DNA from: a virus
IMG/VR virus record: IMGVR_UViG_3300028920_000034
Location: 89,115-153,114 of that record
DNA: 64,000 nucleotides
Strand: one strand, 5' to 3'
Below are positions 1-64,000 of this stretch, in pieces; positions within the stretch are counted from its first letter, which is position 1; every line of letters begins with the position of its first letter. Both the position numbers and the translations under genes were made by a program. The notes below the pieces were generated by a model that was given only the letters and a program-made list of their open reading frames with translations, did not search any database and was not told the origin of the DNA.

Positions 1-663
1 ATTGAACCGATGGGCCTTGTCCCGGATGCCCGAAATGGACACGCGCTTCTGGTGACGCATCCGGAGCTTCTTGAACCAGTCGCGGAGCTTGCTGGCATCC
101 GTCTCCCAGTCCATGACCGTCTTGTCTTGGCGGTCACTGATGCCACTCAGGAGACGAGACCCCTCGGGGCTATCGTACATGAGGAGAGTCATCCGCGCGT
201 AGTAGCCGGGCTCTCCCCCGTCACGCAGGTACATCCGGTAGGCGCGATCATCGTCACGCCACACGGTCTCGTCCGAATGCTCCCTGGTGAGCCGAATCGC
301 CGGGTCCTTAGAGCTCCGCACCCACACGACACCGTTCGGTGAGCTCTCTCGCCGGTACTTCGCCGCCCGGGCCCAGGAGTCAATCATGCGCTCGGCCTTG
401 CCGTAGGTCTCCCACGCCTTTCCGTCATCCTGGATCGGCCCATCGTAGCCGTACTCCAGGTCTCCCCAGGAGCCCCACCTGGTGAGGTGCCTATCGGCCC
501 GCTTGAGAAGCGAGTCAATGTCCTCTGGGGGAGGGCCGTAGCGGTAGTCTGCCGGATCGTACTGATCTTTCCGAAGCGTGGCCCGGTACTTCCCGCCGAT
601 GAACCGCGCCTTGGCTTCGGTCACCAGGGCGCCGGCCGCGTGTAGGCGCTCGCGGAGCTGCAT
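1..663 (-). CDS. Partial ORF (runs off window start), putative head-packaged protein with leader MQLRERLHAAGALVTE|A
   Basis: My translation: ATG at 663 overlaps the stop of 663..1070 and the frame is open to base 1. Absent from the ORF track because there is no stop in the window. Confidence 0.7.
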   Translation of the reverse strand, partial: MQLRERLHAAGALVTEAKARFIGGKYRATLRKDQYDPADYRYGPPPEDIDSLLKRADRHLTRWGSWGDLEYGYDGPIQDDGKAWETYGKAERMIDSWARAAKYRRESSPNGVVWVRSSKDPAIRLTREHSDETVWRDDDRAYRMYLRDGGEPGYYARMTLLMYDSPEGSRLLSGISDRQDKTVMDWETDASKLRDWFKKLRMRHQKRVSISGIRDKAHRFN

Positions 664-1070
664 CAGGTCTCCCCGAGGGCCGCCGGGGCGAACATCACGG
701 TGGCCCGCAGCTCGGTGGTGGTGGGCGTGCCCGTGGTCACCAGCTTGAGCTTCTGGCCAGGCAGGAGAGTGACCCGATTCGCAGCGAGGAGAACGTACAC
801 CACACTCGAGGTGCCAGTGAGCCACGCCATATCCCCGGCCACCGGGTCCACGATGTTGAGGGTCCAGGTGGACTGCCCGGCACCCTTGAACTGGAACCCC
901 ATCACCTCCACGGCCCGTTTCTCGGAGCCGGTGAACTCGAATAGGCCACCATGACTGTTCACGGTGTCCTTTGGGTACACCTTCACGCCGTCTGTGGTGA
1001 CCGGATCAGTGGTCGGGAGCACGCCATCGAAGTTGTCGCCAACGTCCATGACTTGTGTGATTGCGAACAT
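663..1070 (-). CDS. Hypothetical, probably virion structural protein (beta-rich)
   Basis: Tightly packed in the neck/head operon; Thr/Val/Gly-rich. Confidence 0.6.
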   Translation of the reverse strand: MFAITQVMDVGDNFDGVLPTTDPVTTDGVKVYPKDTVNSHGGLFEFTGSEKRAVEVMGFQFKGAGQSTWTLNIVDPVAGDMAWLTGTSSVVYVLLAANRVTLLPGQKLKLVTTGTPTTTELRATVMFAPAALGET

Positions 1071-1071
1071 G

Positions 1072-1356
1072 CTACGCCTCCACCATCCCGCGATCCCACA
1101 GGGACGCGATGTAAGGCTTCACGCCCTTGCCCTTGGCCACCAGCTCGCCCCACCGGCACCCCGTCTCGAAGTCGAAAGCGGAGTACACCGGGGCGCGATA
1201 CAGGGCGCCGTTCCGGAGGTAGTATTCGTGCCCGTCCAGGAACCCAAGATGGCCCCAGCTCCACTTCATGCCCTGGTAGGTCGGGTGCTCGTAAGGCTGC
1301 ACCCCATGGACCATTTCCTGGAGCTCCTGGAAGTCCTCGGTGATGTTCTTCGCCAT
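1072..1356 (-). CDS. Hypothetical protein with acidic leader MAKNITEDFQELQE
   Basis: AGGAG RBS upstream; operon packing. Confidence 0.65.
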   Translation of the reverse strand: MAKNITEDFQELQEMVHGVQPYEHPTYQGMKWSWGHLGFLDGHEYYLRNGALYRAPVYSAFDFETGCRWGELVAKGKGVKPYIASLWDRGMVEA

Positions 1357-1370
1357 GTGGGTCGTCTCCT

Positions 1371-2126
1371 CTACCCAGTGATGATGGCCGGCGGAGGCAT
1401 CAGGGCCATGAGCTCCCTGTCCAGCCGCTCAAAGTCCGCCTGGGCCTCCTGGAGCAAATTGTCACCATCCAAGCTCACATTGCCCTGGGCCGCCGGCAAG
1501 CCCCCGGTGTACTTGCCGCGAATCCTGCCCAGGATGTACTTGGACTCCGCCAGGGCACGCTCCCTGATCAGGAACGCATCCTGGGGAGGAACCATGGACA
1601 GGTACTTCGAATCGAACGGGGTCTCGTACTTGTAGACGATCTTCTGCGCCACCATGTTGTCGCTCGGACGCGGCGTGATGGTGAGCACCTTCGTTTGCGA
1701 GTTGAAAATCCAGTCCGCGTCCACGGACAGCACCCGCGCGCCCGTCTCCCTCATCTGTTGCCACTGGACGATCCCACTGTAGAAACCACCCTGCCCCTCG
1801 TTCTGGAGATACCAGTCATAGGGATAGCCTTGCACGTCCAGGAACCCATCCCAAAGGTACTCCAGGTCCCACCCGTAGTCCGCCACGAAGTAAATGTCGA
1901 TGATGCCCACCACGGGCGGATCTACCGCGCTCAGATCGTACTCGGACTGATCGGTGACCAGTTGGAGCTCGGCCTCCTTGTACCAGCCCCTGTAGGCGCT
2001 CCACCAGATGAACGCATCGGTGATCGCCTGGTCCACCTGCTCCTCGTCCAGCTCCACGCAGACCACCGGGTGACCCAGCTTCCGCATGATGAACGAGCGG
2101 ATGTTTTCGATACCCAATGTGGCCAT
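1371..2126 (-). CDS. Neck/head-completion protein, T4 gp13-like
   Basis: N-term IMRKLGHPVVCVELDEEQVDQAITDA and C-term LGRIRGKY..LP...VSLDG..LLQEA match gp13-type neck proteins; downstream of MCP. Confidence 0.8.
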   Translation of the reverse strand: MATLGIENIRSFIMRKLGHPVVCVELDEEQVDQAITDAFIWWSAYRGWYKEAELQLVTDQSEYDLSAVDPPVVGIIDIYFVADYGWDLEYLWDGFLDVQGYPYDWYLQNEGQGGFYSGIVQWQQMRETGARVLSVDADWIFNSQTKVLTITPRPSDNMVAQKIVYKYETPFDSKYLSMVPPQDAFLIRERALAESKYILGRIRGKYTGGLPAAQGNVSLDGDNLLQEAQADFERLDRELMALMPPPAIITG

Positions 2127-2924
2127 CTAGTACCCCGTATCCAGGTCCCCCTCTAGCTCCACAGCGTCGAGATCTTCCTGTACCACCCATGCCGGCCATC
2201 CCTCGAGCTCGGTGTGCTCCACCAGGCGCACACTGTCGGTGAATACATCGATCTCACCGAGGGCCGGGAAGTTGACGGTGACAAAATGCGGGCGAACGTC
2301 CACCACGTCCCCGCGCATCCCGTGGAACGGCTTGTCCTGGCCCCTGGCGGCCACAACCTCCACCGTGGTGCCGCGTCTCACCTTGCCGCGGACCTTCGGC
2401 GCCTTGCGCTTCTCGCCCAGCACGGTGCGGGCGTACTCACCCTCCCAGGTGTTGCCAGTGATCACGTCCTGGACAACACCGAACAGCGGATCTCTCCACT
2501 CGTTCGCCGCCGCCGCCGCTTCCTTTTCGGCCTTGGCCATGAGCTCCGCGCGCTTGCGGGCGCGCCCGGCCCGGATGTTGCGCCGCTTGCGCTTCCGGAA
2601 GCCCATGAGCTTCTCGTACTCCGCCTGACCCTTGGACTCCCACCACCGCCAGCTCGCCGTGGCCAGCCGAGTGAAAAACTCTTCGCTGTGCAGATCCATG
2701 GTCGGATCGTTCCGGTACTTGTACCGGAGCCCCTTGAGGAGCCGCTGGAAACCCTTGATCGCCACCCGCTTGGTGTTGTTGTCCTGGCCGTAGGTCTTGA
2801 AGGCGTGGGCCTGGATGATGTTGTTGAGCTCCCGCCCAGGAGGGAACCGCTTGCTCGGGTCGCTGTGAACAGCCACCTCGTCCAAGTAGGTGCCCCAAAG
2901 CCGGGGCCGGGCTGGCCAGATCAT
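2127..2924 (-). CDS. Hypothetical basic protein with C-terminal KOW/SH3-like motif
   Basis: GGAGG-5nt-ATG at 2924; VEVV...PFHGMRGDVVDV...VTVNF. Confidence 0.6.
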   Translation of the reverse strand: MIWPARPRLWGTYLDEVAVHSDPSKRFPPGRELNNIIQAHAFKTYGQDNNTKRVAIKGFQRLLKGLRYKYRNDPTMDLHSEEFFTRLATASWRWWESKGQAEYEKLMGFRKRKRRNIRAGRARKRAELMAKAEKEAAAAANEWRDPLFGVVQDVITGNTWEGEYARTVLGEKRKAPKVRGKVRRGTTVEVVAARGQDKPFHGMRGDVVDVRPHFVTVNFPALGEIDVFTDSVRLVEHTELEGWPAWVVQEDLDAVELEGDLDTGY

Positions 2925-2937
2925 GAGCGCCTCCAAG

Positions 2938-3005
2938 TTGGCACAAGATGTGCTTCTGCTTAATTAACCTTATCTCCCCTCTTAGAAGAGAAGAGTCTTG
3001 AGTGT
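2938..3005 (+). repeat. ~70 bp intergenic element, copy A (sigma54-like motif + AT-rich core + hairpin)
   Basis: TTGGCACAAGATGTGCTTCTGCTTAATTAACCTTATCTC...AAGAGTCTTGAG; similar to copies at 14456, 23459, 50932. Confidence 0.85.
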
Positions 3006-3014
3006 CCCTGACGC

Positions 3015-3284
3015 CTACTTGCGTAAACGCATCGCCGCCGGAAGCCCATCGTTCAGAAGATCGTAGAGCTGGTTACGGTACACCCACGCCTTTTGGAGCA
3101 CCTTGGTGGCATGGTTCTGCGCCGCCTTGGGCAGCTCATCCCATTCGGCCCCCTGATAGGCTTTCAGGATCTTCATGATGGGCCTCATGGACGATTCGAG
3201 CTGCGTCAGCTCCACGATGATGCCACCGGAGCCCTGCTTCGCCTCGTCCAGGAGTTCCACCACGTTGTCGATACGGTCCTGCAT
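3015..3284 (-). CDS. Small protein with leader MQDRIDNVVELLDE|A
   Basis: ORF with RBS; LDE|A site. Confidence 0.65.
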   Translation of the reverse strand: MQDRIDNVVELLDEAKQGSGGIIVELTQLESSMRPIMKILKAYQGAEWDELPKAAQNHATKVLQKAWVYRNQLYDLLNDGLPAAMRLRK

Positions 3285-3288
3285 CGGC

Positions 3289-3924
3289 TCACTCCTTGGG
3301 GGCGTTCTTCGCCTGGCGCACGATGGTGCGGGCCGTGGCGAGGTTCATGCGGGCCCCGGTATCACGCACGCGCTGGAGAAGAACGGCCGGGTCTGCGTTG
3401 GCCACGGACTGCACCGTGGGGAAACCTGCCTCCGCCAAGGACTCGGCCCGGCTGCCGCCCACGCCGTTGATCACCGTCAGGTCCTCCGGCTCCACATCGT
3501 CCTCGAGCTCCTCCTCGGGCTCCTCTTCGGGCTCGGGCTCGGGCTCGGGGGCCGGGGGCACGATGGCCTTCGGCTTGGGCGCGGGGGGCTCGGGCTTGGA
3601 GCCGGTCTCCACCAGCTTCTTCTTGCCGTCGCCGGCCGCTGGCTCCTCGCTGCGCTTGAAGGCTGCCGTAGTGGTGCCCTTGGGGGGCTCCACGTCGCGC
3701 TTGGGCCGCTCGGCCCGGGCCGTGCCCCCGGTGGTCACCTGGTCACCCGTGGGCGCGTAGACGAGCTGCGGGGGGATGTTGGGGAAAAGCTGGGTGGTGT
3801 ACTTCTCCCAGTGGTCCCCTTCCACCACGGTCTCATCGGTGAACAGCACCCCGTTGAGCTTGAACCGCTCCGCGGGGTACTCGGGGTTGCGTTTGTACTT
3901 CCGTGCGTTGGCTCGGGTGGCCAT
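3289..3924 (-). CDS. Helix-hairpin-helix domain protein with Pro/Glu linker
   Basis: DLTVINGVGGSRAESLAEAGFPTVQSVA is an HhH motif. Confidence 0.7.
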   Translation of the reverse strand: MATRANARKYKRNPEYPAERFKLNGVLFTDETVVEGDHWEKYTTQLFPNIPPQLVYAPTGDQVTTGGTARAERPKRDVEPPKGTTTAAFKRSEEPAAGDGKKKLVETGSKPEPPAPKPKAIVPPAPEPEPEPEEEPEEELEDDVEPEDLTVINGVGGSRAESLAEAGFPTVQSVANADPAVLLQRVRDTGARMNLATARTIVRQAKNAPKE

Positions 3925-3998
3925 GGCATACTCCTCCCTACGGTCTCATCGAATGTCCAATCTGGGGTAGGCCGAGCACCGGCGTGTTCCGCCAGGTG

Positions 3999-4559
3999 CT
4001 AGGAAACGCTGAACGTCGCGGCGTGCTGGTCCGACGTGTCCACCATGCGGCGACCGCCGACAACCCACGCCTTCAGGTACACCACCTGATCGGCCGCCGC
4101 CGGGATGCTCACCGTCACGGAGAGCTCACCTGCGTCGGGGGTCACCGTCAGGCGATTCGTCCCGGCGCCCGCGTCGATGGTCCCGGTGGCCGCCGTGTCC
4201 AGCGTGGCATCCTCGGACGGAATGAGGCAGTCCTCATCATCGAACACGCCGAAGTACATGGCCATGTCGGTGCTGTAGGCGTTGCCGTACAGGTCCTTGA
4301 TGTCGAACCCCACGGCCGCCAGATCTGTGGCGTCCGCCGCCGGGTCCGCCGGGGTCTTGGCCACGGCCACGATGGGCGGATAGTCGTCGTCCTCGAGCTC
4401 GCAGACGATCTGGACGGTGGAGCTGGCGTACAGCTCCTGCATCTGGGCCGCCTCGTCCACCGTGCGACCGGTGAGGGCCTTCGTGGTGCCCGCTGCACAG
4501 CTCACCGCTCCGGGCATCGGAACGGGGTTTGCGCTGCGATTCACACAGGTGATTTTCAT
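3999..4559 (-). CDS. Probable head decoration/minor structural protein
   Basis: First gene after MCP; strong GGAGGAGG RBS; Ala/Thr/Asp-rich beta-type composition. Confidence 0.55.
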   Translation of the reverse strand: MKITCVNRSANPVPMPGAVSCAAGTTKALTGRTVDEAAQMQELYASSTVQIVCELEDDDYPPIVAVAKTPADPAADATDLAAVGFDIKDLYGNAYSTDMAMYFGVFDDEDCLIPSEDATLDTAATGTIDAGAGTNRLTVTPDAGELSVTVSIPAAADQVVYLKAWVVGGRRMVDTSDQHAATFSVS

Positions 4560-4602
4560 GTTGGAATCCTCCTCCGCAGTAGCTTGAAACCTGAAGTCGG
4601 AT

Positions 4603-4644
4603 CCAGCGGGGGTGACTGCCGCGGGAGGTGGTCACCCCCGCTGG
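4603..4644 (-). terminator. Strong hairpin downstream of MCP (terminator or mRNA stabiliser)
   Basis: 14 bp perfect stem CCAGCGGGGGTGAC/GTCACCCCCGCTGG; no clear U-tract. Confidence 0.6.
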
Positions 4645-4668
4645 GATCCTGAACGACACGATCTCACG

Positions 4669-6168
4669 CTACGGGGTGTTGTCCACCTCGAGGGCGCCGT
4701 AGAAGTTGCTGTTCATCAGCTTCGTGGCGTACCGGGTCCGGAGCCCCTTGCGCGCCTGGAAGTTGCCCGGATCCAGCCAGGTGCTGGTGATCTGGAGCCC
4801 CACGTAGGGGGCGTAGGCGTAACCGCTGTCGAGGAAGGTGCTCCCCTTGAGCCCGACCACAGCCTTGCCAGACTCGAAGTACGGATCCACGATCACGCGC
4901 CAGCGGTTCTGGAGCGTGCCGGCCTCGAAGATCCCGTAGCCCTGGGGGGCGTTCGGGAGCGGGAAGCCGGGGCGCCCGCCTGTGCCGATCCCCTGGATGG
5001 GGTCGGTCTGGGAGAACACGCCCTTGAAGTCGCCGTGGCGGCTCAGGGCCGAGATCACCGTGGACACGTCGGGCGCGCACACGATGAAGTTGCCCGGACC
5101 GCGCTTGGTGCGGGTGTGGATCTCCGTGGCGATCTTGTCCAGCTTGGTGAGGATCCCGGAGTAGTGCTCCACCGGGCTCCGGCCGGGGGGCACCGTCGCG
5201 TCGAAGGTCTCCTTGTTGGTGCCGGCGTCCGCCGCCACGTACAGGTCCTGGATGATCTCGCGGTCGATCTCCAGCCCGATCTCGCTGGCCAGGCCGCCCA
5301 CCAGCTCGGACTCAATGTCCAAGCCCAGCATGGCCCGCATGTCGTCGGCCGCCTCGGAGCTCCACAGCGCCTTGAGCTTCCGGCTCCACGCCTGGACGGG
5401 CTCGAGGGAGATCTCGACGTTCACCTCGGGCACGTTGGCCGACGCCGCCTCCATGGAGAACCAGTAGTTGGCGTAGATGGGGGTGAGGTTCTTCACGTTC
5501 GCGGAGAACGTGATGTTGAAGTCGCCGCTGGCGTAGGTGACCGTGGACGCGGCGCCCGTGTCACCGGCCAGGGTGCCGGATCCGTCCGCATCGTAGATCC
5601 GGAGCACGTTGTCGGACACGTCCACCGTGGTGAACTCGAGGCCCGCGCGGCCGAAGTTGTCCTTCGGCACCACCGGGAACCAGTCCAGGGTCCCGGTGTA
5701 GTTGGCCGTGGATCCGTCTCCGGTGTCCACCAGCTCGTGGTACACGCGCTCCGAGCTGTAGAACCGGTCGAAGTTTTGGATCATGTTCTGACCCGCGGTG
5801 ACCGATCCCTTGCTGGTGCCGTACTTGTACTCGAAGAAGAAGATCCCGCCGATGGGCGCGCTCATCGGCTGGACGCTCACCAGGCCGTTGGCGAACAGGC
5901 TCGCCCACACGCGGCGGACCAGCGGGAAGATGAACTTCACGTAGTCCGGCACGGCCGCCTTGGTGGTGGCCTCGCTGATGATCCCGGACTTCCGCACCTC
6001 GTCGCGGAGGTGGTTCATCTGGTTCTCGAAGAGGCGCGCCAGGTTGCGCCGATCCCAGTCCTCATCGATCCCGTCGAGGAGCCACGCCCACTTCTGCTTG
6101 AGGATCTCGTCCACCCGGTCCTGGCCTCCGAAGCCGCCCGGGGCCTTCACCATGTCTCTTGCCTGCAT
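4669..6168 (-). CDS. Major capsid protein, T4 gp23-like
   Basis: PLVRR...VQPMSAPIG.IF, SRKLKA.WS.E..DD, LASEIGLEIDREII, YAPY..LQ, GLRTRY motifs; predicted maturation site ISE66|A. Confidence 0.95.
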   Translation of the reverse strand: MQARDMVKAPGGFGGQDRVDEILKQKWAWLLDGIDEDWDRRNLARLFENQMNHLRDEVRKSGIISEATTKAAVPDYVKFIFPLVRRVWASLFANGLVSVQPMSAPIGGIFFFEYKYGTSKGSVTAGQNMIQNFDRFYSSERVYHELVDTGDGSTANYTGTLDWFPVVPKDNFGRAGLEFTTVDVSDNVLRIYDADGSGTLAGDTGAASTVTYASGDFNITFSANVKNLTPIYANYWFSMEAASANVPEVNVEISLEPVQAWSRKLKALWSSEAADDMRAMLGLDIESELVGGLASEIGLEIDREIIQDLYVAADAGTNKETFDATVPPGRSPVEHYSGILTKLDKIATEIHTRTKRGPGNFIVCAPDVSTVISALSRHGDFKGVFSQTDPIQGIGTGGRPGFPLPNAPQGYGIFEAGTLQNRWRVIVDPYFESGKAVVGLKGSTFLDSGYAYAPYVGLQITSTWLDPGNFQARKGLRTRYATKLMNSNFYGALEVDNTP

Positions 6169-6229
6169 TTCTGCCTCCTAAATCCGGTTCACGCGCTCAT
6201 TGCGCGTTGGTTTTCCTGGAAGAGATCCC

Positions 6230-7798
6230 CTAGTAGGGCCCCTTGTCGTCGTCGCGTCCTTCGGACAGGCCGCAGAGCTTCCGGAGCTCTTTCTGGCCCA
6301 CGCCGAACAGATCGTAGCCGTCCTCGGTGAGGGGCACCTGGCCGCCGCCACCCTCCGGCATGTGCATGGCGCCCGTGAACCCCTCGGTGAAGTCCTGCGG
6401 GTCCTCGTCCCCCTCGGTGAGGTGGGACAGGCCGCCGCCGAACTCGGACGAGATCTGATCGAACTCGTCCGACAAGGGATTGGCCGCCTCGAAGGATTCG
6501 ATCAGCCGGTCCACGGCACGCTTGCCCTCCAGGCGCACGTTCTCCGCTTGCTCGCGGATGGCGCTGGCCTGGGGATGGGCGTTCAGGCGCTGCTCGAGGT
6601 ACGCCTTGGTGCCCAGGGCCTTGCCGAGCTCCACGGACTTGCCCAGGGCCCGGCGGAGCTTCTCGTTCTCGGCCTTCATGGCCGCGAGCTCCGCGTTCTC
6701 CTCCTCCTGGCGCGTGGTCTCGGTGAGCACCGACTCCACCGTGCTGGCGAGGGCCTCCTTGAACTCTTCGATGGACCCGAAACGGGACAGGTCCCCGAGC
6801 ATCCCGAGGATGTGCTCCTTCGTGTCCACTTCCTCGAGCGTGCCCAGTGCGCGCTCGGCGTAGTAGCGACAGGAGAGCTCCTCGGTGATGCCCACCAGCT
6901 CCTCCACGGCCGCCTCGAGCTGGGAGATCTGCTCCTGAGCCTCCTCGAGCTTGGCCCGGGTGTCAGCCAGCTCCTCGTCCTTGTTCTCCAGGACGGCGTG
7001 CTGGTCCTCGGTGAGCATCAGGGGCCGGAGGAGCTTGATCACTCCCTCGAGGGCGAGCCGCGAGCCGCCCACGGACGGGTCGCTCAGGAGCTCGCTCCGC
7101 ACCTGGTTCTCCACCTCCGCGCGCTGCTCCTGCACCATGGACAGGAGCTTCTCACGCATGTCCTCGGTGTCGGGCGCCGCCGGGGCCGGCTCCACGCCTG
7201 CCACGGCCTCTGCCTGGATCATCTGCACCAGCTCGGGGTGCGTTTCCTTCAGTTGCTCGAGGGTGAGGGGCATGTTCTCCTCCGGATCGTCGGCCTCGGT
7301 GGTGAACTTCGGCCAAGACGTAGCGTTCGCCGGGTCCGCCACGGCGTCAAAGGACAGGAGCCGATAGTCGTCTTGAACCTCGCTCATGCCCTGTTGGTTC
7401 TTGCGGGTGGTCCCCACGCCACGGCTGGAGACGCCCACAACGCCTCCGCTTTCGATGATGGACTTCAGGATGCGCCCGTTGGGGGTGTCGAGCACTCGCA
7501 TCTCCCCGATGACGTTGGTGCCATCGAAGGTCAGTTTGGTGATCAGGTGAGACGCTTCCTTGAGCGTGGTCTTGCCGTCCTGTGGGTGGTCCAGGAGTCC
7601 GAACAAGCTGCTCGTCTTGATCTTGTCCTGGAGCCGGGACAGCTCACGCTCCCAGAGCTTGCCGGAGTACACCCGGCCGTTGGCCGTTGGCACTCCTGCC
7701 CGGGCAAAGGGCCCGCGGGCTACCATGCCCCCGGAGCCCTCCCGGTCCTCCACCAGCTCGAATCGGAATAGCTGGCAGTCTGTGAGTACCTGGTCCAC
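6230..7798 (-). CDS. Prohead protease (T4 gp21-like) fused to coiled-coil scaffold (gp22-like)
   Basis: NGRVYS, GLLDHP, SH.I, TPNG.I, GVSSRGVG, FDAVADP motifs in the first ~170 aa, then an acidic coiled-coil region. Confidence 0.9.
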   Translation of the reverse strand: MDQVLTDCQLFRFELVEDREGSGGMVARGPFARAGVPTANGRVYSGKLWERELSRLQDKIKTSSLFGLLDHPQDGKTTLKEASHLITKLTFDGTNVIGEMRVLDTPNGRILKSIIESGGVVGVSSRGVGTTRKNQQGMSEVQDDYRLLSFDAVADPANATSWPKFTTEADDPEENMPLTLEQLKETHPELVQMIQAEAVAGVEPAPAAPDTEDMREKLLSMVQEQRAEVENQVRSELLSDPSVGGSRLALEGVIKLLRPLMLTEDQHAVLENKDEELADTRAKLEEAQEQISQLEAAVEELVGITEELSCRYYAERALGTLEEVDTKEHILGMLGDLSRFGSIEEFKEALASTVESVLTETTRQEEENAELAAMKAENEKLRRALGKSVELGKALGTKAYLEQRLNAHPQASAIREQAENVRLEGKRAVDRLIESFEAANPLSDEFDQISSEFGGGLSHLTEGDEDPQDFTEGFTGAMHMPEGGGGQVPLTEDGYDLFGVGQKELRKLCGLSEGRDDDKGPY

Positions 7799-7807
7799 GG
7801 TGGCCTC

Positions 7808-8881
7808 CTAGCGGTGACGGATACCGAACATGAGGGCGACTTCGCCGCGGATCCCCTCGAAGGGGTCTTCCTCGTCCTCGTCCTCATCCTCGAAGAACAG
7901 GTCCTCGTCCTCGTCCAGCTCCGCGCCGAACAGACCCTCGCTCTCCACCACCTCCTGCTCGAAGGGCATCCGCCCCTCGTCCAGCGCCACCAGGATGTTG
8001 GTGTCGTCGGCGTAGTTGGCCATGGCGAGGGCTTCCGCGTGAAGCTCCGCGAGGTGCTCGTCCAGGAGCCGCTGGTCCTCCACGCTGATGGTGCCGTCGC
8101 GCTCCTCGAGGGCGCCCAGGAACTCCCGGGCCTCCGCGGCGATGAGCTCGCAGTAGTCGGCCGCCTCGTCCAGCGGGAAGTGAATGTCCACGTAGCTCTC
8201 GTCCAGCTCGCGGAGACCGCCGGCCGTGGCCGTGGCCGCCTTGGCGATGTTGGCGTAGCCGGCCGCGTACTGGGAACTGTCCTCGGTGTGCTCGAGGGCG
8301 TTGATGATGGACCCGAGCTCGGACAGGTCCTGGCCGCCTGGGTACTCGGTGCTCGAGCCGAGCATGGACGCGAAGCTGCGCCGGGCACCCTTCACGGCCT
8401 TTTTGCCCATGGACTTGGCCTTGGCGTAGAGCTTCTTGAGCTTCTTGAAGCGGGAGCTCTTGCGATACCGCTTGGCCTGGGACTTGCCGCGCCCCTTGCG
8501 ATACCGCTTGGCGTCCTTGGCCTTGGCGAGACGCTCGGCGCGAGACGGCTTCTTCTTGCCTTTCTTGAGGAGGTTCTTGAAGAACTTGACGATCTTGAAC
8601 TCGTCCAGCGTCTCCACGTCCTCGGGGAGCTCGTCCAGCTCGTCCTCGGTGACGGTCAGCATGGCCAGCTCCACGTCCTCCGCCGGCACGCCGGCCTTGA
8701 GGGCTTTCTTCTGAAGCGCCGCCATCTTCGTCTTGGCCACGTTCATCTTCTTCTGCATGGCCGCCTGCTTCTTGTCGGGCGCGGGCGGGGCGTCCATCTC
8801 GTCCAGGTGGTCCGTCTCGTCCACCGGAAGACCCAGGTACTGGAAATCCTCGGCCAGGGTGTGGATCGGTCGGTTTTGCAT
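7808..8881 (-). CDS. Prohead core protein-like (acidic/basic blocks)
   Basis: Position between portal and protease; Lys/Arg block flanked by acidic segments with LDE sites, as in T4 gp67/gp68-type core proteins. Confidence 0.6.
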   Translation of the reverse strand: MQNRPIHTLAEDFQYLGLPVDETDHLDEMDAPPAPDKKQAAMQKKMNVAKTKMAALQKKALKAGVPAEDVELAMLTVTEDELDELPEDVETLDEFKIVKFFKNLLKKGKKKPSRAERLAKAKDAKRYRKGRGKSQAKRYRKSSRFKKLKKLYAKAKSMGKKAVKGARRSFASMLGSSTEYPGGQDLSELGSIINALEHTEDSSQYAAGYANIAKAATATAGGLRELDESYVDIHFPLDEAADYCELIAAEAREFLGALEERDGTISVEDQRLLDEHLAELHAEALAMANYADDTNILVALDEGRMPFEQEVVESEGLFGAELDEDEDLFFEDEDEDEEDPFEGIRGEVALMFGIRHR

Positions 8882-8926
8882 CGTGCTCCTCCGTGATATT
8901 CGTTGAGCCCCAGCCGGGGCGTCGTT

Positions 8927-9859
8927 TCAGCTCACAAATTCCGTGGCCACCCGACGCACTAGCCGGGCCGTCACTTCCACCTGGGGATACTGCCGCGCCA
9001 CCTGGTCAAACAGCCAGCCGCGCGCCGCCACAGTGTCCGGATCGTTGTCCTTGGCCGCCTCGCTCATCAGGTGGCAGAGAGCCTTGAGCTCCACCAGGTA
9101 ATCGGAAGCGATGGTCTCGAAATGCTCGGCCGGCCGGGCGATGCCCGAAGCCTTGAAGGCACCAGTCGATTGGTACTCGCCCCACGCCTCGGTGGTCTGC
9201 TCCCAGAGCTTCTCCAGGCGCTCGGCCATCACGCCCACGTCCGCCTCCACGGCGGAAGCGTACTCGCTGGCGTCCTCGAGGAGACCGTCACGGTACAGGG
9301 GCTGGTAGCGAGGTTGAGGGGTGTAGGAAAAAGCGGAGCCGGTGGTGCCCCACACCAGGCGCTGAATGCGCTCATGGTCCTCCGCGTAGAACGCGCGCCA
9401 TGGGCGCTCCTGATCGAACATCCCGGAGAGGTGCTCGCGGAGCTCGCGGAGCTGGTCCACCGGGGCCAGCATGGGAGCCGCTTCGATCAAGGTACGGATC
9501 TGATCACGGGCCGATGAGAAGTCCCCAGCCACCAGGGCCTCCACCGCCTCCGATGCAGTGCGCTCCACGAAGCGCCTGCCATCCTGGCGCCCGCGAATCA
9601 CCGGGAGCTCCACTGGCTCCACCTTCGTGATGGAAAACCCGTCACCGGCCGGCTGGTAGCTGGCGCGGTAGACGTTGCCGTCCCCGTTGGCCACCACCAC
9701 ATGCTCATTGAACGTCGCAATCACGTTCAGGTCCTGCCCGGTCTCGGATTCGAATCTTGCGTGGCTGTCCTCTACCGCCTGGATCACTCGACCCACATAA
9801 TCCTCGATGGATCCGCGGGTCACTTCTGCGAGCACATTGGCCGGAATCAGTCCGCTCAT
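8927..9859 (-). CDS. Hypothetical head-module protein
   Basis: 310 aa ORF between portal and core genes. Confidence 0.7.
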   Translation of the reverse strand: MSGLIPANVLAEVTRGSIEDYVGRVIQAVEDSHARFESETGQDLNVIATFNEHVVVANGDGNVYRASYQPAGDGFSITKVEPVELPVIRGRQDGRRFVERTASEAVEALVAGDFSSARDQIRTLIEAAPMLAPVDQLRELREHLSGMFDQERPWRAFYAEDHERIQRLVWGTTGSAFSYTPQPRYQPLYRDGLLEDASEYASAVEADVGVMAERLEKLWEQTTEAWGEYQSTGAFKASGIARPAEHFETIASDYLVELKALCHLMSEAAKDNDPDTVAARGWLFDQVARQYPQVEVTARLVRRVATEFVS

Positions 9860-9980
9860 CGTGGCCGTCCACTCCCAGTAACGGTGGGCTCAAGGCAGAG
9901 AGATCCGGTGAAATACCAGGAGAGTCTCACTTCTGTGGAGAGATCACCTTTTCGCATCGGATCGCCTCTGAATCCTTGTC

Positions 9981-10050
9981 ATTATCAATACACGGTTCTA
10001 CACGGGTCAAGGGAAAAAAACAAGGAGGGTCAAACACTTATATAAGTGTT
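9981..10050 (-). promoter_or_regulatory. sigma70-like promoter for head genes with upstream 18 bp palindrome
   Basis: Minus strand TTGACC-18nt-GATAAT (10010-9981); perfect palindrome AACACTTATATAAGTGTT at 10033-10050. Confidence 0.55.
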
Positions 10051-10069
10051 GTGTAGGTTCGGATTCGAA

Positions 10070-11782
10070 TCAGCGAGGCATCGGGGACGTGCGGAGCGCC
10101 CCGCGGACTTCGCTCATGAACGCCTGAAGCTGTCCCATCTGCATCCCCAGGCGCCGGTTCTCGGTGAGCACCTGATCCAGTTGGCCCCCAAGCCGTCGCT
10201 CGGCCTCACGGCTTCCTGCAAACAGATCTCGCTCCACACCGTACAGCTCTCGGGGGCGCGGGGGCGCGGAACGGTTGTCCGTGAGCATTCTGTTCGGGCT
10301 CCTGGCGGGGAGTCCCCTTGATTCGAATTGCCCTTGCTGGATCTTCATTTCCTCGGTGAGCTCCTCGCGGCGCTGCACCATCACTTTTTCGATCTCAGCG
10401 TCGGAAAAGTTGAACACGTTGGCGAGGAGCCAGTGCTTCGAAACGAGCTCACCCATCTGGGCAGCGAACGTGGCTCGGGTGTTCTGGATCTCGAGGCGCG
10501 CGAGCTCGAAGATGGAGCTCGGCACCGTCATGGCCAGATCGAAGTCCACATAGGCCGGATCGATCCCCTGGCTGGCGAGGTGTACCTTGGCCACCTTCCG
10601 CATCCCCGCCTTGTACTCGCGCTGGACCCGGAGCACCGTCCGGGCGAACCGCACGTCCTCCTGGGAGAGCGTGGCACGGCTCGGGAGGTTCTCATCGTAG
10701 CCCAGGTACGCCTTCGGAATCATCAGGCTGGCGTGGAGCTTGTCACGGAAATAGGCCACGTCTTCCACACCCGTCCAGGTGGGCGTGTTGAGCACGTCCG
10801 CGCGGACCACCTCACGGCTGTCGCGCACCGGGAGGAAGAAATCCTCATCAGTGGACAGGGGGTTGAATCGCAAGTCGAGCTGGCCGGTCCGTGGGTTCAC
10901 GAACTTCTTTTTCTTGAGCTTCCGGCGCATCTCGTCCAGGTACTTCTCTGCGTTCTCGGTGGACAGCTTGCCCACGTCCACGTAGAACGCGAAGCGACTG
11001 GGAGCTCGGGCCAGCCGGCTGATCAGCGCCGCGTCCTCGAGGAGGATGAGACGCTTCCAAACCCACCTGCACGCCTCGAGGATCCCGATCCCGTACATCG
11101 CCCGGCGCCGGTTGCTCCGGAGCCGCATGTGGACCACGCGCCAGGGCTCGAAGAGGGCCACACCGCTGCGCGGCTCGCTCCCCACGCCCTGGTGGAACTG
11201 CATCCCCTCGAGCTGGTTGGGGTTCACCGTGAAGTTGCCCCTGAAGCTCTGCACGAAGCCCTTGAGCTCGCCCTGTTTCCCCTCGAGGCGTCGGCACGTG
11301 GGAGCTGGCAAGAAGTTGAGCCCCTGGACCCCGCGGGAGTTGACCAGGATCTCCTCGAAGTCGTTTCCGTACTTCACCAGCATCCGGATCGATTCCCACG
11401 CTTCATCGTCCACGTGGAGCCGTTTGTGGAGCATGGTGTCGAGCATCCCGCGGATCTGCTCGTCCCGACACACGGACCACATCACATGGTTGGTGCTCGG
11501 ATCTGGAACCGTCGCATCGTCCGCGTAGATGTTCAATGCCGCGTTGCAGTCCGCATACTCATCCATGCGCTCGTAGTCGATCATCCGCGCCATCAGAGCG
11601 TTGGACACCATCAGGGCGTCCTGGACCACGTTCTGCCCGATGTGCTGGACTTGCAGGTTCCCGAATGGATCCATCGGGAAGTCCCCGACGTTTACCCCTC
11701 CGGCTGCCTCAAGCCGCTCCTCGGTGTCGCGGCTGAAAATCCCCCGAACGTAGTTGACGATCCGATTACCCAGGTTCGCCAT
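10070..11782 (-). CDS. Portal protein, T4 gp20-like
   Basis: Y..MD...D.N.AL.IYADDA, LLEDA.LI.RL.RAP.R..FYVDVG, DEDFFLPVR, EDV.YF..KL...L.IPK motifs. Confidence 0.95.
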   Translation of the reverse strand: MANLGNRIVNYVRGIFSRDTEERLEAAGGVNVGDFPMDPFGNLQVQHIGQNVVQDALMVSNALMARMIDYERMDEYADCNAALNIYADDATVPDPSTNHVMWSVCRDEQIRGMLDTMLHKRLHVDDEAWESIRMLVKYGNDFEEILVNSRGVQGLNFLPAPTCRRLEGKQGELKGFVQSFRGNFTVNPNQLEGMQFHQGVGSEPRSGVALFEPWRVVHMRLRSNRRRAMYGIGILEACRWVWKRLILLEDAALISRLARAPSRFAFYVDVGKLSTENAEKYLDEMRRKLKKKKFVNPRTGQLDLRFNPLSTDEDFFLPVRDSREVVRADVLNTPTWTGVEDVAYFRDKLHASLMIPKAYLGYDENLPSRATLSQEDVRFARTVLRVQREYKAGMRKVAKVHLASQGIDPAYVDFDLAMTVPSSIFELARLEIQNTRATFAAQMGELVSKHWLLANVFNFSDAEIEKVMVQRREELTEEMKIQQGQFESRGLPARSPNRMLTDNRSAPPRPRELYGVERDLFAGSREAERRLGGQLDQVLTENRRLGMQMGQLQAFMSEVRGALRTSPMPR

Positions 11783-11790
11783 CTGTTACC

Positions 11791-11919
11791 TCATCCTCGC
11801 GGCCCCTGGCCTGCATTGAATCCCACCAGAAGCCCGAGCATGAAACCGATCACGAAGCCAAGACTGGCCCCGGACACGAAGTTAGGCGCTACGGGCATCA
11901 TGGGTACTGCTTCATCCAT
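11791..11919 (-). CDS. 42 aa membrane peptide
   Basis: My translation MDEAVPMMPVAPNFVSGASLGFVIGFMLGLLVGFNAGQGPRG; directly upstream of the portal. Confidence 0.4.
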   Translation of the reverse strand: MDEAVPMMPVAPNFVSGASLGFVIGFMLGLLVGFNAGQGPRG

Positions 11920-12099
11920 TGCCACTCATCGCTGGCTTGGGATCTAGTCTGAACGCGCCGACACCTCCGGCAATATCGGAACTTCTGCCCCCGGGCCGTG
12001 TACCACGAATGGCCGAAGATCCGGCACAGTATTCCACTGATGCGAGCCATGCTGGTGTCGCTTTCACCCCAAGATACTAGCCGGGATCGCGTGAGAAAT

Positions 12100-12336
12100 C
12101 TATCGCTTGCGGATCCGATACCGACGCGGCTGCTCCGAACGGGGTTCGATGGAGCCGGTACGCTTGCACGTCAGGCACCGCCAGTAGCGCCCCTGTCCGT
12201 CCTCACCGGAGCGAAGCCTACCGCTCCCACAGGTGGGGCAATTCCGAGGCGCTTGGGGCCACACCAGCTCCTCTGGCTCCTCCTCCTGGCCCGCCAGGGG
12301 AAACACCAGATCGAAGGGATCCCGCGCCGCGGTCAC
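12100..12336 (-). CDS. Small Zn-ribbon protein
   Basis: GTG overlapping the upstream stop; CPTCGS...WRCLTC. Confidence 0.55.
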   Translation of the reverse strand: MTAARDPFDLVFPLAGQEEEPEELVWPQAPRNCPTCGSGRLRSGEDGQGRYWRCLTCKRTGSIEPRSEQPRRYRIRKR

Positions 12337-12947
12337 GGGCGCGCGGGAGCTGGACGTGAATCGGTTGCCGGAGGGGCCGCGGGTGGCCGTGGCGCCGGGG
12401 CCGGGGGAGCTGCCGCCGGGGCCGGGGGCGCCTGGCAGCCAAACGCCTTCATCATGTCCAGGAACATCTGGACGGTCTTTTTCGCTTTCTCTGGTAGGAA
12501 CTCGAGGGCCTGGGCCACGAAACACGCGCTGGCCTTCACCACAGGTAGCACGTCCAAGGGGAGACCTGACTTCTGGGCCTCCGCCAAGGTGATACTTGCC
12601 TCCGCAGTTGTGAACCCGGCGTTGGCCGTCTTCTCGGCTTGGGGCCACGTGACCGTCATGAAGTGCTTGAACTTGGCGTAGCAGCTCACCCAGGTCGGAT
12701 CCGCGCTGTGGTCCTGCCCCATGCAGGCTCGGTACTTCACCGTCCCCGGCTTGTCCACCTTTTCGCAGATCGGGATCTTGCACGCATCCTGCTTTGCCTT
12801 GTCCGCCGTAGTCAGGCCGATGTTCGCCATGCTCAGGGCCGCCCGGCCCGACTGGACAGCCACCTTGGCCGCGAAGAACTTGTCCGCGCATCCGGTCACC
12901 AGCATCACCGCCAGCACCGCCGGGAGCACTCGCATCATCCGTTTCAT
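12333..12947 (-). CDS. Lipoprotein
   Basis: GGAGGAG RBS; MKRMMRVLPAVLAVMLVTG|C lipobox; Pro/Ala tail. Confidence 0.7.
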   Translation of the reverse strand: MKRMMRVLPAVLAVMLVTGCADKFFAAKVAVQSGRAALSMANIGLTTADKAKQDACKIPICEKVDKPGTVKYRACMGQDHSADPTWVSCYAKFKHFMTVTWPQAEKTANAGFTTAEASITLAEAQKSGLPLDVLPVVKASACFVAQALEFLPEKAKKTVQMFLDMMKAFGCQAPPAPAAAPPAPAPRPPAAPPATDSRPAPARP

Positions 12948-12978
12948 CTTGGACTCCTCCTGGCCCCCTCGGGGCCGT

Positions 12979-13254
12979 TCATGGTTCGCCGGGCATCGCC
13001 CGGATGATCTTCCAGTCCCGCGCCGTTTCGCGCCTGGTAGCCGGCCGGCTTCGCACCTGGCGCCTCGAGCACCACACCCGGAACTCCTCCGCAGTACACG
13101 CGCCCACACGCGGGCCCCCGTGACCATTGCGTTCGATGTACTTGAGCTCATCGCCTTGCTTCGCGTACACGCGCCTGGAGTGAGTTGGGCTCTCGAATAC
13201 CAACCTGGCCAACGAATTCAGATCTGCCTCGCCAATGCGAAACGAGCTCGCCAT
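12979..13254 (-). CDS. Hypothetical protein
   Basis: AGGAGG RBS before ATG 13254. Confidence 0.55.
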   Translation of the reverse strand: MASSFRIGEADLNSLARLVFESPTHSRRVYAKQGDELKYIERNGHGGPRVGACTAEEFRVWCSRRQVRSRPATRRETARDWKIIRAMPGEP

Positions 13255-13292
13255 CGGCTCCCTCCTGGTGGCCCAGCCCCGGGCCTCACTCA

Positions 13293-13568
13293 CTACGCCG
13301 GAGGCGTTCCTCCACACGTGCTCACCCCCACGTCTGCATACTCCCACAGCTTGTCCACTGGCACGAAGAACGGCTTGTCCAGGATCTCGAGCTCAAGTGT
13401 CTCCGCCTGGTCATCCCAGGCGTACCCGAGCTTGAACCGAAGGGTCCCGAAGAACTCGACCGCCCCGTCTGGTGTGCTCGGCATTTCGATGGCCGCCGCC
13501 CCGAGGCCAGCCCGGATGGCATCCATCACCTCGGAGGTGACTGCCGTATAAGTCCTGGTGTCCGCCAT
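13293..13568 (-). CDS. Hypothetical protein
   Basis: GGAGGAG RBS. Confidence 0.65.
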   Translation of the reverse strand: MADTRTYTAVTSEVMDAIRAGLGAAAIEMPSTPDGAVEFFGTLRFKLGYAWDDQAETLELEILDKPFFVPVDKLWEYADVGVSTCGGTPPA

Positions 13569-13651
13569 GCTGTTCTCCTCCTACAGCGAGGAGGGCAGCT
13601 TACCACGGACAGATCGAACGATGAAAGGGCGGGAAAAATGAAACAGTGCTG

Positions 13652-14086
13652 CTACGGTCCGCTCACCCGGACAATCACCGCTCTCTCGCCAGTATTGGCT
13701 CCACCCATGACTCGAATCCCGGACGGGAACGTGTAGTATCGCCCAGCGGCGGGACCATTCGCTCCACCGTCGCCGCCCATCTTCTTGAGCATCTTGTCCA
13801 AGGGCTCCCATACCATGTTGGCCATCGCCACCAGGTTGTCAGGGGCGTTGGGGATGCTTTTGTAGCCGATGTTGAACACCCGGCTGTCCCCCCGCTTGAG
13901 AGCTCGAAGGCGCTTGATCCCCTGCTTCTTGAGCTGGGCTTTGATCTTGTCTGCCATGCTGATGATCTCAGCCACTTGCTCCTCGCTCGCAGCTTCACCC
14001 ATGGCGCCAGTGGCACCAATGGCAGGAAAGTCCACCAGGCCCTGGTGCCCTCGCTCCTCCCGGAGCAATGCGTCTAGCCGATCCAT
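13652..14086 (-). CDS. Putative head cargo protein (leader MDRLDALLREE...MGE|A)
   Basis: AAGGAGG RBS; leader motif; basic mature part. Confidence 0.6.
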   Translation of the reverse strand: MDRLDALLREERGHQGLVDFPAIGATGAMGEAASEEQVAEIISMADKIKAQLKKQGIKRLRALKRGDSRVFNIGYKSIPNAPDNLVAMANMVWEPLDKMLKKMGGDGGANGPAAGRYYTFPSGIRVMGGANTGERAVIVRVSGP

Positions 14087-14151
14087 CGTTGCCTCCTTGT
14101 TCGCCGGCACGATGGCCGGGGCTTGCTTGAATTCGCGCCCCTATCCTAGCA

Positions 14152-14415
14152 CTACCGGGCGCTCGCATTCCAGTGCTCACCGAGCTGCTGTAGCCGGAGC
14201 TCCAGGAGCTCGCTCTGGCGGAGTCGCTGGCACGCCACCCACACGTGCGCCCAGAACCCCACCGACAACACCATCCCGCACGCGCACACGGCCGCAGCGA
14301 TGTTGTCCATGATGGTGCGGTCCATGATCCCGAACAGCACCGTCCCCAACAGGAACAGCGCGCCGAACACCAGGAACACCCACCCGATCATCTTCGGTTT
14401 CCGATCTTGTTTCAT
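14152..14415 (-). CDS. Two-TM membrane protein
   Basis: Two hydrophobic helices; directly downstream of element copy B. Confidence 0.6.
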   Translation of the reverse strand: MKQDRKPKMIGWVFLVFGALFLLGTVLFGIMDRTIMDNIAAAVCACGMVLSVGFWAHVWVACQRLRQSELLELRLQQLGEHWNASAR

Positions 14416-14455
14416 GGCTCCAATCTCCCCGGGCCACCACGGCCCGCAAATCAAA

Positions 14456-14523
14456 CCCTCAAGACTCTTCTCCTCTAACAGAGAGAGATAAGGTTAAGTA
14501 AGAAGAAGCAACAGCCGTGCCAA
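14456..14523 (-). repeat. ~70 bp intergenic element, copy B
   Basis: Minus strand TTGGCACGGCTGTTGCTTCTTCTTACTTAACCTTATCTC...AAGAGTCTTGAGGG. Confidence 0.85.
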
Positions 14524-14532
14524 GTTGAGGTG

Positions 14533-14796
14533 CTACTTGCGGCGCTGGGCATCGAAGGCCGCACGGGTGGCCTCCACCATCGCCCTGGTGGCACCGTTGA
14601 TGTGCTCCCACACGCCGTCCAGCGTGGCCTCGGAGAGCTGGCCTCGCTCGAGCTGGGTTGCGAGCTGGGTGGCCTGGGCCCCAAGGGCGCGGAGGGCCGA
14701 GACGGCACTCTCGCGGTCCTCGCCGGCCGCCGGCCGGACAGTGGGCACGTCCGCCCGCATCCGAACCTCCTCTTTCAACTGTGCCGCGTAGCTCAT
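14533..14796 (-). CDS. Hypothetical helical protein
   Basis: GAGG RBS. Confidence 0.55.
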   Translation of the reverse strand: MSYAAQLKEEVRMRADVPTVRPAAGEDRESAVSALRALGAQATQLATQLERGQLSEATLDGVWEHINGATRAMVEATRAAFDAQRRK

Positions 14797-14855
14797 GGTA
14801 CACCTCGTCGGGCCGCTTTCGCTTGCTTGCCCTTAACTACCCTTATCGTGCCCGA

Positions 14856-14889
14856 AATATGGAGGGGATACAAGCCCTGTCAAGGGCTT
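14856..14889 (-). promoter_or_regulatory. Possible sigma70 promoter with inverted repeat over the -35
   Basis: Minus strand AAGCCCT-TGAC-AGGGCTT; TTGACA-16nt-CATATT. Confidence 0.35.
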
Positions 14890-14899
14890 AGACGAAAAG

Positions 14900-17131
14900 C
14901 TACCTGGTGATGTACTGCGCGTTCACGGTCGCGCGCTGCGTCACCTTGGCCGGATCGCCATCCTTGGAGTGGTTCCAGTTTCCGATCTGGAGGTACACGC
15001 GCGCCTGGTGACCCACCTTGTGGGTGGGGAGCTTGGGCTGCCGTTTCTCGTAGATGATGCTCTGCATCCCGAGCATCTTCCTGGGCCCCTCGTCCACGGA
15101 CCAGCCGTGCGAACTCGCCCAGCCCTGGATGGCTCGCTTGAGCTCCCAGAGCTCCTTGCTCGAAAGCGGCTTCTTGCGCGTGCTCAGGGCGCTACTCATC
15201 TGGGTGTACTGATGTGGTGAGCCCTGATACTCCACCTTGCTGGTGAACTTCGGGCGCTTGATCCCAAGGGGCCGGAGCAATGGCCACAGGGCCGCCAGGT
15301 CCTTGGGCACGGTGTCACCCTTGATCAGCTTGGGGCGCGCCGCCTCGTCCAGGTCCTCGAGCCCAGCGTCCTGGCGGAGCTCACCCAGGAGCCCACCGAG
15401 GTTGTCCTCGTCCTCCACGGACACGACGTTGCGGTTGCCGCCGGTGGCGATCTCCTCCTTGAACAGATCGGTGAGGGGGCGCCAATCGTACTTCCGGTCC
15501 CCCTTCCACACCTTCCGCATGTCCACCATGGTCTCGTCCAGCATCTTGGGCTTGACGTTGGCGTTCTTGTGCTCGGTGTAGGTGGACACGCTGAATTCGG
15601 TCATCCTGGGCGGAATTCGCACGATCATGGTGTGCTTCCCCAGCTTGGACTTCGTGACCCACCGCCCGGACACGGTGCCACCGGTGCCCTTGTCCCCGGT
15701 GAACCCCTTGACGCTGCCACCGATGGCCTTGCGGACCGCCTGGTCCAGCATCTTGATGATCATCATCTTGGCCTGGTGAAGCTGCTCGGGGCTGGCTGCC
15801 TCCCCGAGCTCCTGGTCCTCGAGCTCCATCCGCCCGCGCCCGCGCCCGGTCCCGTGCGGACCCTTGCCGTCCTGGACGCCGCTGCCCCGAGGTTTTCGAC
15901 CACACTTGCCCTTGGCCTCCTCGAGCTCACCGAGGAGCTCACCGAGGGAGTCCTGACCCTCGTTCGCGGCGAACGGGCTACGCTTGTTGCCCGTGCCCAG
16001 CACGTACCAGCTCCCGGTGTTCGGGTCCTCGAAGTAACCCTTTTCCCCGCTCAGACCGTGGCCACCGTGGAACACGAGTCCCTGGCGCTCGGCCCACTTT
16101 TTCAGGTAGCCCTCGGAGCCGCGCTTCACCAGCACATAGCCTTGCGAGCTTCCCCGGTCAGGCGCCTTGTAGAGGCCCGCGTGCTTTTTCATGATGCCCT
16201 CGTCCAGCTCCCGCCCCTCGGGGAACAGCCCGGGCTGGCTGCCGGAGGGCATCTTGCTCGCCTTGCGGCGCCGCTTGTCGCGCATCTTCACGCGCTGCGA
16301 GGGCTCGTAGTAGTCCTTGCTGGTGAAGTAGCGATTGAAGATCTCATCCGCCATCATCCGGCCGGAAATCCGCAGCATGATCCCGTAGAACACCAGAGCC
16401 GCGTTGTCCGGGACAGCCCGAAGGTAGCTGCCCATCTTCGGGTGAACCTTGCTGGCGTTCCGAAGGAACATCTGAAATGCCTTGCGGGGAGCCCTGGCGA
16501 TCACGTCCTGGGCATCGGGGATGTTGTCCGCGCCGAAAATGGCCGGGAGCTCCTCACGCGGCGCCGCTTCGATGGCGTCTCGAGTCTTCTTGAATAGGAG
16601 CATCTCAGGCCCGTGGCCGCCCTCGTCCTTCATCATTTTCAGCAATGGCGCGTCCACCTTGAACGAGCCAAGGCGACTGCGTTTCCCGCCGCTGCCCGTG
16701 GCCGCCCGCTTCTGGCGCTCGTTCAGGAGCCCAGCGTGGAACAGGATGTTGTCCGACTCCTCGAGCACCACCCCCATGAGGGCGCCCATCCGTTGCTCGT
16801 CCGTGCTCTCCCAGAGGTGCTTTCCCCACTTGCGCTGAATGTCCATTGCCACCTTTCGGGGCGTGAGCCCCTTGGAGCGCCACTTGAATCCGTGGTGTCC
16901 CTCTTCCGTTTCGCTATCGACCCAGGACTCCACGCTCAGGGCCCCTCCGCTGCGAATCGGCATGATGTAGATCACGCCGAAGGGCACGTTCACCCCGATG
17001 GTGTCCGAGCCTTTGGTCCGGGAGTAGCTGGGGTTGGCGCCCACGGTTCCGTTGAGAATTCCGGCCACCTCGCCCCACCACTTCATGAACCCCGTCTTGT
17101 CTTCGCGAGCAATCTTGTCCAGCGTTTTCAT
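14900..17131 (-). CDS. Putative cargo polyprotein (about 6 basic modules separated by acidic leader/cleavage linkers)
   Basis: Linkers VLEES..LLNE|R, ELDE|G, DSLGELLGELEE|A, ELGE|A, DNLGGLLGELRQDAGLEDLDE|A. Confidence 0.7.
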   Translation of the reverse strand: MKTLDKIAREDKTGFMKWWGEVAGILNGTVGANPSYSRTKGSDTIGVNVPFGVIYIMPIRSGGALSVESWVDSETEEGHHGFKWRSKGLTPRKVAMDIQRKWGKHLWESTDEQRMGALMGVVLEESDNILFHAGLLNERQKRAATGSGGKRSRLGSFKVDAPLLKMMKDEGGHGPEMLLFKKTRDAIEAAPREELPAIFGADNIPDAQDVIARAPRKAFQMFLRNASKVHPKMGSYLRAVPDNAALVFYGIMLRISGRMMADEIFNRYFTSKDYYEPSQRVKMRDKRRRKASKMPSGSQPGLFPEGRELDEGIMKKHAGLYKAPDRGSSQGYVLVKRGSEGYLKKWAERQGLVFHGGHGLSGEKGYFEDPNTGSWYVLGTGNKRSPFAANEGQDSLGELLGELEEAKGKCGRKPRGSGVQDGKGPHGTGRGRGRMELEDQELGEAASPEQLHQAKMMIIKMLDQAVRKAIGGSVKGFTGDKGTGGTVSGRWVTKSKLGKHTMIVRIPPRMTEFSVSTYTEHKNANVKPKMLDETMVDMRKVWKGDRKYDWRPLTDLFKEEIATGGNRNVVSVEDEDNLGGLLGELRQDAGLEDLDEAARPKLIKGDTVPKDLAALWPLLRPLGIKRPKFTSKVEYQGSPHQYTQMSSALSTRKKPLSSKELWELKRAIQGWASSHGWSVDEGPRKMLGMQSIIYEKRQPKLPTHKVGHQARVYLQIGNWNHSKDGDPAKVTQRATVNAQYITR

Positions 17132-17135
17132 CCTG

Positions 17136-18035
17136 TCACCTCTTGCGCGTCGTCACGGACAGCTTGGCCACGCCGAACTGGACGTTGGGCACCTGGGCCG
17201 TGATGGTGAAGTAGCCCGGCACGGTCACCAGGAGGGTGTCCTCCTCGTCCGCCAGGGCCGGCTGTTCGATGTACTTGCCGCCCAGTTTCGGGGCGAGCTT
17301 GCGGAGGGCGCTCCGGAGGTTCGCCCACTGGTCTCCCTTGGCCTCGCGATAGACCGGTTTGTACCAGGCCCGCTTCACCCAGTGGGGAGCCTTCGTGTTG
17401 CGGCGCCAGCCTTTGTCCTTGAGCCACTGGTCCAAGATCGGCATGAGCTCCCACGGGTCACGCCGCTGGGCATTGGCCTCGAGGATCAGATTACCGAGCT
17501 CGCGGACTGCCTGGAGGATGTGCTCCACCTGGGCGAACCGGGTATGCCTGGCCAGAAAACACTTCTCGCACTGGTAGTCCGTCTTGCGCTTCACGCCGCC
17601 GCACGTGGGGCACCTGGTCCGCTTCTTGACTTTGCGCTCCCCGCTGCCCAGGTCCACAGGGATGCTTTGCTGGTGGAGCTTGGCGCACCGTGGACACCAC
17701 TTCGTGCCCTTGCCGGCCGTCTTGGCCAGCTTTCGCTTGCAGTCGATACAGCGCCCCAGGAGCTCACCCGTGTGGGCCTCCTTGCGCGTGGGGGGCAACC
17801 TGAAGTCGGCCAGCTTCTGGCGACGTGTCGCCGGCTCTGGCGGGGGCTCGAGGGGCTCCGGGTCCGCCTGAGCCGGCGCCTGGCGAGGTGGCCTCCGGGG
17901 GTTGGGCACACGTCGCACGCGCGTGCGGGCTCTCGTGGCCCGCTTGCGCTCGGCCGCCCCGGAGAAGTCCAGGCCGATCTGGCTCACCTGGGCCCTGAGC
18001 TCCATCAGGAGCTCCTGGATCGCCTCAAGGTTCAT
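17136..18035 (-). CDS. Zn-finger protein with leader-like start MNLEAIQELLMELR
   Basis: Four CxxC pairs. Confidence 0.65.
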   Translation of the reverse strand: MNLEAIQELLMELRAQVSQIGLDFSGAAERKRATRARTRVRRVPNPRRPPRQAPAQADPEPLEPPPEPATRRQKLADFRLPPTRKEAHTGELLGRCIDCKRKLAKTAGKGTKWCPRCAKLHQQSIPVDLGSGERKVKKRTRCPTCGGVKRKTDYQCEKCFLARHTRFAQVEHILQAVRELGNLILEANAQRRDPWELMPILDQWLKDKGWRRNTKAPHWVKRAWYKPVYREAKGDQWANLRSALRKLAPKLGGKYIEQPALADEEDTLLVTVPGYFTITAQVPNVQFGVAKLSVTTRKR

Positions 18036-18037
18036 CC

Positions 18038-18697
18038 CTACCACCCCGGCGCCGGGCGCGCCTCGCGCGGCTTGAGCTTCACCTGGCCGTGAAGGAGCTG
18101 CATCCCGTATTCGGTCCAGAACTCCTTGGGGTTGTAGAACGAATCGATCTCCTGCCCCTGCTTCGCCAGGAGCACGAAGGGGAGGCGCTGGCTCTGGACT
18201 GCCTCGCTTCTGCGCCCGAGGCTCCACCCGTTGGGCAGGAGCACCGTGGTCTGCGGGTACATCTTGAGGGTGGCCAGCGTCTTGCGGAACACCTCCTGGG
18301 CGTCCAGCCCCTCGAGCTCATCCCAGCGCCCCGCCGTGGGGCCCTGGTAGAAGTAGCTGTAGGACTTCCCAGCGCGGCGGATCTTGACCACCGATCTCTG
18401 ATCGGCAAGGCGAGGGCGCGCCTCCATCAGCCCGGACTCCTCGCGGAGCTGCCCGAGGAGCTCACCGAGAGCGTCCCCCTCGAGCATTTCGATGTTGCCC
18501 ATCTTGCGGGGGCTGCCCTTCGGCTCTCCGCTCTCCAGGTCCAGCTCGAGGTAGTAGAGGTTGCCACCCTTGCCGGGCTTCTTGAGGCTCACCACGTAGG
18601 ACTTGGCATCCGCTCCCGCGGTCACCACCTCCCACTCCTGGCCGTCCACTTCGATGGTCTCGTAGGGAACGGGGAGCATGTACTGGGTTGGGGCCAT
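18038..18697 (-). CDS. Two-module putative cargo protein
   Basis: Internal linker DALGELLGQLREESGLME|A. Confidence 0.7.
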   Translation of the reverse strand: MAPTQYMLPVPYETIEVDGQEWEVVTAGADAKSYVVSLKKPGKGGNLYYLELDLESGEPKGSPRKMGNIEMLEGDALGELLGQLREESGLMEARPRLADQRSVVKIRRAGKSYSYFYQGPTAGRWDELEGLDAQEVFRKTLATLKMYPQTTVLLPNGWSLGRRSEAVQSQRLPFVLLAKQGQEIDSFYNPKEFWTEYGMQLLHGQVKLKPREARPAPGW

Positions 18698-18706
18698 GGG
18701 GTCCTC

Positions 18707-19330
18707 CTACCGCTTCTCGCGGGTGGCGCTGAGTACCTTGAACGCCTTGTCCTTGCGGAGGCGTTTCAGCTCCAGGCCGGTGACGCTGGTGATCTCGTAG
18801 ACGGTGCCGTGCTTCGGGTCCTCGCGGGAGCCCACGTTGCCGTACTCCTCCGCGCGATACCAGGGGTCCGTCTCCCTGGTCATCTTGCCGGTGGGCGGAT
18901 TCACCGCCTTCACCTCCACACGCCACCGCACGTAGTCCTCCTCTTTCTCCTGGGGCTGCTTCTTGCCGGCGAGGAGGGCCTTGAGCTTGCGAGCGCGCTC
19001 GGGGTGGTACTTCTGATAGCCGGACTTGAGCCAGGTCTCGGTGCCCTGGCGGATCAGGTCATCCGCGATAGGGCGCTGAATGCGCTGCTCCTTGCCCATC
19101 GAATAGAGCTGTTTGTAGGTCACCGCATCGTCCGTCACCCGGGTCACGAAGATGCCACTGGGCGAGCTCGAGGCGCCCATGAAATACACCTGGTTCGGGA
19201 AGATGGTCATCCCGCCGAGCTTGCGGAGACCGCCGGACCCGATGGCGTACATGGTCTCGTCCAGGGGCTCGTCCGAGCCGCCGCGGATCTGCTCGAGTAG
19301 CCGGGCCAGCTTCTGGGTTCTGATGCTCAT
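18707..19330 (-). CDS. Putative cargo protein
   Basis: Leader MSIRTQKLARLLEQIRGGSDEPLDE|T. Confidence 0.7.
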   Translation of the reverse strand: MSIRTQKLARLLEQIRGGSDEPLDETMYAIGSGGLRKLGGMTIFPNQVYFMGASSSPSGIFVTRVTDDAVTYKQLYSMGKEQRIQRPIADDLIRQGTETWLKSGYQKYHPERARKLKALLAGKKQPQEKEEDYVRWRVEVKAVNPPTGKMTRETDPWYRAEEYGNVGSREDPKHGTVYEITSVTGLELKRLRKDKAFKVLSATREKR

Positions 19331-19342
19331 CGTGTTCTCCTG

Positions 19343-20254
19343 CTACTTGACCGCCAGGTCACCCTTGGCGATGTGAATGGTGGCCACCTTGGTGAGCCCC
19401 ATGAACTTCAGTGCGCGCTTGGCCCCGGAGGCGTCCGGGGCCGTCATCACCAGGTGGAAGTCCGCCTGGCGGGGCTCCTGCATCCCGGGGAGCTGCACCT
19501 GCTTCAGGCGCACCGCCTGGCCGATGGCCTCGAGGGCCGGCCGCCGCATCTCTGCCCCCTCGTCCAACAGGAGCACCCCCTGGTTGGCCATGGTGAGCTC
19601 GCCTTCCACGTAGCGGCCGTTCCGCACCGTCCCGATCAGGCCCTTCATGCTCACCGTGTAGTGCGGGGCGCGAAGGGGCCCCTTCACCATCTCCGCGATG
19701 CGCCTGGCGATCATGATCCTCCCGGACCCTGGCTGGCCGGTCAGGATGATCGGAATGTCCTGCATGATGGCCTTCAAGATCTGGTCCACCACCTTTTTCC
19801 GGACCGTCAGGTCCCGGAACTGGGTCATCCCGGGCCGGCTCGCGCGGGCCTCGGTGAGCGGCTCCGGTTCGCTGGCTCGCGGCGCGCGGATGGTCTCCAG
19901 GAGGGTGCCCAGCTTGGCCGCCCTGGTCTCCTCCACCGGGCCCAGCTCGCTCAGGTACAGATACCCTGTACCGTCACCGGACTCGACCACGCACGCGGCT
20001 CCGCCGTCCGGGAGCTCGAAGCATGTCCGGCCGCTTTTGCTCACGGACTCCTCGAGCCCGAGCAATCCAAGGGCATGGGCAAAGCCTTTGCAGTCCTTGC
20101 TCTCGGTGAACGCGATCCACGCCGCTCCCGCCGGGGGGTCCGGCACTCCCAACGCATGGTCCCCATGCTTCGTGTAGGCCACGCTGTAGCCGCTGCGTTG
20201 CATCCGCCGGCTGATGGCCAGCATGGTCTTTCTGTACGGATGGCTGCGTCTCAT
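19343..20254 (-). CDS. Two-module protein; C-terminal ComM/YifB (Mg-chelatase-like) AAA+ fragment with degenerate Walker A
   Basis: GQPGSGRIMIARRI, PLRAPHYTVS..GLIG, GELTMANQGVLLLDE; preceded by linker KLGTLLETIR...LTE|A. Confidence 0.75.
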   Translation of the reverse strand: MRRSHPYRKTMLAISRRMQRSGYSVAYTKHGDHALGVPDPPAGAAWIAFTESKDCKGFAHALGLLGLEESVSKSGRTCFELPDGGAACVVESGDGTGYLYLSELGPVEETRAAKLGTLLETIRAPRASEPEPLTEARASRPGMTQFRDLTVRKKVVDQILKAIMQDIPIILTGQPGSGRIMIARRIAEMVKGPLRAPHYTVSMKGLIGTVRNGRYVEGELTMANQGVLLLDEGAEMRRPALEAIGQAVRLKQVQLPGMQEPRQADFHLVMTAPDASGAKRALKFMGLTKVATIHIAKGDLAVK

Positions 20255-20264
20255 GTGTCTTCCT

Positions 20265-20960
20265 TTACGCCGGCTTGTACTTGATCTCCACGGTGTCTCC
20301 CAGAATGCCTCGGAAGCCACTCCGGCTCGGGTCTCCGCGCCAATACTCGCGCCCCTTCAGGTAGCCCCATGTCGGATAGGGCTTCCTTCCTCGCGTGTTG
20401 TAGAGCTCGAAATGCTGATCTGCCTTTGATTTCGCCGGAAGGGGAACCTGTGCCCCCTTGAGCACACGTTCTTTTCGGACCACCTTGCGCTTGCGCTTGT
20501 CATACACCTCGTAATACTCGCGCACCGTCACCTTTGCGAGGGCCCACTTGCCAGGATCGGCTGGAACTGGCGACGGCTTGGCCGCTGGTTTACGTTTCAC
20601 TCGGGGCGGGGGCGCCCACGCGGGGAGATCTCCGCCAGGCCCATCGAAACCCATGGCCCACTTGGGCACCTCGTCCTCGCCCAGTGCCTCTTCGCGGAGC
20701 TCACCGAGGAGCTCGCCCAGGGAGTCATGGTCCTCCTTGATCCCCTTGAGCACCCATGCCATGGCGTCTTCCTTGGTTTTGAAGCCGCTGGCCTTCACGT
20801 CACGGTTGCGGTAGTTGCGGACCAGCACGTCGCCGCGGGCCGCGCCCCACCCGGCTGCCATCGTTTTCCAGACGGAACCGAGAACCTTGTTCCCGCGCAT
20901 GACTTCGTAGCTGTTGCCCTCATCGTTGTACTTTGGTGGAACCAATCTCGCCTTGGCCAT
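20265..20960 (-). CDS. Two-module putative cargo protein
   Basis: Internal linker DSLGELLGELREEALGE. Confidence 0.7.
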   Translation of the reverse strand: MAKARLVPPKYNDEGNSYEVMRGNKVLGSVWKTMAAGWGAARGDVLVRNYRNRDVKASGFKTKEDAMAWVLKGIKEDHDSLGELLGELREEALGEDEVPKWAMGFDGPGGDLPAWAPPPRVKRKPAAKPSPVPADPGKWALAKVTVREYYEVYDKRKRKVVRKERVLKGAQVPLPAKSKADQHFELYNTRGRKPYPTWGYLKGREYWRGDPSRSGFRGILGDTVEIKYKPA

Positions 20961-20969
20961 GATGCTCTC

Positions 20970-22334
20970 CTACTTCGTGAGTCCGCTGATGGTGAGCCAT
21001 TTCGCCTCGCCGTCCTTGCCGGCGTAGAAGCCCACCAGAGTCACTCGGCCGCTCCCGGTGGACTTGTACTCCTCGTTCACGGCGAGGCGCCACCCGAGGT
21101 ACTTCGATCCGGATGGTGCGTACTTCTGCACCATGGCCTTGGCATGGCGTCCAATCTGCACCGGGTCGATAAGCGGAAGCCCTTGCATGTTGCTCGGAAT
21201 CTTCGCCTCACCCAGGAACTCGCCTTCCAGCTCAGTGGCCTCGTACTGCATGGCCCGCTTCACCTGGAGAGGCTTCACCCACGCCGGGTGGCCGTCCAGG
21301 TCCCCGTAGGGGTTGAAACAGACCAGGTAGTGGCCTCTGTCCATGCTCCCCCGGATCAGCTTGAGGAGCGCCGCGGAGCCACCGGGGGCGATCAGCCGAA
21401 CCAGGTCGCGCGGAAGGGGCCCCTGGGCGTCACCCTTGGTGGGGTACACGCGCACCACCTTGAACTGTTGGCCGTCCGCCTCGAAGGGCTGCCCGGGGCG
21501 CGGAAGGGGCGCCCGCTCCTCGAGGTACTCTCCTCCCAGCTCAAAGTCCTCCCTCACATTGGACTTGGGCTTCTTTCCGTCCTTGAGGGCCTGAACGATC
21601 TGGCGCGCAATCACCCTGGCACTGTTCCAGTGCGGATCCTTCACACCGTACAGCTTGGCCAGGTACTGCATTTCAGGCACCGTCAGGTTGGCCGCCTCCA
21701 TCTTGCGCTGGAGGATGACAGCGAACGCATCGAAGCCGTACTGGTCACCCGGATACTCGCCGTCCAGGTGCCCCTTGCCCATCCGCTTGTGATAGGCGTA
21801 GAACTCCTTGGCCATCTTGTGCAGGTCCGCACCCGTGGCCTCCTCGAGACTGTCCTCGCTGCGAAGCTCACCGAGAAGTCTCTTGAGCTTCCCAGCCATC
21901 GCATCGCCCTCCAGTTGGCTGGGCGCGATCTCGCTCAGGAACACGTACCCGGTAAACGTGGCCATCGGCTTGAACGCTCCACGGAACGGATCCAACACCA
22001 CGTAGGCGTAGACACCCTTGCCAGGGCCGATGAACTCTTCGCGCTCCACGCCGTTGATGTTCCCGCTTCCCTCGTGTCGCCACCCACCGCCGCGCTGCAT
22101 GGCCGTGGAAAGCAAGGAGCGGAACTCATCGTACTGAGCTGGACCACCGGGAATCGGATAGCCCATGCCGTCCTTTTCCCGGTTGGTGTACTCGAAGGTG
22201 AGCCACTTGGTACCCTCTGGCGGATTCGGAATGCGGAACTGGCGCACTCCGCCGGACCGCCCTTTCACCTTGAAGCCATGCTTCTTGAGCGAAGATCCGA
22301 TGGCGGAGATCAGCTTTGGGTAATGCTTGCTCAT
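20970..22334 (-). CDS. Putative cargo polyprotein (about 4 modules)
   Basis: Linkers KLKRLLGELRSEDSLEE|A, YLEE|R, FLGE|A. Confidence 0.7.
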   Translation of the reverse strand: MSKHYPKLISAIGSSLKKHGFKVKGRSGGVRQFRIPNPPEGTKWLTFEYTNREKDGMGYPIPGGPAQYDEFRSLLSTAMQRGGGWRHEGSGNINGVEREEFIGPGKGVYAYVVLDPFRGAFKPMATFTGYVFLSEIAPSQLEGDAMAGKLKRLLGELRSEDSLEEATGADLHKMAKEFYAYHKRMGKGHLDGEYPGDQYGFDAFAVILQRKMEAANLTVPEMQYLAKLYGVKDPHWNSARVIARQIVQALKDGKKPKSNVREDFELGGEYLEERAPLPRPGQPFEADGQQFKVVRVYPTKGDAQGPLPRDLVRLIAPGGSAALLKLIRGSMDRGHYLVCFNPYGDLDGHPAWVKPLQVKRAMQYEATELEGEFLGEAKIPSNMQGLPLIDPVQIGRHAKAMVQKYAPSGSKYLGWRLAVNEEYKSTGSGRVTLVGFYAGKDGEAKWLTISGLTK

Positions 22335-22343
22335 GGTGTTCTC

Positions 22344-22910
22344 CTACCGGTACTTGCCACCGCGGATTTGAAAGCTGTCCTTGGGCGCACGGCCGGTCTT
22401 CTTGTCGCCGTACATCTGAAGGGCGCCCGGGGTGTAGCCTTCGATCATCTCGCTGTCCGCAATGGTGACAAACGTGCCGATCTGCCCGGCAATATCCCCA
22501 GGGGTGCTGTCATCGGACATGGCTTGCTCGCCCGTCTTGTAGATGCTCCCGCCCTTCATGGTCTTCCCGGTGGCCCGATACTTGAGCACCGGCTCACGGT
22601 CCCACCACTGGAGCTCCACGGCCATGGTGTAGCTGCCACCGTATCGCCCGCTCGCGCGCACGCGGAGGATCTTCCCCTTCACCCCCCACTTGTACTTCGC
22701 CAGGGAGAGCTTCGCCGCGTTGGACAGCGGGCCTTTAAGCCGGCGCGCCGCTTCCTCGAGCACACCCACCATCATGGCGTCCCGGCGAGCTGCCAGAGAG
22801 CCAGCCGTGGCCTCGTCCAGGACGGCTTCGGTCTCGTCCACTAGATCCATCTCCACGTCGTGCCCCTCGCGGAGCATCCCCAGAAGATTGAGTAGCTTGC
22901 TGGTGTCCAT
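22344..22910 (-). CDS. Putative cargo protein
   Basis: Leader MDTSKLLNLLGMLREG...VLDE|A. Confidence 0.7.
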   Translation of the reverse strand: MDTSKLLNLLGMLREGHDVEMDLVDETEAVLDEATAGSLAARRDAMMVGVLEEAARRLKGPLSNAAKLSLAKYKWGVKGKILRVRASGRYGGSYTMAVELQWWDREPVLKYRATGKTMKGGSIYKTGEQAMSDDSTPGDIAGQIGTFVTIADSEMIEGYTPGALQMYGDKKTGRAPKDSFQIRGGKYR

Positions 22911-22918
22911 GGTACGCC

Positions 22919-23368
22919 TCACTTCCAGTCCGGGAGCTCCACCGCCACCGCCTTGAAAAGCTCCTCCGCGGCACCACCGAGATACCCGTGGCACTCGTTC
23001 ATGTCCTTGTTGACCTTGAGCATGAGCTCCACCATGTCAGGAATGCTGCGACCGTCACCCCGACCAGCTTGTTTCATTGCCGGCTCGAGTTGCTTCATCA
23101 GCTTCTCGGCCTTGGCCAGGTCCGCACGATGGGACTTCACCATATCGTGGAACGCTTCGATGTTGGCCATGAGCTGTTTGTACTGTGGGGGCTTGAACGC
23201 AGGCTTCCACCTGGACTCATCCAGCTCCTCGTCCTCCCCGAACATCTCGGGCTCGTACTCCTGGAGCCAGGCATCGAAGCCCTCCGCGGGCTCATTGGTC
23301 TCCTCGGGCTCGAGGCCGAGCTGGGAGCGGATGGATTCGATCAGGTCTCTTCCGGTCTCGGTGGGCAT
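22919..23368 (-). CDS. Putative cargo protein
   Basis: Leader DLIESIRSQLGLEP...ELDE|S. Confidence 0.7.
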   Translation of the reverse strand: MPTETGRDLIESIRSQLGLEPEETNEPAEGFDAWLQEYEPEMFGEDEELDESRWKPAFKPPQYKQLMANIEAFHDMVKSHRADLAKAEKLMKQLEPAMKQAGRGDGRSIPDMVELMLKVNKDMNECHGYLGGAAEELFKAVAVELPDWK

Positions 23369-23406
23369 TGTCGCCTCCTGGTGTGTTCTGCCTAGTGTCC
23401 TGCATA

Positions 23407-23426
23407 TCCTACATGGCGGACACCTG
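23407..23426 (-). promoter_or_regulatory. 20 bp motif upstream of cargo operon (copy 1)
   Basis: CAGGTGTCCGCCATGTAGGA; 18/20 identical to 30906-30925. Confidence 0.55.
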
Positions 23427-23458
23427 ACAAGTCACGCGGATTTTTGGCCCCCCGATTT

Positions 23459-23530
23459 TTGGCACGCCTGTTGCTTCTTCTTAATTAACCTTATCTCTCC
23501 CTTTGGAGAGTAAGAGTCAAGAGGGTCTCC
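23459..23530 (+). repeat. ~70 bp intergenic element, copy C
   Basis: TTGGCACGCCTGTTGCTTCTTCTTAATTAACCTTATCTCTCCCTTTGGAGAGTAAGAGTCAAGAGGGTCTCC. Confidence 0.85.
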
Positions 23531-23664
23531 GGTGGGCTAGTGGCGTCTTGGGCCGCCCAGAATGCGCCCGATGGTGCGCCACGCCGCGAGCCATGCGAGC
23601 CATGCGAGGGTGCCAGCCACGGCTACGGCGCCGGTGCCCACCAGGAGCCATCCCCACCAGGGCA

Positions 23665-23958
23665 TCAGGACCCAAGGCGCGTGGTGATCTGCTCACCGGC
23701 GGAGATTGGCAGGACGCTCAGGTATCCCTCGAGCCAGTCCGGGTCGCATCCCTCCGCGGGAAGCGCCAGCACATCGTCGGGGTTGCCGTCCGGGCGCACC
23801 GCCTGGCGCATTGCCTCCTTGGCCGCCTGGCGCCCGATCATCCATTGCTCGCGCTGGGCCAGCGTCTTGTCCGCCATGCTGGTGACGCCCGGGGTGGCCT
23901 CGTCCGGCTCACCGAGTAGGGTTCTCGCTGCGACAATCGGATCGGTCTCTTCTGGCAT
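23665..23958 (-). CDS. Small protein with DWxEGYLSxLP domain
   Basis: GGAGG RBS; motif shared with the first module of 27496..29139. Confidence 0.65.
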   Translation of the reverse strand: MPEETDPIVAARTLLGEPDEATPGVTSMADKTLAQREQWMIGRQAAKEAMRQAVRPDGNPDDVLALPAEGCDPDWLEGYLSVLPISAGEQITTRLGS

Positions 23959-23981
23959 TGGTTCCTCCTGTGCCCCCGATT

Positions 23982-24575
23982 CTACTCGGGGCGCGCGCAC
24001 GCGGCAACGGCCGGGGTGGCCCAGGGGTTGTTGTGCTTCGGATAGAGCACCACCCTGGCGAGCTCGGCCTTGAACAGCTTGAGGTTCGGAGCCGTCACCA
24101 CGATGCGTCCCCACTGGACCGTCGCCCGGAAGTTGCACACGCACGGGCACGCGGGAGTAGGCGTGCGAAGCCCACAGCACTCGTCCTTGATCTGGAGTCC
24201 CTTGGCTCGGCAGAGCTCGCACCTGGCGAGTGAGGGGACGAGCTGCTCCCCGGAGCACTTGGACACGTACCAGTCCGGGGGCACCATGACGGCGAAGCTC
24301 CGGCGACGAATCTCCTTGATCTCCCCGGCCGCCACCAGGCACGCCTCGAGGTGGTCCACCAGGGTGTCCACCCGGGCCCGGAACGCATCGGTGTCCTGGT
24401 CCGCGGGGGTCCAGATGGGTGTGCCCTTGGGCGTGGCGCGCCACTTGTCGCACTGGGGCATCTTGTAGCTGGTGGGGCTGGACAGGAAGGCGCTGTAGGG
24501 CTTGACCAGCTTGGGGCAGCCGCACGCCGCCAGGGCCACCGCGGCCCCGGCCAGGAGCATGGTGAGGCGCCTCAT
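23982..24575 (-). CDS. Cys-rich lipoprotein
   Basis: MRRLTMLLAGAAVALAA|C; many Cys. Confidence 0.65.
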   Translation of the reverse strand: MRRLTMLLAGAAVALAACGCPKLVKPYSAFLSSPTSYKMPQCDKWRATPKGTPIWTPADQDTDAFRARVDTLVDHLEACLVAAGEIKEIRRRSFAVMVPPDWYVSKCSGEQLVPSLARCELCRAKGLQIKDECCGLRTPTPACPCVCNFRATVQWGRIVVTAPNLKLFKAELARVVLYPKHNNPWATPAVAACARPE

Positions 24576-25045
24576 CGGAACACGGTGTTGCAGTCGGGCA
24601 CCAGCTCGGTGGGCCTTGAGGCCGAGACGTTGTGCTGGATCTTGACTTCCTTGGAGCTCCCCGGCTGGACGGTCACCCCCTTTCGGGAGTTGGTGGAAGC
24701 CGTGTAGTCCGAGCTCACGGTGGTGTCCCCGTCCGTGTGGCTGCCGCCATCGAACTTCAGGTGGCACGTCACGTCCCCGGTGACGGCCTTGGCCGTGGGG
24801 TTGTGGAGCCAGACGGTCACGGTCACGAAGTAGGTGCAGCCGGTGTTGTCGCACTGGCCGGGCAAGATCCACAGTTTCTTGACCACGGTTTGGTGGGGTC
24901 CTGCCTGGGCTGGGTCCCCGCGGTAAGGCTTGTCCTTGGATTCCTGGGTTCCTCCGAACACGTCACACCGCTTGCAGCCGCCGCCGGTGAGGAGCCAAGC
25001 GATGGCCAGGAGCACCACCAGGATAAGGGTCAGGGTCCGGTTCAT
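24572..25045 (-). CDS. Secreted/lipoprotein, beta-rich
   Basis: N-terminal hydrophobic segment ending TGGGC; GGAGG RBS. Confidence 0.65.
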   Translation of the reverse strand: MNRTLTLILVVLLAIAWLLTGGGCKRCDVFGGTQESKDKPYRGDPAQAGPHQTVVKKLWILPGQCDNTGCTYFVTVTVWLHNPTAKAVTGDVTCHLKFDGGSHTDGDTTVSSDYTASTNSRKGVTVQPGSSKEVKIQHNVSASRPTELVPDCNTVFR

Positions 25046-25226
25046 GATTCACCTCCGGTGCAGAGCATCGTAGCCCACCAGGTGAGCTGCCCGGAATAAT
25101 TTTCGGCCGATTTTCACCGCTACCGGCCACGCCGTGGGGGTTTTGCCTGTGCTTTTCAGTAGGTTGCGCCTGATTTTCGGCGCGTGATGAAACCCTCAAT
25201 CGGGTCGCCAAAACCGGAAGTGAGGG

Positions 25227-26261
25227 TCATGCGCGCTTGGCCAAGAGGGCCTCGAGGGCCCGCTTCTTGGCCTTGAGCTTGCGCTCGAGCTCCTCCGCCT
25301 CGCGCCCGGCCGCGCGGTCCCGGTAGCTCATGCCACGCTCTGCCAGCCGCCGCTCACGCCAGTCGTGCGTCACTCCGAACCCGGAGTCCTTGCGGGCCTC
25401 CGCTTCCGTCTTGCGCCTCGAGTACACGAAGGCGTCCCCGCAGCTCACCTTGAAGTTGGTGCCGTACTTCCCACCCGAGGGCCCCACCTCTACCGGCGGG
25501 GGCTGCATCTTCTGGATCTGCTTCCAGATGGTGCTGTACTTCTTGGCCCGGTCCTTGAGGGCCGCGAGCTTGCGCTCCCACTTGGCGATGGTCTTCGCCG
25601 CGCTGGCGCCGGCCTTGGCTGTTGGCAGCAATGAGCTGCCCTTCATGCAGTTCGTCCCCACCACAGCCGTCCGCTTGTCTGCGAGCTGGACGGTGGCATG
25701 GACTTCGTGGGGGCGCCCGCACCTGGCGCACCAGCTCTCGGTGCCCGAGCCCTTGATCGGCACCCAGCGGTCATCGATCTCCTCATAGTCCCGGGTGTCC
25801 ACCACGTCCAAGATCTTGACGATGGTGTCCGGGTCCAGGCCGCCCTTCCAGCGCGTGCGCCGCTGGCGCGGGGGCTTGCGCTTGCTCGTCTTGGCAGCGA
25901 AGTCCAGTACGATCTGGCTCGCTTCGCCCAGGAGCTCCTTGGCGCCCGGGGCGAGCTCAATGGCGATGCTTTGAACGTGTGCCATGTACCCTGGTTCCCG
26001 TGGCACGCGATAGCCGTCCGCGGTCCTGAGAACGGCCAGGCCCTTGTCCACCAGAGACTTGCAGGCGTTGTAGTCCCGGCCGCCCCCACGTGTTCCGTGT
26101 GCAGACCGTGGCCCATGATAGGACCATGCCTCCGCCGTGTAGTAGCCTCTGGATGGATCCAGGAGCTGCTTCAAGATCTTCTGTTCCGTCTTGTTGAGCC
26201 TGGAGCGCCGTGGTCGCGCTTCCGCCAGAAGTTGCGCGAGCTCCTCGAGTAGTTGCTTCAT
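25227..26261 (-). CDS. Two-module putative cargo protein with CxxC...VGxxC motif
   Basis: Leader MKQLLEELAQLLAE|A; internal LLGE|A. Confidence 0.7.
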   Translation of the reverse strand: MKQLLEELAQLLAEARPRRSRLNKTEQKILKQLLDPSRGYYTAEAWSYHGPRSAHGTRGGGRDYNACKSLVDKGLAVLRTADGYRVPREPGYMAHVQSIAIELAPGAKELLGEASQIVLDFAAKTSKRKPPRQRRTRWKGGLDPDTIVKILDVVDTRDYEEIDDRWVPIKGSGTESWCARCGRPHEVHATVQLADKRTAVVGTNCMKGSSLLPTAKAGASAAKTIAKWERKLAALKDRAKKYSTIWKQIQKMQPPPVEVGPSGGKYGTNFKVSCGDAFVYSRRKTEAEARKDSGFGVTHDWRERRLAERGMSYRDRAAGREAEELERKLKAKKRALEALLAKRA

Positions 26262-26264
26262 GGC

Positions 26265-27494
26265 TCAGTCCCTGTTGAGCACCTTGGACACCAGGCGCTC
26301 GTATTCCACGCCTTGCCCGACATGATGCTGATCGTCGTCCTCGAATTCAGCGAACGGATCGTGCCCCGCTTGCTCGAGATAGTAGCTCACGTACTCGCGC
26401 TTGGCCGCGCCAGCGGGGACCGTCTTGAGCCAGTTGACGAACAGCTCTCCGCCGTAGGCCATCTTCGTGGCACGCTTGGACGCCTTGGCGCCCTTGGTGG
26501 CGAGCTGCTTCACGGCCGTGAGGTAGGCCACGGTCCACATCTGCCCGGCCTTGCGTTGCTTGCTCTCGTCCCACCCGAGGCTGTCCAGGATGTTGGCCAG
26601 CGAATTGGTCTCACCCATGTCGCAGTTGATCGACGGGCGCCGCTTCCACTGCTCCCAGCCTTCCAGGATGCCACCTCCGAACGCCTCGGATGCCTCCTTG
26701 GACCGCTGATCGATCTGCGCCCTGGCCACCACAGCCATCGCCTCGCGGATTTCTCCCACGATGCGCTCGAGCACCTGGAGCCCCTCCTTGTAGAGCTCCT
26801 TGTACTTGCCTTGCCCGCGCATCTCGTGAGGCATCTTCTGGGCGAGTACCCGGTCCTGGGCCGGGGAGAGCTCGCGGCCGGTCTGGAGCTGGGCCACCAG
26901 GGACTGAAGGAAGTCGTCGTCCTGGTAGGTGGGGATGGCTTGGATCTTGGAGATCATCGGAGCGTTCTTCTGGGCCCTGGCCTCCTGGGCCTTCCGCTCA
27001 CCGTGGGCATCGTACAGGGTAGGCGCATCACCGTCGCGCTCGAAGGTGGTCTGCTCCACCCCGATCACTTCGCCGCCGTGATGCGAGTCCGCCTCCTTGC
27101 CCCGGCCAGCGCGCACCTTGAGCTTGGCCCGAGCCACCACTCCTCCGCCGTCCACCACGAAAGCGAAACCGTAGTAGCGGACCTTGCTGGCCGTCCGTGT
27201 GCCGAAACCTTGAATCCGGTCGGTCACCATGACGGCCATGTCGTTCGGGCCCTTGAGGTACGGCCGGGCCCACTGCTTCACCAGTGGGTTCGCCTTGAAC
27301 CACCTGTCCTGGAGCTTGCGGTAGAGGAACTTCGCCTGGGCCGGAGACTTGAACTTGCCCCCGTTGTACTTGGCCAGGGAGTTGAGGGACTTCATCATGT
27401 CCTGTGGGTCGGGCCCACCGAGCCCCTCCACCAGCTCTGCGAGCTCCTCGAGGAGCATTAACGGGTATCGCTGTTTGTAGGTGGCCTTGTTCAT
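26265..27494 (-). CDS. Putative cargo protein
   Basis: Leader LLEELAELVE|G near the start; exact start uncertain. Confidence 0.65.
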   Translation of the reverse strand: MNKATYKQRYPLMLLEELAELVEGLGGPDPQDMMKSLNSLAKYNGGKFKSPAQAKFLYRKLQDRWFKANPLVKQWARPYLKGPNDMAVMVTDRIQGFGTRTASKVRYYGFAFVVDGGGVVARAKLKVRAGRGKEADSHHGGEVIGVEQTTFERDGDAPTLYDAHGERKAQEARAQKNAPMISKIQAIPTYQDDDFLQSLVAQLQTGRELSPAQDRVLAQKMPHEMRGQGKYKELYKEGLQVLERIVGEIREAMAVVARAQIDQRSKEASEAFGGGILEGWEQWKRRPSINCDMGETNSLANILDSLGWDESKQRKAGQMWTVAYLTAVKQLATKGAKASKRATKMAYGGELFVNWLKTVPAGAAKREYVSYYLEQAGHDPFAEFEDDDQHHVGQGVEYERLVSKVLNRD

Positions 27495-27495
27495 G

Positions 27496-29139
27496 CTACT
27501 CGCTGTCCTCGAGGGCCATCGCTGCCGCGGATGGCCGGCTTTGGAGCTTACGCACCAGGTCCTTGAGGAGCCCTTTCGCGCGCCATGCGCCCGCGCGGGC
27601 CTTGCCCACCAGCTCGGCTGCGTCCCGGGCATCGATCATTGCCGCCCGCGGGGGCGGGGGGTCCATGCGTCCGAGTAGGTCCGCGAGGGAGTCCGCGCCA
27701 CGCAGGTCCACCTGGGCGTCCATGGCTGCCCGGGCGATGTACTCGAGGGGGTTGGCCTTGATCTGGTGAGCCGCGCCGCTCGGGAGGTGCAGCTTGACGG
27801 CCTCGAGGAGCCCCCCGAGGGTGTCCGTGGACTCCTGGGCGCGGAGCTTCTTGAGGTGGGCCTCCATGGATCGGATGGTCTGCTCGAGCTTGCCCTTGAG
27901 CTTGCGCTCATCACGGGAGAGCTCCCCGGCCATCCTGGCGATGGTCCGGTATTCGGCCTTGATCGAAGCGAGCTCCGCCTCGAGCCGGTCAGCGACCGTG
28001 GCCTTGGCCTCCCCGAACATGCCGGTCTGAATCGGGTCCGGACGCCGCTTCTCGGAGCCGCCGGCCCCGGGGCTGATGGTGACCGTCATGGAATCGTAGA
28101 TTGCCTGGTGGGCGATCTCCACCTGGGCATTGCCCTTGCGGTAGATCCACCTGTTGCGATGTTCCCAGCCGCCCGGCTTGAACCCCGCCTCGGTGAACCC
28201 CTTGCGCTGGAGCCATTCGATGATGGCCTTCCGGCACTCATGGGGGCGCCCCACGTCGTCCTTGGACAGCACCATGCCTTGGCCGCCCTTGCCCGGCTCC
28301 ACCTTGAACCGGCCGTACCGCTTGATCGCCTTGGCCAGCGCCATGGCGAACGCCACGTCCGGATCCACCAGGGGCCGGCTTTCCCCGAATAGTGCTCCCT
28401 GGCCGGTGAACTCGCGCCGGGCCGGCTTGTGCGCGCTGGGGCCTTCGGGCCCGCGTAGCTGGATGTTCCGAGAGTAGATGATCCGAATCCCCTTGAACGG
28501 GGTGGACGATTCGATGCTCACCTCGTCCCGGTCCCGCTTGTAGATCTGCCGGTAGGGCTTGCCCCACTCGAAATCGTCCGGCTTGCCGGTCGTCTTGGCG
28601 AGCTTGAAGCCCTGACCCAGGAGGAACCGCTTGAGCTTGCGGCGCACCTCCTCGCCCTTGTTGCCCACGTCGTCGCACTTGAGGGCGTAGCTCATCGGGC
28701 CAGCAGTGTCCTGGTACTTCCAGGAGCCGGTGCCTTTGAGCTTCTCCTTGAGCTTCTCCCCGAAGTCGGCGCCCTTGGACTCCTCGAGCTCGATGCCCTC
28801 CCCGAGGCGCCGCCGGGCCTGGACAGCCACCTCGAGGGGTAGCGCGGACAGGTAGCCCTCCCGCCAGTCCTTGTTGTCGGACTTCTGGGGCACCTGGACG
28901 GCGAGCTTGGCTCCGCCTCGCCGCATGTCCACCCGGGCCGTGGCCGCGCCGGCCTTGAACGCCTTGCTCAAGGTGTTCACGCCCGTCTTGGACTTGAGCT
29001 GGGCGAGCTTGGTTTGCAGGGCCGCCACGTTGCTCGCGTCCCGATGTAGGTCTCCGAACCGGCGCTTCTTGCGCCCTTCATCGAGCTCCATGCCGGCCGC
29101 TTCGCGGATACCCTGTAGCAGATTGTCCAGATGGTTCAT
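27496..29139 (-). CDS. Putative cargo polyprotein (about 5 modules, two paralogous)
   Basis: Leader LDNLLQGIREAAGMELDE|G; linkers LEE|S, FGE|S, FGE|A, DTLGGLLE|A. Confidence 0.7.
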   Translation of the reverse strand: MNHLDNLLQGIREAAGMELDEGRKKRRFGDLHRDASNVAALQTKLAQLKSKTGVNTLSKAFKAGAATARVDMRRGGAKLAVQVPQKSDNKDWREGYLSALPLEVAVQARRRLGEGIELEESKGADFGEKLKEKLKGTGSWKYQDTAGPMSYALKCDDVGNKGEEVRRKLKRFLLGQGFKLAKTTGKPDDFEWGKPYRQIYKRDRDEVSIESSTPFKGIRIIYSRNIQLRGPEGPSAHKPARREFTGQGALFGESRPLVDPDVAFAMALAKAIKRYGRFKVEPGKGGQGMVLSKDDVGRPHECRKAIIEWLQRKGFTEAGFKPGGWEHRNRWIYRKGNAQVEIAHQAIYDSMTVTISPGAGGSEKRRPDPIQTGMFGEAKATVADRLEAELASIKAEYRTIARMAGELSRDERKLKGKLEQTIRSMEAHLKKLRAQESTDTLGGLLEAVKLHLPSGAAHQIKANPLEYIARAAMDAQVDLRGADSLADLLGRMDPPPPRAAMIDARDAAELVGKARAGAWRAKGLLKDLVRKLQSRPSAAAMALEDSE

Positions 29140-29447
29140 GGTGTGCGTTCTTCCTTGGCTGCCGCCGCCTGGACTTCCTTGGCCTTGGCTTCGATCCCCT
29201 TGGCGAGGGCGATCACCGCCTTCAGGTCTCGGCCTTTGACGGCCTTGACGAGCTTCAGGAGCTTGCCGTGGATCTCGCCAGTGCAGTTGGCGATCTCTGG
29301 CCACTGGTCCTTGCGTGGCTTGGGGTCGAGCCGTCCCGCCGGGGCGCTTCCACGGTGGCGTCCGGCGAGAATATCGTCAGCGCCCCACCGGGTCTCGTCC
29401 ACTGGCTCGAGCCCGGCCGCTTGGCGAATCTCCTCGGTGATGCTCAT
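29136..29447 (-). CDS. Putative cargo protein
   Basis: Leader MSITEEIRQAAGLEPVDE|T. Confidence 0.7.
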   Translation of the reverse strand: MSITEEIRQAAGLEPVDETRWGADDILAGRHRGSAPAGRLDPKPRKDQWPEIANCTGEIHGKLLKLVKAVKGRDLKAVIALAKGIEAKAKEVQAAAAKEERTP

Positions 29448-29454
29448 GGTGCTC

Positions 29455-30315
29455 CTACTTCGCGGCGAGGATCTTCGCGCCAGCGAGATTCACCACATCG
29501 AACTCGGAGCCATAGCCGGTGTCCCGCCCGCGGTAGACCTTCACGTGCAGTGGCTTGGGCGAATAGATGTTCAAGCGGTCCTCGAAGTCCTGTCCATCGG
29601 TGGCCATGCGGATGGCAGCCTTGAGGCGCTTGAGCCCCTTGATCGTGCCGCCAGAGCCCTGGACCATGCCGGTGTACTTCTTGCCGTTGGCAGTCTGAAT
29701 CGTGAACGTGAGACCGTCCTTGTTGTGACTGGCCATCGCCTCGGTGAGCCCGGCCGCTTGGCGCACATCTTCCACCAGGTCCGCGGAGAACTCGGTGTCC
29801 TCATGCCGAGCTCGCTCCACCTTCCTGACGCCCTCATAGGCTGCCTTGGTGGCCGCCACCGAGGCTTCGATGGCCTCTTTCAGCTTGTAGGGGATGCCCT
29901 CTTTTCGGCTGTCGATGCCCTCCATGCCAGCCACCACCTGGTTGGCATAGTGGGCTGCCAGCTTCGCGTTTGCCCCAACGGTGCCCCGCTTCGGATTGTA
30001 GGGGGAGCGAACCTCGTCCAGCTCGGTGTCCTCCGTGTGGCCCTTGAGGGCCCACTGGAGAGCTGTCACCAGGTTGTCCACGTTGGCACCCTTGGCTTGC
30101 TCCCGCTTGGCGAACACCCAAACGCTGTTGAGCTTCTTGGCTGGCACGTTGTTCTTGAGCCAGTTGGCGAGCTTTTTGATGTGGGTGTTGCTCCACCTGG
30201 CAGGGTTGGTTTTGATCCCCGCGTTGCTGGCGAAGCTGGAAACGATTTTGGTAAGGGCTGGGTCCACCGCTTCGCCCAGCCCGGCTTCGGCGCGGATGCT
30301 TTCGATGATGTTCAC
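29455..30315 (-). CDS. Putative cargo polyprotein (3 modules)
   Basis: AGGAG then GTG at 30315; leader NIIESIRAEAGLGE|A; linkers ELDE|V, DLVEDVRQAAGLTE|A. Confidence 0.7.
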   Translation of the reverse strand: MNIIESIRAEAGLGEAVDPALTKIVSSFASNAGIKTNPARWSNTHIKKLANWLKNNVPAKKLNSVWVFAKREQAKGANVDNLVTALQWALKGHTEDTELDEVRSPYNPKRGTVGANAKLAAHYANQVVAGMEGIDSRKEGIPYKLKEAIEASVAATKAAYEGVRKVERARHEDTEFSADLVEDVRQAAGLTEAMASHNKDGLTFTIQTANGKKYTGMVQGSGGTIKGLKRLKAAIRMATDGQDFEDRLNIYSPKPLHVKVYRGRDTGYGSEFDVVNLAGAKILAAK

Positions 30316-30325
30316 GATGGAGCTC

Positions 30326-30841
30326 CTACTTCTCGACGGTGAGGCCCTTTTCCGCCAGGTAGGCGAGAATGGCCTTGGTGAACATGGCACGGATGCGCTG
30401 GCTCATGGGTTTTGACCAGTCGCCTTTTTTGGCCCAGCCGGTGCCGTAGGCTTTGATCAGCTTGCGCTTGACTGCGACTGCCGCAGCGGCGGAGAGCTGG
30501 TCCAGCTTGTTGTCACTGAGGATGAGGTTGTCATCCTGGGTGAGGCCCTCCTCGAGCTCGGTGTCCACGTCTTCGCGGGTGGTGGTGACGCTCATGGGCT
30601 TACCGCCCGCGAGCCCGGCGATCCGATTCACGTACATGGACACCTGGGAGACCCGGTTGAACACGTTGAGGGCCTGGCGCCGCTTCACGAAGTCGCCCAG
30701 CGTGTTCACGTTGCGCGCGAGTCGGTGCATGGCCTGATCCACCTTGCGCCAGGTGCTCGCGTCCATTTCGGCTTCGGTGAGGTTCTCTTTGGGCTCGAGG
30801 CCCGCGTGGCTCCGGATCTCTTCGATCAGATTCTGGCTCAT
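30326..30841 (-). CDS. Putative cargo protein (2 modules)
   Basis: Leader MSQNLIEEIRSHAGLEPKENLTE|A; internal ELEE|G. Confidence 0.7.
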   Translation of the reverse strand: MSQNLIEEIRSHAGLEPKENLTEAEMDASTWRKVDQAMHRLARNVNTLGDFVKRRQALNVFNRVSQVSMYVNRIAGLAGGKPMSVTTTREDVDTELEEGLTQDDNLILSDNKLDQLSAAAAVAVKRKLIKAYGTGWAKKGDWSKPMSQRIRAMFTKAILAYLAEKGLTVEK

Positions 30842-30905
30842 GGACTTCCTCCTGGGAGTTGCCCATTACCATACCAGAGGCGATCCCAACGGGGAAGCCT
30901 CCTTG

Positions 30906-30983
30906 TCCTACATCACGGACACCTGGCCACGGATTCGGATCAACTCGACACCTGGAAGGCCGAGCCGCCGCACCCACACCTGG
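30906..30983 (-). promoter_or_regulatory. 20 bp motif (copy 2) plus three CCAGGTGT repeats at 28-29 bp spacing
   Basis: CAGGTGTCCGTGATGTAGGA; plus-strand ACACCTGG at 30919, 30948, 30976. Confidence 0.55.
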
Positions 30984-31067
30984 GTCCCGATTTACGATTT
31001 TTTGCCGCCAGAGAATACCTGAGCCATTCGATCCGCATTTTTCGCGGGTGCCCCTCCCCAAGGCACA

Positions 31068-31253
31068 TCACTCTGTATCAGGACTGTACGGGTCCTGTAT
31101 CCAGTCTGTATCGCCGTCCAGCTCCTCCAAGGTCGGGGCCCGCGGACTCCACCCGAACGGCCCCTCCACCGGCTCCACCAGCTCCATCTCCTTCCGCACC
31201 TCCCGCGCCAGCTTCCACCCAGCCATGCTCACCAGCTCGCCCATGTCGCTCAC
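31068..31253 (-). CDS. Small acidic hypothetical protein
   Basis: Purine-rich AGGTAGGTAGGAG upstream of GTG; 61 aa. Confidence 0.45.
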   Translation of the reverse strand: MSDMGELVSMAGWKLAREVRKEMELVEPVEGPFGWSPRAPTLEELDGDTDWIQDPYSPDTE

Positions 31254-31259
31254 CTCCTA

Positions 31260-31910
31260 CCTACCTAATGGGCGCTACGGGCCAGATGTTGCCGTTCCGG
31301 TCCGATTTTTTTCGCGGCGAGGCGCGGGGAGCTCGTCCACAGCTCCGGCCACCGGCCGGCGTACCCCACACGCTTCCCCCCACGCTTGGAACCTCCCCAC
31401 GGCTCTCCTACACTTACCCCCACGCCTCCCACGGCTCCACCAGGACGCTCGCCCACAACCCCACCCCAGTACCCCGAAACCTACCGCTCGCTCCGCTCGC
31501 ACCTCACCTGGACAAGCAACCCCGAAACGCCCCAGACCTTCCACCGCATCACCCACACCTTCCACCGCACTCCCAAGACTTTCCCCCGCACTTCCCCCGC
31601 ACCAGCGCATCGCACCAGCGCCCCGCACTCGCGTTCGCCTCGCCCGCACGCACGTGCGTCACACCCTCTGGGGAAAAAAACACCCCCCCAATGTGAGAGG
31701 GTCCCGCACGGGGTCCCGGAACCCGGATTCGAATCCACTTTCTTGACTGGATCCATCCGGAATACCCCCCCTCCACCCCTGGGGTGTCGGATCCACAGTC
31801 GGATCCACAGCACCGAGGCGCCGGTGGCCTCGAGGCGCGCCGCCCCCCGGGCCGAGCCCGGCCGGGATCCACTCCGCCCCCGGTGGCCAGACTGGGATCC
31901 ACAACGGCGA
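31260..31910. repeat. Probably non-coding C-rich/palindrome-rich region
   Basis: Many CCCC runs; GCCCGCACGCACGTGCG (also at 33780); GGATTCGAATCC; five GGATCCA; tandem TCGGATCCACAG. Confidence 0.6.
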
Positions 31911-32024
31911 GGCGCCGCCCCCGGGCCGGGGCCCGCTGCACTCACGTTCGGGGAGCTCGAGGTAGACGCGCCCGGGGCTGGCCCGGGCCGGGGCAGGGTC
32001 GCGCGGGGGACGCGCCCGGGGCGG

Positions 32025-32552
32025 TCAGGAGCGGGTGGCCTCGGGGCCCTGGGCCGTGGCCATCGGTGGGCACCACAGCCGGAGCTGCTCCTCCTCGAAG
32101 GCGCGCCATCGGTCCCTGGCCTCGAGGGCAAGCTCCGCCGCCTGGTCCGCCGTGTAGGGGGACGCCTGGGTGGGTGACCACAGGAGCCGGCCCACGGTCC
32201 GCCACACGTCCAGCTCGAGCCCGATGGCCAGCACGCCGTGAGGCACGTACAGCCGGAGCTGGGGCTCGCCCACCTGGGCCGCCGGCACCACCAGCCGATC
32301 TCCCACCTGGCGGATAGGTGGCTCGGTTCTGTCACCCTGTCCCCACGCCCGGGCGAACACCTTGCGCGCCTGGTCCGCCATGGCATCACCGAGTCGGGCC
32401 GCCGGGCCACCGAGGAAGCCCACCAGGTCCCCATCGGTCAGGGGCTCGGGCTCCTCCATCTGGCTCGCCCAGAGCTGGCCCTCCGCGTCCAGTCCTATCA
32501 GGCCCCCTGGCAGCCCCACCTCGGTTCCGTCCTTGAGTCGCATCGAATCCAT
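32025..32552 (-). CDS. Hypothetical protein
   Basis: GGAGG upstream; plausible composition. Confidence 0.55.
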   Translation of the reverse strand: MDSMRLKDGTEVGLPGGLIGLDAEGQLWASQMEEPEPLTDGDLVGFLGGPAARLGDAMADQARKVFARAWGQGDRTEPPIRQVGDRLVVPAAQVGEPQLRLYVPHGVLAIGLELDVWRTVGRLLWSPTQASPYTADQAAELALEARDRWRAFEEEQLRLWCPPMATAQGPEATRS

Positions 32553-32706
32553 CAGCTCAACCTCCCTGGCGTCTGGCGCCCACTGTAGGTGCCCCGCCCG
32601 GGCTCCCTTCCCCCGGCCCGCCGCCGCCCCGCTTCGGGCTCCAGGGTAGGGTGTAGGCTACACCATGGCGATCCCCAGGGCAAGCCCCGACGCACCCGGC
32701 GAGCAT

Positions 32707-32912
32707 CGCTCCCAGGCCCGTGATTTTCGTTCTTTCGTCAATGATTCCGTGACCAGCTACCCCCGGTTCCGACCCCTCGAGGCCCCGGTGGCCCCCAGTG
32801 GCCCCCCTCGAGGCGCCCCGCTGCACCGAAAAACGCAATGATTCTGTCAGGCGCTCCCTGCCCCTGGCGCTCCCAGGCCCGTGATTTTCGTTCTTTCCTT
32901 AATGATTCCGTG
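32707..32912. repeat. 45 bp intergenic direct repeat (32707-32751, 32868-32912)
   Basis: CGCTCCCAGGCCCGTGATTTTCGTTCTTTC(G/C)T(C/T)AATGATTCCGTG. Confidence 0.85.
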
Positions 32913-32917
32913 GAAGG

Positions 32918-33748
32918 CTACTCGGGCTCGTCATCACTGAACGCCACCAGCTCCCCGGCCAGGCTGGCCGCCGCTGCATCCTGGCTCCGCTGGCTGGTGA
33001 GGAACCGGTGGAGCACCCCGAGCACCTTGGTGCGCCGCCTGGGGTCCAGGAGGGCCTCCTGAACGTCCTGGCGCCCGGCGAAGCGCCCCTTGACTACCCC
33101 GGCCAGGCGCTCCTCGAGGGTGGCCCGCTGCTCCTCGGGGCCGCCCCCGAGTCCACCGAGGCGCTCGCGTAGGCCCCCGTGGACACGTAGGGTCTGGCGC
33201 ATCTCGCCCATGAGCTCCCGCACGTCCCGGAACGTCTTGGGCCTCACCCCTGGGTTGGTAGTCCCCACCTGGGTGGGCTCGGTGTCCCCGTCCAGGCCCC
33301 CCTCGCCCGGGCTGGGCAGCGCCACCTGGGGCGCGCCCCCGAGTTCCTCCGCGCCCACGGTGCCCGGGCTGGGCGCCACGCCGGTGGCCTCGCATAGCAG
33401 AGCCTTTTCAACGCGGTATAGCTCCCCGAGCTCCACCAGCTCCCCCAGGGCCGTCTCGAGGGCCGTGGCCGCGCGCACCTGCATGGCGCTCATCTGGGTG
33501 GGGTTCATCACCTCCGCGGGGGCGAGGGCCGCCTTGGCGTAGCGTGAGATCTCCTGGCGTAGCAGGTCGTGAGCCACGTCCCCAAGGAAGCCGTTGGCGT
33601 GGATCCGCCTCGCCACCTCCGCCGCCGGGTAACCCTCGCGGATCCACTCCACAATGTCCGGGAGGATCGGTAGCTGGCGGATCCGCTGTCCCGGCTCGGG
33701 GCCGCGCCGCCTCGGGGCCTCGTCCGCTCTGTCGCTGATGGTCACCAT
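32918..33748 (-). CDS. HTH protein, possible terminase small subunit (DUF3486/Mu gp27-like N-terminus)
   Basis: RIRQLP..IVEWIREGYPAAEVARRI...EISRY resembles the DUF3486 HTH; followed by helical regions; GGAGG RBS. Confidence 0.45.
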   Translation of the reverse strand: MVTISDRADEAPRRRGPEPGQRIRQLPILPDIVEWIREGYPAAEVARRIHANGFLGDVAHDLLRQEISRYAKAALAPAEVMNPTQMSAMQVRAATALETALGELVELGELYRVEKALLCEATGVAPSPGTVGAEELGGAPQVALPSPGEGGLDGDTEPTQVGTTNPGVRPKTFRDVRELMGEMRQTLRVHGGLRERLGGLGGGPEEQRATLEERLAGVVKGRFAGRQDVQEALLDPRRRTKVLGVLHRFLTSQRSQDAAAASLAGELVAFSDDEPE

Positions 33749-33759
33749 GGGGGCCTCCT

Positions 33760-34062
33760 ACTGGATCTGATTCGAATCTGCCCGCACGCACGTGCGCCTC
33801 TGGATCCAGATCTGGGATTCGAATCCGGGCCCCGCGCGGGAGAGCGTGCGTAAAAAAAAGGGGGTGTAGGACGTGAAAACGGGGGTTTACGGGGATCTCG
33901 TACCCTGTAAACACGCTCGGGGTCATCTGGAAACGATAGCAGTTGCGGCAGGTTGTTAGGCGTTAGGCGTAGCTGTAGGCAAGGGGAGAGCGTAGGCGTA
34001 GCTGTAGACATGGACAGCATGGACGGCGTAGCTGGGCAGCTCGAGGTGAAGCTGTAGCTGGT
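33760..34062. repeat. Palindromes and iteron-like repeats upstream of the HTH gene
   Basis: GATTCGAATC 33769, TCTGGATCCAGA 33799, GGATTCGAATCC 33815; TAGGCGTAGCTGTAG at 33964 and 33993, partial copies at 34025 and 34051. Confidence 0.7.
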
Positions 34063-34213
34063 GAGCTTGGTGCCTACGGTGCTCTGCATAGTGACTCTAG
34101 GATAGCTTCTATTGTGGGTTGGATCTAGTCCCCCGCCGAATCGCCCCGCACCGCCATGGTTACTCTGGACGTTTCCTTCGTGTCCCGGCCAACGGGTAGT
34201 AGTGGGGTGTATA

Positions 34214-34369
34214 TCAGTTGCCACAGCGGGATAGTAGGGCCAGCGAGCCCACGATGTAGGCCAGCCAGAGCACCGTGGCCACCGTATCCCATGGGGTCCA
34301 CCCGACCCACCTGGTGGCCGTGGTCTCGGTTCCGTCCCCGTTGCTCCTGGTGCTGGTGCGGTAGCTCAT
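34214..34369 (-). CDS. 51 aa membrane peptide
   Basis: My translation; ATGA overlap with upstream gene; C-terminal TM helix. Confidence 0.45.
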   Translation of the reverse strand: MSYRTSTRSNGDGTETTATRWVGWTPWDTVATVLWLAYIVGSLALLSRCGN

Positions 34370-34563
34370 GGAGTCTCTTCCCGGGCCGCCTCGAGGCCCT
34401 TGTAGAGGAGCACTCCGAACGCCTGGGAACGGCTGGTCTGGACGCCTGGGGGGAGCTCCCGCTGTAGGGTCACCTGGTAGCGGTCCACCAGCTCGAGGAG
34501 CTTTGGGTCCAGCGTCACGGCCACCCGGACCTTCCGGTGGCGCGTCCTCTTGGGCTTGCTCAT
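34366..34563 (-). CDS. Ribbon-helix-helix DNA-binding protein
   Basis: KVRVAVTLDPKLLELVDRY...SRSQAF..LL..GL. Confidence 0.65.
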   Translation of the reverse strand: MSKPKRTRHRKVRVAVTLDPKLLELVDRYQVTLQRELPPGVQTSRSQAFGVLLYKGLEAAREETP

Positions 34564-37271
34564 CCGAGCCCCCGCGCCCGGGCGCACTCCGGACAGTAGT
34601 ACCACTCCATGGTGCCCACCGACGTGGTGCCCACCGCGTGCTTCACCCAGCCCGAAGAGGCGATCTCCGGGTGGGGCTTGATAGTCGCCCCGCAGTCGTC
34701 GCACTCGAGCTCGAGGAGCACCCGCTCCCCCGTGTCCTCCCTGGTGGCGTAGATTCGTCCCATGGGTCACCCGCTGGCCAGGCATCGCTGCCATGCCGCT
34801 GCCTTCCTGGTGATGGTGTCCAGGGCCAGGTCCAGGGCCTCCTGCTTCGCTTCATCCGCGCCCCGCGCCTTGAGCTCATGGCGCTCCAGGCCAAGCTCAT
34901 AGCACGTCACAAACCAGCCTCCCAGGCCATGGTAGCGGTGAACGGTCAGGCGCCCTGGCGCCCCCTTGAGCTCCCAGACGCTGGGCTCCACCTCGCCCTG
35001 TTGCCCCCGGCTGTACGATGATTCGTCTACCCATTCCATAGGTCATCTCCTGTAGTCTTCCACCACCGGGGTCCCCCGGCACAGTGGGGTTGGCCTTGGC
35101 CCCCGCCCGGTGGGCTCTGGTACGTCATGCCAGACGGCTGTGCAGACCGGATAGTCCACCCACCAGAGCTCCCACACCCCGCCGTACCAGCGCCTGTACC
35201 ACTGGAAGTCGCCCAGGATGGCTCGGCAGAATGTACTCCTGAACATGGGTTCTAGTCCCCCGCCCCGCGCCGACCCGGGCACAGGTTCACATCATGGGCG
35301 CAATCGTCCACCGGGTCGTCATAGCAGACCTGGTAGCCCACCGGGAGCCCGCACAGGTCCACGTCGTGCGCGCAGTCCCCTGGCTCCACCTGGTAGCAGA
35401 TGCGCTCCGTGGCGCCCCCCTTCGGCCCCGCGGCCACCGGCTCACACCGGCAAGGTGGGCACTCCACTCGCTCCCCGGCCCGGGCCTCTGGCCAGGGAGG
35501 CACCGTGTGGGCCACCAGCGCCGGCAATCGCCAGGCCGCCATCAGGGCCACCAGGAGCACCACTACGGGCACCGGCCACGTCCAGGATGGCCACTTCATG
35601 GCTCTCTTGTCTCCCCGGCCCCGCGCCCATCGTAGAACCACGCATGATGATGGCCGGTGGTACACACGAAGAAACCGCGCCCGTCTGGCATCCAGCCCTC
35701 TGGCTCTGGCGAGAAGAGGGGGTGCCACTCCTTGGCAGGGGCCCCGCACTCGGGGCAGTTCTGCCGCGGGGGCACCACCACCTGGCTCCGCCCCTCCGGG
35801 GACATGGCGCAAGCCAGCCCACGCATGACTTCGCCCTCTTCCAGGATGTCTTCGGGGCAGGTGTAGAAGCCCTTGATCGGCACCTTGCCAGCCGCCTCAT
35901 GCTTCGCGTAGGCCGCTCTGCACAGGAGCTCCGCGTAGTCCATGGACAGGACTTCCTCTCTCCGTGCCCGCGCCCCTGGCTCCAGGTCCACCTCGTCGGT
36001 ACACCACCACTTCTGCATATCACTCATGGCTCTCTTGTCTCCCCGGCCCCGCGCCGCTCGGCCACCAGGTGGTCCAGCCAGGCCATGCCCACCCGGACCA
36101 TCTCGAGCTCCCACCGATGGTACAGCTCCGCCTGGGCCGCCCGCGGTAGGTCTGCCCGGAACCGGATCACCATGTGTTCCTCTGGCTTGTCCGAGCACTC
36201 CAGGACGGTCTCATAGGTGGTCAAGTCCGTGCGCCACACCGCCGGCTTGAAGCAATGCGGACAGCACATCACTGGGGCTGGTGGCTCCCATGGGGGCCTG
36301 GTGTCAGTGGGTGTCATGGGTCCTCGCTCCGGTCCAGTACAATGGTCCCCTTCGTGCCATCGAAGATGATCCCACACGGTTCACACGCGCAAAACCAGAC
36401 GGCGTGCTCCACCACGTTGTAGATCGTCCTGCACCGCGGGCACCTGACCTTGACGTACTCCGGCTCACTGGCTCGGCCCGGCCGGCTCCCGGTGCATAGT
36501 CGGCTCGCTTTTCTCCGCCTCATGGGGTCCTGTCCCTCGCCCTCCGCGGCCGGTACGCCTCGGGGTGGGCCGCCCGGACGCGCCTGCATAGCTCCTGCCA
36601 CGCCTCGTGTCTGCCGAGCCCAGGCTCGAAAGTGGCAATCTCATCCAGTAGCTCGGGGATGCTCATGTGGGCCACGCAGGGTAGGTCTGGCTCACACCGC
36701 TGGCACTCGCGTGGCTTGCTCATGGGGTGCCTTCCTTCACCATGGCCTCCCCGGCCAGATCGATATGTGAGCTCCACCCGACGTGCTGGCAATCCTGGCA
36801 CACGTACTCCCGCTGTAGGTCGCTGCTTCTGGCTCCCCGCGCGTGATGCTTCTTGGGTGGGTTGGGCCTGGTCTTCCCGGTGAGGAGCACCCGGCTCGCC
36901 CAGCCCTTGTCCCGCTGGTGCCACCACCACCCAGAGTATTCTGTCAAACGCCCCTGGCGCCGCCGGCACTTCCAGCACCGGAAGCTCAAGGGGCTCCCTG
37001 GTCCGCTGCTACGCCCCATCGGTCAAAGGTCCTTGTGCTGATAGCATGGCTTCCCAGGGAAGCATCCAGGGCACCCCTCCTGAGCCTTCCTGGCAAGCCA
37101 GTTGTTGTGAGCCCTGATGGCCTGGCAGATGTCACAGGCGCAATGCTTGTTGGGTAGGCCGCCCTTCATCTTGGCCTCCTTGATCGCGATCAGGAGCTCG
37201 CGTTCTTCCTCGAGCTCGGCCACCATCTCTTCGGCCAGGTTGGCCTCGTCCTCGTACTTGTAGAACCCCAT
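34560..37271 (-). other. Run of about 10 small overlapping hypothetical genes, most with CxxC motifs (34560-34763, 34767-35039, 35043-35246, 35252-35599, 35596-36027, 36024-36317, 36314-36523, 36520-36723, 36720-37019, 37023-37271)
   Basis: Frequent ATGA stop/start overlaps; Zn-ribbon motifs. Confidence 0.6.
35596..36055. repeat. 32 bp exact gene-junction direct repeat (35596-35627, 36024-36055)
   Basis: TCATGGCTCTCTTGTCTCCCCGGCCCCGCGCC; encodes RGAGETREP-stop plus the next ATG. Confidence 0.85.
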
Positions 37272-37274
37272 CGG

Positions 37275-37676
37275 TCATCCCTTCATGTTCGGGTCTCGTC
37301 TCAGGCACTTGAGGCACTGATTCGTCATTGGATCTACCGACTTGACCGCATGACACCGGATGCAGTCCTCCCAGGCTTCTGGCTCCCCATGCTCGTAGAA
37401 GAACACGCCGTCCGCCGGGGCCGTCATCGGTTGGATGGTGAAGCACTCCCGGATGATCTTGCTGGTGGGGGACTCCCAGGTGGGGTCCGCCACGCTGTGG
37501 AGTGTCCCTTCGGCCCCACAGCTCGGACACTGCTGTCCGCCAGGCTCCCACCTGGCCACGGGTGGGTCTCCCTCCACCACGGCCGGATTGGCCAGGAAGC
37601 ACGCCCGGCACATGCCGTTCAAGGGCTTCCCTCGCATGGACTCGAGGAGCTCCTGGACTCGGTTGTCACGCTCCAT
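37275..37676 (-). CDS. Zn-ribbon protein carrying an MCP-like QPMxAP..FF segment
   Basis: FTIQPMTAPADGVFFYE vs MCP VSVQPMSAPIGGIFFFE. Confidence 0.65.
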   Translation of the reverse strand: MERDNRVQELLESMRGKPLNGMCRACFLANPAVVEGDPPVARWEPGGQQCPSCGAEGTLHSVADPTWESPTSKIIRECFTIQPMTAPADGVFFYEHGEPEAWEDCIRCHAVKSVDPMTNQCLKCLRRDPNMKG

Positions 37677-38447
37677 GCTTCGCCTCCTCGCTGCGCTCCA
37701 CGGCCGCCCTGTAAAGCCGCTCGGCCTCCTGGAGCCGCTCCCAGGCTTCCCGCCTGGTCTCGCTCTGATGGCCGCCTGGGAGCTTCGTGTTGTCCACCAG
37801 CTTCACCCGGGCAAGCCGGGGCCGCATGTCCCCACCGCAGACCAGGCACTGGGGCCCATCCCCGCGCCGGTCGTTCAAGGGGTCCACGGTGGACTCGCAG
37901 GAGCACCTGGGTGGCTCCCAGGCTTCGTGGCGGCACCTGATGGAGCAACAGAGCTTGCCGCTCACCACCTCCCAGCGCCGGCCGTTCATCTTGAGGCTCA
38001 TAGCTTCCCTGGCCGCCGCGTAGGCCCGGCTCGGGTGCCCAGGGGTCACCACCTGGCTCCATCCCACGTCTCCGCACACGTCGCAAACCACTACCATCTT
38101 GATCGCCATTAAACCGGCTCCCTTCCGGCTTCGCCCGCCATCGGGTCTGGCCACTTCTGGCTGCTCACGTGTCCGCAGTCATCGCACCTGGTGATCACCG
38201 TGCCACCCAGGTAGGCGTTCCCCTTGCGCTTGGGCATCGCCACCCCGGTGGTGGTGTTCTTGCTCCCGCACGCATCGCAGGAGACCGGCTCGCTGGCGCT
38301 GTAGGTGGGCTCCTGGGGTGGCTCCTGTTCGAACATCCGATTGCGCTCGTAGCACTCCCGGCAGACGGACAGGAGCCGCCCGGTGGTCTCGCCCTTCATC
38401 ACGGGGTTGTCGCAGTCCGTGAACGCGCACTTCGGTCGGTTGCTCAT
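37666..38447 (-). other. Two Cys-rich hypothetical genes (37666-38109, 38109-38447)
   Basis: CxxC motifs; overlapping packing. Confidence 0.55.
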
Positions 38448-38902
38448 GGCAGCTCTCCCGGCGCCCCGCACCCGGGGCACCCGTTGACGTTGGGCAGGTA
38501 GGCGCGCCCGCAGTAGCCGCACGCCACGGCCGCCGGCCCGCGCTCGCCGGTCTCCTTGCCCATCGGCTCCACACCCACGGCCAGCATGTTCATGCAGTAG
38601 TCCGCCAGGAGCTGTGCCCCCGGGGCCGCGTTCTTGGCCAGCACCACGGACACCTGACCGCTCTGGTAGTCCACCGTACACCTGCCCCCGGCGTCCCCGT
38701 GGAGCTCGCCGTTGCCATCGGTGTCCTCGAGGCGCATCTTGCCGCGCTTACCCTTGATCGTGAGCACCAGCGTCTTGGGCACCACGGGCGTCCAGGTGAG
38801 CACCCCTTCCAGGTGAGCTTGCTTCTTGCCGGCTATGGCCACCGCCTCCTGGTAGACGTGCTCACTCGAGTAGTACCGGTCAAAAGACTGGATCAGGTTC
38901 AT
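38444..38902 (-). CDS. Stand-alone paralog of MCP residues ~128-240 plus C-terminal Zn ribbon
   Basis: NLIQSFDRYYSSEHVYQE...LTWTPVVPK vs MCP NMIQNFDRFYSSERVYHE...LDWFPVVPK (23/43 identical by eye). Confidence 0.85.
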   Translation of the reverse strand: MNLIQSFDRYYSSEHVYQEAVAIAGKKQAHLEGVLTWTPVVPKTLVLTIKGKRGKMRLEDTDGNGELHGDAGGRCTVDYQSGQVSVVLAKNAAPGAQLLADYCMNMLAVGVEPMGKETGERGPAAVACGYCGRAYLPNVNGCPGCGAPGELP

Positions 38903-39411
38903 CGCTTCGCTCCAGTCCCGGTCCCGCGCCGGAACCGGCCGTAGGCCACCCGGTAGTCCGGGTCCTTGAGGAGTCGCCCGGGGTCCCACCCGTCCGTCTC
39001 ACCACTGGCGTAGGCGATGATGGTGCCCTCCGCGGCGAGGCGCTTGGCGTGGTCCAGGTAGTACCGGCTGGCAGCCGTTCCGGTGGCCAGGAGCTCGCCC
39101 GTGTCCCGGTTGTAGCAGAGCTCCACGGTGGTGGGCTTGGGAGGCTCTGTGGGCTCCTCGAGCTCGGCCTCGATGGGCGCCGGTGGCGCTCGCCCGGTCT
39201 CGCCGGCCATTATGGGGACAATCTCCCCGTCCTCGAGCATCACCTCCACCCGGTCCGTAGCTGTCACATAGCTAGCATCCCCGGGCTTCATGAGGGGGCT
39301 GTCCGGCTCGAGCAAGTTGATCCCCGTAGTAAGCGCCCAGTCCACCTCCCTCTGAGTGAGCCCGGTGCCTGGCACCTTGGGCGATCCGGTCCACCTGTGG
39401 TTCTTGCTCAT
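38899..39411 (-). CDS. Hypothetical protein
   Basis: Operon packing. Confidence 0.6.
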   Translation of the reverse strand: MSKNHRWTGSPKVPGTGLTQREVDWALTTGINLLEPDSPLMKPGDASYVTATDRVEVMLEDGEIVPIMAGETGRAPPAPIEAELEEPTEPPKPTTVELCYNRDTGELLATGTAASRYYLDHAKRLAAEGTIIAYASGETDGWDPGRLLKDPDYRVAYGRFRRGTGTGAKR

Positions 39412-39414
39412 GGC

Positions 39415-39690
39415 TTACCTTCCTCGAGGGCATCCCGGGCCGCGCCCTCCGCTTGGTACTTCGCGCTCCGAATGTTCATCCCATGGCCACACGTGGGTGA
39501 AAATGTGGCGCATCGGCCCCAGGTGAACCTCCCTCACCTCCACCCCGACCGCCTTGGCCACGTAGGCGATGGCCGCCATGGCAAGCTGTCCGCCATGGTG
39601 ACGGTCATCGTGCTCTGGGGTCCAGTTCTCCACAGTCACCTGGCGCTGGCGCTCCGCCGCGATCAGGTCCACTCCGCTTGCTCCGCTCAT
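39415..39690 (-). pseudogene. Probably truncated member of the phage AERxRQ...WTPEHDD family
   Basis: IAAERQRQVTVENWTPEHDD..GQLAMAAIAY..WPW, but the family's usual C-terminal helix is missing. Confidence 0.45.
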
Positions 39691-40079
39691 GGTCTCACTC
39701 CGTTCGGTTCTACCAGACTGATCTCGAGCACCAGCCGATCCGCTGCGTCCTGTGGGGACATGCCCACCAGGTCCACCACTGGCAGCCCCTTGGCCCGGGC
39801 CGTCTCCGCCTCGCCGGTCATCCCGGTGGACCACTGTGGGCCCACAGCGATCACTCCACCGAACAGGCCCACCAGGCGCCGGCCGATGGCCAGGGAGAGC
39901 TCTCTGTCCCCTGGATAGTGGTCGTCCATCCCGGCCGCCATGGCGTACCAGGGCGCCACGGCGTGAATCCCGGACCGGACCAGGGCCCGCTGGTAAGCCA
40001 GCACGGACGCCAGGTTCGCTTGTATCCCTGCGTGGGTCTTCGCGCCCACTGGGTGGGCGATGTACCAAAGCCGCTTCAT
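39687..40079 (-). CDS. DUF4406 / nucleoside deoxyribosyltransferase-like Rossmann protein
   Basis: WYIAHP...N......AP...WSTGMTGE...A...GLPV. Confidence 0.6.
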   Translation of the reverse strand: MKRLWYIAHPVGAKTHAGIQANLASVLAYQRALVRSGIHAVAPWYAMAAGMDDHYPGDRELSLAIGRRLVGLFGGVIAVGPQWSTGMTGEAETARAKGLPVVDLVGMSPQDAADRLVLEISLVEPNGVRP

Positions 40080-40083
40080 GGTT

Positions 40084-41657
40084 TCATGGTTCCTTGTCCT
40101 TGTGGCGCTCAGGGCGATCCCTCACCCGCGGCATGGGCTCCCGGAGCTTGCCCCAGGAGTCCACCCCGGGTGGGTCCATGAACCAGTCCTTGAGCCACTC
40201 GAATTGCTCGGCTGGCAGCGCCCGGATCACCTCGCCGCACTCCGCGCACACCCAGGCCGGCCCACCGCGATCCCACCACGGGCGCCCATCGTTGTCCTGG
40301 ACGTTGGTAGTCCGCATGAACGCCAGGCTTGCAGCGAGCTGGATCGTGTCCTTGTCGCACTGGTAGCAGAAGATGGTTTTCATGAACAGGTACAGCTCCT
40401 TCCGCACTCGGGACACGGCTCCAGGTTCCCTGGCCCGTTGTCCTTGCACGCCTGGCGCACCTCCATGGCGAACCCGCGGATGTTTCCGGCCACCAGGGTC
40501 CGCTCCCGGTCGCTCAGGGAGTCCATGGGGAGCCCGCTGATGTACTTCTCCACGTCCACGGGATCTGCATCCTCGTCCTCCATGGGTTCGGTCTCCGGAC
40601 CCACCAGCACCGCCCCGGCTTCCGCGAGGAGCTCGTCCCGCGCCTGGTAGCCGTCATCGGGGCCGCCGGACACCTCTGGCACCGTCACGTTCTCCAGTGG
40701 AGTCGCGATCACCCTGTGGTCCAGCTTCCCCACGGCCTCCCAGATGGGCTTCACGGCCGCCTCGAGCTCCGCCAGCCCGAGGGGTTGCCCCTCCGCTTCG
40801 ATGGCCGCGTTGCACGCCGCCTCCACCACGTCCAGGTAGGTCCGGTTGGCGCGCCCGCGCTCACAGGAGCGCCCATAGGCTTCGCCGTCCGCCAGGGCCC
40901 CGGCGATGGCCGCGCTGGTGTCGCCGTCCAGGGCTTCCTTCAGGCTTTCGTTCACCTGGCGCAGATGGGCGAGGAACCCCTTGAGCTCCTCCACGCGCGC
41001 CTCGAGTCGCTTGATCTTGTCCTGGTCACTCATGGTCCAGTGGTTCCTCCATCCCGCTCGGGCCGTACAGCCAGATCACCTCGCTCACCTTGATCCCGCC
41101 ATCGTAGTCGGTCCCGTAGTCGATGCTGTCGATGCGCTCGCTCCACAGGCATCCGCAGACCAGCGCCCCGGCCGCGTTGTCCGGGATGCCACCCGGCTCA
41201 TCCGCCAGCACGTCCCGGAGCTCCTCCTCGAGCTCGGTTTCGTTGTCGAACCACGGCACGTCATGGGCCGCAGTGGCAGCCATGTTCACGATGATCCACG
41301 TCTGTGGTTCCTCTGGGTCTGGCCCCAGCCAGAGCCACACCGGCTGACTTTGGTGGTACGCCTGGCTCATGGCTTGGAACCTCCATCGCCATCCGGCCCC
41401 TCGAAGTAGCCCGTGTGCCACGGCGCGTGGAACCGATACGGATCGCTCACGCTGGGCAGCGTGGAGAGCTTCGGAAACCCCGGGGGCTTGAGGTTCATGT
41501 GGATCGTCTTCTGGGCCTCGCTCACGTGTAGCCGGGCCGTGTCGCACGCATCGGAGCCATGCTTCGATCCGTCCCGCGCGTAGTCCTGGGAGAGCTCCAT
41601 GAGCTCAATCTGGATCTGGGCCAGGCGCATCATGATGCTAGTCGCCCGCTTGATCAT
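40084..41657 (-). other. Four hypothetical genes (40084-40383, 40380-41033, 41026-41370, 41367-41657)
   Basis: Overlapping stop/start packing. Confidence 0.55.
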
Positions 41658-43056
41658 CGCCGTCCTCCTTGGTTGCCGCCGGGTGGCGGAGGGCCACCCT
41701 GGCCGCGTCCGCCAGACTCACCACGCTGATGGCCCACCAGCCGCACGTTCCGATCCCGCGCCCCAGGCCAGCGCACGTGAACGCCCAGGCGAAATCCAGG
41801 CTCCCCTCCGGCACCTGGGCCTCTATCATCACCGGCTTGCCGCACTCCGGGCAGCCGTTCCGTAGCACGCTGTCCACCAGGGTGTACGGGTCCAGCTCGC
41901 CGTCCAGCACCGGCTTGCCTGGTGGTGGGTGGAGCTGGTCTCGGAGGCGCCCGTTCTCCTCGTACAGCCGGCCCACCGTCTTGACCAGCCGCTCCCTCAC
42001 CTGGGCCTCCGTGTCCGGCGTCTGGAACCGGCCGCACGCCGGACAGAGCCCGTTGGAGCCGTTGTCCCCGCACACCTGGCAGCCCACCTTGCCCGACTTG
42101 GCTTCCCTGAGTTCGGCCCGGGCCTCCTCGAGCTCGGTGGCCAGCGTCACGCACGTCCCGGGGCACGGCTGTCCATCGTGGGTGAGGTAGAGCTTGTCCC
42201 GGGTGGCCTGGTCCATCTCCTCCACGGTGCGGACAGCCACATCCTTCACGTCCTCAAAGGACAGAAGCATGTTGCCCGATAGGTGGGTGTGGAGCTCCAG
42301 GGTGTCCTGGTCCTTGGCGTGGCCCACCAGGTGATCCATGGACTCCCAGTTCACATCCGCACCACCATCGCCCCGATCCCGCACCTTCACGATGCTCGCC
42401 TGGAGCGGCGTATAGGGGGTCATGGGCGACATGATGCCTTGCTCCATGCCCGGGATGATCACCGGGAGCACCACGCCGTCCCCCAGGACAACATGGCCCA
42501 CCAGGCCGCCCTGGCGCCGCGCCTGGTCCGAGTTGATGGCCAGGGGCACATGGACCACCGGCTCGCCGCCAGGGCTTCCCAGGGTCACCTCGCTGGCCTC
42601 GAGGGTCACGGTGCCATCGTCCCCGAGGCCCACCCGCGCCACGGGGATCTCCTTGTCCTCCTGTGGCGCGTACTCCATGCCCAGGTCTGGGTTGCGCTTC
42701 GGCTCCTCCATGGGCCCGAGGCCCACCAGCTCGCGCGCCCCGTTCATCGCCTCCCAGAGCTCCCCATCGGACACCGTGGGCTTGAGGCCCACGTGCTCCC
42801 TGGCCGCCTGGAGCTCGGGGCTGTTCAGGGCTTCGGAGAGCTCCCTGTGAACCGCGTCCGCCAGGCTGGTGATGCCCTTGTGTCCAGGATGCGTAGGCGT
42901 GGGGCTTTCCTCGAGTCGCATCCCAGCCTGGCACCATTCCTTGCCGCACTTGGGGCACCGCCAGTCTGCGAACCCGGCAATCTTGGCGAGCTCCACCCGG
43001 CACTCCGGACAGCTCGGCTGGGCTTGCTTGCCGCTCCACTTCTTAGTTGGGGCCAT
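41638..43056 (-). CDS. Mosaic multi-Zn-ribbon protein with PYTPLQ motif
   Basis: GGAGG-5nt-ATG at 43056; three CxxC clusters. Confidence 0.65.
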   Translation of the reverse strand: MAPTKKWSGKQAQPSCPECRVELAKIAGFADWRCPKCGKEWCQAGMRLEESPTPTHPGHKGITSLADAVHRELSEALNSPELQAAREHVGLKPTVSDGELWEAMNGARELVGLGPMEEPKRNPDLGMEYAPQEDKEIPVARVGLGDDGTVTLEASEVTLGSPGGEPVVHVPLAINSDQARRQGGLVGHVVLGDGVVLPVIIPGMEQGIMSPMTPYTPLQASIVKVRDRGDGGADVNWESMDHLVGHAKDQDTLELHTHLSGNMLLSFEDVKDVAVRTVEEMDQATRDKLYLTHDGQPCPGTCVTLATELEEARAELREAKSGKVGCQVCGDNGSNGLCPACGRFQTPDTEAQVRERLVKTVGRLYEENGRLRDQLHPPPGKPVLDGELDPYTLVDSVLRNGCPECGKPVMIEAQVPEGSLDFAWAFTCAGLGRGIGTCGWWAISVVSLADAARVALRHPAATKEDGDDQAGD

Positions 43057-43408
43057 GGTCCCCTCCTTTACCGCCATCGATCACGGTGGGAGTCCACCGC
43101 TGGGCACTGCTCTCCTCGGTGCTCTCCCCGTGGAGCTGCACCTGCACCACGGCGTCCCACGGCACCGAGCACCACCGGTAGCCCTCGCCAAAGCGTAGCG
43201 TCCCGCTGATGGCCTCCTGGGTACACTCCAGGTCCATGATCGGGGTAGGCGCATTGCGCCCGAAGTCCAGAGCCAGCACCTCGCCGCCACGGAACCGCTC
43301 CGGCACCACCACGCCTTCGGCTTCCAGGCGAAACGCCACGCGCACCATGTAGCCCTTGTTCAGGCCCTCCATGATCGCCGCCCGAGCTCGCTCGCCTTTC
43401 TCGCTCAT
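43043..43408 (-). CDS. SspB-like ClpXP adaptor
   Basis: GVVVP.....LALDF....PI.DL......ISGTLRFG....CSVPWDAV; tail TVIDGGK. Confidence 0.7.
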   Translation of the reverse strand: MSEKGERARAAIMEGLNKGYMVRVAFRLEAEGVVVPERFRGGEVLALDFGRNAPTPIMDLECTQEAISGTLRFGEGYRWCSVPWDAVVQVQLHGESTEESSAQRWTPTVIDGGKGGDHGPN

Positions 43409-46157
43409 CGCTCCCACATCCTTCCTGTGGCCCGCTGGTAGGCTTCGCGCACCATGTCCGGCCACCAGGGTGGCCCCTTCATGTAGGTCTCCATGCAGTC
43501 CAGCGTCCGCTTGCACTCGGGGCACGCCCCGTTCGGCGGACCCTCCATCCAGCGCACCTGGCCGCAGAACCCACACCGGCGGTAGCCGTCCTTGCGCCCC
43601 GGCCACCACCGGCGAGGGATGTTGATCGTCACCCCGGGCAGCGGCCGGAGGTGGGTCACCTGTGGGCTCCACCAACGCGCCGGACGCCAGTTGTATCGAT
43701 CCAGCCCGTACACGTTCACGGAAACAGGCCCGATGTTCACGGATAGCAGGTTCTTGTTCACAGCTTCCCTCCGCTTGGTGGCAGCCCGAAGGGGTTGTCT
43801 TCGATGGCCAGGTGCCACCACTTGAAGTCCTCCGCCTTCACCGGCCACCATCGGCCGCACTCGCACTCCCAGCCGATGCGATCCACGTCCCTGTTCTTGC
43901 TCAAGCTGTAGACCGGCTTTGCTCCCTCTCGCCCACAGTCCCAGCACACCCCGCCGATCTGTAGCGTCTTGTGAACACCTCGCTTGGCCATCACGGCCTC
44001 CCTTCGGGCCACGGTGGCCCACCCTGGCAGTACGGGTCCACGTCGCCCCAGTCCTCCACAGGGGGGCATCCGCACTCGAAGACGTGAGCATCGTGGATCC
44101 GGCACCAGTAGTCCTCGCAGTTGTCGCATGGGATCCACGCCGGGTAGCACTGGCCCTCCGCTGTGGTCTCTGGTCTCACGCCTTGCCCTCCACCGCCAGC
44201 ATCACCCTGGCCACCGGCCGCTGGCACTTCGGGCAGACCGGCTCCTCCTGGTAGCTGTCGCCCAGGAACCCTTGCTCGCACACCTCGCACTCGAGCTCCC
44301 TGGGTTCACCCTGGGCGTATGGATGGCCAGGCGGGGGCGGATGCAAGTCCTGAACCCCGGCGATGCCCACCGCGTTGCCGTAGTAGTCCGTGGCCAGCCA
44401 CACCACGCTCCTCGAGGATTCGGCGCCGGCCACTAGGCCCTCCGCCGGTGTCCCCTTGAACGCATCCGGGTGGAACGGGTCCCGGGCAAGCTCCCAGTGG
44501 TCTGGCGCGGAAAGGACCCAGAACATGCTCGGCGGATAGGCCACCAGGAGCTCCTCTGGCGAGCTGTAGCTGTCCTCCCTGCCCGTCGCCGTCACCACCT
44601 CCACCTTGCCTTCCAGGATCTCCCCGCGCGCCACCTCGCGGCCGTTCCAGCCCTCTGTGATGGTGATCAGCATCCGTCGCCTCGCTTCCCTGGAGTGAAC
44701 ACGTCCTGCCTCCCTCGCTCCATGTGAGCCACCAGGTCCACGCCCCAGACCCTCTGCGCCACGTCCACCCAGTTGCCGAGCCCAACGGCGCGCCCTGGAT
44801 TCTCTTCGTGCCACGCTTGAGCCCGCTTCGTGGCCTCCGCGGCAATCTCCTGGGCCGCGCTGAATGGCATCCCGATGAGGGGTGAACTCAGGTCCCCGCT
44901 GGCGAACCTGGTGTTGGCTTTGCCCACCATTTTCAGCACGCCGGCACAAGTCTCGCACACGGGCGCGCCCGCCCACGCGGCGCCGTCCCACCTGGTGTCC
45001 AGGCCATCGTCTCCGCACTGTGAGCACTTCATCGCTTTCGCTCCACCAGCTCCACCGTGGCCATGGCGTCCAACATCCGGCCAATGGCCATCACGTTCTT
45101 GTCGGTGAACCGGACGCGCATCGTCACGTCCATGGACTCCACCGCGCCATCGTGGTCGAATCTCCGTTCCACGTTGTGGATAAACCCCACCGCCCCACGC
45201 TGTCCCGCGCGCACCGAAGGCGGCTCCTTCCCCTCGAGCCGCGCCAGCGCCGCATCGAACAGCGCCTGGTCATCGATCACGTACTCAGCACACATCGTAC
45301 TCGCTCCTGTGATTGCCGCCGCCCCGGTCATACTGGAGAGCCGCTCGCAGAACAAAGCGCACGTCCTTGGGCAGTAGCATCGGCTGTCGGCACCCGTCTG
45401 GCTCCCAGGGGTGGCCCATCGCCCCGCACGCACCGTAGGGCACCACGGTCCGCTTGCGGAGGATCACCTTCACACGCCCGCGCTCGTCCAGCCAGCTCGG
45501 GGGGATCCCCCTGGTGGACGGAACGCGCCGCTTCTTGTTCCCGCAGAACCAGCACCTCACGGTGCGCCGCTTGGGTTTCAATTCCATCGCTCCTTGTCTG
45601 GCTCCGGTGGTGGCTCCGAGATCACATCGTACCGGTTCACGGACCCCTCGCGGAGCACCTGGTAGGCACACTTCTCGGCACGCTCCAGGTAGTCCTTGAC
45701 CGCCTCTGCCCGGCGCCGCTCCGCCACGGACCACACCCACAGGCCAGCTACCACCGCAGCGAGCACCAAGATCAGCACCGCCGCGACGATCATGGCATTG
45801 GCTCCACGGCGTCCCTGGGCACCTCGAGCTGGATCGTGATCGTGCGCCCGCGCCCGGGCCGCTTTCGCATGAACGGGGAGCCGTCCTCCGGTGGCCCTTC
45901 CACCACCTCGGTTTCGACCTTCACCTCGGTGATCTCAGCGCCTCCCTTGAGGTAGGCGTCCAAGGTCCCAACCACGTCATCGCGCCGCTCCTGGGTGGTC
46001 ATCTTCCGCATGGACATTTTCATCTGCACCGCTTCACCTCCTCCGCCATGGTGAGAGCCAGAGCCACGGGGAACAGCGCCACGGCTAGACCGAACCAGAG
46101 CCCCGCCTTGGCCACGTGACCGGCCGCCTTGAGCCAGTCCATGGATTCAGCCGTCAT
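43405..46157 (-). other. Run of about 10 small hypothetical genes, many with CxxC motifs or TM helices
   Basis: Overlapping ORFs 43405-43761, 43758-43991, 43991-44179, 44176-44673, 44667-45032, 45029-45295, 45285-45587, 45578-45793, 45790-46029. Confidence 0.5.
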
Positions 46158-46491
46158 GCTGTCCCTCATCGAAGGCGAACACCTGGTGCTCGCGCTCGCC
46201 ATCCTTCACCAGCACAGGGTTGATCCGCAGTAGTCCCCCTCCCGCGTAGTTGCATGGGGACTTGCCGCCGAACGCATCGTTGTCCATGTGGCCGTTCCAG
46301 CGCCCGATGCAGGAGAAGTAGGCCGTGCTGGGCTGCACGTCTACCCCATGATCATGGAGCTCCTTGAAGTCCTCCACGGACTGGACGTGGCCGCAGCTCG
46401 GGCAGACGAATCGCCACTTCATCTGGTCATCCCCGAACAGCTCGATGCCATGGGCTTCCCACTCTTCCTTTGTCATGATGATGCGCTTCAT
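46147..46491 (-). CDS. VVA0879-like protein
   Basis: EW...G.ELFG.D...W.FVCPSCGHVQS..DF...SCIGR...CNY..GGL. Confidence 0.65.
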   Translation of the reverse strand: MKRIIMTKEEWEAHGIELFGDDQMKWRFVCPSCGHVQSVEDFKELHDHGVDVQPSTAYFSCIGRWNGHMDNDAFGGKSPCNYAGGGLLRINPVLVKDGEREHQVFAFDEGQHDG

Positions 46492-47084
46492 AGCGTGATG
46501 ATCCGCTTGGGTTCATCGTCCTCTGGCGCTCCCTGGCCGCTGCACCGCGGACAGATGAAAGTCTGCACCGGGCTTGCGAGCACCAGGAGCACACCCTTGA
46601 GGGCCTTGATCTGCTCCTCGGACTCTAGGGCCACCACCTGGTTCTCCTGGTTCACGCCCACGGGCTGAATCTGGATCGGCACCCCGAGGGTAGCCTTGCA
46701 GTGGGGGCACGCTGCCGTGATGGTGGGCACCATGTGGCCTACGGGCACCTCCCAGGGGTTCTCCACGTCCGCGTTCGGGTCTCTCTCTTCGCTCATCGTG
46801 TCATCCTCCAATCATCGAAGAAACCATCAGTAGGATCCCGACCACCACGGCCAGGAGCACCGCGCCCACCAGGAGGCGCTTCCAGAATCCGGTCACCGCC
46901 GGGTCACTCATGGGGCTTGCCCTCCTCAATCATCCGGATCACCCGCGCCAGCCGAGCCACTGCCCGGTCGAAAGCCATGGGCTCCGCCAGCCGCTCGCGG
47001 TCCACCTGGAGCCCCCACGCCTTGAGGGCCCGCGGAATGCTCTCCTTGAGCCGCTCCTCACGCTCCTGGGCTGTTGGCATCCGC

Positions 47085-47507
47085 TCAACTCGCATCAGGA
47101 AACACCTTGTGGACAAGCGGGAAAATGAACTTGGTGTACTTCTCCACGTCGTCTGGATCGATACCTTTGCGAGCATGATCCTTGACCGATTCCTTGAGCC
47201 TCCTGGATTCAAGCTCAAATAGCCTGGCCAAGATAAGCGCCCTGTCGTCCACTCCCTCCACCATCCATGCCCACTTTTTCAGCGTATTCTCGGGCGATCC
47301 ATAGTTGTCTCTGCATACCTCACAGTCGGGATCATTGCAGATCGGGAGCAAGCTCATGTGAAGATCCGACAACGCACAGCACGCATCGCAGTCTTCGTTG
47401 CCAACCTCTATCCCGTCTTCCACGTAACAGGTGTGCTTGAGCCTGGCTTCAATGCCGCGCCTGATCTCAGCAAACCTGACTTCATCGTAGCTGCTCGGGT
47501 GACTCAT
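47085..47507 (-). CDS. Cys-rich protein fused to a paralog of the MCP N-terminus (residues ~23-88)
   Basis: KKWAWMVEGVD..LARLFE...YTKFIFPLVHKVF vs MCP QKWAWLLDGID..LARLFE...YVKFIFPLVRRVW. Confidence 0.85.
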   Translation of the reverse strand: MSHPSSYDEVRFAEIRRGIEARLKHTCYVEDGIEVGNEDCDACCALSDLHMSLLPICNDPDCEVCRDNYGSPENTLKKWAWMVEGVDDRALILARLFELESRRLKESVKDHARKGIDPDDVEKYTKFIFPLVHKVFPDAS

Positions 47508-48683
47508 CTCTCTGCTCCCGCTGGCACCAGGTTCCCCTGAAAGCCGCAGTCATGGCACTTGGCCGTGTCCGACACGTAGGGCTTGCGCCAGATCACCTTT
47601 CCGCACCTGGGGCACTTCATCTTGCGCCACGGCTTCCTCGGTGGAGCGTAGCGTCTAGGTGCCTTCGGGGGCTTACGTTTCGTCGCCATCGTCCTTGTCC
47701 TTGCCGCCGTCCAGGCACCGCAGCTCCAGGGTGGCCTTCGGCACTGGCCACGCGCCTATGTGTTCAGAGGTGCCTACCCCGAACCCGGGAATCTCCGCCC
47801 TGGTCATCGGGTCCATCTCGTACCGGTCGCACCGCCGGCAATACCAGCCGTCCTCATGGACGTTCAGGGTCTCCTCGAGTAGATCGTGGCACACCCGGCA
47901 CACCGGGATCGTGGAGCCGATCATCATGTCGATGTTGGCCGCCACCGAACCGTCCGGCTGCCCCTCGCCCACCACCACAGACCCACCTGGCCGGCGAGCT
48001 CGAGGGGGCACGTCCGCCGGGGAGCCCTCCGCCAGCACCAGCGCCCACCACCCGCGGAGCTCGTCTTCGTTCCCAGTGGGGTAGTCCGCCCGATGGCACT
48101 GGCACCGGAACGCAGGCACCAGCGCCCGCTGGAACCCGAGGAGCCCTTCCGCCACCACCGGCTTCATCCGCTCGCCGCACCTGGGGCACTCGAGGATCAC
48201 CATGGCCACGGCCCTCCCTCGCGGATCGCGCGCTCCCAGGCCCTCCGGTTGCGCCGGTACTCCAGCTCGTTTCTCACCACCTCACCGATCCTTGAGAACG
48301 CCCTGTAGAGCATCATGATCGCCTCGAGAATGAACACCTCGAGGAGCTTGCGTAGCGCAACCCAGCTCACGTCACCCTCCAGATAGCCCGTGGCGCGGCC
48401 GGCACGCCCAGATAGCCGGCCTGGCGTCCACCGGGCCTCGCCCGCGGCGCAACGGCTCCACGTGCGGAGCCAGGGGCACCAAGTCCCACACGGGTGGCCG
48501 TGGTGGCGGTAGACATGGCTCTGGGTCTGGCACCGAGGAGCCGCTCGAGCTCACGTGGAACACCACCGTTCGGTCGCTGGTGGCGTTGGGCGGATCTCCC
48601 GCCCACGTGTAGCTCACCATCTGGTAGCCGTTGGGGCACGTGGGGCTCGAGTCCACGGTCCGGCTGGGGGGTAGAGCTGCCAT
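47504..48683 (-). other. Small hypothetical genes (47504-47689, 47673-48209 Zn-ribbon, 48372-48683)
   Basis: ORF packing; CxxC motifs. Confidence 0.5.
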
Positions 48684-49321
48684 CAGACGTAGAACACCGC
48701 GCCCCGTCGAGACGCGCCTTTGTCCGGGCGATAGTGGGCCACAGTGGCGCCGAAGATCGGCCCGCGGTATCCGGCCTGGTGGAGCACCTCCGCCGCAGCT
48801 CGCAGCGTGGCGCCGCTGGTGAACACGTCGTCAACGATCAGCACTCCCGCCGCCTCCGGCACTCCCTTCACGGCCATGGTCCTCACGTGCTCCTGGTAAC
48901 CCGTCCCGGCATTCACGCCCCCGGCCCGGCGCCGCATCCGACTGGACTGCACGGCCACGGCACGCTCCACCAGGTCCACCGCGCGCTTGCCCGCGCCCGC
49001 GCGCACAAGCGCGTTGGCCAACACCATGTTGCTCGGGCGCCCGGACGCGCTTCGTGGAGCTGCCGTCACCACGCCCTTGAAGCCCTTGAGCCCAGGGTGC
49101 CGAGCGAGGGCCTCCGCCCCGGCGCGGATCGCCGCCTGGTCCCCGGCCTTGAGCCGTTCGATCAAGTCTTGGGTGGCATCCGTCTCCGGCGATGCGCCCC
49201 GGTGCTTTGTCCGGCTCAGGTACAGCATGGCGGAGTACACCGGGAACCGACCCATGCCCTTCCCGGACAGTGACTTCCGAAGCTCCTCGAGGAGCACCTG
49301 TAGGCGTGCTGTCATGGTCAT
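48683..49321 (-). CDS. Type I phosphoribosyltransferase-fold protein (ComF-like)
   Basis: VLIVDDVFTSGATL PRPP-binding loop. Confidence 0.8.
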   Translation of the reverse strand: MTMTARLQVLLEELRKSLSGKGMGRFPVYSAMLYLSRTKHRGASPETDATQDLIERLKAGDQAAIRAGAEALARHPGLKGFKGVVTAAPRSASGRPSNMVLANALVRAGAGKRAVDLVERAVAVQSSRMRRRAGGVNAGTGYQEHVRTMAVKGVPEAAGVLIVDDVFTSGATLRAAAEVLHQAGYRGPIFGATVAHYRPDKGASRRGAVFYV

Positions 49322-49347
49322 GGGCAAATCCTACCATCCGAGCCATC

Positions 49348-50649
49348 CTAGTCACCACCCATCTCCTCGAGCGCAAGGTCTGCAAATAGGGGACCGAATA
49401 CACCGGCGATCCGACGCCTGGCAGTATCCGCCCACTTCGGATCCAGCTCCACACCCACGAAGCGCCTGGACAAAGCCACCGCCGCCGCACCAGTAGTCCC
49501 CGAGCCACAATACGGGTCCAGCACCACGTCTCCCTTCCTGGAGCCGATGGTGATCAGGTACTGCATGAGCTTGGTAGGCTTGACAGTCGGGTGCTGATTG
49601 TCACCCACGCCCCGGTTCTTCTCCCGCTTGGACGGCTTGGGCACCAGGAGCCATGGAAACGTCCGGCGCACCCTCTCCGGGAGCTCGGCCATGGCCTTGG
49701 CGTGCCATGCGTCCAAGTCGAAGTAGCGAGACGCCGAACCGGCGTCTCTTGCATACTCACGCTGCATCTTCCCAGCCTTCCCATAGATGTTTCCATCGTT
49801 AAACCCATGGTAGCTGCCGCTCATTTTTCCGCTCTTGCAAATCCTCCCATCATCCAACGCATCGTCCTCTACCAGCACGTTGGCGGGGAAGCGGCCACCG
49901 CCGGGGCAACTACTTCCGTGGTCCACGTCCTGAAATCCGCCGCCGTGGTAAATGTTGCCGTCACCTATTTCGCGCCTATGTGTCCAGTGACTCCCTTTGG
50001 TACTGCCGGTAATCGGTATCCGCCCATCGTCCAGCCACGTACACCCCTTCCCATTGTTGAGCGCCTGGTCGAGATAGGTCTTTTGCGCCAGCGGCTTCAT
50101 GACCACGATCACCGGCTCGACCGCAGGCTTGGGCTGGAAGCCTCCATAGGCACCGTCCAATGCCTTCGCCTCTGGTGTCGATGGCTCCGTTACATTCGGA
50201 GACATTGAAGCACTGTTCCATCGAGCATGATGCTCCGCGTTCTTCCCAGGGTCACGAAAGTTTGGGTTCCTTCCAACAACCTCCCTTTCCGCCCCCGCTC
50301 GCTTGTCGGCTGCCTTGCTAAGGTTCTGCGCCTTTGGAAACCCGCTGGCGTACACCCAGTAGATCGACGTGAACCCAGCCTCGAAACCTGCCTCACCAAG
50401 CCGAACGATCATCTGGGCCATGCAGTCCTGGCGCGGGGTGCAAAGGATGAAACCGAACGCCCCTGGCTTCATCACCCGGAGGCACTCGCGCCATGCGTCC
50501 ACCGGAGGCACCGCGCGGTCCCAGTCGCGGTTCATGAACTTGAGACCGTATGGGGGGTCGCAACACAGCACGTCCACGCACTCGTCCGGGAGCTCGGCCA
50601 GTCGCTCCTGGCAGTCCCCCGTGAGGATTGTCACCCTGTCCAGTTTCAT
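49348..50649 (-). CDS. DNA methyltransferase (N6A/N4C, beta class)
   Basis: DPPY near the N-terminus, HPTVKP..LM..L, VLDPYCGSGTTG near the C-terminus. Confidence 0.9.
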   Translation of the reverse strand: MKLDRVTILTGDCQERLAELPDECVDVLCCDPPYGLKFMNRDWDRAVPPVDAWRECLRVMKPGAFGFILCTPRQDCMAQMIVRLGEAGFEAGFTSIYWVYASGFPKAQNLSKAADKRAGAEREVVGRNPNFRDPGKNAEHHARWNSASMSPNVTEPSTPEAKALDGAYGGFQPKPAVEPVIVVMKPLAQKTYLDQALNNGKGCTWLDDGRIPITGSTKGSHWTHRREIGDGNIYHGGGFQDVDHGSSCPGGGRFPANVLVEDDALDDGRICKSGKMSGSYHGFNDGNIYGKAGKMQREYARDAGSASRYFDLDAWHAKAMAELPERVRRTFPWLLVPKPSKREKNRGVGDNQHPTVKPTKLMQYLITIGSRKGDVVLDPYCGSGTTGAAAVALSRRFVGVELDPKWADTARRRIAGVFGPLFADLALEEMGGD

Positions 50650-50930
50650 CGCCCGCGCTCTGCCTCCACCCGGGCCGCCCCGAGGAGCCCGTAGCCGGCA
50701 ATGTCCCGCCAGGGGGACTCGCCCAGGGCGTCCCTGTCCGTGGCGATCCGGAACAGCTTGTCCACCACCCGCGTCACCGCCAGGGCATCATCCATCTGGT
50801 CCGGGGCAATACCGTCCGGATACAGGGTACGCATCACCTGGCCGCTTCGCCCGAACGCATCGCCGTAGGCCGCCTGCTTCTCGGTGACCAGCCGGCCGAT
50901 CTCGCGGCCCAGTTTTTCAAAGTCTGCCAT
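50646..50930 (-). CDS. Nucleotide-modification-associated domain 1 (DUF1599-like) protein
   Basis: KQAAYGDAF...R.VDKLFRIA...ESPW.DIAGY. Confidence 0.6.
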   Translation of the reverse strand: MADFEKLGREIGRLVTEKQAAYGDAFGRSGQVMRTLYPDGIAPDQMDDALAVTRVVDKLFRIATDRDALGESPWRDIAGYGLLGAARVEAERGR

Positions 50931-50931
50931 C

Positions 50932-51004
50932 GGAGACCCTCTTGACTCTTATTCCCCTACAGAGGGAGATAAGGTTAATTAAGAAGAAGCAACAGCCGTG
51001 CCAA
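50932..51004 (-). repeat. ~70 bp intergenic element, copy D (ends 1 nt before the ATG of 50646..50930)
   Basis: Minus strand TTGGCACGGCTGTTGCTTCTTCTTAATTAACCTTATCTCCCTCTGTAGGGGAATAAGAGTCAAGAGGGTCTCC. Confidence 0.85.
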
Positions 51005-51496
51005 GTCAGTGCGCGCTGTCATAGGGCACGCTGTCATGGGCCGCCTGGTACGTCCGGCACCAGTCGAGCACCTCGTCTTCGGCCACCGGCCAGGAGACCC
51101 CACAGCAATTCCACCAGATGCTGCACCCCTCGAGGGCATCGTTCATGTCCTCGTTCCGGTCGCATGTGGCGCGAGCTCGCTGTGGAGCTCTCCCGCACCG
51201 CCAACAGGTCGCACTCATGTGCGAGTCACCTGGCCCCGGCCCGGCGAACATGCCGCTTGGGGGTCACGCTCCTGGGCCCATCGAAGAGACCGGCGAGCCA
51301 GAGCTGCGCCAGGTCGGGGTCCACCTCCCACTGGTGGCCGCACTCGGGGCAGAGCCACCTGGGCTGGGCACGGGTCACCATGCCGCTCACTTTGTTCACC
51401 CCGGCCGTGGTCATGGTGGCCATGGTCTGGATCTGCTCCCGGCACCGGGGGCACTCTTCGGGTACATGCTTCGCTACTGCCATCTGATTGCTCCTG

Positions 51497-52012
51497 TCAT
51501 TGACACCCTTGTGTCCTGGTCCACGCAAGGACCTTTTTCAAAGTCTTGCTCCACTGGTTTCCGGCGCCCTTGTCCCGCAGATAAATCTGCTCAATCTCGT
51601 CCATCGCTGCCCGGATCTCGCCCTTTGTTGGTATGGATTCATCCTTTGGTTTACTGGGCAAATCTCTCAGTTTGTCTGGATACGGAACATCGGTCACCTG
51701 CCAAGCCATTGCACTCTTTCCAGACGGATTTTTGGCACGGATCTTTGGGTGTGGCTCAACCAGTCCAGCCTTTTGCAGCGTTCGCCTCCGAGCTGTAATG
51801 CCGTTTGGATCAATGTCCAGGGCCTCACGGATCTGCACATCCGACTGAAGCGGGTTTTCCTTGATGTAATCGTAGACTCGCCGGCACTGGCTCTCCACCT
51901 TCGGCGCCACAGCTTTCGCAGATTCCTTAGATGTTTCAGATCCTACCTGATACGGCGCGCCGACGTACCCGTGAGCATCATCATCATCGTGATCATCGTG
52001 ACCATCGCTCAT
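51497..52012 (-). CDS. Winged-helix DNA-binding protein
   Basis: TS..SA..V.....Q..RV..YI......D..I...L.......ARR..L...GLV; locally lower GC. Confidence 0.6.
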   Translation of the reverse strand: MSDGHDDHDDDDAHGYVGAPYQVGSETSKESAKAVAPKVESQCRRVYDYIKENPLQSDVQIREALDIDPNGITARRRTLQKAGLVEPHPKIRAKNPSGKSAMAWQVTDVPYPDKLRDLPSKPKDESIPTKGEIRAAMDEIEQIYLRDKGAGNQWSKTLKKVLAWTRTQGCQ

Positions 52013-52016
52013 CGGT

Positions 52017-52613
52017 TCACTCCCACGTCATGTCCTCACCATCAGCCGCATCGGAGTCGAGCTCCTCGAGCTCGTTCAGGTAGGGCTGGCACGCCGCCAC
52101 CACGCGCTGGCACATGGCCACGCCCATCTGGCCAATGTGGCAATGGCGAGGGGAAAGGTTGAGCTGGTCCGCCAGCCAGGTGTAAGCGGACTTGCGATGC
52201 CCTGGGCGCCCCCACGGCGGGTCCGGGTGGTCCCGCCAGAGCGGATCGAAGGCAGCATGGGCCGCCATCTTCGCCTGGCGAAGCTCGCTGTCAGCGAGGC
52301 GCCCCAGAGCGTTCTTCGTGCCATCGTGGCACCCGACCCACGCCTTGCACTTCCAGCACACCCACATCCAGCCGTAGTTGCGGCCGGGGCCGTAAACCTT
52401 GCTGGACTTCACCAGCTCCGCGTCCTCGCCACAGTAGTCGCACTGGACCGGCCCGCGGATGTTGTCCTCGCGGATCACCCGGTCCGCATCCGCAGCCGTC
52501 TCAAGGTACAGCACGTTCCCGCGACTGAACCCAGGCCCCATCCGCTCATCGCCCTCCCGGATCGTGAGCGGATCGGCCATGGCCTCGAAGCTGTGATCGT
52601 GAGAGTCACCCAT
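52017..52613 (-). CDS. DUF3268-like zinc-finger protein
   Basis: CDYCG..AEL...VYG...W.C..C.AWVGCH.GT..ALGRLA..LR.AK..AH..FDPLW...AY.WLA..L.....CHIG. Confidence 0.8.
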   Translation of the reverse strand: MGDSHDHSFEAMADPLTIREGDERMGPGFSRGNVLYLETAADADRVIREDNIRGPVQCDYCGEDAELVKSSKVYGPGRNYGWMWVCWKCKAWVGCHDGTKNALGRLADSELRQAKMAAHAAFDPLWRDHPDPPWGRPGHRKSAYTWLADQLNLSPRHCHIGQMGVAMCQRVVAACQPYLNELEELDSDAADGEDMTWE

Positions 52614-52824
52614 CACTCGCCTCCATCCCCTGGTGTGAGCCACTTCGGCACCTTCGTGGGGTCCTCGCCGTAGTCGAGAATATCGTACAGGGCGTCGATG
52701 TTGCGCCCGTGGACGCGGGGCTTGTTGTAGCGATGCAAGATCCTGGCGTAGGCCAGGATGGCATCCCGCATCCGGTTGGAGCTCTCCGGGAGCTCCTGGC
52801 ACTTGCTACAGCCCCGGTACTTCA

Positions 52825-53706
52825 TCACTGCACCCGGAACCCCTTGGTGGGGGAGCGGGGATCCCAGCTCTGCGGAATCTGGAACCCGGTCCCGAACGTG
52901 GTGCCGCCCCAGCCGTTGGAGTCACCAGGGATCGCCCCGGACTTCTCCATCCAAGGCACGGCGATCTTCTGCCACGCCTCCCAGCCCGGATCGCACTCGC
53001 GCTGGTCCGACGCCTGGCGATGCGCGTAGATGTACTTGAACGGCCGGTCGTTGTCCTTGAAGCCGTCCAGGATGAGGTTGAGAAGCACCCCGGCCGCCTT
53101 GATCTGCTCAGGGGTGATCGGGTCGGGCCCACCGCCTGGCTTCCACCAGTAGCCCGGGTAGCCTTCGGGATTGCCGTCCAGCTCGATCCCCAAGGTCCAC
53201 AGGCTCGGCCGATGGCCGTGCCAGATATGAAGATCCCACGGGTGGCACAGGACGATCCGACCCCCCAGGGTGACGTGCATGTGGGCGTTCACCTTGAAGT
53301 AGCGTTCCGGGTTCTCCCCGAGCCGACACGCGGTCCGGTGGAGCACCACCCCGGTGAGCTCGGGCCACCGGTGGCCCTTGTCCGGCACCCCGTTCTTCGG
53401 CGGGGCAAGCTGGCCGCGGTAATCGAACACCTCCACCCCATCGATCACCGTCATGGGCTCGCTGGGCTTCTGGTCCTCTGGAGTGTCCAGTCTCGCGTGC
53501 ATCGCCTCCATGGTCTTCGGGCCCACGATCCCGTCATCGGTCACACCAAGGTCCGACTGAGCCTTCCTGGTGGCCTCGTCCGTCTCGTCCCCGAAGCCGC
53601 CATCCGCGCCCCACTTGGGGAGCTTATAGCCCGCGTCCAGGAGTAACTCCTGCCACCGCCGCACACCTGGCCCACGGTCTCCCTTCAAGATCCATTGGTT
53701 GCTCAT
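52825..53706 (-). CDS. Endolysin: peptidoglycan-binding domain + N-acetylmuramoyl-L-alanine amidase
   Basis: GDRGPGV..WQ..L..ADG.FG..T...DGIVGPKT; VLHRT, AH, WHG, GIE, AHRQ, DPG. Confidence 0.85.
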   Translation of the reverse strand: MSNQWILKGDRGPGVRRWQELLLDAGYKLPKWGADGGFGDETDEATRKAQSDLGVTDDGIVGPKTMEAMHARLDTPEDQKPSEPMTVIDGVEVFDYRGQLAPPKNGVPDKGHRWPELTGVVLHRTACRLGENPERYFKVNAHMHVTLGGRIVLCHPWDLHIWHGHRPSLWTLGIELDGNPEGYPGYWWKPGGGPDPITPEQIKAAGVLLNLILDGFKDNDRPFKYIYAHRQASDQRECDPGWEAWQKIAVPWMEKSGAIPGDSNGWGGTTFGTGFQIPQSWDPRSPTKGFRVQ

Positions 53707-53740
53707 CGGTCTATCCCTTCCCGGCCGCACTGGCCGTTAG

Positions 53741-54520
53741 TCAGTCTGCTCTGCGTTCCCAGGCAACCGCGCCGCAGTCGCACGCCATCCGCTCGCACCC
53801 TGGCTGAATCCACAGCCGCTTGCCGCACTCTCGGCACGTGTGCTCATTGAACACGATGTGGACAGGCTTCCGCTCCTCCGGCTCAGGTTCCTCTTGGAAC
53901 CTTGCACGCTGGCGAGCACGCGCCCGGCGCTGCACATCTCTCCATAGCTCCTCGCTGTTCATCGCGTGCCAAGCGCCATGCGGAGCACCTTTTCCATGGC
54001 GTCCTTATGGCCCTCCAGGTAACCCTGGTGCTCCTTGTCCAGGAGCGCCTGTGCGCGCTCCTTGCGGACCATCTTCTCGTGAATATCTCGAAGGCGCTGG
54101 TCCTTTTTCTCACTCTCCGCGCGGAGAGCGTTGTACTCGGTTCTGAGACTGCGGAGCTCCTTGTCCAAGCTGATCACTTGGATCCGCAAGTCTTCATACT
54201 CCTGTGCGATCAGCTCACGGCTGTGAAGCGCCCACGCGAGCTGCCTTGACACGCCAGCCTTCGTGCCCGGTTCATCCGGAGGAGCCTCAAGTGAGATTAC
54301 TTTCGGTTTGTTCATCATCGGCCTCATCCTGGCCCGCCAGTTGGGCCTCCAATCGTTTGTTCTCTTCCACCAACAGGTCCACGTATCGCTCGAGCTCACT
54401 CTCCCGCTGGCGGGGCCACCCGGCCCAGGCACACACAATGACAAAAATCGGCAACAGCACCGTCAGCATCACCATGGCGCCCAGCACCACGTAGACCCAC
54501 CATGGGATCGTGAAACCCAT
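53741..54520 (-). other. Small hypothetical genes (Zn ribbon 53741-53962, coiled coil 53959-54318, TM protein 54287-~54520)
   Basis: ORF packing. Confidence 0.5.
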
Positions 54521-55725
54521 CAGAACGTCGGCAAAGCCCCGCCAAGCCGGGGACGGGGGTGCCCACACTCCTCCTTGCGGAACTGAATGCTGGCCTCCTC
54601 CACCTCGAAGGGGTTGCCATGGGCGATGTACGCCACGTCTGTCACCAGAGTGAGGTGGAGCTGCCCGTTGCCGGTCCGGAGCCGTTCGATGTTGGCCTTG
54701 GCGCCCCAGTACCAGGACGCGGGGCCACCGTTCTCGCGCCGGAGCTCCGCGCACACCGGGCGCTCCTCTTGGATCGCCCTGTCCAGCATGGCGCCCACGT
54801 CGGGAAGGTTCTCGCTGTCACGCGCCGCCACGGTCACGGCCACATGGTCGGGCTTTCCGTCCAGGCCCACCCGGTACTCCACCTTGGCCAGCGCCGGGCT
54901 CCACGCAAAGGGACCCACCTGGAACCGCCAGTTGCGCTTCACATCCTCCGCCGCAACCGTCGCAGCCCAGCCGCCCTTGATCCCGCGCACGTCCGCCACG
55001 GGGTTGAGGGCCGTAATGAATTCGGGACGGTCCACCCGCTTCATGTACTTCTGATCCAGGTCCGCTCCCACCAGATCCTTTGGAATGCCCAACGCGCCCA
55101 CCAGCTCACGGTCCAGATCGCGCGCCACCTGGCCCGCCATAGCGTCCATGATGGTCTTCTCTGCCGAGCCGCCGAACACATCGGTGAACTCCTCGAAGGA
55201 TTCGATCAGCCGTGCCCCCGGCCGGGTGAAGCTGCCGCGCTTGTTCTTGGCTTCCGCACGGAGCTTGAGCTCGCGTTCGATCTGGTCCTTGAAGCGGTCC
55301 AGATGCTCGGGCGCGATCACCTCGCGTTCGATGGCCTGGCGCACCATCTTGTCCACCGCACGCTCGAAGGCGTCCACCAGATCGATCACCATGGGCGCCG
55401 GCACCACGATGGTGTCCGCGGTCACACCTGGCGCCCCGCGGCGCTTGTCACCGTCCAGCTCGCTGGCAATGGTCCCCAGGCACCACTTGTCCCCGATGCC
55501 CAGGTAGTCGTCCAGGTTGATGATGTTGGATAGCACCCGCGTGGGCATCCGCACCGTGTTGTTGTAGTACCCCTGGTTATGGTACTTGCGCTGGGCGTGT
55601 TTGTACGCCTCCTTTGCGATCTTCGCCTTGTGGCGCGCATCGTCCATATCCCACCCGGCCGCCTCCATGGCGTCCAGCACCTGGACCGCCCTGTGAAGCA
55701 CACTCTCTTCGTGTTTTCCGCTCAT
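54520..55725 (-). CDS. Mosaic hypothetical protein containing sheath-, MCP- and portal-like motifs in tandem
   Basis: FTRPGARLIESFEEFTDVFG / MAGQVARDLDRELV / ALGIPKDLVG. Confidence 0.6.
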   Translation of the reverse strand: MSGKHEESVLHRAVQVLDAMEAAGWDMDDARHKAKIAKEAYKHAQRKYHNQGYYNNTVRMPTRVLSNIINLDDYLGIGDKWCLGTIASELDGDKRRGAPGVTADTIVVPAPMVIDLVDAFERAVDKMVRQAIEREVIAPEHLDRFKDQIERELKLRAEAKNKRGSFTRPGARLIESFEEFTDVFGGSAEKTIMDAMAGQVARDLDRELVGALGIPKDLVGADLDQKYMKRVDRPEFITALNPVADVRGIKGGWAATVAAEDVKRNWRFQVGPFAWSPALAKVEYRVGLDGKPDHVAVTVAARDSENLPDVGAMLDRAIQEERPVCAELRRENGGPASWYWGAKANIERLRTGNGQLHLTLVTDVAYIAHGNPFEVEEASIQFRKEECGHPRPRLGGALPTF

Positions 55726-56294
55726 TGCTCCCTCGCTTTCTTCGTGCGCTCGCGCCCCCGCGCCCGCGCTTGGCTGATTCGGTCTCGGATGCCCCGGAGG
55801 GCCTCGCGGTCATCGTTGCCCACCAGGGCCACCAGCTCCGGCGGAACCGCCGCGCCCATCGCACGGAGCTCCACCCGGATGGCGTCCATCAGGGCCGCGT
55901 ACTCCTCGAGGAGCCCCTTCACGTGTCGGTACACCTGGGCCGGGTACTCCCACTCGCCCTCGTCCGGCGTGGCGAACGGCTCACGCTCCTCGCCTGGCTT
56001 CGGATAGACCAGCCGCCACAGCATGGTGAGGGCATCGGTCTCCGCGTCCGTGAGCTGGACGTAGGTGCGTCTGGCTTCGATGCCATGCTTCGCCCACTTC
56101 CGCACCAACTCGAGCTGGCGGGGCATCCCCTCATCCTCGTCCTCTCCGCCACTGATACGGCTCACCACGGTAGCGTGGTAGAGCTTCCCTGGATCGTGTG
56201 TTCCGTCCTCTGACACCCACTGGGGGAGCACGCTCCCGCCCAGCTCGGCAATGGGATCGGAGGGGGTCCAATCGTCAAACATCATACCCTCCAT
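55722..56294 (-). CDS. Hypothetical protein
   Basis: ORF downstream of a promoter-like site. Confidence 0.6.
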   Translation of the reverse strand: MEGMMFDDWTPSDPIAELGGSVLPQWVSEDGTHDPGKLYHATVVSRISGGEDEDEGMPRQLELVRKWAKHGIEARRTYVQLTDAETDALTMLWRLVYPKPGEEREPFATPDEGEWEYPAQVYRHVKGLLEEYAALMDAIRVELRAMGAAVPPELVALVGNDDREALRGIRDRISQARARGRERTKKAREQ

Positions 56295-56312
56295 CTGGCC
56301 CGCAAGGGGGCC

Positions 56313-56349
56313 ATAAGCGAATATAAGCGAAAGGCTTTGCGCGCGTCAA
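56313..56349 (-). promoter_or_regulatory. sigma70-like promoter with tandem TTCGCTTAT repeat over the -10
   Basis: Minus strand TTGACG-18nt-TATATT; TTCGCTTAT x2. Confidence 0.45.
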
Positions 56350-56687
56350 GATTCGGTGCTCCTTGGCTGTTTTGAACAGCACTTGCAGAGGCGCTTGGAC
56401 GGCTTGCGGCGCACGATCCACGGCACCTGTTGACCACTTGCCGTGGTGCCGTTCGCCGTGTTCAGTGGGATACCACAGATGGTCACGTCGCCCTCGCTGG
56501 TCGCCCGGACCAGGTGGTACACCTTGCCGCCGAAGTCAGCCCAGATCTCCATCCTCGTCCTCGTCTTTTCCCCCGTGGCTCCGGACCGCCGCGCTGATGG
56601 TGGACAGCGCAAGGGACGCACCCAGGACGCTGATCACCAGGTAGACCAGTCCCCACACGGGGTGGTGGTGTAGGAAGTCCCACATGG

Positions 56688-57413
56688 TCATGAGTTGATC
56701 CCTTCCAGGACTCGCAGTGGCTTGAATCGAATCACCCACACCCAGGGGTTCTTCTCCCAGCCGTACCCGCGGCCCAGGTTGATCCGGTCCCACAGATTGG
56801 CGAATCCGTCGATGAGGGGGCCACGGCTCGGGTCCCTGGCGTGCTGAATCCTGGCGCACCCGGTTCCCTCCGCCAGACACCCTTGCTCGGTGATCTCCTG
56901 GACGCGCTCGGGCCAGCATGACACCACCTCGAGCTCCATCCCGCAGAAGCGCCTGGGGAGGTGAATGTTTGGCCGCTTGCGACCCCAGAGCTCCTCTCGC
57001 AGGTCCATATCAATCCAGTTGCGCTCATACCAGATCGGCGCATCCGGGGGCAGGTTGCTCGGGGACAGGCGATCATGCCTAGCCGCCGTCCACCAATTCT
57101 CACGCACCCACAGCTTCACGCCCACCTGGTAGCGCGGATAGATTCGGTGGACGGTACGCTCGCCGCTGCCATCCCACTCCCAGGTCCGTGGCACCTTGAG
57201 GTACGGGCCTGGGTTGCCAACGGGAGACGGGCCCGGATCGATCCACGCTTCATCCCAGCGCAGCTCTGCCCAGGCGTACTTCGCCGCTGGAGCTCCATCG
57301 AAAAGCGAGTTGGCGCTGGTGATCACCCGGCGCGTTTCCGTCTTGTTGCCCACGGCTGCCGCAAGGGCCATCACCGGAGTGAAGTGAAGCGGTAGCTCCT
57401 CGAGAATCGTCAT
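56688..57413 (-). CDS. ASCH-like phage protein
   Basis: P..F...M......G.KT.TRR, LWVRE.W, P.IHLPR, ER.Q.I......AEG, F..LW..I...W..NPWVWVI.F. Confidence 0.75.
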   Translation of the reverse strand: MTILEELPLHFTPVMALAAAVGNKTETRRVITSANSLFDGAPAAKYAWAELRWDEAWIDPGPSPVGNPGPYLKVPRTWEWDGSGERTVHRIYPRYQVGVKLWVRENWWTAARHDRLSPSNLPPDAPIWYERNWIDMDLREELWGRKRPNIHLPRRFCGMELEVVSCWPERVQEITEQGCLAEGTGCARIQHARDPSRGPLIDGFANLWDRINLGRGYGWEKNPWVWVIRFKPLRVLEGINS

Positions 57414-57420
57414 GGTCTCC

Positions 57421-57687
57421 TCACGTCACACCTCGCCCAGCCCACAACACGAAGCGGAGGCGCCCCTCTGTACGCGCCTGGAGCTCGTGAAACTGGGTTT
57501 TCGATAGATGGATCCCGCCGTACCCGCACCCCTCCTCGCCCGACCAGAACACGCAGTAGTAGCCGCTGGTCTCCGGCATGTAGTTGTACCGCACCAGATC
57601 GATCACCGGGTGCTCCTCGAGGAGCCGCAGTACATCCTCCACGCACATCAGCCGCAAGTAGCCGTTGGAGGTTCGCTTGGTAGTCAT
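57421..57687 (-). CDS. Hypothetical protein
   Basis: ORF packing. Confidence 0.5.
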   Translation of the reverse strand: MTTKRTSNGYLRLMCVEDVLRLLEEHPVIDLVRYNYMPETSGYYCVFWSGEEGCGYGGIHLSKTQFHELQARTEGRLRFVLWAGRGVT

Positions 57688-57699
57688 GCCGAGATTGTA

Positions 57700-58053
57700 T
57701 CACCAGCGCCCCCCGCGGTATTGCACCTCTGGACCCCAGCACGCGCGGTCCTCCCAGAGCTTGTCATCGGGGTGTAAGTGGGCCTTGGAGTCCACGATAG
57801 TGATCTGCACGTTGCCGTCCGGTGGCGTCCCCAGCACAGGGTGAGGCACCAGGCCATCGATCTGGAACGTGTACCGCTCCAAGATCTTGCCCGGGTCACC
57901 ACCGATCTCCTCCGCCAGGTGCAACAGAATCTGCCGCAGACCAGCTTGCAGGTGCCCCTCGGTGGCCTTCGTGGCCGGGTGTCCCTCCTGTACCCATCGC
58001 TCGAGTCCGGCCATCACCCGTCGCTCGAATTCCTGTGCTATCCAGGCGTGCAT
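57700..58053 (-). CDS. Hypothetical protein
   Basis: TAATG overlap with the upstream gene. Confidence 0.55.
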   Translation of the reverse strand: MHAWIAQEFERRVMAGLERWVQEGHPATKATEGHLQAGLRQILLHLAEEIGGDPGKILERYTFQIDGLVPHPVLGTPPDGNVQITIVDSKAHLHPDDKLWEDRACWGPEVQYRGGRW

Positions 58054-58631
58054 TACCCGGCCCTCCTCGCCGCCTTGATCTTCGCCAGGTAGCCCTGGCA
58101 GATCGTCGCCAGGAGCTCCCCGTGGAACTCCTCGCCCACCTCGCGCTTGGCCTTGTTCATCGCCCTGGTGAGCACCCGCCGCTGGCGTCCATCCATCCAG
58201 AATGCCACCGTCTTGGGCGCCGCCTCCACAGGCTCCCCGTAGACGCGAGCTCGCAGCTCCGCCACGGTGTGCTCCCGCGCCCACCGCAACCAATGGTCCG
58301 CACCCTCACGATGCGGCCCCATCCGGGCCAGGAGCACCGCCTTGCACCGCCCTAGCCGAGCCAGGGTCTCGCGCTGGGCCTTCAGGAGCCGCTGGTCACT
58401 GGCCCACCTGGCGATGGCCATCAGCTCGTAGGTGACCCCGGCCGTGAGGCCCACCTCGTTCTCCGCATAGTCCGCCCAGGTGTCCCAACCCCACTCATAG
58501 TGGAACTGGCCACCGCGGATCGCCAGGAGCACCTCCCCGAGCCGCATCAGCTCACCGTGGGCATTGCCGGCCAGGCTTCTCACCAGCCGTCTCAGATCAG
58601 CTTTCGTCTGTTCCATCTTCGCTCCCTTCAT
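58053..58631 (-). CDS. DUF3102-like DNA-binding protein
   Basis: LGEVL..I.....Y.WG..TW.DY...EVG......Y.LM.IA...LG..KA.LL. Confidence 0.5.
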   Translation of the reverse strand: MKGAKMEQTKADLRRLVRSLAGNAHGELMRLGEVLLAIRGGQFHYEWGWDTWADYAENEVGLTAGVTYELMAIARWASDQRLLKAQRETLARLGRCKAVLLARMGPHREGADHWLRWAREHTVAELRARVYGEPVEAAPKTVAFWMDGRQRRVLTRAMNKAKREVGEEFHGELLATICQGYLAKIKAARRAG

Positions 58632-59037
58632 CTGGCGCCAGCCCCACCGGCACCGTTTCAGTGAAACGCATCACCACGAAGTCCTTGGGTCGGTCCACGA
58701 TCACTGACTGCGGACACCCGCACTCACCCGTGGTGTGCAGTAGCATCTTGTCCTCCGGTATCTTGAGCTCCGGGAAAACCACCGTGATGTGGTAGAGCCC
58801 CTCCTGGACCGGGCACTCCTCCACCGTCACCTCGTCCCGTAAAAAATCTGGCTTCTCGCGGTCACCGTACACCATCTGGTAGAGCGTGTTGCCCCAGTCC
58901 ACGTCCTTGAGCCGATCCACCAGGTCCCTGTCGTTCCGGCGCCCCACCATCCAGTCCGTGGCGAGCTCCACCGACTGGCGCACATGCTCGTACACCATGT
59001 AGAGCTGCACATGGGAATTGTGCTGTCGGTCGCTCAC
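58597..59037 (-). CDS. Stand-alone tail-sheath C-terminal-domain-like protein
   Basis: HVQLYMVYEHVRQSVELATDWMVGRRNDRDLVDRLK...PKDFVVMRF resembles sheath consensus V.RL..Y...SI.....W.V.E.ND..L...I...PAEFI...F. Confidence 0.5.
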   Translation of the reverse strand: MSDRQHNSHVQLYMVYEHVRQSVELATDWMVGRRNDRDLVDRLKDVDWGNTLYQMVYGDREKPDFLRDEVTVEECPVQEGLYHITVVFPELKIPEDKMLLHTTGECGCPQSVIVDRPKDFVVMRFTETVPVGLAPDEGSEDGTDES

Positions 59038-61626
59038 AGTGGCACCTTCCCGAGCACCGCCCCGGTCTCCATCGCAAACAGCGTCCGGCACGTCGGACAG
59101 ATCAGCGTCTTGGCCGGCACCGTGTCCATGCTCGCCTGGCACGCCGGGCAAAGCACCTTCACCTTGGCGGGCCGCTCCACCTTGGCCGGACTGATCCCGC
59201 GGCTCACCGGCTGCTCCTGGCCCACCGCCTTGGCCATCTTGGCTTGCTGTGCAGACCACTGCATCAGCTCGAGCACCGTGGCCTTGCTCGGAAGCGCCCC
59301 GGTCTCACCGAGCCAGTCCGCCACCAGCTCGTCCAGCATGTTGTGGAGCTCCTGGTGACGCGCCCGGTGCTCCTCTGCCGTCATCGTCTTACCCATCGTG
59401 GATCACTCTTTCCCAGCCACAGTTGACGCACTTGATCGCCGTCACCCACTCGCCGGAACCCACCTGGAACCTGTCCCCGCCGCAGCCCCGGCACACCACG
59501 CGCTTCATGGGTGTACTCGGTGCGCCGCGCCGCCCGTGGTAGCCGGCCAGGTGGAACGTGTGATCGTCCACCTCGTCCCACCAGGGCTTCTCCGGCTCCG
59601 CGTCGTCGCACTCCAGGTCACCCCACGGCTCCTCCACGCGCTGGCCGCGCGGATGCCAGGCATGGCTGTGCAGCTCGTTACAGCGACGGCACTTCATTGG
59701 CTTTGATCACTTCGATCTTGGCGCGGAGCTCGGACAAGGACTCGCGCACCTCCCGGTCCTCGTCCTCGTCCCCGGTGAGCACACTCTCGAGGCGCCTCAC
59801 ACCGTCCTCGAGCTTCTCGAGCACCTTGGCGTTGAGCCCGTTGGACACCGTGGTGAACGCACGTGCGACCGTGAGACCGTTCCCGTGCGGCTCTCGCCCC
59901 TTCATGACAGCGAGCTCCGCCTCCATCTCGTCCACCACCGTAGCAAGCGCCCTGCCAGCCAGGGCCATGTTGACCACCTGTTGGTACAGGGTATCCATCA
60001 GGTCCGCGAGCTCCCGGAGCATCGCTTCGTGCTGGGCCGCCTGGCCGATCTCCTCCATGGCGCGATCCATCGCGCGCTCGAATGGGCTCTGTCCGCTCAT
60101 CGCTTGCCTCCCTTCGGCTTCGGCTTGCTCGGCTTCGCCGGGGGCGCGAGCCCTGGGCGCTTGAACACAGCCGTGTAGAGGTGCGGACCGGACACGTGGT
60201 GAATCATGGTCACCAGCTCCCAGCCCTCACGGCCACGGCTGGACAGCCACATCCCCAAGCTGGCTTCGCTGTCCGCCGCGTACTCCTCGGTGCGGTACTC
60301 CCACGGCTGGCGCCGTGGCTTGTCAGGATCCATCTTCGCCTCCAATCATCCCGGCCGAAACCGGGCCATCATAGCAGTCTACTCGCCGTTCTCTGCCTGC
60401 CCCCTGTGCAACAGGAGCCACAGGAGGAACATCCCTGGGGCTGTCCACTCTGGAGCGCCCACCGCCACCCGCACCACCTCGAGCACAAAGTCGTCCAGGA
60501 ACATCAGTAGGGCACCCCTTCCCCAGCTTGCTCGCTGGCAATGTGCTCCAAGAGGGCATCGATCAGGTCCTCCTGGCGCTTTGCTTCGCTCTCGCGCCTA
60601 CGCTCTCGGGCCTCACTGGCCGCCCTCTCCATCCGCATCTGGGCATGGCGCATCACCAGCCACTCCACCTTCAGAGCCATCTCCCACGGAGACGGGTCAC
60701 CCCGGCCCTGGCGGTAGACCATGTGCCAATCGCGCCCCTCGAGGCGCACGTGGCCGTCCTGACCGCGCTGGCCGATCACCACAATGGGCTGCCCGTTGTC
60801 GCTACTCACCGATGCCTCCCAGGAGCCCGACGCCCCGGTTCAGGTACACCAGCCCGAGCACCTGGGTGCCTCGCTGTACGCGGTACACGTGGAGCCGTGG
60901 CTGCACCAGATTCAGCTCCACAACCGTCCTCTCACCGAAACCCCTGGAGCCATCCGGGAACTGGGTGATCAGATCATCGCGTCCGTACTTCACGTCCACG
61001 TCCAGTCGGCTCACGGCCCCAGGGGTCTGCTCGAATACGGCCTTGGCTGCCTCAAAAACGGGCCCGAACGCCTCTCCGGATAGGGTGCTCCACTCGAGGG
61101 TGCCCACGTGGACAAAACTGAGCTGCTCCAGTGAGCCCAGAGCATCATCGCTGGGCGGAGGTGGGAGCTCCCTTCCTTTCCACCTGTGGCTCATATCAGC
61201 TCCCTGTCGATGGCGAGCCACTCGGGGATTTCGATGTTGCCGCTGTCGCCCTCCTCTTCCACCTCGGTGTAGAGGAGCTGGCTCCTCGGAATCCACGCCT
61301 CGGTGTCACCGTCCACTAGGCACAGGATGGCATCATCCGTATCGGCCAGCACTTCCTCCACGTAGATCTCCACTGGATCGTCGCTCCGGCTCATCGAACA
61401 CCCCTCCTGGATCCATCGGTGGCCGGAACAGATCGTACAGGCCACTGAAGGCGAATCCAATGTGACGTAGCTCCTGCATCCCACGCTCGCCCGCCAGTCG
61501 CCCCGCCAGCCCACAGATCTCGCGGAAGGTCTCCTGGCTGCACCTCCCCTTGAGCTCGGTGCAGATGTAGCCCATGGCAACAGCCAACCGTGAGTAGTCG
61601 GCCCTGGACACTTCTTTCGACTCCAT
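59034..61626 (-). other. Run of small hypothetical genes incl. DUF4177-like 60097-60345 and acidic beta protein 61191-61394
   Basis: WEY......L...G.EGWELV motif; W.P.SQ...I.IPEWLA motif; overlapping packing. Confidence 0.55.
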
Positions 61627-61702
61627 GTTTCCCCTCCCCCGCTCCAATCAGCGCCAGTGTTCTCATCGTTCCCATCTCTCTCACCAGCCGCGCATCACGC
61701 GG

Positions 61703-63766
61703 TTATCCTGATAGTGGCATCAGCCAATGATGTTGACCGGGCCCACGCTTGACCGGCCCCTCTTCCTTCCCCTTTTCCAGAGCGTAGTCCTTGCGGAGCC
61801 ACTCGTCTGGCATGGACACGTCCTCCCAGGTGGAGATCCCCATCTTGAGCGGAATGGGCATCAGGGCCTGATCCCTGGACAGCGTGAACGCCACGCCGGC
61901 CACCGCATCGGAAACATCCTTGGACTCACCCTCGAGGTGGTCCACTTTCTGGCGCACCTTGTCATGGACCACGCGCTGCATCTCGCGGAGGAACGGCTCA
62001 TAGGCGTACATATTCATCCGCCCCTCGTAGAACGCCGCCCTGAGCTCCATGTAGGGGTCCAGCGTCCGGTCCATGGACTGGAGCTTCGTTTCCACCCCGC
62101 GCTGGAGCTCGAGGTACTGGCGCATCTCCGCACTCTGATACTGGTCCGTGGTGGCCAGGGCGAACTGGAACCCGTGATCCATGAACGAGTAGATCAGCGT
62201 CCGAATGTCCGCGAGGATAATGTCATCCCCAGGCGGAGGAACGATCCTCAACAGGAAGTCGATGTAGATCTCCGGCGCGTCCTCCACGAAAACCACGCCG
62301 TCATCGTCGCGCCGCTCCACCTGGACGGTCCCGGCCACGTGGCCGATGGCGAGCCCGGTGGCATCGTGATTCAGCGAGGTGTCCAGGTGTAGGTGCCGCG
62401 GGGCCTCTGGGTTCACGATGGGGCCCTCGAATTGGCTCACGTTGCCCTGGCTGTCCTTGCTCGAGTACATCCGTGTGAGCTGGCGCCAGTCCACCTTGGC
62501 CAGCGTCTGTGGGTTCCACTCGAGGGTGGCCATCGGATGGCCGCGCGTCTCGTCAATGGCATCGTACAGGGTCTCACGTCGCTGAATGAACGGGCTGATG
62601 CTCACCGTGGCCACACCCGCCAGGTCCTGCAATGCGCTGTCCAGGTCCTCCTCGAAGTCCCGCCTGAAATCAATCGGCACCTGGACGATCCGGCACCCAT
62701 CGTAGTCCGGATCGTTGTCAATGCAGCCCTGGAGCCGAACACGCTCCTCGTCCCTGGAGATCAGCCGGCTTTGTAGGCGCTCGTTGCCCACGAATACACT
62801 GAAGGTCTCCTCGGAAAACAGATGGCCAGGCTTCGCCTCCCACAATGCGTACTCCCGCACCAGGATGCTCGGGTCCGTGGCGCTGGCCGCAATCCGCCGC
62901 TCGGTGAACGCATCGGTGTGTGACTTGGAGCTGATCATCATCAGCACGCCGGGGAGCTTGCCGCTTCGGCTGTAGCGGGACTTCATCCGGCGGAGGATCA
63001 TCTGGTACAAGGTCTCCGCGTGGCTGTGGCGCTCCCTCCGCTTCGCCCCGTAGCGGATCTTGCTCACGCGCGGGGGCGTGCTCTGAAAGAAATTCACCTC
63101 GTCCAAGATCCCGCCGAACGTATTGAGCGAAAGCGCGGAGCTCATGCTCGAGGAGCTCGCCGCCACCCAGATATTGTTTGGAAACCTGAGCTCGCTCAGG
63201 GTGGGCCGGTAGGGAAACTCGTCCATGAAATACCGGCTGGACATGATTTTCGTCTTGATCCCGCCGAAGACAGCCCGGCGCGCCAGCTTCTCGTTCACCG
63301 AGATACAACAGAACGCGATCTCAGAACCCTTTTCCAGCCCGAACACCGCCTGGGGATCCCGAAGGCAGCTCATCTGGTAGATCATGTAGCAGAGGGCCAC
63401 CGAGGCGAACGTGTTTTTTCCGCAGCCGATGGAGCCGCTGATGATGGCCTCATGGTAATCACCCTTGAACAACTCGCGGAGATCTCGATGCCAGCATGGA
63501 TAAAGAGTCTTTCCAATGTGCCCGAGGAAATACTCGTCTCGCAGGAAGGTATCAATGTCCACGCAATGGCGGTCATACATAGACTCGTCCAGCGCGGCAA
63601 ACTCCTTGACCACCTCCGCGCCATCGGCCGCCATGTGCTCCTCGACCAGCCGAATCAGCGCCTCGCGCTCATTCACGTCAAGGGACTTGAGCTCCTCCTC
63701 GAGTAGCGCGAGCTCCTCCTCGGGGATGATTTCACTTCGGGCACGGCCGTCCTGGCGTTTCAACAT
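61703..63766 (-). CDS. terL: Terminase large subunit
   Basis: Walker A GSIGCGKN, Walker B GILDE, motif III ISS, RNase H-like HLDTS...DATG and KDVSDA. Confidence 0.9.
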   Translation of the reverse strand: MLKRQDGRARSEIIPEEELALLEEELKSLDVNEREALIRLVEEHMAADGAEVVKEFAALDESMYDRHCVDIDTFLRDEYFLGHIGKTLYPCWHRDLRELFKGDYHEAIISGSIGCGKNTFASVALCYMIYQMSCLRDPQAVFGLEKGSEIAFCCISVNEKLARRAVFGGIKTKIMSSRYFMDEFPYRPTLSELRFPNNIWVAASSSSMSSALSLNTFGGILDEVNFFQSTPPRVSKIRYGAKRRERHSHAETLYQMILRRMKSRYSRSGKLPGVLMMISSKSHTDAFTERRIAASATDPSILVREYALWEAKPGHLFSEETFSVFVGNERLQSRLISRDEERVRLQGCIDNDPDYDGCRIVQVPIDFRRDFEEDLDSALQDLAGVATVSISPFIQRRETLYDAIDETRGHPMATLEWNPQTLAKVDWRQLTRMYSSKDSQGNVSQFEGPIVNPEAPRHLHLDTSLNHDATGLAIGHVAGTVQVERRDDDGVVFVEDAPEIYIDFLLRIVPPPGDDIILADIRTLIYSFMDHGFQFALATTDQYQSAEMRQYLELQRGVETKLQSMDRTLDPYMELRAAFYEGRMNMYAYEPFLREMQRVVHDKVRQKVDHLEGESKDVSDAVAGVAFTLSRDQALMPIPLKMGISTWEDVSMPDEWLRKDYALEKGKEEGPVKRGPGQHHWLMPLSG

Positions 63767-63979
63767 CTAGCGGTCCTCCGGTGATCTAGTGTCCCGCGCC
63801 CCGAGGTGGTGGTCAACGGTAACCGTGAATACCCTACCCTCACGGTCCCGCACCTCCATCCCAGCCGGAAGAACCACATCGCCATCCTGGATCACCGGCT
63901 CCCGCTGGCGAAGCCAGTAGCACAGGTGGACCACCAGGCCGCCCAGCACCATACCGATGAACAGGCACGCCACGCTCAC
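63767..63979 (-). CDS. Small membrane protein
   Basis: N-terminal TM helix; abuts terL. Confidence 0.5.
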   Translation of the reverse strand: MSVACLFIGMVLGGLVVHLCYWLRQREPVIQDGDVVLPAGMEVRDREGRVFTVTVDHHLGARDTRSPEDR

Positions 63980-64000
63980 ATGCCCATCCTCATCGCCGCA

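Follow-up and report, generated by a model that had tools for sequence, protein, structure and literature searches.

A modular array of leader-tagged orphan genes in an uncultured T4-type phage and its likeness to capsid-targeted internal proteins

Introduction

[quoted passage not shown] T4 N-terminal propeptides are 10–19 aa long, and the CTS is already in use as a tag for packaging foreign proteins. Within the CTS, targeting depends on residues 4 and 7, and processing requires residues 8 and 10 (PMC9026906). The internal proteins, which have been described as “highly basic” (PMC8442874), are diverse, and only the CTS is conserved among them (PMC3012670).

Related processing occurs in the heads of other phages. 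In phiKZ, 201phi2-1 and SPN3US, inner-body and ejection proteins are processed by gp21-related proteases (gp175, gp245). Many head-internal proteins of these giant phages carry a short motif with a Glu after which they are cleaved, their propeptides may be long (111–254 residues) and contain several cut sites, and a C-terminal propeptide of the protease has been proposed to target this enzyme into the prohead (PMC10052503, PMC7411985, PMC9026906). In phage P1, an N-terminal 30-residue signal of DarB suffices for loading into a gp23-type capsid, and the Dar cargo acts in the next host (PMC9024508). Polyvalent proteins combine unrelated modules in one polypeptide, which the capsid packages and delivers along with the DNA and from which proteolysis frees the modules (Iyer et al., 2017; PMC5512222).

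Here, we describe an array of orphan genes in an uncultured phage that share a leader peptide at their N termini or between modules. We found no paper describing such leader arrays.

Results

The phage encodes a T4-type head

The window that we analyzed, a 64-kb stretch of DNA, is the final part of a 153-kb (153,114-bp) uncultured phage genome in which all real genes, as judged by GC3, lie on the minus strand. The genome encodes a T4-type head set, with Pfam matches to Portal_T4 (6e-62), Peptidase_S77 (5.6e-20) and Gp23 (4.6e-69) and PHROGs matches to families 213 (portal), 207 (protease) and 138 (capsid protein). The head genes and their neighbors are listed below, where h is a hydrophobic residue and a slash marks a predicted cut.

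10070..11782, minus strand: T4-type portal (gp20), identified by Pfam and PHROGs
7808..8881, minus strand: scaffold-like protein, highly charged, five h-x-E/small sites
6230..7798, minus strand: prohead protease with an S77 domain and a long C-terminal extension, weakly leader-like over its last ~25 residues
4669..6168, minus strand: gp23-type major capsid protein, predicted maturation site I-S-E/A after residue 66
3015..3284, minus strand: 89-aa gene flanked by the capsid and neck genes; starts M-Q-D-R-I-D, with L-D-E/A at residue 14

An initial annotation of this DNA had named both a gp21-type protease and an I-S-E/A site at the matching position of the capsid protein, and both are present: the Peptidase_S77 domain is encoded at 6230–7798, and the site occupies residues 64–66, immediately before the gp23 domain. 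At the position of this predicted site, six of six relatives examined have h-x-E followed by A, S or D.

A shared leader marks consecutive orphan genes

Running from 30841 down to 13652 on the minus strand, 16–17 consecutive orphan genes (17 kb) encode an acidic amphipathic helix followed by hydrophobic-x-Glu and a small residue. The genes of the array, and those that interrupt it, are as follows.

30326..30841, minus strand: g01, 171 aa, strong N-terminal leader at aa 1–23 (30773–30841), site L-T-E/A
29455..30315, minus strand: g02, 286 aa, strong leaders at the N terminus (30271–30315) and internally at aa 175–192 (29740–29793)
29136..29447, minus strand: g03, 103 aa, strong N-terminal leader (29394–29447)
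27496..29139, minus strand: g04, 547 aa, strong N-terminal leader (29077–29139), pI 9.8
26265..27494, minus strand: g05, 409 aa, weak leucine-rich leader near the N terminus (27426–27467)
25227..26261, minus strand: g06, 344 aa, 14-residue N-terminal acidic helix ending L-A-E/A, T4-CTS-like, pI 10.0
23537..25045, minus strand: three leaderless membrane genes that interrupt the array
24572–25045 and 23982–24575, minus strand: lipoprotein genes, leaderless
23537–23665, minus strand: gene for a 42-aa TM peptide, leaderless
22919..23368, minus strand: g10, 149 aa, strong N-terminal leader (23306–23368), acidic protein with pI 4.6
22344..22910, minus strand: g11, 188 aa, weak N-terminal leader (22833–22910), two h-x-E/small sites
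20970..22334, minus strand: g12, 454 aa, strong internal leader at aa 148–165 (21840–21893), preceded by an N-domain that is a paralogue of the g14 N-domain
20265..20960, minus strand: g13, 231 aa, borderline internal leader (20673–20735)
19343..20254, minus strand: g14, 303 aa, N-domain, weak internal leader ending L-T-E/A (19850–19918), AAA+/Mg-chelatase-type domain
18707..19330, minus strand: g15, 207 aa, weak N-terminal leader (19256–19330)
18038..18697, minus strand: g16, 219 aa, strong internal leader at aa 73–92 (18422–18481), site L-M-E/A
17136..18035, minus strand: g17, 299 aa, weak N-terminal leader (17949–18035), zinc-ribbon-rich, pI 10.3
14900..17131, minus strand: g18, 743-aa multi-module protein
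16721–16777, 15917–15958 and 15344–15412, minus strand: g18 leaders (cryptic, internal and strong internal, respectively)
13652..14086, minus strand: g21, 144 aa, borderline N-terminal leader (13994–14086), site M-G-E/A

N-terminal leaders, which are 14–31 aa long, are found in g01–g04, g06, g10, g11, g15, g17 and g21, while in g12, g13, g14 and g16 N-domains of 70–150 aa stand before the internal leaders. In total, the array encodes ~5,200 residues, mostly in folded-looking basic modules that include an AAA+ domain and zinc ribbons.

As suggested in the initial annotation, an HMM of the leader, built from 8 copies, was run on six frames of the whole genome. Its 8 training copies scored 13.9–22.8 bits and an untrained ninth copy, at 20717, scored 8.2 bits, with the best background match at 5.4 bits. 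All nine lie inside the array, between 15397 and 30835, and none was found elsewhere in the 153-kb genome. Overall, ten leader copies in eight genes score far above all other genome positions, a contrast that is partly circular, as the high-scoring copies were picked by the same regular expression as the training set and are mostly its members.

With an ungapped BLOSUM profile trained on 17 leaders from three phages, g01, g02 (two copies), g03, g04, g10, g12, g16 and g18 scored at least 25, compared with a maximum of 18.9 outside the array (37,379 positions). Scores for g13 (17.2) and g21 (18.9) were borderline; g05, g14, g19 and the second g18 copy were weak; and g06, g11, g15 and g17, whose leaders had been named in the initial annotation, were undetected by this profile, which counts against reading the array as head cargo. 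The ~15 genes first said to share the motif are best described as a graded series of 8 clear, 2 borderline and 5–6 weak cases. All of the peptides originally quoted were found in the minus-strand translation where they had been placed, and the motif does recur inside long ORFs, with strong internal copies in g02, g12, g16 and g18 and weaker ones in g13 and g14.

Simpler patterns were also enriched. The half-motif h-h-x-x-h-R is 3.7 times more frequent in the array (18 in 5,232 aa vs 37 in 39,371 aa, p=3e-5), and [LIVFM]-x-E-[AGST] sites are 1.8 times denser. When translations were read by eye, ~15 of 18 leaders had such a site inside ~20 residues. A crude test for a helix plus a site within 40 aa discriminated weakly (6/17 vs 15/136, p=0.015). 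Exact cut sites are uncertain, as the first Glu of several leaders is followed by Pro (A-G-L-E-P).

Leader conservation is seen at the peptide level and is absent at the DNA level. Codons for the conserved leader Ala, Gly and Arg vary in the window, and the conserved Leu of leaders in the relative G006 uses up to five codons. Since the conserved residues use many synonymous codons, selection acts on the peptide. A degenerate DNA pattern of the leader, searched over IMG/VR, gave, among the matches listed, only single chance ones except in a sister phage (3). When the leader profile was compared with 5.8 billion proteins, the matches listed came from the three training contigs only, which weakly suggests that this leader is restricted to the clade.

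The leader encoded at 3015–3284 is of the same class as those of four genes at the syntenic place in the relative G002. The motif in the C-terminal tail of the protease is conserved in 5 relatives, and its likeness to the leader is significant for the G002 tail only; with an 11-column profile the per-position p was ~1e-3, and only the G002 tail scored above all background. We do not rely on the idea that the cargo leader mimics the protease tail, as the narrow leader HMM had no match in the tails and the BLOSUM profiles were suggestive, not robust.

Modules are exchanged at leaders in natural variants

In the near-identical phage G005, the head proteins are 96–99% identical to those of our phage, yet the array is mosaic: genes have been gained, lost and recombined, with swaps at or beside leaders, and g13 is absent. 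The C-terminal module of g02 is fused to a different N-module in G005, and residues 266–385 of g12, part of its C-terminal module, correspond to a 61% identical stretch in a 343-aa G005 protein with an N-terminal leader. Module swaps among G000, G005 and P0016 likewise lie at or beside leaders, and across G005 and the metagenomic homologues, modules are swapped, deleted, fused or split at leaders and cleavage-type sites.

Modules of the multi-module protein g18 are deleted, reordered or found alone in the homologues P0016, P0017 and P0018. Exactly residues 306–441 of g18, a stretch between two Glu sites, are missing from P0016, whose C-terminal module is 63% identical to the mature stand-alone g21, with homology beginning right after the predicted cut in both proteins. 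In P0017 and P0018, the g18 sub-module 133–272 is free-standing and preceded by leader-like N-termini.

The best-conserved module is the g21 family, which was found once in GTDB genomes and had no match in IMG/VR or JGI contigs, nor in INPHARED phages. Among its seven members, the leader at one aligned position is variously strong, weak, N-terminal or internal, and homologues place both strong and weak leader forms there; in one (P0026) the module follows a leader of the g15 type. Together, these variants support the view that leader-delimited modules behave as independent units, and the array may have evolved by their shuffling.

Relatives with capsid proteins 51–72% identical to ours carry arrays of their own. 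In G002 and G001, distinct leader variants lie near the head genes. G006 (capsid protein 71% identical, 38.7% GC) has 13 ten-residue N-terminal leaders of the form M-[ST]-K-L-E-x-L-L, all within a single 10-kb block, with no further copies in its 125 kb. The leaders are hydrophobic at positions 4, 7 and 8 and have Glu at position 9 or 10, a register in agreement with the residues mapped as functional in the T4 CTS, and a homologue of g05 (34% identity) sits within this array. Judged from these genomes, the leader-array trait is clade-wide.

Array proteins are basic and otherwise unrelated

BLASTP among the array proteins gave matches in the leaders only, plus one paralogous N-domain (g12/g14), and apart from this pair the genes are indeed otherwise unrelated, as had been claimed. 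The modules had also been described as Lys/Arg-rich, which agrees with a median pI of 9.55 for array proteins vs 6.44 for other genes (p=1e-3). Searches of all array proteins with Pfam and PHROGs gave no significant family except the AAA+/Mg-chelatase domain of g14, an ESM Atlas search found no function, and Pfam found no known conflict or effector domain and no embedded peptidase domain in g18 or the other multi-module genes. The suggestion that the g12/g14 N-domain is HicA-like was dropped when Pfam gave no support. As no cargo module was given a function except for the one AAA+ domain, the description of the array products as small effectors was a guess. We counted ~26 leader- or site-delimited modules, which agrees with the roughly 30 initially proposed as a number of modules rather than of demonstrated products.

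An AlphaFold model of g18, which is poor (mean pLDDT 48.5, from 3 sequences), has no fold across the two internal leaders. Both are isolated helices in low-confidence linkers between better-modelled blocks.

The array has its own promoter-like element

Three promoter-like elements bear on how the array may be expressed.

30906..30925, minus strand: first copy of a 20-nt element that reads C-A-G-G-T-G-T-C-C-G, then two free bases and A-T-G-T-A-G-G-A; g01 starts ~65 nt downstream
23407..23426, minus strand: second copy, ~40 nt upstream of the start of g10, which begins the array's second block
14508..14522, minus strand: sense sigma-54-type -24/-12 element, located ahead of g20, g21 and the head genes but not of the main array

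The 20-nt element has exactly two exact copies in the 153-kb genome, both kept at the same places in G005. Scans for an A-rich motif and for sigma-70 gave no convincing promoter class. The main array lies behind its own element and not the sigma-54 element of the head genes, which, like the ~18 kb that separate the G006 array from its portal gene, counts against a head-cargo role. A block of small accessory genes adjoins the array upstream. The tagged gene g21 lies downstream of the sense sigma-54 element.

Discussion

Our analysis suggests that the array is probably an enlarged, modular capsid-targeting and internal-protein system of the T4 type. In such a system, the acidic amphipathic helix would dock each protein, during shell assembly, on the scaffolding core or on the inside of the prohead. 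The S77 prohead protease, which would be active only inside the prohead, would then cut after the Glu of the hydrophobic-x-Glu/small site. The basic mature modules would remain in the head with the DNA, and some of them at least may enter the host with it. In the case of an internal signal, one docking helix could bring in several modules, which cuts at the leader and other h-x-E sites would free; for this reason, we propose that g18-type genes act as multi-module precursors. The initial annotation had offered much the same interpretation, and the protease, the capsid-protein site, the restriction of the leader, its conservation as a peptide and the modularity of the array all speak for it. 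The effector functions that it also assigned did not find support, and delivery of the modules as injected effectors is conjecture.

How does this locus compare with T4? Both have T4-type head machinery (gp20, gp21 and gp23 homologues), and in both a short acidic amphipathic leader ending in hydrophobic-x-Glu, in our phage a predicted propeptide, is common to unrelated basic proteins. Both loci are hypervariable, with the tag alone conserved (PMC3012670, PMC8442874, PMC9026906, PMC5694885), and the 10-residue leader of G006 is in T4 CTS register. There are also differences. [quoted passage not shown] By Pfam and PHROGs, neither the leader nor the array proteins have sequence homology to the T4 CTS, IPI–III or Alt, and the resemblance is one of pattern only.

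The other systems are more distant. Giant phages use A-x-E (SPN3US) or a similarly loose motif with no reported common docking helix, and their processed proteins are mostly conserved paralogue families, in contrast to the shuffled orphan array of our phage, whose 153-kb genome is not that of a jumbo phage. With P1 Dar, the array would share an N-terminal signal for loading into a gp23-type capsid, which we predict from sequence. However, the P1 signal was shown for one protein, loading there is hierarchical via DarA and Hdf, and we know of no cleavable tag that is shared by many P1 proteins. The concept of multi-module capsid cargo freed by proteolysis, which we propose for the array, is shared with polyvalent proteins. 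Those proteins are defined by conflict domains and an embedded peptidase, whereas the array has none by Pfam and release would use the prohead protease and a repeated leader.

Could the leader be a signal that has nothing to do with the capsid? It might be a docking helix for a hub protein of the host or phage, such as a chaperone, protease, polymerase or membrane/compartment import factor, or a degron that times the loss of early host-takeover proteins, with the Glu sites incidental or cut by another protease. The promoter-like element that is distinct from the head promoter, the adjoining block of small accessory genes, the position of the G006 array away from the head genes and the lack of a known function for the cargo would all fit. 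We nonetheless consider a signal of this kind unlikely, since the sequence after the helix consistently obeys the cleavage rule of the capsid-protein maturation site, and it is at those Glu sites that modules begin or end in natural variants. In addition, the G006 leader equals the T4 CTS in length and register (PMC9026906), and leader-type genes also occur inside the head module of G002 and at 3015–3284.

It is also conceivable, if still less probable, that the tagged proteins form a prohead core or scaffold, as do T4 gp22, gp67 and gp68, and build or size the head before being degraded and expelled, with no delivery. The same head machinery and type of site would be involved, h-x-E/small sites are 1.8 times denser in the array, and g21, which represents the best-conserved module family, belongs to the transcription unit of the head genes that follows the sigma-54 element. 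However, scaffolds are expected to co-vary with the shell, and the array is very different between phages with 96–99% identical head proteins. The ~5,200 residues of mostly folded-looking basic modules, with an AAA+ domain and zinc ribbons, also argue against this role. That the leader is mainly a DNA-level recombination boundary of gene cassettes, its peptide without a role, is very improbable: although swaps among G000, G005 and P0016 lie at or beside leaders, the conserved residues are coded by many synonymous codons, leaders of different sequence classes hold the same position before one homologous module, and the leader is always in frame with a Glu site after it.

Returning to the capsid-targeting explanation, a bolder version, which we put forward only tentatively, is that this uncultured T4-type clade, whose hosts range from 38% to 64% GC, has programmable head loading. 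A docking helix plus protease site, N-terminal or between modules, would load and free at least two dozen fast-shuffling basic proteins per virion. These proteins would make up an injected arsenal with a logic comparable to that of polymorphic toxin/effector cassettes, their precursors matured by the capsid protease.

If the array works like the T4 system, capsid-delivered protein cargo can reach a diversity an order of magnitude above that in model phages, and a single tag could serve inside multi-module precursors. The fast turnover of cargo between near-identical phages would then be the signature expected of an interplay with host defence. The leader and its cleavage site would supply a tag-and-site pair that is both defined and portable for a group of environmental phages, and the ~26 orphan modules would be concrete candidates for proteins acting at the very start of infection.

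Array organization and leader motif

The phage genome is a single contig of 153,114 bp with 64% GC, the window being its final 64 kb, and third-position GC places all real genes on the minus strand. The array, whose start codons we refined using ribosome-binding sites, consists of consecutive genes numbered g01 to g21:

30841-13652, minus strand: g01-g06, three leaderless membrane genes, g10-g19, a membrane gene and g21

The initial annotation described genes here that share an acidic amphipathic leader followed by a hydrophobic-x-Glu site before a small residue. All of the peptides it quoted were found in the translation of 30841-13652, and the leader-sharing array was confirmed. In its strong form, the leader consists of two hydrophobic residues, x, E/G, hydrophobic, R, x, x, A/S, G, L, x, E, and two objective scans located this form only within the array stretch. 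A hidden Markov model (HMM) from eight leader copies gave 13.9–22.8 bits for its own training copies and 8.2 bits for an untrained ninth copy, compared with a background maximum of 5.4 bits across all six frames of the genome. With an ungapped profile of 17 leaders from three phages, ten copies in eight genes scored 25–36 against a maximum of 18.9 at 37,379 outside positions, a contrast that is partly circular since the expression used to choose these copies had also supplied the training set. By this profile the g13 and g21 leaders are borderline and five further copies weak. The leaders of g06, g11, g15 and g17 match the motif in its first half alone (h-h-x-x-h-R, where h is hydrophobic), and this half is enriched 3.7-fold in the array. 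Within about 20 residues, about 15 of the 18 leaders are followed by [LIVFM]-x-E-[AGST], a site whose density is 1.8-fold higher in the array.

Leader copies fall into an N-terminal sub-type (N-L-I-E-E-I-R...A-G-L-E) and an internal sub-type (D-x-L-G-E-L-L-G-E-L-R). As the conserved residues are encoded by many synonymous codons, both in this array and in that of the low-GC relative G006, constraint on the leader acts at the peptide level. The array proteins are basic (median pI 9.55 versus 6.44 in the rest of the genome, p = 1e-3) and mutually unrelated outside the leader, except for an N-domain common to g12 and g14. Behind its internal leader, g14 (19343-20254) carries an AAA+/Mg-chelatase-type domain with a Walker A motif, G-Q-P-G-S-G-R, that does not contain the usual Lys.

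Modularity in natural variants

The strongest new evidence is the modularity that natural variants display. In the sister phage G005 (IMG/VR UViG 3300029258_001212), the head proteins are 96–99% identical to those of the window, yet the array is mosaic. In one G005 gene, g02 residues 173-286 follow a g01-like N-terminal part, placing the swap point at the start of the g02 internal leader. Another G005 protein, which has an N-terminal leader, contains residues 266-385 of the g12 C-terminal module at 61% identity; g13 is absent, and three new leader-bearing genes are present.

Metagenomic homologs behave similarly. P0016 (658 amino acids), which is related to g18, is missing precisely residues 306-441 of that protein, a span bounded by two Glu sites, and has the Gly/Arg-rich module behind the module that it precedes in g18. 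Its C-terminal module is 63% identical to the stand-alone gene g21 (E = 7e-44), with homology beginning directly behind the predicted cut in both proteins. P0017 and P0018 are stand-alone versions of g18 residues 133-272 with leader-like N termini, which allowed a cryptic leader to be recognized at g18 residues 119-137. Seven family members emerged when g21 was used in an exhaustive HMMER search. At a single aligned position ahead of the mature domain, they have a strong, g15-type (one member), g21 or other variant leader, which is N-terminal in four and internal in three. Strong and weak leaders are thus interchangeable for g21. In P0024, the g21 leader precedes an unrelated module.

AlphaFold modeled g18 poorly, with a mean pLDDT of 48.5 from an alignment of three sequences. 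In this model, both internal leaders are isolated helices in segments below pLDDT 50, flanked by better-modeled blocks (about 170-270, 446-563 and 608-740), and no fold spans the linkers.

Head module and predicted protease sites

The head module is T4-like:

4669-6168, minus strand: capsid protein (Pfam Gp23, 4.6e-69)
6230-7798, minus strand: protease (Peptidase_S77, 5.6e-20; PHROG 207)
7808-8881, minus strand: highly charged, scaffold-like protein
8927-9859, minus strand: 310-amino-acid protein within the head module
10070-11782, minus strand: portal (Portal_T4, 6e-62)

There is no close cultured phage in INPHARED, where the top capsid protein identity is 33% and the array has zero nucleotide matches. 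The capsid protein contains I-S-E|A at residues 64-66, directly before the gp23 domain, and h-x-E followed by A, S or D occupies the equivalent place in all six relatives examined. Such h-x-E sites are also abundant in the scaffold-like protein and in the protease extension.

The protease C-terminal tail is conserved in five relatives and looks leader-like by eye. A 13-column profile has its best protease match within the tail for four of the five proteins, and the tail of G002 scores above the whole background; an 11-column profile gives a likeness at chance level. The resemblance is suggestive only. It would agree with what has been proposed for SPN3US, targeting of the protease through its C-terminal propeptide (PMC7411985).

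In G003 (L004, IMGVR_UViG_3300042731_008775), portal similarity lies in four separate pieces within one 1,567-amino-acid open frame (G003:C1:12546-17165); this gene probably carries inteins.

Leaders in related phages

G002 (capsid protein 72% identical, 55% GC) combines three leaders of the strong type with a second leader class, M-Q-D-R-F-[DN]-x-L-L-E-A-I...L-D-E|A, which is present in four genes lying between capsid and neck genes. The window contains a single gene of this class, in the syntenic place:

3015-3284, minus strand: gene of the second leader class

In G001, whose capsid protein is 51% identical, the variant M-S-h-K-E-L-R...E-S-V-h-G-E|A/S occurs in four copies immediately upstream of the portal gene. 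In G006, a 125-kb contig (38.7% GC) binned in an Ignavibacteriaceae MAG, 13 genes begin M-[ST]-K-L-[ED]-x-L-L, all clustered inside 10 kb, with no other occurrence in any of the six frames; homologs of g05, g13 and g21 are among the array genes. A DNA N6/N4 methylase (Pfam 7.9e-36) within this array (L135:9045-9932, CAZLJI010000001.1) starts M-S-K-L-E-K. It may carry the leader as a tag, which would recall capsid-borne anti-restriction proteins. A PRTase-domain protein (window 48683-49327; L135:15071-15706; 57% identical) lies at the array edge in G006 but 18 kb upstream of the array in the window, and its leader-like N terminus belongs to the conserved protein itself. The G006 and window capsid proteins are 71% identical despite a 25-point difference in GC (38.7% versus 64%), indicating that the clade spans very different hosts.

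Transcription context

Two elements flank parts of the array:

31682-31702, minus strand: terminator-like hairpin preceding the array
14508-14522, minus strand: sense sigma-54-type element after g19, preceding g20, g21 and the head genes

A 20-nt element occurs in exact form at just two places of the 153-kb genome, upstream of g01 (30906-30925) and of g10 (23407-23426). Both are kept in G005, making it a candidate array-specific promoter or operator. Since the array has its own element twice and the sense sigma-54-type element lies after g19, most of the array would form its own two-block regulon; the timing of its expression is the main weak point in the capsid-targeting argument. The two blocks are separated by an antisense sigma-54-type element (23460-23474, plus strand) and the three leaderless membrane/lipoprotein genes (23537-25045, minus strand). 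Immediately upstream of the array, about 770 bp of non-coding sequence (31260-32025) follow the hairpin. They contain several direct repeats of the GTGGATCC type, along with other short repeats, and may be a regulatory or origin-like region.

Discussion

What does the leader do? The initial annotation proposed a system in which effectors are loaded into the head, released from polyproteins and injected with the DNA. This proposal is partly supported: we lean toward the shared leader being a signal for capsid targeting and protease processing, while it is less likely that all array proteins are injected effectors.

A literature search found no published description of such leader arrays. In P1, the DarB signal has been shown on one protein only (PMC9024508). 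Giant-phage ejection proteins undergo multi-site processing and have long propeptides but no reported common docking helix (PMC10052503). Polyvalent proteins follow a similar delivery logic, but their defining features, known domains together with embedded peptidases (PMC5512222), were not found here.

According to reviews, T4 internal proteins are diverse, with only the capsid targeting sequence (CTS) conserved, and are loaded into the scaffolding core (PMC3012670, PMC5694885). In the T4 CTS, M-K-T-Y-Q-E-F-I-A-E (PMC8442874), residues 4 and 7 are required for targeting and 8 and 10 for processing (PMC9026906); the G006 leader is hydrophobic at positions 4, 7 and 8, with Glu at 9 or 10. The window array differs from T4 in scale (16–17 genes, about 26 modules), in its longer, two-part leader, in having internal leaders within multi-module proteins and in lacking detectable homology to the tag or internal proteins of T4. 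The array best fits an enlarged, modular version of the T4 CTS/internal-protein system.

Follow-up and report, generated by a model that had tools for sequence, protein, structure and literature searches.

Diverged copies of major capsid protein modules in zinc-ribbon accessory genes of an uncultured T4-like phage

The 64-kb stretch of DNA analysed here (the window) is the final part of the complete genome of an uncultured T4-like phage (153 kb, 65% GC). Searches with megablast, blastn and tblastn found no relatives among cultured phages, except for one distant major capsid protein (MCP) that matched piece 3 described below. The MCP of this phage is of the gp23 type and was aligned to T4 gp23 from the PDB. 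In the AF2 model of the MCP (pLDDT 79.7), the N-terminus formed propeptide helices at residues 15-26 and 37-61 and an N-arm helix at 75-89, while the segment 62-77, which contains the I-S-E/A cleavage site, was disordered. These were followed by a strand at 106-116, the strands of the insertion (I) domain at 141-237, and the HK97-type core starting at 249. No gp24-like paralogue was detected in the phage by the MCP-family HMM search. A search for an inactive mini-copy of the gene for the prohead protease found only the one genuine copy.

The window also contains a strain-variable accessory region of small, translationally coupled zinc-ribbon genes. Judged from alignments, two and possibly three of these genes carry diverged copies of discrete MCP modules, of which two are robust (Table 1). 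We call the MCP-like segments pieces 1, 2 and 3 in their order along the MCP. They correspond to the propeptide with the N-arm helix, a linker strand, and the I domain, respectively; the piece boundaries coincide with the modules of the AF2 model (15-61, 75-89, 106-116 and 141-237). All three pieces lie about 32-41 kb from the head module, amid small accessory genes, in intact and translationally coupled ORFs with CxxC pairs, as the first-pass annotation had described. The comparison of accessory ORFs with structural proteins which that annotation proposed was performed all-against-all on every minus-strand ORF. It returned copies of the MCP, the sole structural protein represented in accessory ORFs, but no fragment of the portal, the sheath or any other structural protein.

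Table 1. Positions in the window of the MCP gene, the three accessory genes and their MCP-like segments
Feature	Position	Strand	Description or basis
MCP, gp23 type, 499 aa	4669..6168	-	Pfam PF07068 (Gp23) E 4.6e-69; phrog_138 E 1e-69
Piece 2 gene, 133 aa	37275..37676	-	Two CxxC...CxxC zinc ribbons either side of a 17-residue MCP-like motif
Motif TIQPMTAPADGVFFYEH, piece 2 residues 80-96 ~ MCP 98-114 (T4 gp23 about 113-129)	37389..37439	-	Marginal similarity
Piece 3 gene (P0006), 152 aa	38444..38902	-	Met, MCP insertion-domain copy, linker, C-terminal CxxC...CxxC zinc ribbon
Putative zinc ribbon of piece 3 (C128, C131, C142, C145)	38468..38521	-	Family alignment
I-domain-like segment of piece 3 (residues 2-108 ~ MCP 128-241)	38579..38899	-	tblastn E 2.9e-18
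Piece 1 gene, 140 aa	47085..47507	-	Cys-rich N-terminal module, C-terminal copy of MCP propeptide/N-arm helix
Inserted stretch, 428 bp, absent from sister genome G001	47096..47523	.	Genome alignment, junction sequences
MCP-like segment of piece 1 (residues 77-136 ~ MCP 25-88)	47100..47279	-	tblastn, BLASTP

The piece 3 protein had been proposed to carry MCP residues ~128-240, and this held: its residues 2-108 were 38% identical to MCP 128-241 (BLASTP E 6e-23), and the MCP-family HMM matched it at positions 135-241 (E 3e-26 to 3.9e-26). All invariant columns of the I domain were preserved. The AF2 model of the protein was a beta-sandwich (pLDDT 83), for which VIA-align gave residues 199-303 of the phage P1 MCP as the best match (Z 9.6, rmsd 2.6 A, 91 residues aligned) and the phage S6 capsid as the second (Z 7.7); the Foldseek result was weak (E 0.02). 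The I-domain fold is a widespread beta-sandwich that also occurs in the sheath and three tail-region proteins of this phage and in bacterial secreted repeat proteins. Complex prediction of the MCP with the piece 3 family scored 0.00, which gives no verdict either way.

Two further proteins, P0007 (145 aa, 44% identity) and P0008 (152 aa, 40%), aligned with piece 3 from end to end, and C128, C131, C142 and C145, the candidate zinc ligands, were invariant across the three, while Pfam zinc-ribbon matches to the pieces stayed below the cut-offs. A fourth protein, P0011 (407 aa), has an I domain 51% identical to the MCP of this phage over residues 128-239, followed by a similar ribbon and a C-terminal hydrophobic segment that we read as a putative membrane anchor. 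In the tree, piece 3, P0007 and P0008 formed a clade (support 98/99) with P0011 outside; the tree is compatible both with P0011 having been captured separately and with its being a family member that evolved fast or was converted. The small proteins contain the MCP-specific FDRYYSSE lead-in, which is missing from generic copies of the domain. Piece 3 thus belongs to a small, apparently unnamed family with an I domain and a C-terminal zinc ribbon, whose genes sit at different places in related phages. A search of viral and metagenome contigs with the family alignment found no new small members, the matches being MCPs and one sheath protein.

For piece 1, the proposed match to MCP ~23-88 was likewise confirmed. 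The Cys-rich module of this protein (residues 1-76; Cys at 27, 40, 43, 44, 57, 62 and 65) is followed by residues 77-136, which were 41% identical to MCP 25-88, with a BLASTP E of 2e-11 in the pairwise comparison and 2.6e-8 when all 1053 minus-strand ORFs were searched. The MCP-family HMM matched at positions 32-99 (E 4.6e-7). The conserved N49 of the MCP and the cleavage-site residues E66/T68 were lost, leaving no I-S-E/A site. The gene is foreign by composition, with a GC content of 53% and a GC3 of 0.67 against 65% and about 0.85 in the genome. No homologue of this small protein was found in the near or longer length class searched, leaving it a singleton; the ESM Atlas gave low scores only, and pattern scans of IMG/VR returned no match for piece 1 or piece 3.

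For piece 2, the 17-residue alignment to MCP 98-114 that the first-pass annotation had reported (as ~97-114) was recovered, with 9/17 residues identical and 15/17 similar, in the QPM/Gol-region strand. Its significance, however, was marginal: E was 1e-5 in the pairwise comparison, 0.001 in a search of 187 filtered ORFs, more than 1e-3 once all 1053 ORFs were searched, 0.026 in tblastn of the genome, and 0.016-0.043 with the HMM (positions 102-123). The protein, with the cysteine knuckles CRAC..CPSC and CIRC..CLKC, is chimeric, residues 1-97 resembling P0003/P0004 and residues 98-133 the C-terminus of P0005. Its homologues in the sister phage G001 and in the more distant relative L055 were 95% and 68% identical. 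The dN/dS of the gene against the sister phage was 0.08, not near 1, which shows purifying selection. Of the roughly seven amino acid differences from the sister phage, however, five fall within residues 79-102, so that the motif, at the junction of the modules, sits where the protein varies most between the two phages. The homologue P0004 lacks the motif.

The view that the pieces are not debris was supported: all three lie in intact coding ORFs, the piece 2 gene shows purifying selection, and piece 3 is a conserved family that retains the I-domain invariants and the four cysteines. Two further matches in the first-pass annotation were attributable to chance. The motif in 54520..55725 likened to MCP ~293-309 gave E 3.1 in BLASTP and 5.3 with the HMM, and PYTPLQ in 41638..43077, likened to the C-terminal PYVGLQ, was a 4/6 hexapeptide match with no alignment there. 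The five pieces proposed as one set tiling the MCP were thus reduced to two chance matches, a marginal one and two robust ones, which differ in GC content (53% and 68%) and in distribution. The three segments are indeed adjacent on the MCP (25-88, 98-114 and 128-241), but non-overlap is unremarkable (P 0.35 for three random pieces, 0.62 for two), and the P of about 0.006 for tight tiling is post hoc and hinges on piece 2. When the two robust pieces are taken alone, P for a gap of at most 39 residues is 0.14.

The sister phage (~92% identical) has piece 2 and lacks pieces 1 and 3, which are separate, exact single-ORF indels with ATGA at three of the four junctions; a relative with an MCP 51% identical has none of the three. 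At the piece 1 site, the flanks in the sister genome are only 4 bp apart. The 428-bp insert amounts to precisely one ORF together with its Shine-Dalgarno sequence; there is an ATGA stop/start overlap upstream, the stop falls 8 nt beyond the ATG of the next gene, and the MCP homology continues up to the 3' end of the insert. Piece 3 is a precise ATGA-to-ATGA indel. The accessory region differs from that of the sister phage by many other indels, the C-terminal half of the adjacent MSNRPK-type gene is of one kind in G000 and of another in G001, and related accessory regions with different neighbours were found in L055 and the contig of P0008.

These data bear on whether the pieces are remnants of a shattered second MCP or of a gp24-like vertex gene, the former being the alternative offered in the first-pass annotation. 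The adjacency of the segments and the missing gp24-like paralogue would fit, but the pieces follow the order 1, 3, 2 on the coding strand and are separated by unrelated genes that are themselves intact (~8 kb and 0.8 kb), each is in frame within an intact ORF, and full-length orthologues of piece 3 exist elsewhere. The MCP-family HMM found no match past position 245 in any frame, and thus no remnant of the C-terminal half; the HK97-type core (P and A domains, spine helix) is absent from the three ORFs, in which Pfam detects no Gp23 domain. Because of the non-collinear order, the missing C-terminal remnant and the independent indels of unlike GC content, we rejected this origin, which we regard as extremely improbable. 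The separate indels of pieces 1 and 3, their differing GC content and the existence of a piece 3 family instead point to independent reuse of MCP modules on mobile, strain-variable accessory cassettes, which we consider the best reading, rather than to a broken gene or a coordinated set.

What the reused modules do is a separate matter. We tentatively favour, at somewhat less than even chance, that they mimic contact surfaces of the MCP and compete for one of its partners. The partner could be the MCP or scaffold of the phage itself or of a co-infecting related phage, or else a host factor or a sensor that recognises the MCP, and the zinc ribbon would be a small module that stabilises or tethers the protein. 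We propose this because the copies appear to be whole interaction modules and because the genes, as is frequent for conflict genes, vary between near-identical phages. The I domain of T4 gp23 rests on the adjacent subunit, and the gp23 N-terminus touches the scaffold core (PMC9546572), while the Gol region, which is conserved, contacts EF-Tu (PMC3014915). Several observations count against mimicry: piece 1 has no relatives and has lost both N49 and the site of protease cleavage, piece 2 is marginal, with a motif in a variable stretch that is gone from P0004, and the sister phage manages without pieces 1 and 3.

The same contacts of the T4 I domain and gp23 N-terminus would allow a role within the virion or prohead, with piece 3 as a decoration or cement protein on capsomers and piece 1 as prohead cargo recruited through its propeptide-like scaffold-binding region. 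We regard this as very unlikely, since the genes are far from the head module among small accessory genes, the sister phage lacks pieces 1 and 3, zinc ribbons are unusual among decoration proteins, and piece 1 lacks the MCP cleavage site.

The first-pass annotation had interpreted the pieces as a coordinated set of decoys, which found no support, as the pieces are not inherited together. Epitope decoys that titrate host immune sensors of the MCP (Lit/Gol, CapRel or Avs types) would be in keeping with the strain-variable genes, with the known defences that sense the MCP (PMC9712102) and with DSAD1, a phage protein that blocks DSR2, a sensor of a structural protein (PMC11087589). Taken together, pieces 1 and 2 also correspond to the Gol region of T4 and to the N-terminal quarter of gp23, the part that binds EF-Tu (PMC3014915). 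A faithful copy of a trigger epitope, however, would be expected to activate the sensor rather than titrate or block it, and the Gol-equivalent segment is divided between two proteins, with the piece 2 part only marginally conserved. We consider such decoys quite unlikely.

A capsid-related role may also be lacking altogether. In a hyperplastic region such as this, illegitimate or microhomology recombination could have assembled new small genes from any available DNA, the MCP parts serving as a fold or linker, or some of the ORFs, piece 1 especially, being near-neutral passengers. Such generic reuse is a serious competitor, if rather unlikely: the region is strongly mosaic, as seen in the piece 2 chimera and the MSNRPK-type gene, and rich in indels, piece 1 has no relatives, and the I-domain fold, which recurs in sheath, tail and bacterial repeat proteins, may serve a non-capsid purpose in piece 3. 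On the other hand, the copies respect domain boundaries, the combination of I domain and ribbon is conserved in four proteins, possibly through two separate captures, and no structural protein other than the MCP has accessory copies.

Capsid proteins are recognised as major triggers of bacterial immunity, and a satellite hijacks assembly with a capsid-protein homologue (PMC8569155). Stand-alone capsid modules in dispensable mobile genes would be cheap, concrete reagents for asking whether such modules bind capsid subunits, scaffold, EF-Tu or immune sensors, and the apparently unnamed family of I domain plus zinc ribbon has clean domain boundaries. If only generic domain reuse is involved, this would still be a clear case of accessory genes built from parts of a structural gene. 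That large T4-like phages repeatedly graft MCP modules onto zinc ribbons, as strain-variable mimics that blunt sensors or host factors or poison the assembly of related competitors, is a broader idea that we consider unlikely; if true, it would represent an undescribed class of structural-protein mimicry.

Among known systems, piece 3 is homologous to the gp23-type I domain (T4 gp23/gp24; P1 MCP, PDB 9ukm), with the same boundaries and a model closest to P1. It differs in being a stand-alone 152-aa ORF fused to a ribbon instead of an insertion in an HK97 fold, and in being encoded by an accessory gene that is dispensable in the sister phage. The piece 2 motif, like the final residues of piece 1, aligns with the most conserved N-terminal stretch of gp23, which includes GVQPM, in the T4 Gol region, although the match is a marginal one of 17 residues and its correspondence to T4 gp23 about 113-129 is positional only. 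We take the limits of Gol in T4 gp23 to be 93-122. The T4 Gol region activates the e14 Lit protease via EF-Tu (PMC3014915, PMC8829019). The closest precedent for a possible mode of action is Ccm of SaPIbov5, likewise an MCP-derived accessory gene product, a capsid-protein homologue that joins or competes in the assembly of the helper-phage capsid and redirects it (PMC8569155). Ccm, however, has the full HK97 fold and comes from a satellite, whereas here only peripheral modules are present, in the genome of a complete phage itself. Finally, the exact single-ORF indels, start/stop overlaps and atypical GC content are shared with morons, the mobile small-gene cassettes of T4-like hyperplastic regions, but the cargo here derives from the capsid gene of the phage lineage itself.

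The first-pass annotation had claimed that five pieces of the gp23-type major capsid protein (MCP) lie in accessory ORFs and tile the MCP without overlap. The MCP was compared with each claimed ORF by BLASTP, and the outcome is listed in the table. A profile built from 22 MCPs of the clade was also run on all six-frame ORFs of the genome and of a ~92%-identical sister phage. It gave E values of 3e-26 for piece 3, 4.6e-7 for piece 1 and 0.016-0.043 for piece 2, while ORF 54520 reached only 5.3 and ORF 41638 was not matched. In an all-against-all BLASTP of 1053 minus-strand ORFs, pieces 1 and 3 were the only accessory copies of any structural protein. These results indicated that two of the five similarities are secure (pieces 1 and 3), that piece 2 is marginal, and that the other two arose by chance. 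Non-overlap of the pieces by itself had a P of 0.35; tight tiling had a P of ~0.006, a post hoc value that rests on the marginal piece 2.

Features of the head module, the accessory region and the related tail genes (window coordinates unless marked genome)
Feature	Coordinates	Strand	Match or location
MCP, gp23-type	4669..6168	-	PF07068, E 4.6e-69; phrog_138
Prohead protease, S77 family	6230..7798		
Portal, T4-type	10070..11782		
ORF with piece 2	37275..37676	-	residues 80-96 to MCP 98-114; 9/17 identical, E 1e-5 (BLASTP)
ORF with piece 3	38444..38902	-	residues 2-108 to MCP 128-241; 38% identity, E 6e-23 (BLASTP)
Claimed ORF	41638..43077		no above-chance MCP match; E 1.3, away from PYTPLQ site (BLASTP)
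ORF with piece 1	47085..47507	-	residues 77-136 to MCP 25-88; 41% identity, E 2e-11 (BLASTP)
Phosphoribosyltransferase-domain (phosphoribosyltransferase-like) protein	48683..49327	-	accessory region
N6/N4 DNA methylase	49348..50649	-	accessory region
Amidase_2 endolysin with PG_binding_1 (peptidoglycan-binding) domain	52825..53730	-	accessory region
Claimed ORF	54520..55725		no above-chance MCP match; E 3.1 (BLASTP)
Three tail-region proteins, 1-2 copies each of the MCP insertion-domain beta-sandwich	genome 54533..55567, 57436..58398, 58398..59390		upstream of window
Tail sheath, same beta-sandwich inside its insertion	genome 78424..80613		upstream of window

The IMG/VR virus record, of which the window covers bases 89115-153114, is 153,114 bp long, is rated complete by CheckV, has a GC content of ~65% and carries nearly all genes on the minus strand. 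Its last ~230 bases (window 63770-64000) repeat roughly the first 150 bases of the genome, with 49 of 50 amino acids identical in frame; this repeat indicates a short terminal redundancy of the record, which in IMG/VR carries the label linear. The T4-like head module includes two further head genes near the protease, at 7808..8881 and 8927..9859. With the MCP-family profile, no vertex paralogue of gp24 type was detected in the whole genome, thus the MCP itself presumably also forms the pentons. An AAA+ protein at 19343..20320(-) passed the Pfam cut-off for Mg-chelatase (ChlI), and a sigma-54 interaction domain was also matched. The accessory region, from ~31 to 61 kb, is a series of small translationally coupled genes, many of which contain CxxC pairs.

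In its AF2 model (pLDDT 79.7), the MCP has propeptide helices at 15-26 and 37-61, a disordered stretch containing the I-S-E|A site at 62-77, the N-arm helix at 75-89, a strand at 106-116, a beta-domain at 141-237 and the start of the HK97-type core at 249. Based on these elements, piece 1 corresponds to the propeptide plus N-arm helix, and piece 3 to the entire insertion domain (I domain) with its lead-in. Piece 2 would be the loop and strand between these two modules, and it aligns with T4 gp23 ~113-129, the GVQPM stretch. In T4, the N-terminus of gp23 is located within the prohead, probably touching the scaffold core, and the I domain rests on a neighbouring capsomer subunit (PMC9546572).

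Comparison with relatives revealed a separate history for each piece. The sister phage (IMGVR_UViG_3300029258_001212, 153,540 bp, labelled as having direct terminal repeats) is collinear with the genome under study in blocks of ~88-96% identity, and its MCP is 98.6% identical. Window 47096-47523, containing piece 1, is exactly absent there, where the flanks are a 4-bp gap apart. This insert is a single ORF that brings its own Shine-Dalgarno sequence; it overlaps the upstream gene by ATGA and stops 8 nt past the ATG of the next gene, and the MCP homology reaches the insert edge. Piece 1 is compositionally foreign, since its GC of 53% and GC3 of 0.67 are below the genome values of 65% and ~0.85. 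Piece 3, an exact ATGA-to-ATGA ORF also missing from the sister, has native composition (68% GC, GC3 0.90). The piece 2 gene is retained in the sister (95% amino acid identity, dN/dS 0.08), and a syntenic contig of a more distant relative also keeps it (68%). The gene is chimeric, with an N-terminal part resembling P0003 and a C-terminal ribbon resembling P0005; the MCP-like motif sits at the junction, where 5 of the ~7 differences from the sister cluster, and is missing from the homologue P0004. Adjoining piece 3, the Cys-rich gene 38109..38443(-), which starts MSNRPKCAFTDC, is a second case of sub-gene module swapping: its N-terminal half is the same in both phages and the C-terminal halves are unrelated.

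Since the pieces are not inherited together, the single coordinated tiling set proposed at first was unsupported. A shattered second MCP gene was excluded as well: the pieces run 1, 3, 2 on the coding strand with intact genes between them, none of them is out of frame, the indels of pieces 1 and 3 are distinct and differ in composition, orthologues of piece 3 exist elsewhere, and a C-terminal MCP remnant is absent. What remains is that whole MCP modules were independently reused in mobile accessory cassettes.

When 1.84 billion representatives were searched exhaustively with HMMER, two small full-length homologues of piece 3 emerged, P0007 (145 aa, 44% identity) and P0008 (152 aa, 40% identity), both with the same I domain followed by a CxxCGR...GCPGCGA ribbon. 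The contig of P0008 has a related accessory region with different neighbours. A larger protein, P0011 (407 aa), has an internal I domain 51% identical to MCP 128-239, then two ribbons of similar type and, at its C-terminus, a hydrophobic segment that we read as a putative membrane anchor. Other matches were MCPs at their I domains and, more weakly, long repeat proteins and signal-peptide proteins, a range indicating that the fold is a widespread beta-sandwich. In a maximum-likelihood tree, piece 3, P0007 and P0008 formed one clade (support 98/99) on a long stem, and P0011 fell apart from them among MCP I domains; the tree backbone was unresolved. The FDRYYSSE lead-in, which is MCP-specific, is present in the small proteins and absent from generic copies of the domain, indicating that the small proteins derive from an MCP gene. 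Modelled with AF2 (pLDDT 83), piece 3 had its best structural match in the phage P1 capsid protein, at the insertion domain (91 residues, Z 9.6, rmsd 2.6 A). The I-domain plus zinc-ribbon proteins apparently form an unnamed family: Pfam gave no family above cut-off, PHROG gave only weak matches (best E 0.013), and source annotation was absent.

Within this phage, the beta-sandwich of the MCP I domain recurs in the sheath and in three tail-region proteins, and it was found in bacterial secreted repeat proteins too. This recurrence indicates a mobile surface-display domain of the phage clade. In a distant relative (159 kb, MCP 51% identical), only structural copies of the domain were found. A virion-component role of the pieces themselves seems improbable. 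The main rival explanation, a generic reuse of modules for purposes unrelated to the capsid, we regard as somewhat unlikely.

Mimicry of MCP contact surfaces is, tentatively, the likeliest mode of action of the module proteins, because these are the parts through which gp23 contacts other proteins and because strain-variable genes of such kind often serve phage-host or phage-phage conflict. Their partner might be EF-Tu, a host sensor, or the MCP or scaffold of either this phage or a competitor. The first-pass reading of the pieces as decoys for host sensors is rather improbable, as a copy of the trigger should activate the sensor.

The closest precedents are moron-type cassettes, the satellite-encoded Ccm, a capsid-protein homologue that redirects assembly (PMC8569155), and capsid insertion domains, to which piece 3 belongs by fold and sequence but not by context.
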